Notes under the pieces: generated by a model
What the model was told of the DNA's origin: nothing
Database searches by the model: none
Seen by the model: only the letters and a program-made list of their open reading frames with translations
In this document: positions 1 through 24,914 of the stretch, piece after piece
Layout of the letters: the number at the start of each line of letters is the position of its first letter
How positions within the stretch are numbered: the stretch's first letter is position 1
Translations under genes and position numbers: made by a program
IMG/VR virus record: IMGVR_UViG_3300038427_000102
Location: 1 to 24,914 of that record
Reading direction: 5' to 3' (one strand)
Length of the DNA stretch: 24,914 nt
Source: a virus
Lineage: Duplodnaviria > Caudoviricetes

Positions 1-1
1 C

Positions 2-85
2 CTTGAGGATGATCCAAAAAGGTGTAGATTAGCAGCAGAGTATCTAGAAAAATATGCAAGTGAGGACCGTGATGGAGACAACTAA
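2..85 (+). CDS. 3' end of an endonuclease VII-like homing nuclease (partial, starts before window)
   Basis: Frame 2 reads LEDDPKRCRLAAEYLEKYASEDRDGDN*, matching the D-D...A..YL C-terminal signature of endonuclease VII-like proteins. The ORF at 12986 ends similarly (YRALKYLKQY). Confidence 0.55.
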   Translation, partial: LEDDPKRCRLAAEYLEKYASEDRDGDN

Positions 86-287
86 GGAAAAAGGAAAAAC
101 TGGAGAGTTGTGTCATGTCTCCATATGTCGCGTTGAGAACGGGTACAAGATCTCGTGCTCTTACGAACCTGAGGAAAAGTCCCTAAGCCAACGCGCGGGT
201 TGGGTTCCGTGTATGCCTGGGGAATGCAAAGATTACGTAGAAAAAACAAAAAGTGCCGTTATAAAGCGGCTGGAAGAAATTCTGTAA
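72..287 (+). CDS. hypothetical phage protein
   Basis: ORF 54..287. ATG at 72 follows GAGGA (62-66) and is the more likely start. Confidence 0.65.
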   Translation: METTKEKGKTGELCHVSICRVENGYKISCSYEPEEKSLSQRAGWVPCMPGECKDYVEKTKSAVIKRLEEIL

Positions 288-301
288 ACTAGGAGATTAT
301 A

Positions 302-730
302 ATGGCATTTCAATCGAAGGATGGGAAATCGTTCGGCAGCAAGTTCGTTGCAAAGCGCAGGGACGATGAGCACGCTAAGATGGGAAAAGACGTGATGGGA
401 GCAACCAGCCCAGTAGAGAACAAGCCAGCCCCAGCAATGGAGCAGGAATCTTCCGAACAGGAACAGAAGCCAATGCAGGAAGACCCCAAGCAGGTTGCGA
501 TGGAGCATGGTCCGGCAACGGATGTGACAATTCATCACGATCACAAAAGTGGCAAGCACCATGTTGTTAGTCACCATGCAGATGGCCATATGCATATGTC
601 TGATCACGCGAGCGCCAAAGAAGCGCACGACGCTGCTACGCAACTGTCAGGTGGAGACCAACAGCCTGTAGCAGGCGCTGCACCTGAGGCACCGGAAGCG
701 GACGGATTTTCTGTCCCGAAATTAGCGTAA
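302..730 (+). CDS. His-rich hypothetical protein (paralogue of 742..1206)
   Basis: AGGAG RBS; 142 aa; His-rich segment EHGPATDVTIHHDHKSGKHHVVSHHADGHMH. Confidence 0.8.
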   Translation: MAFQSKDGKSFGSKFVAKRRDDEHAKMGKDVMGATSPVENKPAPAMEQESSEQEQKPMQEDPKQVAMEHGPATDVTIHHDHKSGKHHVVSHHADGHMHMSDHASAKEAHDAATQLSGGDQQPVAGAAPEAPEADGFSVPKLA

Positions 731-741
731 AGGAGATTTCA

Positions 742-1206
742 ATGGCAACCGAAACTAAAGATGGAATGAAGAAATTTGGGTCTGCTTACGCTGCAAAGCG
801 GTATGATTCTTACCATGCTGGCGCGCAACCGGGAGAGACCAATGAGAACGAGCACGCAGAACCCGTGCATCACGGGGAAGAGAAAGCAGAAAAAATAAAC
901 ACTGCTGAAGCTTCTGATGCTTCTGGGGTAAAAGCTCCACACGAAGTGGTAGCAGAGCATGGCCCTGCGCACACCGTACGTATCTCGCATTCTGAGAATG
1001 GTCATAAGGTCACTTCAAGTCACGATGACGGCTTTGAGCACACTATGTCCCACGGGTCTGCTCGGGAAGCCCACGATAGCGCCAGCAAACTGGCTTTAGA
1101 GGCTGGGGGCGAAGATCAGAATCTCGACGTTAAAAAGATGGACCATCCCGACCAACAGGCTGCAAAATCTGAGCAAGAAAATTGGGAAATGCCCGACTTG
1201 GCCTGA
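742..1206 (+). CDS. His-rich hypothetical protein (paralogue of 302..730)
   Basis: AAGGAG RBS; shares KDG..FGS...AKR.D, EHGPA..V.I.H, SA.EAHD.A..L and C-terminal P.LA with the upstream gene. Confidence 0.8.
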   Translation: MATETKDGMKKFGSAYAAKRYDSYHAGAQPGETNENEHAEPVHHGEEKAEKINTAEASDASGVKAPHEVVAEHGPAHTVRISHSENGHKVTSSHDDGFEHTMSHGSAREAHDSASKLALEAGGEDQNLDVKKMDHPDQQAAKSEQENWEMPDLA

Positions 1207-1215
1207 GGAGTAACT

Positions 1216-1377
1216 ATGCCATTTCAAAGTAAAAGTCAGCAGCGTTTTATGTACGCCCACAAAGACGATCCGAGCATGAAGAATGTGGATTTGAAAGAGT
1301 GGTCGGCTGCAACAGATTTCAAACACCTGCCAGAGAAGAAAAATACCAAGAAGCAATTCACGTACGCAAAGAAGTAG
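1216..1377 (+). CDS. small basic phage protein (53 aa, MPFQSKSQQRFMYAH...)
   Basis: Not in ORF track. GAGGAG RBS, ATG 1216, TAG 1375-1377. Resembles the small MPFKSKAQ.R.M.A phage proteins commonly found near head genes. Confidence 0.75.
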   Translation: MPFQSKSQQRFMYAHKDDPSMKNVDLKEWSAATDFKHLPEKKNTKKQFTYAKK

Positions 1378-1396
1378 ACCCAGAGAAGTCTGAGGT

Positions 1397-1510
1397 ATGC
1401 TTATGGCTTACCCGATGTGGATGCGAAAGTGCCCGCAATGCGGGCGTACGCTGTACAAAAGCGCTTTGTCAGAGACCTTGAAGTGCTTGTGTGGTTGGAT
1501 TTGGTCATGA
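1397..1510 (+). CDS. small zinc-ribbon protein (35-37 aa)
   Basis: Not in ORF track. GAGGT RBS (1392-1396), start at 1397 or 1403; MLMAYPMWMRKCPQCGRTLYKSALSETLKCLCGWIWS*. Its stop overlaps the next ATG (ATGA 1507-1510). Confidence 0.6.
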   Translation: MLMAYPMWMRKCPQCGRTLYKSALSETLKCLCGWIWS

Positions 1511-1713
1511 AACTAAGCATTGAAGAAAAGATTCTCAAGGCTGCGTGGCACGCCATGATCGCCCTAGTCGGCATATATGAATTGAGAAACCACAGGACCA
1601 AAGCGTCGAAAGTACTTGCCTGTGGACTGATTGCTTTCCATACGGATGCGGCGATTTCTGATATACAAGATAAGCCTACAGAATTGCAGCGTTTGCTAAG
1701 AAAACTAAGATAG
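1507..1713 (+). CDS. hypothetical protein, possibly membrane-associated
   Basis: 3' part of ORF 1417..1713. ATG 1507 is coupled to the upstream stop; two hydrophobic stretches. Confidence 0.6.
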   Translation: MKLSIEEKILKAAWHAMIALVGIYELRNHRTKASKVLACGLIAFHTDAAISDIQDKPTELQRLLRKLR

Positions 1714-1717
1714 ACAC

Positions 1718-1790
1718 CTCAGGACCTCGAATCCTGAGTCAGCGCCGGTCGAGTGCCATATACACTCCCGGCGCGACCTTATATGGAGGA
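1718..1790 (+). promoter_or_regulatory. hairpin + pseudoknot leader motif, copy A (upstream of HNH gene)
   Basis: CTCAGGA-cctcgaa-TCCTGAG hairpin; GCGCCGG..GAGTG-ccatata-CACTC-CCGGCGC hairpin; loop CCATATA (1756-1762) is complementary to TATATGG (1780-1786), which overlaps SD GGAGGA. Confidence 0.75.
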
Positions 1791-1795
1791 AGAAT

Positions 1796-2284
1796 ATGAG
1801 CAAAGCTACGCAAGCAGCATGGTACCAAAAGAACAAAGAACTGATCAAAGCGCGAGCCGCAGAATGGGCCAAGAATAACCCTGAACGTGTTGCAGAGATT
1901 CAAAAGAAGAGCCAAGGAAAGCACAAAGAACGCATTAGGAAATATCAAAGAAAACTGTATGCTGTGGGCACACCTGCAAGAGCAAAGAAAAACAAACGTA
2001 CAGCTAAGTGGAAAAAAGACAACCCAGAGGTGTGCCGTGCTCTTGAGAATAAGAGGAGAGCGGCCAAGGCTGAATCAGGTGGGTATTTCACTGCTGAAGA
2101 GTGGTTTATTCTTTGTTTTGCGGTAGGTTTTCGGTGCTTGTGCTGTGGCGAGAAGCGGCATTTAGAAGCGGATCATGTCGTCCCAGTTTCTAAGGGAGGA
2201 CCAAGTTGGTTGTGGAATATTCAACCACTTTGCAAGCCGTGCAACAGTAGCAAGGGAAATAAGATTGTGGACTACCGAGTTTAA
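1796..2284 (+). CDS. HNH homing endonuclease
   Basis: Basic helical N-terminus, then CLCCG...LEADHVVPVSKGG...NIQPLCKPCNSSKG (HNH/zinc motif). Confidence 0.9.
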   Translation: MSKATQAAWYQKNKELIKARAAEWAKNNPERVAEIQKKSQGKHKERIRKYQRKLYAVGTPARAKKNKRTAKWKKDNPEVCRALENKRRAAKAESGGYFTAEEWFILCFAVGFRCLCCGEKRHLEADHVVPVSKGGPSWLWNIQPLCKPCNSSKGNKIVDYRV

Positions 2285-2297
2285 GAGGAAAAAATAA

Positions 2298-4955
2298 ATG
2301 GCAGACGAATATAGCAAGGACGTAAACACCGAGACTACAAATGCTCCGTCTGCACCTATGCCGTATGAGCAACCCGAGCGCCCAGAGGACAGCCCTCTCG
2401 GTTCTTTGGCTCCGATCGAATTCTCGTCCGAGCCATTCGCAGATTTAAGTGAGGATGCAAAAGGTGCGTTGATGCAACTTGACATTCTTGCTACAAAAAC
2501 AGATGTAGCTGCTAGAAGGTTTGAAGTGGAACAAACTTGGGAAAGTTTGCACTTTGATCGCGGTTATCAACATTTGTTGAGAGGTAAACAAGGCGGTTGG
2601 ATTCTTCCCGGGCAAGCTTCAGGCTTTGGCCCAACGTCGCAGCAAAACAACAACACCATCTACGACACGAACGTGTACGGTTCCAAGGGCGACATCATCG
2701 TATCCGCCCTCTCCAGAGAAGTGCCGAAGGTGGAATTCTTCCCGGCCAACCCAGATTACGGGCCAGACATTGTGGCTGCTGAAGAGGCAGACAGTTTCAA
2801 AGAGATTTGGGCACGAAATAACAACCTTCATGCGTTGCTCGTAGATTGCGCACGCATCATGTGGAACGAAGATCGAGTACTTGCTTGGACTCGCTATGAA
2901 TTGAACGGTCAGCTCTACGGTTTTGAAGGTGGAGACGAAGACGACAATGCCCCAGTCACAGCAGAGGACATACTGAATCCGCCCGAGGATACACCTACAG
3001 GCCAAGAAGGTCTGGAGGAGTTTCGTGAGCAGACAGAATCGCCCTTGGGAGACGAAGACGAAGAGGGAGCGGTCCCTGAAGAGACCGAAGAATACATCGT
3101 TCCTCCAGCAGAGCCCATAAAGAAATCTCGTGGTAGGGAAGTCACTACGCTCCACGGAAAGTTGGATCACAAAGTTCCAATTGCTGTGGACTTCATCAAG
3201 GACATGCAGTTTGTGAAGTTGTACGAAGACCTTGACGTAGCGATTGTTAAAGCGAAATACCCGTGGATTGCCGATAAGATCAAGCCGGGTTCAGATAACA
3301 ACACAGAGACAGAATTGGACAGAATTGCTCGTGAAAACACGAGGCAGGCCGTCCTCGGCGCTTACGTGACTGGTGACTCTTTACAGAGACACACGGTCGT
3401 ATCGCATACGTGGTTTCGTCCGTCAATGTTCATGGACGAAAAGGTGAATGATCAGGTTCGTGCTGAACTTTTGGAAGCGTTCCCCAACGGGTGCCTACTC
3501 GTTAAAGCAGGAGCGAACTACGCATACTCGAAGAACGAGAGTATGGATGCTCACCTAGCAATAGGTCACCCATTCTCAGGCAAAGGCCAGAACCGGCGCG
3601 CTCTCGGAACGTCTCTGATCTCCATCCAAAAGAGGATCAACGATTGGGTTGACCTCCAAGACAGTTTCTTCAAGAATACGGTGCCAAAGAAGTGGATGAA
3701 TGCCGAAGCATTCAACATGGACGCCATACAAAAACAGAATAATGTTCCCGGCAGCATCGGTCCCTTTCAACCTCAGCCCGGGCTTACTACCATGGATCAA
3801 TACATCATGGTCGAGCCTACCCCGCAGCCGCAAAATGCTCTGGGCGATTTTATCAAATGGTTCATCACCACTCTTTCAGAAGAGATCACTGGTGCACTCC
3901 CAAGTTTGTTTGGGGCGGCGACTGGTGAGAATACGGTAGGTAACGCGGTAATCCAGATGGATCAGGCACTCCAACGTATAGGGTGCCCATGGAACAACAT
4001 TCAAGACATGTTTGCAGAATGCGCGCGTCAAGCAGTAGGTTGCGCGGCAGACTGTAGAGATGGAAAGAAAATTTCACAGACACTACCGGGTAGAGGAAAG
4101 GTTACAGTCAACACCTCCAACCTCGCCGGTAAGGTTCTATGCTTCCCCGAGGCCAACCCAGCATTCCCCGAGTCTTGGAATCAGAAGGAAGCGAAGTTGA
4201 TCAAGATGATTGACGCAAGTACGCAGAATGAAGCAATTAGACAGTGGTTGTTCTCGCCGTCGAATTTGCCTATACTGCAAAGTGGAATACGTCTGAAGAA
4301 ATTCAAAGTCCCCGGCGCGGACTCAATCACTAAACAGAAGGGGGAGATGGAGTTGCTATTGAGGTCAGGACCAATGCCCAACCCGGCTGTGCTGCAGATA
4401 CAACAAGTACTGATGAAAGCTGCAGAACAGATGCAACTTGCACAAAAGCAGATGCAACCTGTACCGCCAGAAAGCATGGCTATGGTGCAGCAGTTGCAGA
4501 AGCAGATGCAGGCTATGCCTCCACAAGTGAGTACTCTACCTGTTGCGCAGGATGAAAGCGAAAATCACGCAGTGGAAGCTGGTGCTTGTTTTGATTGGAT
4601 AACAAGCAGTGAAGGTCAGGGTTTTAAGTATGGACCTCCCGAGCAGCGTGCAGCATTTCAAAATCTGCATCTTCATTGGAGTGAACATTTAGCTATGGCA
4701 AAGAAGATAGCACTTGCAAATGCTCCTCCAAATAAACCGCCTTCTGAAAGCATCAGTTTGGACATAAGCAAGATGCCTACACCCGTTGCTATACAAGCTC
4801 TCGCAAAGATGCAAATAAACGCGAGCCCAGCTGATTTCCAACAGCACAACGCAGAGCAGTTGAACACCGCAGTACAGAAAAAAGCTATACCCGCTGCATT
4901 AGCGGATCACGGTAAGCAACAATTAGAAGTACCTCCGAGACAGCTTCGGAGATAA
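2298..4955 (+). CDS. probable portal protein
   Basis: 885 aa, GAGGA RBS, upstream of scaffold-like and capsid genes. EEITGALPSLFG segment and Gln/Met/Pro-rich C-terminal region as in P22-like portals; acidic insertion around aa 210-270. Assignment is from context and weak motifs. Confidence 0.65.
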   Translation: MADEYSKDVNTETTNAPSAPMPYEQPERPEDSPLGSLAPIEFSSEPFADLSEDAKGALMQLDILATKTDVAARRFEVEQTWESLHFDRGYQHLLRGKQGGWILPGQASGFGPTSQQNNNTIYDTNVYGSKGDIIVSALSREVPKVEFFPANPDYGPDIVAAEEADSFKEIWARNNNLHALLVDCARIMWNEDRVLAWTRYELNGQLYGFEGGDEDDNAPVTAEDILNPPEDTPTGQEGLEEFREQTESPLGDEDEEGAVPEETEEYIVPPAEPIKKSRGREVTTLHGKLDHKVPIAVDFIKDMQFVKLYEDLDVAIVKAKYPWIADKIKPGSDNNTETELDRIARENTRQAVLGAYVTGDSLQRHTVVSHTWFRPSMFMDEKVNDQVRAELLEAFPNGCLLVKAGANYAYSKNESMDAHLAIGHPFSGKGQNRRALGTSLISIQKRINDWVDLQDSFFKNTVPKKWMNAEAFNMDAIQKQNNVPGSIGPFQPQPGLTTMDQYIMVEPTPQPQNALGDFIKWFITTLSEEITGALPSLFGAATGENTVGNAVIQMDQALQRIGCPWNNIQDMFAECARQAVGCAADCRDGKKISQTLPGRGKVTVNTSNLAGKVLCFPEANPAFPESWNQKEAKLIKMIDASTQNEAIRQWLFSPSNLPILQSGIRLKKFKVPGADSITKQKGEMELLLRSGPMPNPAVLQIQQVLMKAAEQMQLAQKQMQPVPPESMAMVQQLQKQMQAMPPQVSTLPVAQDESENHAVEAGACFDWITSSEGQGFKYGPPEQRAAFQNLHLHWSEHLAMAKKIALANAPPNKPPSESISLDISKMPTPVAIQALAKMQINASPADFQQHNAEQLNTAVQKKAIPAALADHGKQQLEVPPRQLRR

Positions 4956-4960
4956 GAAAT

Positions 4961-5032
4961 CTCAGACCTTGATCAGTCTGGGCTAGCGTATGGGGAAGCC
5001 CGAAACTTCCCCTGCGCGACCTTTCGGGAGGT
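4961..5032 (+). promoter_or_regulatory. hairpin + pseudoknot leader motif, copy B (upstream of GIY-YIG gene)
   Basis: CTCAGAC-cttgatca-GTCTGGG; GGGGAAG-cccgaaa-CTTCCCC; loop CCCGAAA (4999-5005) is complementary to TTTCGGG (5022-5028), which overlaps SD GGAGGT. Confidence 0.75.
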
Positions 5033-5036
5033 AAAG

Positions 5037-5612
5037 ATGATAGTTTATTTGATTACCAATAAAGTGAATGGAAAGCAGTATGTAGGTCAAACTACAAAAA
5101 CTGTAGAAAAGAGATGGGAAAAGCATCTAGAAAATGCAGATTTAGGTATTAAGTTTCTAATCTACAAATCCATAAGAAAGTATGGTGCAGAAAACTTTTC
5201 TCGTGTCATACTTCACGAATGTGAAACCAAAGAAGAGATGGATTTCGTGGAGATGTTCTACATTGCACTACTGAGTACCAAAGCACCAAATGGGCACAAC
5301 TTAACAGACGGTGGAGAAGGCCAATTTGGACGTAGACTTTCAGAAAAAGCTATACAAAAAATGAGAGATGCGTTTACGGGGAAACCAAACCCTAAGAATT
5401 CCGAGCATCTTAAGAAGAACCCAAGACCAAGAAACCCTGTAAATGGCAGATTGTTAAGCGACAACGAAATAGCCACAGGAAATTGGGACACTACACCGGC
5501 AAAAGCCTCTGAAGAGACTCGTCTAAAGATGAGTAAAGCACATGAGGGTTTTAGACATACAGAGGAATCAAAAGCCAAGATGAGAGGAAAACGTGGCCCA
5601 AGAAAAAGGTAA
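5037..5612 (+). CDS. GIY-YIG homing endonuclease with NUMOD3-like C-terminal repeats
   Basis: IVYLITNKVNGKQYVGQT...RWEKH...E..YI...NLTDGGEG; repeats SEETRLKMSKAHEG and HTEESKAKMRG. Confidence 0.9.
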   Translation: MIVYLITNKVNGKQYVGQTTKTVEKRWEKHLENADLGIKFLIYKSIRKYGAENFSRVILHECETKEEMDFVEMFYIALLSTKAPNGHNLTDGGEGQFGRRLSEKAIQKMRDAFTGKPNPKNSEHLKKNPRPRNPVNGRLLSDNEIATGNWDTTPAKASEETRLKMSKAHEGFRHTEESKAKMRGKRGPRKR

Positions 5613-6225
5613 GAAATTGGTTTGTCTCGTACAAAGGCATGGAAGTACAATTTTGAATGAAAGTAATTCCTTCCGTGCGCGAATGGACCCTCCCTTAGAT
5701 GAACAAGGAGAGCAACAAGCTCAGGATGCTGCAGAAAATCTAAGGAACGAAGGGATAAGCCCGGAACGTATAGTCTCCTCTCCTATGCTCAGGGCAGTGC
5801 AAACAGCAGATGCATTTGCAGAAGAATTTGGGTTAGATGTAGAGCAAGATAGGGCTCTTATAAGTTGGAATCTTGGATTTCTTTCGGGAAAAGACAGAGA
5901 CGATTACGGACCAATTCTTGAACTTTATGTGGACAATCCAAAGTTGACCATTCCTGATGGAGAGCCTTTAGTGGATTTAGAAGACCGCACATTTGAATAC
6001 TTTGACAAAGAATTGAAGAAAGATAAATTGACGGTTTTCATAAGTCACAATTCCAACATTGTAACATTAGAATCTTTAATCGCTGGAGACAAAGTAGGAA
6101 GACCAGAATCCTCAGAGACATCAGTGCAGCCGGGAGGTACTATGGCTGTCTATGTAGATGATTCAGGAAAATATACCACAGAGGTTCTTTTTGGCTCAGA
6201 GAAGAAAGCAGAACTGAGTAGTTAG
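5593..6225 (+). CDS. histidine phosphatase (phosphoglycerate mutase-like) family protein
   Basis: Catalytic RHG motif (QRHGST), SSPMLRAVQTA and late VFISH motif; GTG start after GAGGA. Confidence 0.85.
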   Translation: MAQEKGKKLVCLVQRHGSTILNESNSFRARMDPPLDEQGEQQAQDAAENLRNEGISPERIVSSPMLRAVQTADAFAEEFGLDVEQDRALISWNLGFLSGKDRDDYGPILELYVDNPKLTIPDGEPLVDLEDRTFEYFDKELKKDKLTVFISHNSNIVTLESLIAGDKVGRPESSETSVQPGGTMAVYVDDSGKYTTEVLFGSEKKAELSS

Positions 6226-6256
6226 GGAGTTAGTAATGAATGACTGTCTAGTCTAA

Positions 6257-6287
6257 GAATCCCAGACTTCAAGTCTGGGAGCATCAA
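6257..6287 (+). mobile_element. orphan IS200/IS605-family right-end-like palindrome
   Basis: GAAT (6257-6260), hairpin TCCCAGACT-tca-AGTCTGGGA (6260-6280), then TCAA (6284-6287). This is the guide/hairpin/cleavage-tetranucleotide layout of IS608-type right ends. No tnpA or tnpB nearby. Confidence 0.6.
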
Positions 6288-6441
6288 TCAGAAGCAAGAA
6301 TAGCAAGACTCCTCCAAGCAGCCGCGACTCTTTACACGAGCGGCCACGTACGGGAGGATGCAGTGCACGTAGCTCTACAACTGGAAGCACAGGTTGTTGC
6401 TGCGTTAGGCTCAGAGAAAAAGACTCAAGGAGAAGTGACTC

Positions 6442-7905
6442 ATGTCAGATGAAGCAGGAGTTTTAGATTTTACAGGTGTAGATTTAGCAGCCACAGCCTC
6501 AGCAGACGCTTCGGTAGTGACCTCAGAAATTACAGAAACCCCAACGGTAGAAACGCCAGCAGCGGAGACACCAGCAGTCGAAGTACCGACAGATGCACCC
6601 AAAAAAGATCAGAAGACTCAGTATGATAGTTCTGGACAACCTGTTGAGAAGACCGAAGCCGATAAAGCAGAGGATGATGGTAAAGAGTTTGGAGAAAAGA
6701 CTCCGCAAGACGTACGAAAAGCATTGTCTGCCTTCAAGAAGTCTTCTCCAGAAGCGGCAAAAATGTCCGCTCAACTTCATGGTAGCTATGAAAGATGGGA
6801 AGCAACCAAGGCAATTTTCCCTGGTGGCGTCAATGAGATCAAAGCAGCCAAAGAATTCATGGACCTCGTTGGCGGGCACGAAGGGCTAGAATCGCTTTCA
6901 AATGTGAAGGCCAATGCGGAAGCCAGTGACGGCAAGTTGTACGCTGGTGATCCTCAGTTGATCAAGGATATCGAAGCAGACCTGAAGGCACAAGGCAAGA
7001 ATGATGCATGGGGAAAATTAGCCCCTGCCTTCTTGGATGCAGTGAAGGCCAACGATGAAGCCGGATATAAGGCGGCTTTTGCTCCACATTTCGTGGCAGG
7101 TCTGGACTCAGCTAATCTGCCGGGAGCACTGAATTACCTAGTGAAGTCGTTGAATGATCCAGACCCAGCCAAGGCAGTTGCTGCGGCTAAAGAAGCTGCA
7201 TTAGACATCAAGGGTTGGTATGACAAACTTTCAGCCGAGAACAAGAAGGCTAAGGAGAACGTCGTATCCCCCGAGCGCAAGCAGCTCGATGAGGAACGAG
7301 CAGCTTTCTTTAAACAGCAAGAAGAATTCAAGACCAACCAGACGACAGAATTCAAGAACAGCGTTGCCAAGAGTTGCGAGAGTGTCAACAACAAGACCCT
7401 CGGTGCATCACTAGGCTCTTACTTGAATATGCCGTTCTTCAAAGGCTTCGGGCGTGAAAACCTGATGCCTCTGGGCAACACCATCAAGGCTACTCTGTAC
7501 GAAACCCTCAAGGCCGACAGCGCTTATCAGGCGCAGATGAAGGCCATGTGGGGCGCAAAGACTCCTGATCGCGCTAAGATCGAGGAGTACCACAAAGCGA
7601 AGGTGGATTCTATTTCAGAAGACCTCGTACGTGGGGTCGTACAGAAGATGTACCCCGGGTACGCTAAAGGCGGGGCAGCAGCGGGCCGCGTATCAGCTAA
7701 GGCAGAAAAGACAGCTACAGCAGCCAAAGTGGACGCTAAGGCAGTAGCTACCAACAAGCCGGTGTACGTTGCACAGAAGCCCGGTCGAGACATGCTCGAT
7801 ATGGACCACGTTGACAAGAACGGAAAGTCCGATGCAGTCATGGAAATGATTGCAGGCCGAGGGTTCCTCAAGGGCTCAGGCAAATGGATAACCTGGCGTA
7901 AGTGA
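6442..7905 (+). CDS. putative scaffolding/head-assembly protein
   Basis: 487 aa, AAGGAG RBS, acidic low-complexity N-terminus (TETPTVETPAAETPAVEVP), Ala/Lys-rich helical body; lies between portal and capsid genes. Confidence 0.55.
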   Translation: MSDEAGVLDFTGVDLAATASADASVVTSEITETPTVETPAAETPAVEVPTDAPKKDQKTQYDSSGQPVEKTEADKAEDDGKEFGEKTPQDVRKALSAFKKSSPEAAKMSAQLHGSYERWEATKAIFPGGVNEIKAAKEFMDLVGGHEGLESLSNVKANAEASDGKLYAGDPQLIKDIEADLKAQGKNDAWGKLAPAFLDAVKANDEAGYKAAFAPHFVAGLDSANLPGALNYLVKSLNDPDPAKAVAAAKEAALDIKGWYDKLSAENKKAKENVVSPERKQLDEERAAFFKQQEEFKTNQTTEFKNSVAKSCESVNNKTLGASLGSYLNMPFFKGFGRENLMPLGNTIKATLYETLKADSAYQAQMKAMWGAKTPDRAKIEEYHKAKVDSISEDLVRGVVQKMYPGYAKGGAAAGRVSAKAEKTATAAKVDAKAVATNKPVYVAQKPGRDMLDMDHVDKNGKSDAVMEMIAGRGFLKGSGKWITWRK

Positions 7906-7912
7906 TTGAAAA

Positions 7913-7985
7913 TACAGGACTTATAACCCTGTACTAGAGTTGGGAGGTGCACGAACACCTCCCTGCTCAACCTTTTCGTGGAGGA
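7913..7985 (+). promoter_or_regulatory. hairpin + pseudoknot leader motif, copy C (upstream of GIY-YIG gene)
   Basis: TACAGG-acttataac-CCTGTA; GGGAGGTG-cacgaa-CACCTCCC; loop CACGAA (7950-7955) is complementary to TTCGTG (7975-7980), which abuts SD GGAGGA. Confidence 0.75.
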
Positions 7986-7989
7986 ATCA

Positions 7990-8580
7990 ATGTTTGGAAT
8001 AATTTACAGAATTACCAATGCCGAAACAGGTATGGAATACGTAGGACAAACCGTGCAATCCCTTAGAGAACGCTGGGTAGAGCACATGTCTCATGCTCGG
8101 CAAGTAAAAAGCCAATCCTATATGTCTCGGGCTCTTAGGAAGTACCCGATTGAAGCATTCGTTGTAGAGTCGATTCACGAGTGTGAATCCCAAGAAGAAC
8201 TGGATTTTGTAGAAACCTTCTACATTTCCCTACTCAACACTAAGGCTCCCAATGGGTACAATTTAGCAGACGGCGGTGGAGGAGTTTCTGGGTGGCAGAA
8301 TGGCAAAGGAAATGTGCCCACCGAAGAGACGAGAAAAAGACTCAGTGAGGCTGGAAAAGGCAACACAAATGCCTTGGGTAAAAAGTATTCAAAAGAGTTT
8401 TGTGAAAAGATTAGCGTAGCCTTGAGTAAACGGGTGCGCAAGGAAGAATCGTATAACACTCCGAAATGTCTAGAGAAAAGAAAGAACTATAGACATGGGA
8501 AGGAAGCAAGGGCCGCTATTAGCGCAGGGCTTAAGGGAAAACCTTGGTCTGAAACAAGGCGCGCGGCACAAAGAGTTTAG
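7990..8580 (+). CDS. GIY-YIG homing endonuclease (paralogue of 5037..5612)
   Basis: GIIYRITNAETGMEYVGQT...RWVEH; HECESQEELDFVETFYISLLNTKAPNGYNLADGG is close to the 5037 gene. ATG 7990 follows SD GGAGGA. Confidence 0.9.
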   Translation: MFGIIYRITNAETGMEYVGQTVQSLRERWVEHMSHARQVKSQSYMSRALRKYPIEAFVVESIHECESQEELDFVETFYISLLNTKAPNGYNLADGGGGVSGWQNGKGNVPTEETRKRLSEAGKGNTNALGKKYSKEFCEKISVALSKRVRKEESYNTPKCLEKRKNYRHGKEARAAISAGLKGKPWSETRRAAQRV

Positions 8581-8735
8581 AACTGAACTAAACATCATGT
8601 ACTTTCTGATTGGTCCCTACAAGACGATAAACTGGAGCAGAAAGTGCTTGATGCACAATTTGATGGCTCAGCACGGCACTACGGAAACCTCAGAATTTTT
8701 CGTAGGTGACTATATATCAAAGGAAATAATTTTAT

Positions 8736-11700
8736 ATGGCACTATTAGAGGCTTAACAACAGTGGGCCTCATTAAATTCAACCTGATTGACTCGAACGCT
8801 GAAATGCCAACGAGGGCGAACCTGCAAAGGACGCTGAGAGACTAAGCGGTTGAACTCCTACGGGAAGATGCAATAGTCCGAACTCACAGGAACACAACTG
8901 TGAGAGGTTAGCAGAAATGACTAACCCGTACGTAATACGTAACAACATGGCTGTTGAAGCAGTCGAACTAGACGCTACCCAATAGCAAAGGCGTCTACAA
9001 TTCCTTATTGAAAAAAGTTTGCTAAGGAAATCCCTAAACAAAATTGGGGATTAAAAACCCACTCTGATTGACTTGAAACCTGAAACGGCAACAAGGGGCA
9101 AGCGAAAGCAGCCTGAGAGACTAAGCGAGAGGGGCGTCCACAAGACGCATGCGATAGTCCGTTCTCATGGGAACAACAACCATGAGAGGTTGACGGAAAC
9201 GATCAACCCAGAACACAGTAACAAGTAAGGATTTGGTTTTCCATGGCACAACCGCCTATAGCCTTTTCAAGGCAGAAGCAACATCTATCCCCGTGTCCAA
9301 CCAGTCAAACGCTGGTGGCACCGTCCGTGCATCATTCCGTGTGCCTTTCCGTGTGCAGTCCGGCGCGGCAATCTCACAAGGAACTGGTAACGCTGACGCT
9401 ATGGGCCGTGGCACTGGCTCGCAGTGGGCATCGTTCGCGCTGGCACCCGTTTATCTGTTCAACGTGTAAATTTCATGCGCGTTTAAAAGTTGTCCGTATC
9501 GGTGAAACCCTAGCATTTCATGAGGTAAATATGAGTGTAGAAAATACCGAGGTAAGAAGTCAGAGTTTATCAGAGTTGCAAATTGGATACCTCGCAGGAA
9601 TCATGGACGGAGAGGGATCAATCACTTTCGTGTACCATAAGTGCAAGACGAATGTGAATGTTCTGTATTCTCCTGTCGTGTATATATGCGCGGTGGCAAA
9701 CTCCAATCCACTGATAATCCAAGCTGTCGAATCTCTTTTGAAGAACCTTCCTATTAGGTACAAAGTGTACTCACCTAAGCAGGAATGGAACAAGAAAGCA
9801 AAGAAGAAACCGTACGCCATTCATTTGATGGGTATGAATTCTGCTAAGCATTTCTTAAACGTCATCTGTAAGCACCTCAATGGCAAGAGGCAGCAAGCGG
9901 AGTTGGTACTTGAGTATCTGGAACGCAGAGAAGAAGGTCAACGAGTAAAATTCATGACGGAGAGAGATTGGCAAATCATCCACACTGTTCGAAATATGAA
10001 CAGGAATTATGGTGCTGACTTTACCGTAGAGACTAAACGACAACCTTCGCTAACGGGCGAAGAAGTTATAGTCCGAACTGTATAGTGATGTACAGAGGGA
10101 GCAGAAATGCACTCCCCGAATGTCATTACTTATTTTTAAGTGATTACATTTAGTAACAATTTGGTGAAATCTCGTGGTTAGCTCAGGCTTCCACGGATAG
10201 CAAGCAGAAGGGTCTTTTTGCCGTTAAGTCCAAAGCTTTGGCGGCTGTTGCAGGCAAATAAAAGCAACAAAAATTCGCTATATCGGGGAACCTCTGGTAT
10301 ACTATGATTAGTAAATCAGACAATCCCGAGGGAAGATAGTAATGACAAAACAGTCGAAGTTTTCGTACCTAGCAGGTTTCATGGATGGGGAAGGTTCCTT
10401 CTCTATCGTCAAAACCTTCTCTGTTCAAAGAAAACGGGACGGAAGTAAGCAGAAATACGTAACCTACAAATGTATGGTTTCAGTCACCAACACACACAAA
10501 GGTGTTATGGACTGGATCGCCAAGACTTTTGGTGGAAAAGTTCTCACGGGCAACAATGAGAACAGAAACCCCAAGTACAAGACTAGGTATTCGTGGTTCA
10601 GAACGAGCCACGAGGACATTGAAAAATTTACGTTAGGAATTCTGCCTTACCTCATTGTTAAAAAGGAACAGGCACTAGTGACTTTAGAGTTCTGCAAAAC
10701 GTATCAAGCAGAGCGTATAGGCACAGCCCTGAACCCAGAAGTGCAAGTTAAGAGAGATGAATTGAGGAAGAAAATGATGTCCCTTAATGGAGTTTACTCT
10801 GGCGCTTCTACTAGACCCGTAGAGACTACACGCGAGACCCCTCAAATAGAGGGTGATGATATAGTCCGAACTGCATAGTGATATGCAGAGGGTTGGCAGA
10901 AATGCCCAACTTTTGTCAGAAGAATGTACACAAACTTCTTTCAAATAACAAATTGTAAAGCACAGGAAATGAAGAACTCTCTCGACGCCGCAATGCAGGG
11001 CATAGAAGGGCTCATCAACTCAGACGGGTCTGGTAAACAAACAATCTGCCTGACCTTATAAACATGTAGAGAATTCGGTGAAAACCCTTAGGGGCAATAC
11101 CGAGCCGCTCCTCGTATCTGGGGAAGGTGTAACGACTATCCCGAAAGGGAGTAGGGAACAGTGTTCCCGAAGCACTACAACCTTTATGAAAAACTCAAAT
11201 GAAATACTCTGGTCGTATCTGGCTGGGCTGTTCGATGGTGAAGGCACCGTCTGCATAAGCACCAGTCACAACCGAAACAATACAGCTATTTTCCAGATGA
11301 ATGTGAAAGTGGCTAACACTAAGTTGGAACTGATGCAGTGGCTGATTAAAAACTTCGGCGGGTTTTACTCGGTGAGTCAAGCTAAATGCGAAGGAAATAA
11401 TAGAGCTACTCAATATGCGTGGATGCCTAAAGGCAAGAACAATCGAATAGAGGTTCTAGAAAAAATGCTGCCATACTTGGTTATAAAAAAGCAGCAGGCT
11501 CTTATTGGTTTGGACTTTGAAAGAGTGTATGAAGGACGAAACGGATGTCAGCCGGGACTAAAACTGACAACCGACAGTCCTATCTACGTTGAAGCCCACG
11601 CAAAGAGGCTAGAATTAAGAGATCAGCTCGTAAAGCTGAATCGTAAAGGTAAGATATAGTCTGAACTCATAGGCAACTATGAGAGTGTGCGCGGAAACGG

Positions 11701-12811
11701 CGCATGCGTAACAGTATTGATGATTGACCAGATCCCCGCCACAGCAACCTTCGGTACAGGTACTGGTGCACAGACGGCCAGCATTGTTGGCATGAACGTC
11801 GCAGTGGCGTTCAGCGATCAGCAAGTGGTTTCGTTCTACACCGTTGGTGGCGTGAAGCGTGTCGGTGGTGGATACACATCGGCAACGATCTCGTACGTTG
11901 ACGGCCCTTCGAACACCCTGTGGTTCAGCACCCCGCTCCCGACCGATCTCGCAGTCACCGACTACGTGGTTGTGAACGGTGCAACATACGGAACTGGCGC
12001 GTCCGTCCTCGGCATCAAAGCTTGGGATGTGAACTCCAACTCCGGTACCATCGCGGGCTTGAACCGCGCGTCTTACCCCGGGCGTCTGAGCACACCGACG
12101 ATTAACCTCAACGGCGCTGCGATTACACCGGGCATCGCACAGCGTGCAGAAGTCTTGTTGGGACGCGCACTCGGACCCGATGCAGACTCTATCAAGAGCG
12201 GCATCTGGTACGGCCCGCCTGAGCAAGCTTTCGCACAAAGCAACTTGATGTACAACGTTCAGATCGTGAACGCACAGGAAGTCAAGGGCGACAAGACGAT
12301 GGACATGGCCCGCAAGTATTTCAGTGATACTTTCGGCGGCAGGAAATATCACAAGTCTTGGACGGCGATCAACAACCGTATGGACTTGCTTGTACTAGAC
12401 AACTGGTACATTGGGGAATTGTCTCCCCTTGAGCTGTATGATTTCGGTGGTGGCAACGTCGTTGCTCCCGTGCCGGACATCAGTTCAACCACTGGTACCG
12501 CGAGTTACTTGACCTCGCACATGTTCGCATATAACACCTGCTTTTCCACAAAGGTTGGAGCAGTATAAACCCCATCTGATTGACTCGAACGCTGAAATGC
12601 CAACGAGGGCGAACCCGAAAGGGACGCTGAGAGACTAAGCGATAGGGCACCGAAAGGTGATGCAATAGTCCGAACTATACGGGAACAATAACCGTATGAG
12701 TGCAACAGAAATGATTGCACCACGCATAGCGTGTAACAAATATGTAACCTTGCGAACGCGGCTCCGCGCGCCGGTCTATACATCCAAAACGCGGCAGTTC
12801 CCACTATCTGA
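8736..12811 (+). CDS. major capsid protein, split into 8 exons: 8736-8753, 8950-8976, 9018-9035, 9230-9467, 10164-10224, 10956-11034, 11720-12543, 12745-12811 (443 aa spliced)
   Basis: AAGGA RBS then ATG 8736. Joining at U/G boundaries predicted independently by P1 and P10 pairings gives 1332 nt with no internal stop: MALLEA|AVEAVELDA|FAKEIP|DLVFHGTTAYSLFK...YLFNVC(split)EISWLAQASTDSKQKGLFAV(split)KAQEMKNSLDAAMQGIEGLINSDGSG|MIDQIP...AYNTCF(split)NLANAAPRAGLYIQNAAVPTI*. Position after the scaffold-like gene, size, the DGSG motif and the NL...P..G..I.N C-terminus fit an HK97-fold coat protein. Confidence 0.85.
8754..8949 (+). ncRNA. group I intron 1 (196 nt, ORF-less)
   Basis: P1 GAGGCU/GGCCUC with U.G; P10 CAACAGU/GCUGUUG; P3 UUCAACC/GGUUGAA; P7 elements GAGACUA (8838-8844) and AUAGUCC (8873-8879); P9 hairpins; terminal G8949. 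Confidence 0.92.
8977..9017 (+). ncRNA. 41-nt core-less group-I-like mini-intron (intron 2)
   Basis: P1 UAGACGCU (8969-8976)/GGCGUCUA (8990-8997) ending in U.G; P10 UAGCAAA (8983-8989)/UUUGCUA (9018-9024); terminal G9017. Contains an in-frame TAG and shifts frame; no P3-P8. Confidence 0.8.
9036..9229 (+). ncRNA. group I intron 3 (194 nt, ORF-less)
   Basis: P1 AAUCCCU/GGGGAUU with U.G; P10 AAACAAAAUU/GAUUUGGUUU (1 mismatch); GAGACUA (9117-9123), AUAGUCC (9154-9160); terminal G9229. Confidence 0.92.
9468..10163 (+). mobile_element. group I intron 4 (696 nt) carrying a LAGLIDADG endonuclease
   Basis: P1 AACGUGU/GCGCGUU; P10 AUUUCAU/GUGAAAU; P3 GUUGUC (9489-9494)/GACAAC (10039-10044); GAGACUA (10029-10035), AUAGUCC (10068-10074); terminal G10163. 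Confidence 0.9.
9531..10085 (+). CDS. intron-encoded single-motif LAGLIDADG homing endonuclease
   Basis: GYLAGIMDGEGSI motif and HLNGKRQQAELV; GAGGT RBS before ATG 9531. Confidence 0.9.
   Translation: MSVENTEVRSQSLSELQIGYLAGIMDGEGSITFVYHKCKTNVNVLYSPVVYICAVANSNPLIIQAVESLLKNLPIRYKVYSPKQEWNKKAKKKPYAIHLMGMNSAKHFLNVICKHLNGKRQQAELVLEYLERREEGQRVKFMTERDWQIIHTVRNMNRNYGADFTVETKRQPSLTGEEVIVRTV
10225..10955 (+). mobile_element. group I intron 5 (731 nt) carrying a LAGLIDADG endonuclease
   Basis: P1 GCCGU/GCGGC; P10 GCUUUG/UAAAGC; P2 UGUUGC/GCAACA; GAGACUA (10822-10828), AUAGUCC (10861-10867); terminal G10955. Confidence 0.9.
10342..10878 (+). CDS. intron-encoded single-motif LAGLIDADG homing endonuclease
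   Basis: SYLAGFMDGEGSF motif; FGG; ILPYLIVKKEQA (I-CreI-like). Confidence 0.92.
   Translation: MTKQSKFSYLAGFMDGEGSFSIVKTFSVQRKRDGSKQKYVTYKCMVSVTNTHKGVMDWIAKTFGGKVLTGNNENRNPKYKTRYSWFRTSHEDIEKFTLGILPYLIVKKEQALVTLEFCKTYQAERIGTALNPEVQVKRDELRKKMMSLNGVYSGASTRPVETTRETPQIEGDDIVRTA
11035..11719 (+). mobile_element. group I intron 6 (685 nt, IA-like with P7.1/P7.2) carrying a LAGLIDADG endonuclease
   Basis: P1 GGGUCUGGU/GCCUGACCU; AACGACUA (11131-11138) followed by hairpins UCCC-gaaa-GGGA and GGGAAC/GUUCCC; AAGAUAUAGUCU (11651-11662); terminal G11719 (G11722 is a one-codon alternative). Confidence 0.88.
11186..11659 (+). CDS. intron-encoded single-motif LAGLIDADG homing endonuclease
   Basis: SYLAGLFDGEGTV motif; NFGG; MLPYLVIKKQQA. 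ATG 11186 is preferred over the track start 11078, which lies in the ribozyme core. Confidence 0.9.
   Translation: MKNSNEILWSYLAGLFDGEGTVCISTSHNRNNTAIFQMNVKVANTKLELMQWLIKNFGGFYSVSQAKCEGNNRATQYAWMPKGKNNRIEVLEKMLPYLVIKKQQALIGLDFERVYEGRNGCQPGLKLTTDSPIYVEAHAKRLELRDQLVKLNRKGKI
12544..12744 (+). ncRNA. group I intron 7 (201 nt, ORF-less, core nearly identical to intron 1)
   Basis: P1 CUGCUU/GAGCAG with U.G; P10 AAGGUUG/UAACCUU; GAGACUA (12631-12637), AUAGUCC (12665-12671); terminal G12744. Confidence 0.92.
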
Positions 12812-12935
12812 TTGATTCTAAAGCGGTTAGATGGGCAGTGTTTAGGGTTCTCTGCAGGGAATCCTTGGGTTGGAAGATTGCTGCAGCTTTCTTCCTTCTC
12901 AAAACAATTTGTGCCAGGGCGACGGCCATGGCACC

Positions 12936-12980
12936 GTATGGGAGCAGCCTCAATCTGCTCCCATACACTCTATTGAGGAG
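12936..12980 (+). promoter_or_regulatory. hairpin + pseudoknot leader motif, copy D (upstream of endonuclease VII-like gene)
   Basis: GTATGGGAGCAG-cctcaat-CTGCTCCCATAC; loop CCTCAAT (12948-12954) is complementary to ATTGAGG (12972-12978), which overlaps SD GAGGAG. The first hairpin is reduced or divergent. Confidence 0.72.
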
Positions 12981-12985
12981 AGAAT

Positions 12986-13540
12986 ATGCCATACAAAAAC
13001 AAAGCAGATGCCAACGCTGCAGCACGTAGACGTTGGAAAGAAAACCCAGAAGCACGAAGGAAGCAAAAATCTGCTACACAAAAGTGGCAGGATGATAACA
13101 AAGAGCGCTGGAATGATTACAGAAACAAATGGATGAAGACTGACAGGGACGAAAACATAGAAGTTCGTAGAGCTTATGAATTCGCCCGAGAGATGAAGAA
13201 GTACGGAAAATCTATAGAGTGGTACAGGGACAAGCTCGTTGAGCAGCTTGGAGTCTGCGCAATGTGCGGGCATTTCAATCACTCTCAGCGTGGAGAACTG
13301 CATAGATTGCAGGTTGACCACGATCACGGATGTTGCGACAAAAGAACCCATAGTTGTGGTGAGTGTGTCAGGGGGCTTATTTGTGAGAAGTGTAACCTGA
13401 GGCTTGCCCCAATTGAACTTCTGCTTTCCGAGTTCCCCTTCGAGAGACAGGATCAAGCGGAGATTTACCTAAGAAATTCAGTGCGTCAAGACTCATGGAC
13501 GTACCGAGCACTAAAATACCTCAAGCAGTACACCGCCTAA
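12986..13540 (+). CDS. endonuclease VII-like (His-Me) homing endonuclease
   Basis: QLGVCAMCG...LQVDHDH...VRGLICEKCN signature; basic helical N-terminus. Confidence 0.88.
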   Translation: MPYKNKADANAAARRRWKENPEARRKQKSATQKWQDDNKERWNDYRNKWMKTDRDENIEVRRAYEFAREMKKYGKSIEWYRDKLVEQLGVCAMCGHFNHSQRGELHRLQVDHDHGCCDKRTHSCGECVRGLICEKCNLRLAPIELLLSEFPFERQDQAEIYLRNSVRQDSWTYRALKYLKQYTA

Positions 13541-13558
13541 TGGCGAAGGAGACTCAGC

Positions 13559-13708
13559 ATGCAGAAAACGTATGAAGAATATCTAGAAGCTACAAAACAG
13601 TTTCTAAACGGCAAAGACTTGCCACAAGAGATCAGTCTTTTGACCAAAGAAGAATGGGAAGAAACCTTTGTAGACGCAGGAGATCGCCCGCTCCAGCCCC
13701 AAGCTTAG
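13559..13708 (+). CDS. small hypothetical protein (49 aa)
   Basis: Not in track. AAGGAG RBS, ATG 13559, MQKTYEEYLEATKQFLNGKDLPQEISLLTKEEWEETFVDAGDRPLQPQA*. Confidence 0.65.
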   Translation: MQKTYEEYLEATKQFLNGKDLPQEISLLTKEEWEETFVDAGDRPLQPQA

Positions 13709-13805
13709 GCGCAGGCGTATAACACAGGCGTACGGGGCCGGGTTCTTGGGAACCGATGCCCCTCCCTGTGACAAATTTTACCCCTTACTCAGAAGGAGAC
13801 TCAGA

Positions 13806-14102
13806 ATGCTTCAGTATTTGACACCAGCAGCAATTTTTGTGGTAGGACTCATCATCGTCTTCTGGCCTATGAAGACAGCAAGGACTTGTAGTGAACTTCC
13901 TAAAGAGCATTATTGGACAACCATCATAGAAAATAATGTTGAGGCAATACTGAAAGACTTGGGTGCAGAGGTTGAAGGCACGCTTTTCCCTACGAACGAG
14001 GAAGACGCTCGTGAGATGTATCTCAGGTGGTGTAAGAAATTGGAAGAGATTGAAGCCAAGAAAGAAGAACCCTTAGGAGACTCAGAATGGAAACAGGAAT
14101 AG
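13806..14102 (+). CDS. hypothetical protein with N-terminal transmembrane helix
   Basis: AAGGAG RBS before ATG 13806; PAAIFVVGLIIVFWP hydrophobic segment. Confidence 0.7.
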   Translation: MLQYLTPAAIFVVGLIIVFWPMKTARTCSELPKEHYWTTIIENNVEAILKDLGAEVEGTLFPTNEEDAREMYLRWCKKLEEIEAKKEEPLGDSEWKQE

Positions 14103-14812
14103 GCGATAGACTCGCGCGTGGGTGCCCAACGGCACAATTTGCAGGTGCGAGCAGCAACATTACGGACTTTGAGAACGACTTCATCTACATGGAAGTCGAA
14201 AAAGTGATGGAAAAGTACGGACTCAGTCAAGCAGAATTTGACTTATATCACGCGCAGCGTGAAAGTGGTGATCGTCTACCTGATTTGACTCCCGTAGCGC
14301 TCCAAGTAGGGCTGGATGCGGGGTTTTCCGTAGCAGATCACCGTCATAACTACTTGTCAGAAACTACAGTGCCTGCTCCAGTGAGGGCAGAGGCCCCTAA
14401 GAAGTACCCAGAGCCCACATACGGCACGGCTCGGCCTATTTTGGACCGAATTTTGGTCATGCGTATCTCAGACGACCCCGATACTGAGCTTTTAGAGGAT
14501 GGATCGACCAGAAATAAGAAATCTGGACTCATCACAGCCGCAAAATATCGTCAGCACAGCAACGTGGGCCTAGTTTTGGCTGCGGGGGGCTTTGTAGTCC
14601 TAGGGGGTCTCAGGATTCCCATGGAAGAGCTGATAACTCCTTTAGATAAAGTGATTTACGGCGACTATAATTCGGAGTGCTTTCCAATGGACAAAAATAA
14701 GGTGGAAGCGCTCTGCGATTCTCTCGGAGTAAACTACGTAGATGACCAACAAGGGCTCAGGATCGTCCGAGTCCAAGATGTGAGAACCGTAGAAAAGCCG
14801 GTGAAGAAATGA
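14087..14812 (+). CDS. GroES/Cpn10-like co-chaperonin domain with N-terminal extension
   Basis: C-terminal half RPILDRILV...KSGLI...GLVLAAGG...DKVIYGDY...IVRVQDV parallels GroES motifs (RPLHDRVIV, GGIV, GEVLAVG, GDIVIF, IMSESDI). Confidence 0.7.
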   Translation: METGIGDRLARGCPTAQFAGASSNITDFENDFIYMEVEKVMEKYGLSQAEFDLYHAQRESGDRLPDLTPVALQVGLDAGFSVADHRHNYLSETTVPAPVRAEAPKKYPEPTYGTARPILDRILVMRISDDPDTELLEDGSTRNKKSGLITAAKYRQHSNVGLVLAAGGFVVLGGLRIPMEELITPLDKVIYGDYNSECFPMDKNKVEALCDSLGVNYVDDQQGLRIVRVQDVRTVEKPVKK

Positions 14813-15366
14813 GGGAACGATTCTGCATAGCTACTGGTTGCAAAAAGGTGAATGTGTCCAAAGGTTATTGCATGAAGCATAGGCGTCAAATTCTAGGCCC
14901 ATTCCCATCAGACTCTAAAGAGTCCAAAGTGAAATCAGACACTCGCATGAAGAGGCGAAAGGGAATGCCAATTTTCAAGGCGGAAAGAAACGCTAGAAGT
15001 CTAGAATATAACGCCAAAGTTAAAGGGAGAGCCCTGTCCCACTACAGTAAAGATGGCATCATAAAATGCCAAGCAGAAGGCTGTGAAGTAAACGACCCAG
15101 ATATGTTATCTCTTGATCATATCAACAATGATGGGGCTAAAGATAGAAAGCTCGGTAGGGGATACGCAGGTGTAGCTCTCTACGGAATGCTTGAGAGAGA
15201 AAAGTTTCCTGAAGGGTTTCAAACTCTTTGCTTTAATCATCAAAGCAAAAAAGAGTTGGAACGAAGAAGGGCCCACGCGTTGTCTACTATCATTCTTTCC
15301 TACTTGGTTCCTACCATGTTCTTTACTTCGTACGGAAAGGATTTGCAATGTCAGACTCAGAGTTAA
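14809..15366 (+). CDS. HNH-like endonuclease with N-terminal zinc finger
   Basis: CIATGC...KGYCMKH finger; CQAEGC...LSLDHINNDG...FQTLCFNH. Confidence 0.75.
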   Translation: MRERFCIATGCKKVNVSKGYCMKHRRQILGPFPSDSKESKVKSDTRMKRRKGMPIFKAERNARSLEYNAKVKGRALSHYSKDGIIKCQAEGCEVNDPDMLSLDHINNDGAKDRKLGRGYAGVALYGMLEREKFPEGFQTLCFNHQSKKELERRRAHALSTIILSYLVPTMFFTSYGKDLQCQTQS

Positions 15367-15638
15367 TTCAGCATCCTTATGAGAAGTTCTGGGACGAACC
15401 CGCACAGATAACCCGTAGGGAGTTGCAGAAAATCTTCAATAAACTTGCTGCCAACGACGCGGAACTGATGGGAATGTGTGATACCGCCGCATTGCTTATA
15501 AACTTCATTCTAGAAGTTAAATTTGGCATGAAAGACAGAGAAGATCTTGATGTCTATGTTGAGGCTAAGAAACTTCAACTTGCAGAGGCCCGTGCTAAGA
15601 TGAAGGCTGCGGAGGCTCCCAGTGAGCAACCCTCGTGA
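15348..15638 (+). CDS. hypothetical protein
   Basis: 96 aa, AAGGA RBS, overlaps both neighbours. Confidence 0.7.
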   Translation: MSDSELIQHPYEKFWDEPAQITRRELQKIFNKLAANDAELMGMCDTAALLINFILEVKFGMKDREDLDVYVEAKKLQLAEARAKMKAAEAPSEQPS

Positions 15639-16353
15639 TTCCTACCAGCAATACACTTGTGATGAGTTCAATGAGAGATTACGAGAAGTTGGAGGAATCA
15701 ACAAGTATGATGAAAACAACTTCTACGTTTGCTGGGGCCAAGGCGGTGAAGATAAGTGTCTATACCGAGCAGGAGGCTTGTGGGACAACCCAGACGGACC
15801 TAGTTTCAAAGGGTACAGAGACCTCTTGGTCGGGGGCGGCACAGAAAGTTGGATACTTTTGCAGTGGCATGACGCCATTGAGTTTGGAACTCCCGAGAGT
15901 TTCTATGTATCCTGCCACGACGATGATACGGGACTCTCTGATCTTGGAGAGTACTGCTATAGCGGAAAGTATGTCATGCTTTATAATATGTGCTGGCGCG
16001 ATATGTCTTCTGGAAAGATGAAGATTGAAGCCATGCCGCTCAATAGTTTTATCTTAGACACCGTTGTCCCCATTATTTTGGAAGCCCGGGACATTTCTTG
16101 GGAGAAAACTCAGGCGGCACTCAAAGGTCTCAAGGAAAAAGAAGATCAAGACGACATAAACATGGTGGAGGACGCCATGAGAGACGCTTCGGTGGCTTTC
16201 AAAGGTCCAGTATCGTATGCAAGACAAGGTTGCCGCACGCATTTCCTAGATAAGAAAGTAGAATCAATGACTCGGAACTGGAATCGCATGGTGACGAATG
16301 CGAAACAATTAGGAAGGGGTCTTAGTAGCCATACTGTTGACCCAACAATTTAG
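15622..16353 (+). CDS. hypothetical phage protein
   Basis: 243 aa, GGAGG RBS before GTG start. Confidence 0.75.
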   Translation: MSNPRDSYQQYTCDEFNERLREVGGINKYDENNFYVCWGQGGEDKCLYRAGGLWDNPDGPSFKGYRDLLVGGGTESWILLQWHDAIEFGTPESFYVSCHDDDTGLSDLGEYCYSGKYVMLYNMCWRDMSSGKMKIEAMPLNSFILDTVVPIILEARDISWEKTQAALKGLKEKEDQDDINMVEDAMRDASVAFKGPVSYARQGCRTHFLDKKVESMTRNWNRMVTNAKQLGRGLSSHTVDPTI

Positions 16354-16364
16354 GAGGACTCAGA

Positions 16365-16973
16365 TTGCCGTATAAAGACCCAGCGAAACAGGCAGAAAGC
16401 CAAAGACGCAGATATTGGGCTAACCCAGAACAGAGCAGAGAACGCGGTAGAAAGTATACAAAACTCTACGGAGAAAGACATCCAGAAAAGTTGAAAGAAG
16501 CAGCATTAAAGCGCTCACCTATAGAAATAAAAGAGACTCAGGCAAGGTGGCGTGAAAGAAACAAAGAAAGAAAGAGTGCACAAGTTGCAAAGTGGAAGAT
16601 AGACAATCCTGACAAAGTTAGGGCACTTTACCATAAGCGTAGAGCACAGAAGACTCAGGCTGGTGGCTTTTTCACCTCTGAAGAATGGTTCCTTTTGTGT
16701 TTTGCTGTGGGATTCAGGTGCTTGTGCTGCGGTTTGAAAAAGCCTTTAGAAGCAGACCATGTGGTCCCAATTTCTAAAGGTGGAACAAGTTGGCTGTGGA
16801 ACATTCAGCCGCTGTGCGAATCCTGTAACACTAAAAAGCACTGCCAGATCATAGATTACAGAGACTCAGAGCAGAACTCAGTTGGCGCTAATGCGCCGGA
16901 AAAGGAAATAAAAAATCTATGGAGCCTACCCTTACCTCGCCAGTACATCGCTCAGACCTTAGCGAAAGCATGA
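16365..16973 (+). CDS. HNH homing endonuclease (paralogue of 1796..2284)
   Basis: EEWFLLCFAVGFRCLCCG...LEADHVVPISKGGTSWLWNIQPLCESCN; AGGAGG RBS, TTG start. Confidence 0.9.
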   Translation: MPYKDPAKQAESQRRRYWANPEQSRERGRKYTKLYGERHPEKLKEAALKRSPIEIKETQARWRERNKERKSAQVAKWKIDNPDKVRALYHKRRAQKTQAGGFFTSEEWFLLCFAVGFRCLCCGLKKPLEADHVVPISKGGTSWLWNIQPLCESCNTKKHCQIIDYRDSEQNSVGANAPEKEIKNLWSLPLPRQYIAQTLAKA

Positions 16974-17791
16974 CCAAGGCCAACAATCGGAACTTCAATT
17001 ACACCATGCAGGACTACCTCTACAGCCGCAAGCCTGATTTCTGGGTTTACCTGTACAACGTGTCCGAGCAGTCGTTTGATGTGTTCCGCCCACCGCTATT
17101 TGCCAACATCCATATCCCGGGGCGTACGCGTGGGGAAACCTATACGACTGCGGCTCGCCTGCCGAGTCCTTTGCTTGCCCCTCAGGGCAGCGTGGACACA
17201 GACGAGATTGCCACACAACTTCTGGATACACGCAGGGTACTCATGGATGTTGTAAATCCAGACAATCTAAGTCTGGATCAGAACTCAGTCGTCGCAAAGC
17301 CGACGAACATTGGGAATAACCTCAGCCAGCGTGGTGTGTTCTGGTCTCTAAACAACCCACCGACCGAGCAGGAGATCAAAGAAGCCACTCAGCGCATGGA
17401 AAAGCATTTCAATACTGTGCTTGAGAAGATGAAGGCACTGGAAACCTCGGACCCCAAGGGTTTGCTGGAGGCTTTGTCCCCCGAAGCGCACACAGCCGCT
17501 GACTACTTCGGCGTGGAGACTTCATGGCACGGAAGACGCAGCAAGCCTATGGACTGTCCTAATTGCGGAGAGCGCATCAAAGCTGGAGTGGCTTTCCACC
17601 GTACGGAAGAAGGCGGAACCTGCGTCCTTGACTGGGCACGCACGGTCAAGGCCGGTGCACGTACGATTCAGCAAGCCGTTGACGCAGGTGCATTTGCAGA
17701 TGTGGCAGAAGCCCGTGAAGCAATGGGACTAAAGCCGCTGGCACCTAAGGCTGTAAAAGGTGTTGTACCAACAAAAGACTCAGAACTGTAG
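16919..17791 (+). CDS. hypothetical protein with zinc-ribbon-like motif
   Basis: 290 aa, AAGGA RBS; CPNCG...H...C near the C-terminus. Confidence 0.75.
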   Translation: MEPTLTSPVHRSDLSESMTKANNRNFNYTMQDYLYSRKPDFWVYLYNVSEQSFDVFRPPLFANIHIPGRTRGETYTTAARLPSPLLAPQGSVDTDEIATQLLDTRRVLMDVVNPDNLSLDQNSVVAKPTNIGNNLSQRGVFWSLNNPPTEQEIKEATQRMEKHFNTVLEKMKALETSDPKGLLEALSPEAHTAADYFGVETSWHGRRSKPMDCPNCGERIKAGVAFHRTEEGGTCVLDWARTVKAGARTIQQAVDAGAFADVAEAREAMGLKPLAPKAVKGVVPTKDSEL

Positions 17792-17933
17792 GACAAGCCG
17801 TGGGTTTCCCTCAGAGAGACCCACGCAAATTTCAGTATCAAAGCTTACCGGGCAAAGGGCATCATGAGTAACGATGTCTGAGTCCATCGCGAATTGAGGC
17901 TTAGAGCCCGGTATGTAAACTTTTAGAGAGCGA

Positions 17934-17968
17934 GCCAACGTGAACAGCGTTGGCCTCTTTTCGTGTTT
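17934..17968 (+). terminator. possible intrinsic terminator/attenuator
   Basis: GCCAACG-tgaacag-CGTTGGC followed by CTCTTTTCGTGTTT, just before the RBS of 17985. Confidence 0.35.
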
Positions 17969-17984
17969 ATAGGAGCAGTACAAA

Positions 17985-18839
17985 ATGTCTTCACCAACGA
18001 TCAACGGTAATCTAGCGGGCATGCAGGACACAAGTCTACTTACTATATCAAACCTAGTTAGGGCTTTAATCAACGACTCACAAGCAGGTTTGACAGGTAC
18101 TCCCGGGGAGGGGCAAATCTGGGTCGATAATAGTTCTGTAGCACCTTTTGTACAGCCTTTACTAATGTCTGCAATACGTAATCTCTACAGACAACTGCGC
18201 AATGTCGGAGACCCATCCCTCATTTATGACTCATACATTATCTCTGGTATAACCCCGGTGAACGGAGCAAATGGTCTCGGAATGCCGGACCCTGCTACGC
18301 AAGTTTTTATCTCCCAAAATGGGTACTTTGATGGCACAGAGATTTGGCCCAACCTCACTCTGCCTAGCAATATGCTAAGTTTAGAGAAAGTTTGGGAACG
18401 GCAAACAGGAACGAACAACACCTTCGTGCAAATGCGACAGCCCCAAGGGGGCATGGGTTCCCGTCCGCAACAGCCTTCATTTATAGAGTGGGAATGGAGG
18501 AATTATCAATTGTGGATGGTGGGCAGCACACAGACAAACGATCTTAGATTACGTTACTGGGGGACTCTGCCTACCTTTTATAGCCCCACGCTAGACTACG
18601 CATCTACTTACGTTCCAATTTATGACTGTACGGATGCGGTAGCTTATTTGGCCGCGGTCATGTATAGCCGTATGCTAGGTACCCCCGGTCTACCAGACTT
18701 AATCGGTGAAGCCAAGGAACAGATGCATCAGTTGAAAAACGCAGTTGTGAAACGCATGCAGACCATAGATTTCCATAGGCATCCATTTGGTAGTTCTGGG
18801 CAGCACGATACAAACAATCAATTCATGGGCTGGATTTAA
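17985..18839 (+). CDS. putative head-completion/neck (adaptor) protein
   Basis: 284 aa, AGGAG RBS. Helical N- and C-termini flank a beta-rich middle (WEWRNYQLW...LRLRY), as in head-tail adaptors; lies before the tailspike. Function is inferred. Confidence 0.45.
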   Translation: MSSPTINGNLAGMQDTSLLTISNLVRALINDSQAGLTGTPGEGQIWVDNSSVAPFVQPLLMSAIRNLYRQLRNVGDPSLIYDSYIISGITPVNGANGLGMPDPATQVFISQNGYFDGTEIWPNLTLPSNMLSLEKVWERQTGTNNTFVQMRQPQGGMGSRPQQPSFIEWEWRNYQLWMVGSTQTNDLRLRYWGTLPTFYSPTLDYASTYVPIYDCTDAVAYLAAVMYSRMLGTPGLPDLIGEAKEQMHQLKNAVVKRMQTIDFHRHPFGSSGQHDTNNQFMGWI

Positions 18840-18848
18840 GGAGAACAC

Positions 18849-21200
18849 ATGAACAATCTTTATAGAATGGACGGGTGGGTGAAAAGTCCACTAGGGCAAG
18901 CCCTAGCTGGCGCTCAGATTTATGTATGTGCCCCACAACCGGCGAATGTAGCTACTCTTCCTCCTAGTCCTCTGGCCAGTATATTCTCCGACCCCGCAGG
19001 CTTGGCACCGATTTCTCAGCCTATCTCCGCAGACAACTTCGGGCACTACGACTTCTACGCTTTGTCTGGAATATACACCATCATAGTGGTCTATGGTGGA
19101 AAAGTTCAGCAGGTTTATCCAGACCAGACTGTAGGTATACCCGGTGCAGCCACCATTGGCTCTTTAGCAAGTTTTGCACTGTTGGCAGGAGCAACGTTTA
19201 CTGGGCCAATTACATCTCCAAGTGTCAACAGCACAGTATATGCTTCACAGTTTTCTGGGGCAAGTATAGTTGAGAAAATTCAGGCTGCAATCACATCTTT
19301 ATCAGGAGGGCCCGGCGTTGTAGTTATCCCCGCAGAAACCTTTGTTGCAAGTCCAGTTTCTTCTTGGCAACTTGGTTACAATGGTGGCTACGGAAGTGCC
19401 GGTCAGACTGTTGGAGTCATCATCCCTTCAAACGTTACCATCATGGGTGCTGGCGCAGGATTGACTATAATCAACGTCACCCGTATCGTCTCCGATCCTC
19501 CTGCATTCCTGTTCGTCAACAAGAATTACTCCACGGGTGATTCCAATATTCGCCTTTCTGGAATGACTATCAATTGGGCGGACAGTTCTACCGTTAGTTA
19601 TTCCGCGTGCATTAGTCTATTTGACTATGTAGATAAGTTGGAAATTGACCACGTAGAATTTATAGGCGAAGCCAACAATCTATGCAACAACCTTGATTGC
19701 ACCCACTTTGACATCCATGACAACCGCTTTGCTATTTCTACGAAAAACTCAGGAAACAATGGGAATGCCTGTCTAGGCATAGCCCGATTTGGCGGGACAC
19801 AAGCATCTCCAGTAACTCCGTACATAAACGCTGGCGGTCACATATACAACAACTATTTTATCCAGACGGATAACAGTGTTAACACCCAGTTTTCTATGTT
19901 AGTTGTTTCTCAGTCCTGCGTAGTCATTGAAGGGAACACTTTTGACGGATACACCCAAACAAAGGGCAATGTACGTGTTGGAAATTCTATCGAAATGGGA
20001 ACAGACAATCTTGGTCTACTCCCTTCGTATATCACTATTAAGGGAAACAAGTTTTTAGGCACAGCGGGGATGAATCCTTTGAATATTTTCAATTCAGACA
20101 TCACCGAAAACGATTGCTTCATGTCTAGCATTTTAGTGCAATCGGCAGGTACTGGTTACGGCCTTAGCGATACAGGTGTTCATGTTGAGGGCAACCATAT
20201 ACGTTGGGGGTCTATTACCATAGGAAACGATGATGCTGGTACGGGTCGTTCTACTGTTATAGGCAACGTAGTTGAGGATTCTGGCGATAACCCTGATGGC
20301 ACTAGCTACAGCAGCGATTTTGGAATCGCTGTCTATAATTCTGTCCCCAATGCACAGGGCAGTGTTATAAAGAACAATGTAGTTAAATACGGAGCAGCAG
20401 GCATTATTGCTGCAGGCGCGTCTGTCATCGATGGCAACATCATCATCAACAGCAATAGCCAGCAGAACGGTACCCTCGCTTTGCAGATTAACCCCCCCGG
20501 AAATGGGGATACCTTCAAAACGGCAATTGTCAACAACAACACAATCATCAACGATCAAAATGCATATACTACTGGAACTATAGGAATGGTAGCGACTCCT
20601 ACAGGAACATCTTACATTTCATCAGGAGTCAGTGTATGGGTATATTTGACAGGCGGCACATGGTCTAACTGGACTAACCGTTGGCTATGGGTAGGTTCTA
20701 CCCGTTATGCTATCAAAACCTTCCTTGATGCAAATCATGTCGAACTTGAACTTCCCGTATACATTGCAAGTGGCACGGCATATTCTTTGCAAAACAACTC
20801 TGGTACAACGAGTATGTATACGATTATGTCTCTTGCAAATGGCATAGGATCGTTTACAAACAACAGTTTCATTAGTACAGCGGCTGACCCATTGCCAGCA
20901 GATCACGCAATAATCACCGAGCATGGTAAGTCTGTTGATTACATCAATGGAAATAGATTTTCGTATTGGAGTCTTCAGTCCCCATCTACAACCTATGACT
21001 ACGAAGCAACCACAGCTCTTGGTGGCTTGACTGTTCAAGGGGCTACTCCTACAGGCTCCTTGACGGGGATTGCACTTGGTATAACCACAGCTGCCACCGC
21101 TAGCGATACGGGAGCAATTGTACTTCCTGCTCATCCTGCTGGGTTTTTGGAAATCAACATTAGTGGCACCATCTATAAATTGCCGTATTATGCGTCATAA
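18849..21200 (+). CDS. tailspike/fibre-like protein with parallel beta-helix (pectin lyase-like) domain
   Basis: N-terminal virion-attachment-like domain (LAGAQIYVC...LASIFSD...PISADNFGHYDFY); IQAAI...GGPGVVVIP entry motif; many I.GN/I.NN repeats; C-terminal GFLEINISGTIYKLPYY. Confidence 0.8.
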   Translation: MNNLYRMDGWVKSPLGQALAGAQIYVCAPQPANVATLPPSPLASIFSDPAGLAPISQPISADNFGHYDFYALSGIYTIIVVYGGKVQQVYPDQTVGIPGAATIGSLASFALLAGATFTGPITSPSVNSTVYASQFSGASIVEKIQAAITSLSGGPGVVVIPAETFVASPVSSWQLGYNGGYGSAGQTVGVIIPSNVTIMGAGAGLTIINVTRIVSDPPAFLFVNKNYSTGDSNIRLSGMTINWADSSTVSYSACISLFDYVDKLEIDHVEFIGEANNLCNNLDCTHFDIHDNRFAISTKNSGNNGNACLGIARFGGTQASPVTPYINAGGHIYNNYFIQTDNSVNTQFSMLVVSQSCVVIEGNTFDGYTQTKGNVRVGNSIEMGTDNLGLLPSYITIKGNKFLGTAGMNPLNIFNSDITENDCFMSSILVQSAGTGYGLSDTGVHVEGNHIRWGSITIGNDDAGTGRSTVIGNVVEDSGDNPDGTSYSSDFGIAVYNSVPNAQGSVIKNNVVKYGAAGIIAAGASVIDGNIIINSNSQQNGTLALQINPPGNGDTFKTAIVNNNTIINDQNAYTTGTIGMVATPTGTSYISSGVSVWVYLTGGTWSNWTNRWLWVGSTRYAIKTFLDANHVELELPVYIASGTAYSLQNNSGTTSMYTIMSLANGIGSFTNNSFISTAADPLPADHAIITEHGKSVDYINGNRFSYWSLQSPSTTYDYEATTALGGLTVQGATPTGSLTGIALGITTAATASDTGAIVLPAHPAGFLEINISGTIYKLPYYAS

Positions 21201-21215
21201 ACAGGGAGGGCTCAG

Positions 21216-21416
21216 ATGTGGGATAAAATATTATCAGCGGCTAAGGATTACCACTTGCCTATCGCTGTGTTCGTCTTCATAGTAGGTTCAGTGATGCAGT
21301 GGTTTCATCACCTCGACGCAGCATACGTGGCGTACACAGCAACAGTGCTTGGGGCTGTAACTGGGCATGCATTCAGTCCGGCGCAGCAGGACAAATCTGA
21401 CGGTACAAGCAAGTGA
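21216..21416 (+). CDS. small membrane protein, holin-like
   Basis: 66 aa, GGGAGG RBS, two hydrophobic helices, polar charged tail. Confidence 0.5.
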   Translation: MWDKILSAAKDYHLPIAVFVFIVGSVMQWFHHLDAAYVAYTATVLGAVTGHAFSPAQQDKSDGTSK

Positions 21417-22129
21417 GACGCCTAGAAAGGCATAGGAAACCCGAGGTTGCCCTTCCTCCCGGCAATGCTGCAACGATAATTATACCTAGCAAATACCCGG
21501 ATATCTTCGAAGGGTGCAGAAGCAGCCTTGAGCAGTATGCTCCGCAGGCACCCAAGATTCTGGTGCGTGACGGGGACGCCATAGGGAACCCTAAGGGCTG
21601 GACGGTCATTCAAGGGGTTTCTCCCTTCATTTACGCTAGAAACTGTAATATAGGTATACAGGCATGTTCTGACGATATATTACTTTGCAACGATGATGTG
21701 AGATTTCTTCATACTGGAACGTTGTATACTTTGCAGAGCCTTTTCGTCACCCACCCACACGTAGGCATTCTCTCCCCCAGCGTGGACGGCGTAGCAAACG
21801 GTGTTTCATGCTCGGGGCAAGCTGTGCATGAGACCAAGCATTATCTCAGCTTCGTCTGTGTCCTAATTCGGCGCGCGCTGATCGACAAGATCGGACTTCT
21901 GGACGAGAAATTCACTTTTTATGGGGGAGAAGACGTGGATTACTGCCGCAGAGCACAGCGTGCGGGCTTTACGCTCGCGGTTACGTCGCTGGTGACGGTC
22001 GCACATAAGCATGCTAGTTCTTCATACACCAGAGAGCATGCGCTAGAGTTGAAAAGAGAAGCAGCAAACAGGTATTATGTTGAGAAATGGGGCCGTAGAA
22101 CGCCCGGGCATTATGCAGATGAAGTTTGA
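21413..22129 (+). CDS. glycosyltransferase family 2
   Basis: TIIIPS, YARNCNIGI, ILLCNDDV, IGLLDEKF..YGGEDVDYCRRA motifs. Confidence 0.88.
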   Translation: MRRLERHRKPEVALPPGNAATIIIPSKYPDIFEGCRSSLEQYAPQAPKILVRDGDAIGNPKGWTVIQGVSPFIYARNCNIGIQACSDDILLCNDDVRFLHTGTLYTLQSLFVTHPHVGILSPSVDGVANGVSCSGQAVHETKHYLSFVCVLIRRALIDKIGLLDEKFTFYGGEDVDYCRRAQRAGFTLAVTSLVTVAHKHASSSYTREHALELKREAANRYYVEKWGRRTPGHYADEV

Positions 22130-22134
22130 AACAT

Positions 22135-22205
22135 CTCAAGACCTCGAATCTTGAGCTAGGGCTGGGAGCAGCCTTCACTGCTCCCTTCCCGTCCTTGAAG
22201 GAGGA
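22135..22205 (+). promoter_or_regulatory. hairpin + pseudoknot leader motif, copy E (upstream of HNH gene)
   Basis: CTCAAGA-cctcgaa-TCTTGAG (same loop as copy A); GGGAGCAG-ccttca-CTGCTCCC (same stem as copy D); loop CCTTCA (22172-22177) is complementary to TGAAGG (22196-22201), which overlaps SD GGAGGA. Confidence 0.75.
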
Positions 22206-22208
22206 TTT

Positions 22209-22763
22209 ATGTCGGAATCGTCACGTAGGTGGAGAGAAAAATATCCAGAGAGAGCAAGAGAATCGGCGTGTAAGAGCAGACTTAAACGAAGACAAAAAGA
22301 CCCAGAAGGGGTACGTGAATACAGCAACAATTGGAATGCTTCCCATCCAGAAAAAGCACGTGAGAGAGCTAGAGTATGGAATAAAGAGAATCCAGAAAAA
22401 GTACGTGAAAAGACTAGAAAATGGCGTAAGGAAAACCCGGAAAAGGTAAAGGCCCAAAAGAATAAACGTCGCTCATTCGAATTGGGAGGTGAAGGAGCTT
22501 TCACTGCACAAGAGTGGACAGCTCTTAAAATCTCCACGGGAAATATGTGCCTTTGTTGTAAGCGTACAGAGCAGGTGCTAGTCTCTTTGGGATTAAAATT
22601 GGTACCAGACCATGTTGTTGCGTTGATACACGGAGGTTCTGGCGGCATCACAAACATTCAGCCACTGTGCCACGGTGTAGGTGGATGCAACAATAAAAAG
22701 TACACTAAGAACACAGACTACCGTGTTAATAAGGCTCAGGATAATCATGGAGACGAATCCTAA
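22209..22763 (+). CDS. HNH homing endonuclease
   Basis: W.KENPEKV repeats; FTAQEW...CLCC...PDHVVAL..GG...NIQPLC....GCNNKK. Confidence 0.88.
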   Translation: MSESSRRWREKYPERARESACKSRLKRRQKDPEGVREYSNNWNASHPEKARERARVWNKENPEKVREKTRKWRKENPEKVKAQKNKRRSFELGGEGAFTAQEWTALKISTGNMCLCCKRTEQVLVSLGLKLVPDHVVALIHGGSGGITNIQPLCHGVGGCNNKKYTKNTDYRVNKAQDNHGDES

Positions 22764-23463
22764 TATCGCCGTCGTTGTGGCTGTCAATAATGACAAGCAA
22801 TTCAGCGAGTATGTGCTGTCCTCCCCCGGCCTGAAGGAGATTGAGGTGCAGATCATCCCCGTACGCGGGGCAACATCTGGTGCCGAAGCATTCTACCGAG
22901 GTGTACAGCAGACAACGTGTCCGTGGATTTTATATTGCCATCAGGATGTATTTTTTCCTGAAGGTTCAGGACAGGCCATTGAGAAAATACTACCCAGCTT
23001 ATCCAAAGATACCATCTTGGGGTTTGCTGGAATGGTGGGAAAACTGAATTCTGACGATGTAAAGGGTGCTGGGATTGTGCAAAGTGGTCGTTCAGGGTTG
23101 ATAGACTTTCCAAGTAGGAGAACCGATGCTATCTCTCTCGATGAGTTTGCTATTGTTTTGAACAGGGAATGCAAGTATAAGATTGATCCCAAATTGGGAT
23201 GGCATTTGTGGGGTACTGATCTGTGCCTGCAGTCCGCAATAGATGGGTGCTCTGCCCGAGTAGAGAGAGTACTACTGACTCACTACTCTTCCCACGACTA
23301 CATTGGAGATGGCGGCTTACCCGCTGAATTCTTCGACAGCCAAAACGTCCTCATAGCAAAGTATCATCAACTCCACACAATTCACAGTCTGTGTGTAATG
23401 TGGCACAGGGAAGCGCCAGCACCGAAGCGTAGCCTAAGACGGCCACCTAGACTCGGGAGATAG
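22747..23463 (+). CDS. glycosyltransferase-like protein (GT-A fold)
   Basis: IAVVVAVN, ILYCHQDV, SLDE, WHLWGTDLCLQ motifs; AGGA RBS before ATG 22747. Confidence 0.75.
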   Translation: METNPNIAVVVAVNNDKQFSEYVLSSPGLKEIEVQIIPVRGATSGAEAFYRGVQQTTCPWILYCHQDVFFPEGSGQAIEKILPSLSKDTILGFAGMVGKLNSDDVKGAGIVQSGRSGLIDFPSRRTDAISLDEFAIVLNRECKYKIDPKLGWHLWGTDLCLQSAIDGCSARVERVLLTHYSSHDYIGDGGLPAEFFDSQNVLIAKYHQLHTIHSLCVMWHREAPAPKRSLRRPPRLGR

Positions 23464-23466
23464 GCT

Positions 23467-24234
23467 ATGAAAATCTTTATCTGCATTGGCAGTTGTCGAG
23501 CATACGCTTTGAAGGGAAGTCACCAAGCCATACGAGAAACGTATTTAGAAGACATCTCTAGCTTTCAGAACATTGATTACGTCTTCAGTATGGGAGACGG
23601 CACACCGACAGGTGAAGATGAGAGTGAGATGCTGGCAAGTCTAGATGTGGCAGGTTGCCATCCGTACTGGAAAGACCAAAAAGAAGCAGATGTGCATTAT
23701 GTACCTAAGTCTGACGAAGTTTTTATACCTATACCAGACAGGTATATTTATGGAGCATGGGGTACTAGGGAAAATCTACGACGGGCCCTGAAAAAGGACT
23801 ACGATTTTTATTTCATATGCCCTACCGATACCTACATTCAGATTGGTCGCTTCTTAAAGAGCGGATTTGAGGAATATGACTACGTGGGCAGACCGTGGCG
23901 TAATCCATGGAATAAATTTACATACGCTGGTGGAGGGTCTGGGTACTGTCTAAGCAAGAAATCCGCTCAGGTACTTGCAGACTCCAAGATCGACACTTAC
24001 TCTGAAGACCAATGGTCCGGCACGCACCTCGGAGAACATGGTATACTTCTACACGAAGACAGGCGCTACAGTGCTAGCCCACACATGGATAGATGTTGTG
24101 CTTCATCGGACAGAGACCCCCTGTTCCCGATGCACAGTAATGCACAGATTACTGCTCACCTCGCTGAAACTCCTGACATCTACAATGAACGATTGATGTA
24201 CTATGCCCATGACATTTGGAAGAGTGGAATCTAG
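23467..24234 (+). CDS. glycosyltransferase, Fringe/GT31-like
   Basis: YDFYFICPTDTYI, DYVG, YAGGGSGYCLSKK, EDQWSG motifs. Confidence 0.75.
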   Translation: MKIFICIGSCRAYALKGSHQAIRETYLEDISSFQNIDYVFSMGDGTPTGEDESEMLASLDVAGCHPYWKDQKEADVHYVPKSDEVFIPIPDRYIYGAWGTRENLRRALKKDYDFYFICPTDTYIQIGRFLKSGFEEYDYVGRPWRNPWNKFTYAGGGSGYCLSKKSAQVLADSKIDTYSEDQWSGTHLGEHGILLHEDRRYSASPHMDRCCASSDRDPLFPMHSNAQITAHLAETPDIYNERLMYYAHDIWKSGI

Positions 24235-24372
24235 ATGCAATATCTTATCAAGAAAGAGCCCCCATGGAAAACGCCTCTTCGATGGCGATGGGAGATAGAA
24301 AAGCGTGTTCTGCAGATTTTGGCAGCTATTGTGGTGCTCGGTTTGATGCTTGTTTTACTGGAGAAACTATGA
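24235..24372 (+). CDS. small membrane protein (45 aa)
   Basis: Not in track. MQYLIKKEPPWKTPLRWRWEIEKRVLQILAAIVVLGLMLVLLEKL*; abuts the upstream stop and overlaps the next ATG (ATGA). Confidence 0.55.
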   Translation: MQYLIKKEPPWKTPLRWRWEIEKRVLQILAAIVVLGLMLVLLEKL

Positions 24373-24557
24373 CAGCGCCCGAAAAAAGATGGATGCCGGG
24401 ATATCCAGTGGGATTTCACGAGGTCTCTTATCCCGACTGCCATGCACCATCTGAGAAAGTAGCGAAGATGTTGGATGAGGCTCGCAGGGAGTACCAAAAG
24501 GCTCAGGAGAAGACTCATGGAGGAACTGGCAAGGATGGCAAGGAAGCGCCTGCTTAA
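24369..24557 (+). CDS. small hypothetical protein
   Basis: GGAG RBS before ATG 24369; 3' part of track ORF 24216..24557. Confidence 0.55.
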   Translation: MTAPEKRWMPGYPVGFHEVSYPDCHAPSEKVAKMLDEARREYQKAQEKTHGGTGKDGKEAPA

Positions 24558-24914
24558 GATGCACTATGAGGCTGGTGTTGGACACATCGGTGGCAACCTG
24601 TCCGCTCTGGATGCTATACTTGTTCTGCATCACACAGTGATGCGTCCTGAGGATGTGTTCATTCTGTCCAAAGGGCACGCAGCCGGTGCGCTCTACACAA
24701 CGTTGTGGGCTGCTGGCAAGATTACCGAAAAAGAACTGCGTACGTTCCACAAGGACGGGACGTATCTGGCAGGACACCCAGTGATGGGTTGGTCTGACGA
24801 TATACCCTTCGCCACCGGAAGTCTGGGACATGGGTTGTCAGTTGCGGCGGGGATGGCCCTCGGCTATAAGCTGCAGGGCTTGGATCGTCACGTATACTGC
24901 CTCACCTCAGATGG
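24517..24914 (+). CDS. transketolase N-terminal (TPP-binding) subunit, partial (runs off window)
   Basis: Not in track. AGGAG RBS, ATG 24517; GHIGGNLS, FILSKGH, LAGHP, ATGSLGHGLSVAAGMALG, VYCLTSDG. Confidence 0.92.
   Translation, partial: MEELARMARKRLLKMHYEAGVGHIGGNLSALDAILVLHHTVMRPEDVFILSKGHAAGALYTTLWAAGKITEKELRTFHKDGTYLAGHPVMGWSDDIPFATGSLGHGLSVAAGMALGYKLQGLDRHVYCLTSD

Follow-up and report, generated by a model that had tools for sequence, protein, structure and literature searches.

Five free-standing endonuclease genes in an uncultured tailed phage are each preceded by a copy of the same RNA leader, which probably acts as an intramolecular kissing-loop lock over a strong ribosome-binding site (RBS) and keeps translation of the nuclease low. 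We place the probability of this reading, which rests on comparative sequence analysis, at about 0.6. The proposal of the first-pass annotation of this DNA, that the leader is a shared, portable cis-acting module masking the Shine–Dalgarno (SD) sequence of unrelated nucleases, is well supported: its helices covary, empty sites lack the element, near-identical leaders are found across nuclease families and Rfam has no match.

The window, by which we mean the whole stretch of 24,914 nucleotides analyzed here, covers part of the structural region of the phage, with glycosyltransferase genes farther along. Related IMG/VR records reach about 100 kb, and a search of 50,697 records found no cultured phage with a relative of the window's portal. 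All five leaders lie on the plus strand at the positions where the first-pass annotation had placed them, and its assignment of the genes behind them to HNH, GIY-YIG, GIY-YIG, Endonuclease VII and HNH enzymes was right. Leader A (1718..1789; P1 1718-1738; P2 1742-1774 with loop L2 1756-1762; P3 1777-1789 with loop L3 1780-1786) carries its SD within L3/P3 and precedes an HNH endonuclease gene at 1796..2284 (Pfam HNH, E = 1.6 × 10−10). Next on this strand is a putative P22-like portal gene (2298..4955) that provides the structural-operon context; it has no match in Pfam or PHROG, and the assignment is an ESM Atlas lead (features at 0.97 to clusters in which 12-19% of the members have P22_portal). 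Leader B (4961..5032; P1 4961-4982; P2 4986-5017, L2 4999-5005; P3 5019-5032, L3 5023-5028) starts 5 nt after the portal stop codon and is followed by a GIY-YIG/NUMOD3 endonuclease gene at 5037..5612 (Pfam, E = 2.3 × 10−13). Leader C (7913..7984; P1 7913-7933; P2 7937-7968, L2 7950-7955; P3 7971-7984, L3 7975-7980), for which blastn gave no real match, stands before a second GIY-YIG/NUMOD3 gene at 7990..8580 (Pfam, E = 3.8 × 10−8). A gene at about 8940-12810, presumably that of the major capsid protein, is interrupted by group I introns with LAGLIDADG ORFs. Leader D consists of the core only (12936..12982; P2 12936-12966 with 12 bp, L2 12948-12954; P3 12968-12982, L3 12972-12978) and precedes an Endonuclease VII-like gene at 12986..13540 (Pfam, E = 3.6 × 10−8). 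Leader E (22135..22206; P1 22135-22155; P2 about 22159-22190, L2 22172-22177; P3 22191-22206, L3 22196-22201) lies before an HNH endonuclease gene at 22209..22763, for which the Pfam match is weak (E = 0.005) and PHROG HNH families match at E = 6 × 10−7. The distance from the end of the loop partner to the nuclease ATG is 7-9 nt in all five. Two further free-standing nuclease-like genes on the plus strand have no leader and serve as internal controls: an HNH-like gene at 14809..15366, whose start overlaps the upstream stop codon and whose product is 61% identical over 84 aa to that of a leader-bearing gene in a related locus (L066), and an HNH paralogue of the gene behind leader A at 16365..16973 (67% identity over 100 aa), which has a TTG start.

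A descriptor of the leader, written post hoc, recovered all five copies, compared with 0.7 ± 0.8 sites (maximum 3) on the plus strand of 100 block-wise dinucleotide shuffles. Two covariance models also returned only these five from the window: R1, whose training set included four of them, at 29.5-76 bits (next best 11.3), and R2, trained with three of them, at 23.3-41.1 bits (next best 7.0). Neither model found a sixth copy in the window. The comparison with Rfam suggested in the first-pass annotation gave no match in Rfam 15, either for the five leaders at E ≤ 10 or for the leaders of 20 divergent loci, and none of these sequences matched an Rfam self-cleaving ribozyme.

Beyond the window, the leader belongs to a large family. 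A search with the portal yielded 78 loci, to which pattern scans added more, and R1, which contains no term for the loop pairing, gave 145 hits over 97 sources. Related phages contain 131 distinct copies, with near-complete loop pairing in 124 of them; among the seven-base loops, all seven positions are paired in 100 of 112, and the window's clade alone displays 51 different loops. The seven copies without the pairing are all cut in or near the partner strand, with no intact nuclease gene directly after them. Because the 131-copy set includes training rows chosen for pairing, searches that did not demand it weigh more. When the central bases were left open, full complementarity was recovered in 21 of 24 distinct viral matches; in the metagenome, pairing was present in 51 of 52 stem-bearing matches versus 4 of 46 stemless ones. 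A third such scan, run over 24 of the 64 collection parts and yielding copies that mostly differ in type from those of the window, gave 65 of 66 against 2 of 36. The leader core is also present in other phage lineages, one carrier being a complete 110.8-kb phage with four leaders and no match to the window's portal.

Sequence comparison points to four covarying helices, namely P1, P2, P3 and a 6-7-bp pairing between L2 and L3. The loop/partner pairs listed by the first-pass annotation (CCATATA/TATATGG, CCCGAAA/TTTCGGG, CACGAA/TTCGTG, CCTCAAT/ATTGAGG and CCTTCA/TGAAGG) are all present. That note had taken the short GACC/AACC/GTCC-like segment for a mere linker; it pairs with the SD and supplies the 5' side of an additional helix, P3. 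As this strand covaries with the SD end, the partner of L2 would itself be the loop of an SD hairpin. The pairing of loop 2 with its partner thus stands, while the pseudoknot of the earlier description is better described as a predicted kissing loop with an SD-bearing hairpin that covers the whole GGAGG. The anti-SD is split in two, the GG of GGAGG facing the start of L2 and the AGG facing the 5' strand of P3. In the window, P3 comprises 3 bp in leader A, 4 bp in C and D, 4-5 bp in E, and 4 bp alongside a 6-bp kiss in B.

Covariation over the whole structure exceeds that of 500 of 500 shuffles and of every slid control, a result that is partly circular owing to the selection of rows. At the third P3 pair, the 108 register-clean rows of the window's clade have C-G in 96, T-A in 6, A-T in 1 and C-A in 5 (counts 6/5/0/97; Fisher p = 2 × 10−7 on non-independent sequences), and the wide set (n = 66) has T-A in 38, C-G in 20, A-T in 2, T-G in 2 and no pair in 4. 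A scan in which the 5' strand of P3 was left free found a P3 of at least 4 bp in 12 of 12 hits with a P2 of at least 7 bp, and in none of four hits with 4-5-bp stems. The lower half of P2 covaries too, G-U pairs are tolerated throughout the leader helices, and few bases outside the SD and anti-SD are invariant. Covariation supports the kiss and P3 each, and reads the same whether or not the two form simultaneously; an H-type pseudoknot with P3 open fits many copies as well.

P1 is an optional part: in the wide set, a hairpin bearing one of its loop types is present in 47 of 83 copies, and in long-spaced copies, which are predicted to form three-way junctions, a P1-like hairpin sits within P2. 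An A-rich stretch and a conserved AT lie immediately 5' of P1, and the junction has conserved bases, UAG opposite CGA. These junction bases and the few recurring P1 loop types are unexplained by a passive lock. A role of the P1 3' strand as an anti-anti-SD was considered and rejected, since it does not covary with the anti-SD, and an antisense-terminator scan, which performed at chance level, flagged one of the three P1-bearing copies in range. What the first-pass annotation had called a reduced hairpin 1 in copy D is a different inverted repeat (12909..12937, plus strand) that takes the place of P1. In three to four relatives (L018, L032, L037, L265) this palindrome is promoter-like, with a −35 element, 17 nt and an extended −10 at sigma70-like spacing; in the window its −10 is degenerate, and it is absent from the list given by the consensus promoter scan.

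The distance between the two loops is 14 nt in five copies, 15-21 nt in 66 and 22-30 nt in 15, and 75 matches at 8-13 nt yielded one marginal copy (11 nt, no start codon); these spacing scans covered 44, 24 and 43 of the 64 collection parts. A crude, back-of-the-envelope A-form model would put the floor for closure within one molecule near 13-14 nt. The distance floor together with the long tail fits pairing within one molecule rather than in a fixed dimer. A fixed two-turn dimer geometry was rejected, the wide family spanning 14-30 nt without a fixed length. By the same A-form estimate, a P2 of 12-13 bp, a 7-bp kiss and P3 could not all close with a 2-nt linker, and at most about 9 bp of P2 could remain paired alongside the kiss. 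As the lower P2 covaries yet cannot coexist with the kiss, we infer that two folds compete, one with the full P2 and a weak P3 and the other with the upper P2, the kiss and P3. Median energies over 124 copies are +0.4 kcal/mol for P3 alone, about −9 for the lower P2 and about −11 for the stacking of the kiss, the last two values excluding loop costs. The two states would thus compete at similar energy, since the kiss cannot close with the lower P2 paired, and the kiss would supply the lock because P3 alone is likely too weak to block ribosomes.

The site beneath this fold is a strong one, with GGAGG, AGGAG or AGGAGG as the SD in 111 of 124 copies, an ATG start in 111 of 119 downstream ORFs, and the start codon 7-8 nt past the kiss in 90 of 124. 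In the mechanism that we favor, the leader within the nuclease mRNA would pair L2 with L3 and bury the SD from two sides, repressing translation; ribosomes would gain access during a short window on each new transcript, while folding is delayed, and through breathing. As a result, strongly transcribed regions would yield the nuclease in small amounts. P1 would be an optional add-on, likely insulating the fold from ribosomes that end the upstream gene, or bracing it. P1 begins 3-7 nt after an upstream stop codon in 58 of 131 copies, and many copies follow a promoter-like site without an upstream ORF. The suggestion in the earlier annotation that the module acts on the late transcript does not extend to the family, in which many copies have a promoter-like site of their own or come after tRNA-like genes.

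Locus comparison shows that the leader is inherited together with the nuclease cassette, is exchanged between nuclease families and loses its kiss strand where the nuclease has been deleted. After the portal, the element is missing altogether from empty sites (L008, L015, L017, L023, L032, L062, L066), and leaders that differ from one another accompany GIY-YIG, HNH or Endonuclease VII genes in filled ones. Building covariance models and examining downstream genes, both suggested at the outset, revealed a large family with downstream ORFs mostly in nuclease clusters: 119 distinct ORFs form seven clusters and fourteen singletons. Two clusters are of the GIY-YIG type (21 and 27 members; the larger assigned from a motif seen by eye, NUMOD3 hits and one PHROG homing-endonuclease hit), one is Endonuclease VII (23), one HNH (19), and three are HNH-like (8, 5 and 2, the cluster of 8 resting on one weak PHROG hit). 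Most singletons are truncated, and one (L089) does not resemble a nuclease. In 0.28 of 103 cases a leader and the one nearest to it precede the same nuclease family, compared with 0.19 ± 0.04 after label shuffling, and GIY-YIG and HNH genes at different loci have leaders with 96% identity, so that leader ancestry is nearly uncoupled from nuclease family. Our guess is that leaders change genes by exchange at the SD or at shared N-terminal DNA-binding modules. The idea that the loops form an address code within a genome was rejected, as identical loops co-occur in L002 and L037.

The association with nucleases has limits in both directions. In five records of about 100 kb, 17 of 38 nuclease hits have a leader by manual reading (the script alone flagged 11), which indicates that the leader is not needed for carrying a nuclease; among the 21 others, five are immediately preceded by a promoter-like site. 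Of 35 downstream proteins tested from the wide set, 29 gave a hit to a nuclease or to NUMOD3. The first-pass annotation had seen the leader before nuclease genes only, which is true within the window and fails in the wider family, where it also precedes helicase and replisome-organizer-like genes. The AAA_25 helicase-like genes of L875 and L844 are homologous, and the leaders before them have loops that differ and are compensated; the gene of L617 weakly resembles replisome organizers (rows under the naming bar), and that of L927 looks similar by eye. In other phages some copies follow tRNA-like 3' ends, again judged by eye. That some relatives precede replication genes counts against a lock devoted to damping nucleases.

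A broader idea is that of a gene-independent mobile RBS lock, used by phages and selfish genes alike before dose-sensitive genes (the seven nuclease clusters, the helicase and the replisome-organizer-like genes), with the conserved P1 loop or junction reading a specific signal from phage or host that opens it. We hold this tentative idea to be possible, if unlikely; if true, it would represent a new class of translational switch timing homing during infection. A narrower version, in which the same lock is opened or closed by a trans-acting factor (a phage or host protein, ribosomal protein S1, a metal or a metabolite) and so times homing, strikes us as rather unlikely. It would account for the conserved junction and P1 loops, whose types recur across architectures, three-way junctions included, and it agrees with two states near in energy and with a strong SD and ATG retained under the lock, whereas the leaderless paralogue at 16365 uses TTG. 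However, few bases are invariant outside the SD and anti-SD, many copies lack P1, and the nucleases themselves are unlikely ligands because they are mutually unrelated.

It is improbable that the leader is instead a positive element of the ColIb-P9 repZ kind, in which termination upstream would remodel it and the long-range pairing would open the start for re-initiation. The precedent described in passages of PMC4705826, the proximity of P1 to an upstream stop codon and the replication genes behind some relatives speak for it, but here the pairing takes in SD bases while P3 covers the rest, whereas in repZ the paired segment is immediately upstream and leaves the SD free; the 3' strand of P1 does not covary with the anti-SD, and many copies behind promoter-like sites have no ORF upstream. 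The other alternatives, which include those raised by the first-pass annotation (an RNA partner, a processing signal or a mobility end), received little support. An RNA processing or stability element (a ribozyme, an RNase site or an exonuclease block) that yields a separate nuclease mRNA would suit the A-rich stretch and conserved AT, the compact predicted fold and the copies after tRNA-like genes; we regard it as quite improbable given the lack of a ribozyme or other Rfam match, the concentration of conserved bases at the SD, anti-SD and helix ends, and the fixed spacing to the start codon. Very improbable is a kiss between two molecules, by which abundant transcripts would dimerize and shut off translation. 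The estimated incompatibility of full P2, kiss and P3 within one molecule of the window's type, and helices that sum to about two turns in its clade, count in its favor, but the loop distances of the wider family have a floor and no fixed length, and identical loops co-occur within one genome, in L002 as in L037. We give equally little credence to the idea that the element acts as DNA, at the end of a cassette or as a recombination site, with a symmetry that serves mobility rather than RNA folding: the borders are sharp, the element is absent from empty sites and 96% identical leaders precede different nuclease families at different loci, yet the helices accept G-U pairs along their whole length, every leader is on the coding strand with its distance to the SD and start fixed, and inspection of the window by eye found no matching element at the other cassette end.

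Kissing loops with an RBS hairpin occur in cobalamin class II riboswitches, and fully paired 7-nt loop complexes in ColE1 RNAI/RNAII; the present leader differs in having no recognizable aptamer or Rfam match and in pairing in cis. OMEGA/HEARO-type RNAs are large, tied to one nuclease family and equipped with a free guide segment, in contrast to a leader of 45-75 nt that is nearly uncoupled from nuclease family and whose variable bases pair internally. The closest functional parallel is with the T-even homing endonuclease genes (I-TevI/II/III, segB and Aeh1 mobE), which have RBS-sequestering hairpins according to passages of PMC2988022, as do the fractured-gene endonucleases in those of PMC2677866. 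In both the T-even phages and the present family, a structured leader covers the SD directly upstream of several homing-endonuclease families and likely damps translation. The T-even hairpins are single stem-loops with a late promoter inside the stem that releases the SD, whereas here a multi-helix fold with loop–loop pairing is found, promoter-like sites, where seen, lie upstream of P2 and the core (an internal late promoter being possible), the anti-SD is split over two helices, the 6-7-bp loop pairing varies freely, and a single family of homologous RNAs passes between nucleases that are not related. In T4, as described in parts of PMC2988022, deletion of the I-TevI hairpin did not lower phage viability through nuclease toxicity, for which reason the benefit of the leader may lie elsewhere; the same source describes most free-standing T4 homing endonuclease genes as having no control evident. 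In repZ, too, a hairpin loop pairs at the SD of the downstream gene; as far as described in passages of PMC4705826, translation is switched on by that pairing, which depends on a leader peptide and can be blocked by an antisense RNA, whereas here the partner strand ends in two SD bases and the copies share no leader peptide. For the proposed window of access, we take as our model the MS2 maturation-gene 5' UTR, whose SD is sequestered at equilibrium, delayed folding explaining its low output (passages of PMC4615214); as described there it is an RNA phage cloverleaf with a long-distance duplex, and it has neither a kissing loop nor homology to the leader.

Literature searches for the leader motif found no description, and the main text of PMC5737381 mentions neither endonuclease nor kissing. 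The motif may nevertheless already be catalogued, which limits its novelty. A structured-RNA screen of IMG/VR (PMC10690425) includes DNAVirus_8080, an unnamed candidate of 79 nt with 29 sequences from soil, wetland and groundwater phages and one covarying base, located within 25 nt upstream of HNH, GIY-YIG and AP2 genes and absent from the main-text passages covered. It may equal the leader, which it resembles in length, habitat and neighbors; three 9-base leader motifs, in DNA and RNA spelling, gave no match in the searchable part of that supplement. The only known controls on free-standing homing endonucleases within highly expressed phage operons are a few T-even hairpins, and this large natural family, with its clear structure and with 51 variants of the loop in a single clade, renders the question testable with a simple reporter. 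Exchange of the leader between unrelated nucleases points to regulation that spreads from one selfish gene to another independently of the enzymes, and a lock of 45 nt that allows free changes to its central loop pairs could find use as a synthetic-biology part.

As to the host, an Acidobacteriota affiliation is only a hint because R1 found nothing in 150 other genomes of the family of the one candidate, a Terracidiphilus MAG. The MAG contains a 1.2-kb contig with the end of the portal gene and a leader, located by a pattern search of a genome collection in which one of 23 matches was real, and the same bin has four matches on 1-2-kb contigs.

Beyond the form found in the window, the leader, the small RNA upstream of nuclease genes, takes further forms at loci in other sequences (L numbers; positions there follow a colon). 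In the three-way-junction form (L849, L850, L906, L933, L823, L834, L869 and L922), a hairpin resembling the optional first hairpin, P1, is placed within the second, P2; several of these leaders retain a UAG opposite CGA, an arrangement that the window's form has at the foot of its P2. In variants at L027:39-133, L271, L276 and L052:256-348, the pairing between loops 2 and 3 is one pair longer, and one or two additional unpaired bases lie between P3, the hairpin bearing the Shine-Dalgarno (SD), and the kissing strand, as loop-loop geometry would require. Leader remnants persist where the nuclease gene has been mostly or wholly deleted (L003:2979, L012:876/3676/7967, L026:2393, L047:12545, L054:3742/4154, L170 and L274), with deletion breakpoints grouped close to the SD and the strand pairing with loop 2.

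At ten loci, core-only leaders (P2 and P3 without P1) are immediately preceded by a promoter-like site in which a long palindrome forms the spacer (L490, L516, L520, L605, L608, L631, L638, L639, L682 and L690). The genes behind them are unrelated nucleases, and the site is a second module that these loci share. Upstream of Endonuclease VII-type genes, a palindrome that resembles a promoter and is centred on a conserved CGACGG (window 12909-12937, L018:18540, L032:11789, L037:11625 and L265) may serve as an operator for autorepression. The leaders at L949, L952 and L955 (sequences G017 and G016) lie immediately 3' of apparent tRNA 3' ends and share a T-rich palindromic spacer.

Leaders also precede an AAA_25 helicase-like gene (L875/L844, two homologues with compensated loops) and replisome-organiser-like genes (L617, L927/L943). 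A single window gene (8780-12810), probably encoding the major capsid protein, is interrupted by several group I introns, with three Rfam Intron_gpI matches scoring below the gathering score; three of the introns contain LAGLIDADG ORFs, all lacking the leader.

Five window genes carry a 7-base word, GACTCAG (GGCTCAG in one copy), between SD and start codon (13551, 13798, 14079, 16357 and 21209). Possibly a signal for protein binding or processing, it is also repeated in relatives, in intergenic DNA upstream of a homologue of the window gene at 6442-7905. The window's structural region additionally contains a histidine phosphatase (5593-6225), a weakly matched GroES-like domain (14087-14812; E 0.0016) and a glycosyltransferase cluster (21413-24234).

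What the first reader, a model, noticed from the sequence alone, without database searches (positions are those of the whole stretch)
8969..9024. 41-nt core-less 'mini group I intron' in the capsid gene that must borrow a ribozyme
Seen: between capsid codons ...GAC GCT (8976) and TTT GCT AAG... (9018) lie 41 nt that carry an in-frame TAG and shift the frame. They hold exactly the substrate-recognition parts of a group I intron. There is an 8-bp P1 (UAGACGCU/GGCGUCUA) closing in the U.G wobble at the 5' junction. A 7-bp P10 (UAGCAAA/UUUGCUA) starts right beside that G and aligns the first base of the next exon. A tiny hairpin (CAAU/AUUG), an A run and a terminal G follow. The six full introns in this gene use the same P1/P10 geometry. 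No P3-P8 core or G-binding site is present. Known: group I cores can act on a P1 helix supplied in trans in vitro. Inference: this is a natural non-autonomous intron, excised by the core of a neighbouring intron (intron 1 ends 27 nt upstream, intron 3 starts 18 nt downstream) or by an excised intron in trans. Because capsid synthesis is essential, it may also make those introns undeletable.
Basis: partly seen in the sequence, partly recalled or inferred. Interest (0 to 1): 0.95.

Follow-up and report, generated by a model that had tools for sequence, protein, structure and literature searches.

The report
Mini-intron hinged to neighbour's ribozyme
A 41-base insert breaks the capsid gene of an uncultured phage and has only the splice-site guides of a self-splicing intron, and every relative examined sits just upstream of a complete intron, so it is likely cut out by that neighbour's ribozyme, an arrangement my searches found reported only for engineered RNAs.

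Summary
Window 8977-9017 splits the capsid gene between ELDA and FAKEIP, both conserved in intron-free homologues, adds a stop and shifts the frame. It has an 8-bp P1 with U·G, a 7-bp P10 and a terminal G, but no core. It is not an assembly error: 20 distinct 34-49-nt minis occur at four sites in this gene family, with compensatory changes in P1/P10. All 25 mini-bearing allele types have a full intron as the next insert, 18-83 nt downstream; 1 of 44 mini-free types has one there. Fifteen of 20 minis lack any upstream intron, so the helper is likely the downstream one. The mini's tail pairs with the exon beside the helper's P1 (21 of 24 minis; test window chosen post hoc), which would hinge its P1 next to the helper's core. 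The CAAU/AUUG hairpin is not favoured. Minis also occur in a portal gene and other capsid genes. Splicing was not observed: no RNA run was listed. This scan noted such minis before on other DNA. Ten paper searches found no natural precedent; closest are engineered spliceozymes and fungal PaSSU inserts.

The parts
8736..12811 (+). Major capsid protein gene, 8 exons, 443 aa when joined
   Evidence: Joined exons have no stop. 413 of 443 residues identical to P0001 (with intron 5 placed 5 nt off). 59 of 112 family members hit PHROG major head protein phrog_14242. The model of homologue P0001 (pLDDT 86) matches HK97-type capsids.
8736..8753 (+). Exon 1 (MALLEA)
8754..8949 (+). Intron 1, compact full group I-type intron, 196 nt; not required for the mini
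   Evidence: no upstream intron for 15 of 20 minis
8950..8976 (+). Exon 2 (AVEAVELDA); its last 8 nt form the mini's P1
8977..9017 (+). Core-less mini-intron, 41 nt, in-frame TAG 8983-8985, A run 9011-9016, terminal G 9017
8983..8989 (+). Mini P10 strand, pairs with 9018-9024
   Evidence: two pairs with changes on both sides
8990..8997 (+). Mini internal guide, pairs with 8969-8976, U·G at the 5' junction
   Evidence: pair probabilities 0.87-1.0
9002..9007 (+). Docking strand of the mini tail, pairs with exon 3 9023-9028, directly beside the helper's P1
9018..9035 (+). Exon 3 (FAKEIP), fully used: P10 partner 9018-9024, docking partner 9023-9028, helper P1 strand 9029-9035
9036..9229 (+). Intron 3, complete compact group I-type intron (194 nt), inferred helper ribozyme; own P1 guide 9046-9052, P7 strands 9117-9123 and 9155-9160
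   Evidence: relatives at this site often carry a GIY-YIG-type ORF (motif read by eye)
9468..10163 (+). Intron 4 with LAGLIDADG-like ORF
10225..10955 (+). Intron 5 with LAGLIDADG ORF
11035..11719 (+). Intron 6 with LAGLIDADG ORF
12544..12744 (+). Intron 7, compact, ORF-less
7978..8580 (+). Free-standing GIY-YIG endonuclease gene upstream of the capsid gene
   Evidence: a motif scan found such a gene upstream of 6 of 21 mini alleles and 0 of 41 mini-free alleles

Best explanation
The 41-nt insert is a core-less, group I-type mini-intron with its own P1, P10 and terminal G, and it is likely excised in cis by the ribozyme core of the complete intron 18 nt downstream (9036-9229), to which a short tail-exon helix is predicted to hinge it. 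Proposed steps, all inferred: (1) The mini's P1 forms. Its tail pairs with the exon bases just 5' of the helper's P1, so the two P1 helices share one junction next to the linker into the helper core. (2) The mini's P1 docks in the helper's active site and free guanosine cuts after U8976. (3) P10 aligns exon 3, G9017 enters the helper's G site, and exon 2 is joined to exon 3. (4) The helper then splices itself as usual. The mini would have to leave before its helper does. Mini and helper likely spread together as a cassette by homing.
For: Shown: both short exons are conserved (70 and 71 of 72). There are 20 distinct minis at CDS sites 18, 45, 46 and 63, each U|...G, median P1 8 bp and P10 7 bp, none with a P7 motif, each with an in-frame stop within 8 codons. 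In 11 site-45 sequences 95.2% of cells pair against 90.2% in shuffles, and 10 cells change on both sides against 3.2 (both 0 of 500). 25 of 25 mini-bearing allele types have a full intron at site 63, 101 or 114, against 1 of 44 mini-free types, over six mini/helper site combinations. In L025/L098 and L271/L350 the downstream intron is the only full intron found in the gene. 14 of 14 compact helpers have intact core motifs and P7. Tail-to-exon pairing beside the helper P1 has p<0.05 in 21 of 24 minis (with L296 corrected), against 4 of 54 control intron pairs. In exons of 24 nt or more the best pairing ends 7-11 nt before the helper's 5' site in 8 of 11, expected 2.8, P=1.4e-4. L076 and L080 keep this helix with different sequences. 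The same build occurs in a portal gene (L296) and a distant capsid family (L230, L271), with junctions matched by homologues. Known chemistry: engineered group I ribozymes remove 100-nt inserts from an mRNA in vitro and in E. coli (PMC4094466), and three-piece systems accept terminal-G substrates in trans (PMC2588497).
Against: No RNA or biochemical evidence was obtained here. The docking window was defined after I had seen several examples, so its P values are optimistic, and 13 of the 24 minis are one related family. L078 has no docking helix (p 0.57); L075 (0.07) and L246 (0.2) are weak. Minis lack the 3' YAACA motif (0 of 20) that 105 of 115 full introns carry, so how their terminal G reaches the G site is unexplained. 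In one search, 'pairs changed on both sides' (69 of 500) and 'further pair types' (444 of 500) were not above shuffles. Rfam did not score the compact introns, including the helper, so their group I call rests on motifs and P7 pairing. Co-occurrence could partly reflect co-conversion in homing rather than catalysis. L053 has a 10-nt remnant-like insert at site 18 with no helper.
Confidence: 0.75

Rival explanations
1. The mini is removed by group I chemistry, but by any core (upstream intron or an excised intron) acting in trans; the downstream intron travels with it only through homing.
For: Cores can act on substrates in trans when engineered (PMC4094466, PMC6155759). Site-45 alleles are scattered on the capsid tree (one clade rejected, p-AU 6.5e-5) and many site-63 helpers carry a GIY-YIG-type ORF, so co-transfer is likely real. 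L078 lacks the docking helix.
Against: None of 25 mini types lies in a gene whose only full introns are far away or upstream, although mini-free genes often carry introns at sites 301-1307. The tail pairs at the helper's P1 across unrelated genes. The six helpers at sites 101 and 114 are 210-235 nt with no room for a nuclease gene.
Confidence: 0.11
2. A host or phage protein (endonuclease plus ligase) removes the insert, reading its helices.
For: Not tested directly. A 41-nt RNA cannot hold a group I core, so a protein route is formally open.
Against: Invariant U·G, P10 and terminal G are group I signatures, and a protein route does not explain the 25 of 25 link to a downstream ribozyme.
Confidence: 0.04
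3. The mini splices by itself with help from exon structure, as claimed for fungal PaSSU introns.
For: PaSSU inserts (63-75 nt) are described with P1, P10 and a middle pairing to the 3' exon, and one is reported to splice in vitro (PMC3160393).
Against: PaSSU is drawn with its own P7 and G site and ends in U. These minis are 34-49 nt, have no P7 motif and always have a helper.
Confidence: 0.03
4. The insert is never spliced on its own: neighbouring introns skip exon 2 or exon 3 along with it (both skips keep the frame).
For: Both skips are in frame. Exon skipping is reported for phage group I introns (PMC11878797, passages on SIOphi and Twort).
Against: Both exons are conserved in 70-71 of 72 homologues. 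The mini's P10 tracks exon 3 with compensatory changes. With no upstream intron, exon 2 cannot be skipped, and for exons of 38-83 nt skipping would delete 13-28 conserved residues.
Confidence: 0.03
5. Ribosomes bypass or frameshift over the insert.
For: There is a stop near a stem and an A6G run. T4 gene 60 bypassing is the recalled precedent.
Against: Lengths at site 45 run 38-44 nt and cover all three frames. In none of 20 minis do the last 3 nt before the insert match its last 3 nt (other landing registers not scanned). U·G, P10 and G would be unexplained.
Confidence: 0.02
6. Assembly collapse of a full intron, or a dead gene.
For: All records are metagenomic assemblies. A full 196-nt intron exists at site 45 in distant relative L147.
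Against: The identical 41 nt occur in 6 separate IMG/VR contigs, and 12 further site-45 variants differ with compensatory changes. All 18 viral and 19 metagenome capsid loci caught by a length-blind pattern have 38-44-nt inserts. The joined gene is intact.
Confidence: 0.02

Closest known systems
Self-splicing group I introns of phages (Rfam RF00028; Bastillevirinae PMC11878797, passages read; crAss-like capsid genes PMC7886860, passages read; Twort orf142 as cited there)
   Same: U·G at the 5' site in P1, P10 with the 3' exon, terminal G; several introns in one structural gene; homing endonuclease cargo in neighbours.
   Different: No P3-P9 core or G site; 34-49 nt against 173-3279 nt for the Bastillevirinae introns and relatives; obligate full intron downstream; extra tail-exon helix at the helper's P1.
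Engineered spliceozymes and trans-excision-splicing ribozymes (PMC4094466: abstract and first part of Results read; PMC2532722: abstract; PMC6155759: passages)
   Same: A group I core removes an internal segment that is not part of itself and joins the flanks.
   Different: Those are built in the lab, act in trans, and the ribozyme supplies the guide sequence. Here the substrate carries its own guide, the core is tethered downstream in the same mRNA and must also splice itself.
Small 'degenerate' group I introns of fungal SSU rDNA, PaSSU and relatives (PMC3160393: parts 1-2 of 3 read)
   Same: [quoted passage not shown]
   Different: 63-78 nt, modelled with own P7 and G site, terminal U, reported to splice on their own with long flanks, no helper intron described; eukaryotic rRNA rather than phage mRNA.

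Membership tests
Group I intron (autonomous ribozyme) | 5' splice site at a U·G pair in P1 | tested here: met
   U8976·G8990; invariant in 11 of 11 site-45 sequences, present in 20 of 20 minis
Group I intron (autonomous ribozyme) | Terminal G at the 3' splice site | tested here: met
   G9017; 20 of 20 minis end in G. Junctions were slid by up to 3 nt towards U|...G where the alignment allowed.
Group I intron (autonomous ribozyme) | P10 between guide region and 3' exon | tested here: met
   7 bp here; 5-8 bp in 19 of 20 minis strictly, L078 with a 1-nt offset read by eye; covariation
Group I intron (autonomous ribozyme) | Catalytic core P3-P8 with G-binding site in P7 | tested here: not met
   41 nt, no P7 motif in 20 of 20, no Rfam match over it. 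So it is not an autonomous group I intron, though it likely works as a group I substrate.
Group I intron (autonomous ribozyme) | GTP-dependent two-step splicing | not testable with these tools
   No RNA run listed; needs an in vitro assay
Group I intron (helper 9036-9229) | P1, P10, core motifs, P7 with bulged base beside a G-C pair, terminal G | tested here: met
   P7 strands covary among 58 compact introns; Rfam RF00028 did not score it
PaSSU-type small introns | Own P7 with G site and terminal U | tested here: not met
   No P7 motif, terminal G, against PMC3160393
Spliceozyme / TES substrates | Guide sequence supplied by the ribozyme, acting in trans | tested here: not met
   The guide lies within the mini and covaries with its own exons
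Translational bypass element (T4 gene 60 type; features recalled) | Matched take-off and landing codons | tested here: not met
   0 of 20 match at the junctions; other registers were not scanned

The most novel reading that the evidence does not exclude
Phages carry a natural class of non-autonomous group I introns: guide-only mini-introns that hinge themselves beside a neighbouring intron's P1, so that one ribozyme core performs two excisions in order. They have arisen repeatedly, at several sites in capsid and portal genes.
Probability: 0.72. Interest if true: 0.93.

Novelty: categorically new. Interest (0 to 1): 0.88.

Why it matters
Group I introns are described as naturally cis-acting ribozymes that remove themselves (PMC6155759). 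A natural intron reduced to its guides and served by another intron's core would be a parasite of a parasite. It would be a living case of the split between substrate and catalyst often invoked for the origin of spliceosomal introns (recalled idea). It would lock the helper into an essential gene. It would also explain short stop-bearing gaps that gene callers and Rfam miss. The portable design (P1, P10, terminal G, a 6-10-bp docking strand) can be tested on a 300-nt transcript, and suggests a way to aim ribozymes without changing their guide.

Tried and rejected
RNA evidence: no RNA holder was listed for 8600-9600, so no reads could be laid; this says nothing about expression. No whole genome is held for the window. 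No intron-free locus had first-150-nt exons identical to a mini allele (best 134 of 150; 73 mini loci against 96 intron-free loci, redundant), so no spliced-looking contig was found. A two-way dependence (helper needs mini) was considered and rejected: L224 has a full site-63 intron without a mini, and helpers show no motif difference from 44 other compact introns. My first reading of the third helix as 'tail pairs near the 3' splice site' (17 of 20) was replaced by 'tail pairs beside the helper P1', which also covers L076, L080 and L225; L075, L078 and L143 still have their best pairing near the 3' site. L296 was mislocated and redone; docking indices were off by one and redone. L330 from the upstream scan is treated as chance because removing it adds stops. 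L246 was not checked against homologues. 22 of 41 metagenome pattern hits were unrelated genes and were dropped. Ten distant capsid loci were left out of the tree. The first structure model was unusable (pLDDT 38.5). Pfam, PHROG and PDB-sequence searches with P0001, its alignment A2 or the window exons gave nothing useful, nor did GenBank phages. Ten paper searches found no natural core-less intron served by a neighbour; the library lacks most subscription papers. The Faustovirus paper (PMC6247863, passages) was irrelevant. No supplements were read.

Full report
The host gene. Intron-free homologues read MALLEAAVEAVELDAFAKEIPDLVFHG at the N-terminus. Spliced alignment places seven inserts in the window's copy: 8754-8949, 8977-9017, 9036-9229, 9468-10163, 10225-10955, 11035-11719 and 12544-12744. 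The joined exons give 443 aa without a stop, 413 identical to P0001 (intron 5 then placed 5 nt off). The gene is a major capsid protein: 59 of 112 family members match PHROG major head protein phrog_14242, and a model of P0001 (pLDDT 86, pTM 0.82) matches solved phage capsids including HK97 (best E 2e-10). The host is unknown; one 52% relative lies on a 4-kb contig of a Pseudacidobacterium MAG, a weak hint only.

The observation. The 41 nt sit exactly between ELDA and FAKEIP. Of 72 full-length homologues, 70 keep the exon-2 motif and 71 the exon-3 motif; retention of the insert stops translation at codon 18. P1 (8969-8976 with 8990-8997, U·G), P10 (8983-8989 with 9018-9024) and G9017 are as stated, and 0 of 2000 shuffles matched both helices. 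There is no P7 motif and no Rfam match; Rfam scored only the three nuclease-bearing introns, below its gathering score.

A family, not an artefact. I mapped all capsid loci fetched by protein and by patterns blind to insert length and to downstream introns. There are 20 distinct minis of 34-49 nt: 13 at CDS site 45 (the window's), 3 at site 46, 3 at site 63 and 1 at site 18. The identical 41-mer is in six separate IMG/VR contigs. All 18 viral loci and all 19 capsid loci among 41 metagenome hits at site 45 have 38-44-nt inserts; the other 22 hits were unrelated genes. In 11 aligned site-45 sequences the guide follows synonymous exon changes: 95.2% of cells pair against 90.2% in shuffles, and 10 cells change on both sides against 3.2 (0 of 500 each). 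Two other measures were not above shuffles (69 and 444 of 500), and relatedness inflates such tests. Lengths cover all three frames, every mini has an in-frame stop within 8 codons, and junction codons never match, which argues against bypass or frameshifting. Full-length introns exist at the same sites 18, 45 (L147) and 63, so minis may derive from full introns by loss of the core (inference).

Which ribozyme. Of 69 distinct exon-plus-architecture types covering the region, 25 carry a mini, and all 25 have a full intron at site 63, 101 or 114 as the next insert, 18-83 nt away. Only 1 of 44 mini-free types (L224) has one (Fisher p 6e-18 overstates this because types are related; six site combinations are the more independent count). 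Four truncated loci left out of that count also show the helper's start. Fifteen of 20 minis have an intact start and no upstream intron; L025/L098 has only the mini and its helper in the whole gene. Dependence is one-way. Helpers are ordinary complete introns: 14 of 14 compact helpers have the core motifs and P7 seen in 44 others. Against: L053 has a 10-nt insert at site 18, identical to the start of the L078 mini, with no helper; it may be an artefact or a remnant.

The docking helix. The tail that follows the mini's guide pairs with the exon just 5' of the helper's P1, usually ending 7-9 nt before the helper's 5' site and starting 1-3 nt after the guide. This has shuffle p<0.05 in 21 of 24 minis (20 here plus 4 from other genes; with L296 redone), against 4 of 54 pairs of ordinary consecutive introns. 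For the 11 cases with exons of 24-107 nt, the best pairing over the whole exon ends at -7 to -11 in 8, against 2.8 expected (P 1.4e-4). L076 (10 bp) and L080 (8 bp) hold the helix about 50 nt from the mini with different sequences. Caveats: the window was fixed after seeing examples, and after reading earlier scan notes that mention tail-exon pairing; L078 lacks it, and L075 and L246 are weak. In site-45 alleles the paired exon codons are AAG in 19 of 19 types and GAA in 18 of 19, against 26 and 24 of 47 in the other types, which fits selection or co-conversion.

Other genes. Upstream of 96 distinct compact cores from viral contigs (122 of about 150 stored matches), a P1+P10+G scan hit 7, against 1.6 expected. 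Two are this family and one (L330) looks like chance. L296 interrupts a portal gene: 60 of 120 homologues read straight across both junctions in one strict motif. L230 and L271 are two different minis at one site near the C-terminus of a distant capsid family, where 61 of 102 homologues read across the site; in L271 the helper is the only core in the gene. L246 restores a frame but was not checked against homologues.

Mechanism (inferred). The docking helix would place the base of the mini's P1 at the junction where the helper's P1 joins the core, letting either P1 swing into one active site. Free G would cut after U8976, P10 and G9017 would then set the 3' site, exon 2 would join exon 3, and the helper would splice last. 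P10 and the docking helix overlap by two bases (9023-9024), which suggests a switch between steps. Engineered cores do remove internal segments (PMC4094466, abstract and first part of Results; PMC2532722, abstract; PMC6155759 and PMC2588497, passages), so the chemistry is plausible. Unexplained: minis lack the 3' YAACA motif (0 of 20 against 105 of 115 full introns). Site-45 mini-plus-helper alleles do not form one clade on the downstream capsid sequence (16 against 47 rows, p-AU 6.5e-5), and six of seven long site-63 helpers examined encode a GIY-YIG-type ORF (motif by eye), so the pair likely moves as a cassette.

Comparison and novelty. It works like a group I substrate but fails membership as an autonomous group I intron (no core). 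It differs from spliceozyme substrates by carrying its own guide, and from fungal PaSSU inserts by lacking P7, ending in G and needing a helper (PMC3160393, parts 1-2 of 3). Ten searches of the open library found no natural case; subscription papers are mostly absent. Earlier notes of this scan describe similar minis on other DNA, and three claim removal from RNA; I could not check those claims and do not count them. No RNA run was listed here.

Verdict. The feature is real, recurrent and under structural selection. Excision by the downstream intron in cis is the best explanation (0.75), untested at the bench. Novelty: categorically new if splicing is confirmed. Interest 0.88.

Noticed in passing
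L053:3945-3954 (same contig as L105): 10-nt insert with an in-frame stop at capsid site 18, identical to the first 10 nt of the L078 mini, with no helper intron downstream; assembly collapse, remnant or mis-spliced product.
   Followed up: partly
L296:605-642: 38-nt mini-intron in an HK97-type portal gene, helper 24 nt downstream, long docking helix; shows the class is not limited to capsid genes.
   Followed up: yes
L230 and L271, about 30 nt upstream of the intron near position 700: Two different minis (47 and 35 nt) at one C-terminal site of a distant capsid family; a third variant is implied by a truncated protein ending among the hits.
   Followed up: partly
L246:about 518-563: 46-nt mini with the helper 107 nt downstream in another probable capsid gene.
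   Followed up: partly
window 7978-8580: Free-standing GIY-YIG gene before the capsid gene; a motif scan found one upstream of 6 of 21 mini alleles and 0 of 41 mini-free alleles; possible collaborative homing.
   Followed up: partly
window 8754-8949, 9036-9229, 12544-12744: Compact 194-201-nt group I-type introns lacking P2 that Rfam RF00028 does not detect even at E<1; about 150 stored matches to one core motif in viral contigs, in several kinds of genes.
   Followed up: partly
L224 (site 63): 300-nt intron with what looks like a decayed nuclease remnant and no mini; the one helper-site intron found alone.
   Followed up: partly
capsid family: Full introns at 24 different sites of one capsid gene family, many clustered in the last 90 coding bases.
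   Followed up: no
window 1796-2284, 5037-5612, 12986-13540, 16365-16973, 22209-22763: Several further free-standing nuclease-like ORFs (GIY-YIG and EndoVII by PHROG; HNH-like by eye) between structural genes.
   Followed up: no
L225 mini: The 34-nt mini ends in the GCAGAAAUG motif found in the P9-region loop of most full introns, a possible trace of origin by deletion; the same bases also serve its docking helix.
   Followed up: no

Follow-up and report, generated by a model that had tools for sequence, protein, structure and literature searches.

A coreless mini-intron, probably served by the group I core of the next intron, in the multiply interrupted predicted capsid gene of a phage

The predicted major capsid gene of the phage DNA analysed here (the window, 24,914 nt in all) is interrupted by seven inserts, one of which, the 41-nt insert 2, carries the splice-site pairings of a group I intron and has no catalytic core. 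An insert without a core must be removed by something else. Comparison with related genes makes it fairly likely that such mini-introns are guide-only, non-autonomous satellite introns of 34-74 nt, of several origins and present in at least three phage genes, which are tethered beside the P1 of the next intron and copy its P9.0 code. One natural ribozyme would then carry out two ordered rounds of splicing, at two splice-site pairs, in one mRNA.

The capsid gene (8736-12811) consists of eight exons and seven inserts, the latter accounting for 2744 of its 4076 nt (Table 1). Insert lengths of 196, 41, 194, 696, 731, 685 and 201 nt were obtained with a spliced aligner, using 45 intron-free homologues as scoring reference. 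The arrangement is that of the original prediction, made from the sequence alone, down to the 2744 intronic nt and the first three exons of 18, 27 and 18 nt. The joined frame, likewise foreseen, contains 443 codons and a stop, the three codons that follow codons 100, 120 and 421 being split. Compared over its full length with the intron-free homologues P0001, P0002 and P0003, the Met at 11720 being omitted, it was 93.4, 93.7 and 92.8% identical, and the three micro-exons (exons 1-3) matched these proteins exactly. Exon 7 starts at 11720, and the Met encoded there is present in homologues. Gene callers see only fragments of this gene, as had been noted.

Table 1. Exons and inserts of the predicted capsid gene (positions in the window).
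Feature	Position	Strand	Description
Exon 1	8736..8753	+	18 nt, 6 codons; terminal U in intron-1 P1
Intron 1	8754..8949	+	Predicted compact ORF-less group I, 196 nt; P1 6 bp, P10 7 bp, core covariation
Exon 2	8950..8976	+	27 nt
Insert 2, coreless mini-intron	8977..9017	+	41 nt
Exon 3	9018..9035	+	18 nt
Intron 3	9036..9229	+	Predicted compact group I, 194 nt; putative partner core of the mini-intron
Exon 4	9230..9467	+	Intron-free homologues, spliced alignment
Intron 4	9468..10163	+	Predicted group I; LAGLIDADG-like ORF 9531-10085, PF14528 E=3e-4
Exon 5	10164..10224	+	61 nt
Intron 5	10225..10955	+	Predicted group I; LAGLIDADG ORF 10342-10878, PF00961 E=2e-6
Exon 6	10956..11034	+	79 nt
Intron 6	11035..11719	+	Predicted group I; LAGLIDADG ORF 11186-11659, PF00961 E=1e-4
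Exon 7	11720..12543	+	824 nt
Intron 7	12544..12744	+	Predicted compact ORF-less group I, 201 nt; P1 6 bp, P10 7 bp, core covariation
Exon 8	12745..12811	+	Includes stop codon

The predicted junction features were present throughout: each of the seven exons preceding an insert has a terminal U, each insert has a terminal G, and P1 and P10 pairings occur at each junction, some of them read by eye. P1 and P10 comprise 6 and 7 bp for insert 1, 8 and 7 for insert 2, 7 and 5 for insert 3, 9 and 7 for insert 4, and 6 and 7 for insert 7. Insert 5 has a P1 of 5 bp with an extension and a P10 of 6 bp (both by eye), and insert 6 has a P1 with 8 of 9 positions paired and a P10 of 5 bp offset by 2 nt, the P10 being read by eye. 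Intron 1 ends in ATG (8947-8949), in frame with exon 2, and no ribosome-binding motif was evident by eye 5' of it.

Among 57 related loci with full coverage (not de-duplicated), 16 had no insert, one had six and one, L001, had seven; L001 is the same phage as the window. G001 and L001 are one and the same 10.8-kb fragment, in which only the six cores of the capsid gene were detected. Across relatives, 23 insertion sites are used in the capsid gene, eight of them within 20 codons near the 3' end (codons 415-434), where some relatives carry a pair of full introns separated by about 20 nt and where minis were not seen. Seven inserts had been called extreme. This gene does have the highest count among the 57 loci, but intron-split capsid genes are already in print, and the seven-insert gene alone is a modest extreme of a known pattern.

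On the evidence of a structural model, the gene encodes an HK97-fold major capsid protein, because the AF2 model of the intron-free homologue P0001, 93% identical to the spliced product, matches phage capsids in both PDB and BFVD. This model reached a pLDDT of 77.9 and a pTM of 0.78 with 97 diverse alignment rows, a first set of 42 close homologues having given a pLDDT of only 39 and been discarded. All the PDB hits listed were capsids (best E 6.5e-9), and the top BFVD match was a major capsid protein (E 9e-20, TM 0.63). The proposed capsid identity was thus borne out on the homologue's model rather than on the spliced product itself. The capsid product had no match among PHROG, Pfam or PDB sequences and matched no known major capsid family; the single Atlas lead was PF17236, found in 10% of one cluster. 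Three genome matches were to an Acidobacteriaceae MAG (57%), a Terriglobales MAG (46%) and an Acidimicrobiales MAG (85%, partial, on a 19-kb contig). In the P0001 model, residues ~148-234 form a well-predicted, beta-rich inserted domain, which is the most variable part among homologues.

A group I reading of the inserts held for six of them, inserts 1 and 3-7, which have group I cores and likely splice themselves; it did not hold for insert 2. Both P7 strands are present in inserts 4-6, which encode LAGLIDADG-type proteins (Pfam). An Infernal scan with group I models, which had been suggested, gave weak matches of these three to RF00028 (33.9, 32.7 and 37.9 bits, E<=6e-5, that of intron 4 spanning 9902-10095), all below the gathering score of 50, and none for inserts 1, 3 and 7. 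The latter belong to a family of compact cores with a P3-P9 fold and a P3/P7 pseudoknot. In 23 such cores, 96.7% of cells were paired, as against 29-41% in slid controls; two-sided changes occurred in 19 of 28 pairs, scored on the same 23 sequences from which the structure was drawn, and the G-site pair was invariant. One partner intron of a mini-intron (L065:5254-5463) shows a double compensatory change inside P7.

Insert 2 (8977-9017) contains neither P7 strand and no P3-P9 core, an absence that the original prediction had missed. Its guide (8990-8997) forms an 8-bp P1 with the end of exon 2, including the U.G pair U8976.G8990; the preceding segment (8983-8989) forms a 7-bp P10 with exon 3, and the insert ends in G9017. 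A P1 of at least 8 bp together with a P10 of at least 7 bp was found in none of 200,000 shuffles of the insert. Its remaining parts are a tail (9002-9007) and an AA (9015-9016) just before the terminal G. Retention of insert 2 brings an in-frame stop three codons into the insert, and the residues encoded by exon 3 show little or no variation among 42 homologues; insert 2 must therefore be cut out exactly. It would act like a group I substrate and, with its core absent, is not classed as a group I intron.

The micro-exons had been expected to serve successively in P10 of one intron and P1 of the next, suggesting ordered or alternative splicing. Shared use did not stand up, because the two pairings occupy separate nucleotides in both exon 2 (8950-8956 in P10, 8969-8976 in P1) and exon 3 (9018-9024 and 9029-9035). 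All 18 nt of exon 3 are nevertheless engaged, in the P10 of the mini-intron, in a helix with its tail (9023-9028) and in the P1 of intron 3. An order of splicing is likely, for another reason, namely that insert 2 has no catalytic core. Functional alternative splicing was not supported, and functional exon skipping was rejected: besides the conservation of exon 3, cross-P10 pairings are weak (-0.7 to -1.5 kcal/mol, as against -7.2 and -9.1 for the cognate ones).

Similar mini-introns occur in relatives of the capsid gene. Codon sites 6.0, 15.0, 15.1 and 21.0 together carry 21 different minis, 34-49 nt long, in six combinations of site and partner, those at site 15.1 splitting a codon. All 21 keep P1 (7-12 bp) and P10 (5-8 bp), with compensatory changes; the mini of the window recurs unchanged in 14 loci, some of them from the same contig, and the 20 other variants carry compensatory changes. 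A census of 122 distinct 5' regions contained 88 without insert before codon 45, 6 with full introns only, 27 with a mini and one 20-nt call (L057/L146), which lacks P1 and P10 and was set aside as an alignment artefact. This census omits L030, L087 and L162, which begin inside the site-21 intron, L159, which is frameshifted, L277, and loci that do not cover codons 3-50, including L130/L181. Each of the 27 mini regions has a full intron as its following insert; this intron lies 18-83 nt downstream and occupies site 21.0, 33.2 or 38.0. No upstream intron is present in 18 of the 23 mini architectures, and an upstream intron was accordingly rejected as a required helper. The dependence is one-way, because the site-21 intron of L130 and L279 is not accompanied by a mini. 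Partner cores formed no single clade and showed no special feature in a tree of 73 compact cores, the resolution of which was poor.

Two features of the minis may be read as signatures of the downstream core. The P9.0 register was set from the data of 118 full introns. In 97 of these 118, N3, the third nucleotide following the P7 3' strand, pairs with the nucleotide preceding the terminal G (permuted mean 60.7, p=0.0005); the next position pairs in 63 of 118 (permuted 50.3, p=0.01). The base before the terminal G of the mini pairs with the P9.0 position of the partner in 27 of 29 pairs overall, and with N3 in 24 of the 25 capsid pairs, 16 of which are of one lineage, the exception being L065. 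The pair is U-A with site-21 partners, A-U with site-33/38 partners and C-G in L350. Minis of the site-21 pairs match both positions in 16/16, although in 11 of these pairs the partner's match to itself is limited to one position. The two pairs mismatched at the main position (L065 and L304) are paired at the second. In the window, where the P7 3' strand of intron 3 lies at 9155-9160, the AA of the mini matches the UU at 9162-9163 of intron 3 alone, the other five cores having AA.

The second feature is the tail helix, which in the window joins 9002-9007 to 9023-9028 with pair probabilities of 0.93-1.0 and abuts the P1 of intron 3. An abutting tail helix was better than those of shuffled tails (p<0.05) in 12 of the 21 capsid minis, and L020 and L051 differ in it by a compensatory change. 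The abutting helix was not significant in the other nine (e.g. L045, L090 and L276), in two of which an 8-bp helix forms at another place in the middle exon.

We also scanned for compact cores and applied a mini detector blind to P9.0 and the tail helix. It flagged 9 of 87 cores and 2 of 68 control positions; the nine comprise five known capsid minis, three new ones and one (L354) that was rejected as a terminator hairpin by eye. A further mini of 74 nt, in L317, was missed by the detector and found by eye. In L350 (~500-780), a 38-nt mini, a 23-nt exon and a core stand at the start of an HK97-type portal gene (PF04860), and the design is therefore not limited to capsid genes. A second non-capsid gene, for which sequence searches gave no name, carries minis in L304, L384 and L317; three mini sites there precede one core site, and each locus is uninterrupted at the sites of the others. 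Removal of the mini restores the frame in all four non-capsid cases. The tail helix abuts in all four (6-11 bp, p 0.001-0.023); at P9.0, three have a matching base and L304 has a mismatch. In L317 (~490-565), the 5' part of the mini continues the frame and ends in an 11-residue near-copy of the true C-terminus, so that unspliced RNA would still give a full-length protein.

Taken as they stand, these sequence patterns suggest that the mini is quite probably removed, while still attached, by the intron-3 core just downstream, before intron 3 splices itself. In the pre-mRNA, the P1 of the mini, the helix between tail and exon 3, and the P1 of intron 3 would stand in a row ahead of P3, an arrangement that may be likened to the P1-P2-P2.1 of classical group I introns. 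The intron-3 core would dock the P1 of the mini, and free guanosine would open the 8976/8977 bond. The terminal G of the mini would then enter the G site, aided by pairing of its AA with the UU of intron 3, its P10 would form with exon 3, and exon 2 would be joined to exon 3. Intron 3 would next dock its own P1 and splice normally. This model predicts a strict order, an RNA that loses intron 3 first being a dead end.

Two contigs from a peat metatranscriptome (X1) bear on this scheme. One, of 152 nt, contains the mini, exon 3 and core, and the other, of 274 nt, contains exons 2, 3 and 4 contiguously, with no intron; their depths are 4.7 and 5.8, in a library that may hold DNA. The end of exon 2 in the intron-free contig is an 8-bp complement of the guide in the other, and both have the same exon-3 variant, as deduced from mismatch counts against two references. 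None of the 122 regions has this combination of exon-2 and exon-3 letters, and 6 have the exon-3 variant by itself. The contigs give a hint of precursor and product of one relative, the alternatives being an intron-free sister phage or DNA carry-over. Runs X2 and X3 contained only short matches to introns of other organisms and to intron-free relatives.

Excision need not occur in cis. A released ribozyme, either excised intron 3 or another phage intron, might dock the P1 hairpin of the mini and remove it in trans, as engineered group I ribozymes do with other segments according to the accessible parts of two reports (PMC4094466, PMC2532722). The mini brings its own guide, and its P9.0 match would serve a released intron 3 too. 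We nevertheless regard this as unlikely: trans action has no need of adjacency, yet a core lies directly downstream in 27/27 mini regions, and a tail helix next to the P1 of a partner that had already left would serve no evident purpose. Removal of the mini by a protein of the host or phage (a nuclease with a ligase, or an intron maturase), with P1 and P10 as relics, is quite improbable. Three introns of the window do encode proteins of the LAGLIDADG family, which includes maturases (PMC8393795, in its accessible part). Relics would however hardly be kept in 21/21 minis with compensatory changes, the base before the terminal G tracks the RNA of the partner, and some loci, L065 among them, have a mini although all introns in the gene (~200-240 nt) are too small for ORFs.

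The conservation of exon 3 also bears on whether the mini, exon 3 and intron 3 form one composite intron removed in a single round, giving an in-frame capsid protein six residues shorter. Skipping exon 3 keeps the frame, this part of the capsid model has low pLDDT, and exon skipping is known for Twort orf142 (PMC10136302, accessible part), but we consider such an intron very improbable, given the invariant or nearly invariant exon-3 residues. In addition, the P10 of the mini fits exon 3 (-7.2 kcal/mol) and not exon 4 (-1.5), other pairs would skip 38-83 nt, several of them out of frame, and the intron-free X1 contig contains exon 3. Ribosomes might instead hop over insert 2, as in T4 gene 60, where translational bypass uses matched take-off and landing codons. 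The similar size and the stop three codons into the insert fit such hopping, which is scarcely credible here: the codons do not match (GCT at 8974-8976, AAG at 9015-9017), site-15.1 minis split a codon, and the terminal G, the U.G pair and P10 are conserved. All data come from metagenomic contigs, but we give next to no credence to an assembly error or a dead gene, since the same mini recurs in 14 loci (some from the same contig), 20 variants carry compensatory changes, and the exons are ~93% identical to intact homologues.

Because full introns are also found at sites 6.0 and 21.0, both used by minis, the likely origin of minis is the loss of the core by full introns situated next to another intron. 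The long versions of the site-21 partner encode a GIY-YIG endonuclease (2/2 tested), and GIY-YIG ORFs are present at the site of intron 3 in L005 and L015; since long site-21 partners encode such enzymes, co-conversion could spread the pair, and minis would likely travel with the homing endonuclease of the partner.

Elsewhere in the window, free-standing endonuclease genes lie among the head genes at 5037-5612, 7978-8580 and 12986-13540 (two GIY-YIG/NUMOD3, one endonuclease VII). The ORFs at 1796-2284, 16365-16973 and 22209-22763 look HNH-like by eye, from their motif. The head module also contains a histidine phosphatase family gene (5593-6225; PF00300, E 1e-24). Downstream of the capsid gene, 14087-14812 matches GroES/Cpn10 weakly (E 0.0016, short of the curated cut-off), and its product is possibly a capsid co-chaperonin. 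The window ends (21413-24912) in ORFs that are presumably glycosyltransferase-like and one presumably transketolase-N-like, judged by eye from their motifs.

If the proposed scheme is true, a natural group I core can cut out RNA that is not part of it, using a guide that the target provides, and nature would offer a parallel to the transition from self-splicing to assisted splicing. Essential phage genes seemingly broken by 35-75-nt inserts would then be intact; Rfam and gene callers miss such inserts here. The guide, tail helix and P9.0 match would also provide design rules for removing short inserts without a scar.

Most split phage genes are, according to the accessible part of PMC11878797, genes of DNA or nucleotide metabolism, or terminases. 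Multi-intron capsid genes are already known: accessible text describes the crAss-like Zeta major capsid gene as being in five fragments (PMC7886860) and that of Faustovirus E12 as having 13 exons, down to 13 bp, and five group I introns (PMC6247863). Twort orf142 has three introns and a skipped 23-nt exon (PMC10136302, accessible part). Like the gene studied here, Twort orf142, the crAss-like Zeta/Delta capsid genes and Bastillevirinae combine group I introns, some with endonuclease ORFs, with late structural genes and short exons (PMC10136302, PMC7886860, PMC11878797); the present gene has seven inserts, and the accessible parts of these papers describe no coreless or neighbour-dependent insert. 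Faustovirus E12 differs in being a eukaryotic giant virus with introns of 396-3256 bp, and the accessible part of its report mentions no mini-introns (PMC6247863). A search of the literature, covering main texts and few subscription journals, found no report of a natural coreless intron served by a neighbour, nor do the accessible parts of PMC12880540 and 10.1101/2023.02.21.529479 describe one; a guide-only intron coupled to its downstream neighbour thus had no counterpart found in print.

Closer parallels come from other systems, as portrayed in the accessible parts of the reports cited. The PaSSU introns of the fungal SSU rDNA of Phialophora, small degenerate group I introns of 56-81 nt, resemble the phage minis in keeping P1 and P10 and in having a middle that pairs with the 3' exon (PMC3160393). 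PaSSU introns reportedly retain P7 and splice themselves, whereas the capsid minis (34-49 nt), insert 2 included, have no P7 strands; minis, unlike PaSSU, always stand just upstream of a full core and mostly match its P9.0 strand. The tandem or ratchet complex introns of fungal mitochondria, cob-490 and cob-201 of Ophiostoma, likewise have adjacent group I modules, ordered removal and an 18-nt spacer exon, but each module of cob-490 is said to contain all splicing components, and none is described as coreless (PMC12308204, PMC8393795). In spliceozymes and trans-excision-splicing ribozymes, as proposed here for intron 3, a group I core removes another segment (PMC4094466, PMC2532722). Those ribozymes are artificial, act in trans and were engineered to recognise the splice sites; the phage case is natural, the target brings the guide, and the core would act in cis before splicing itself.
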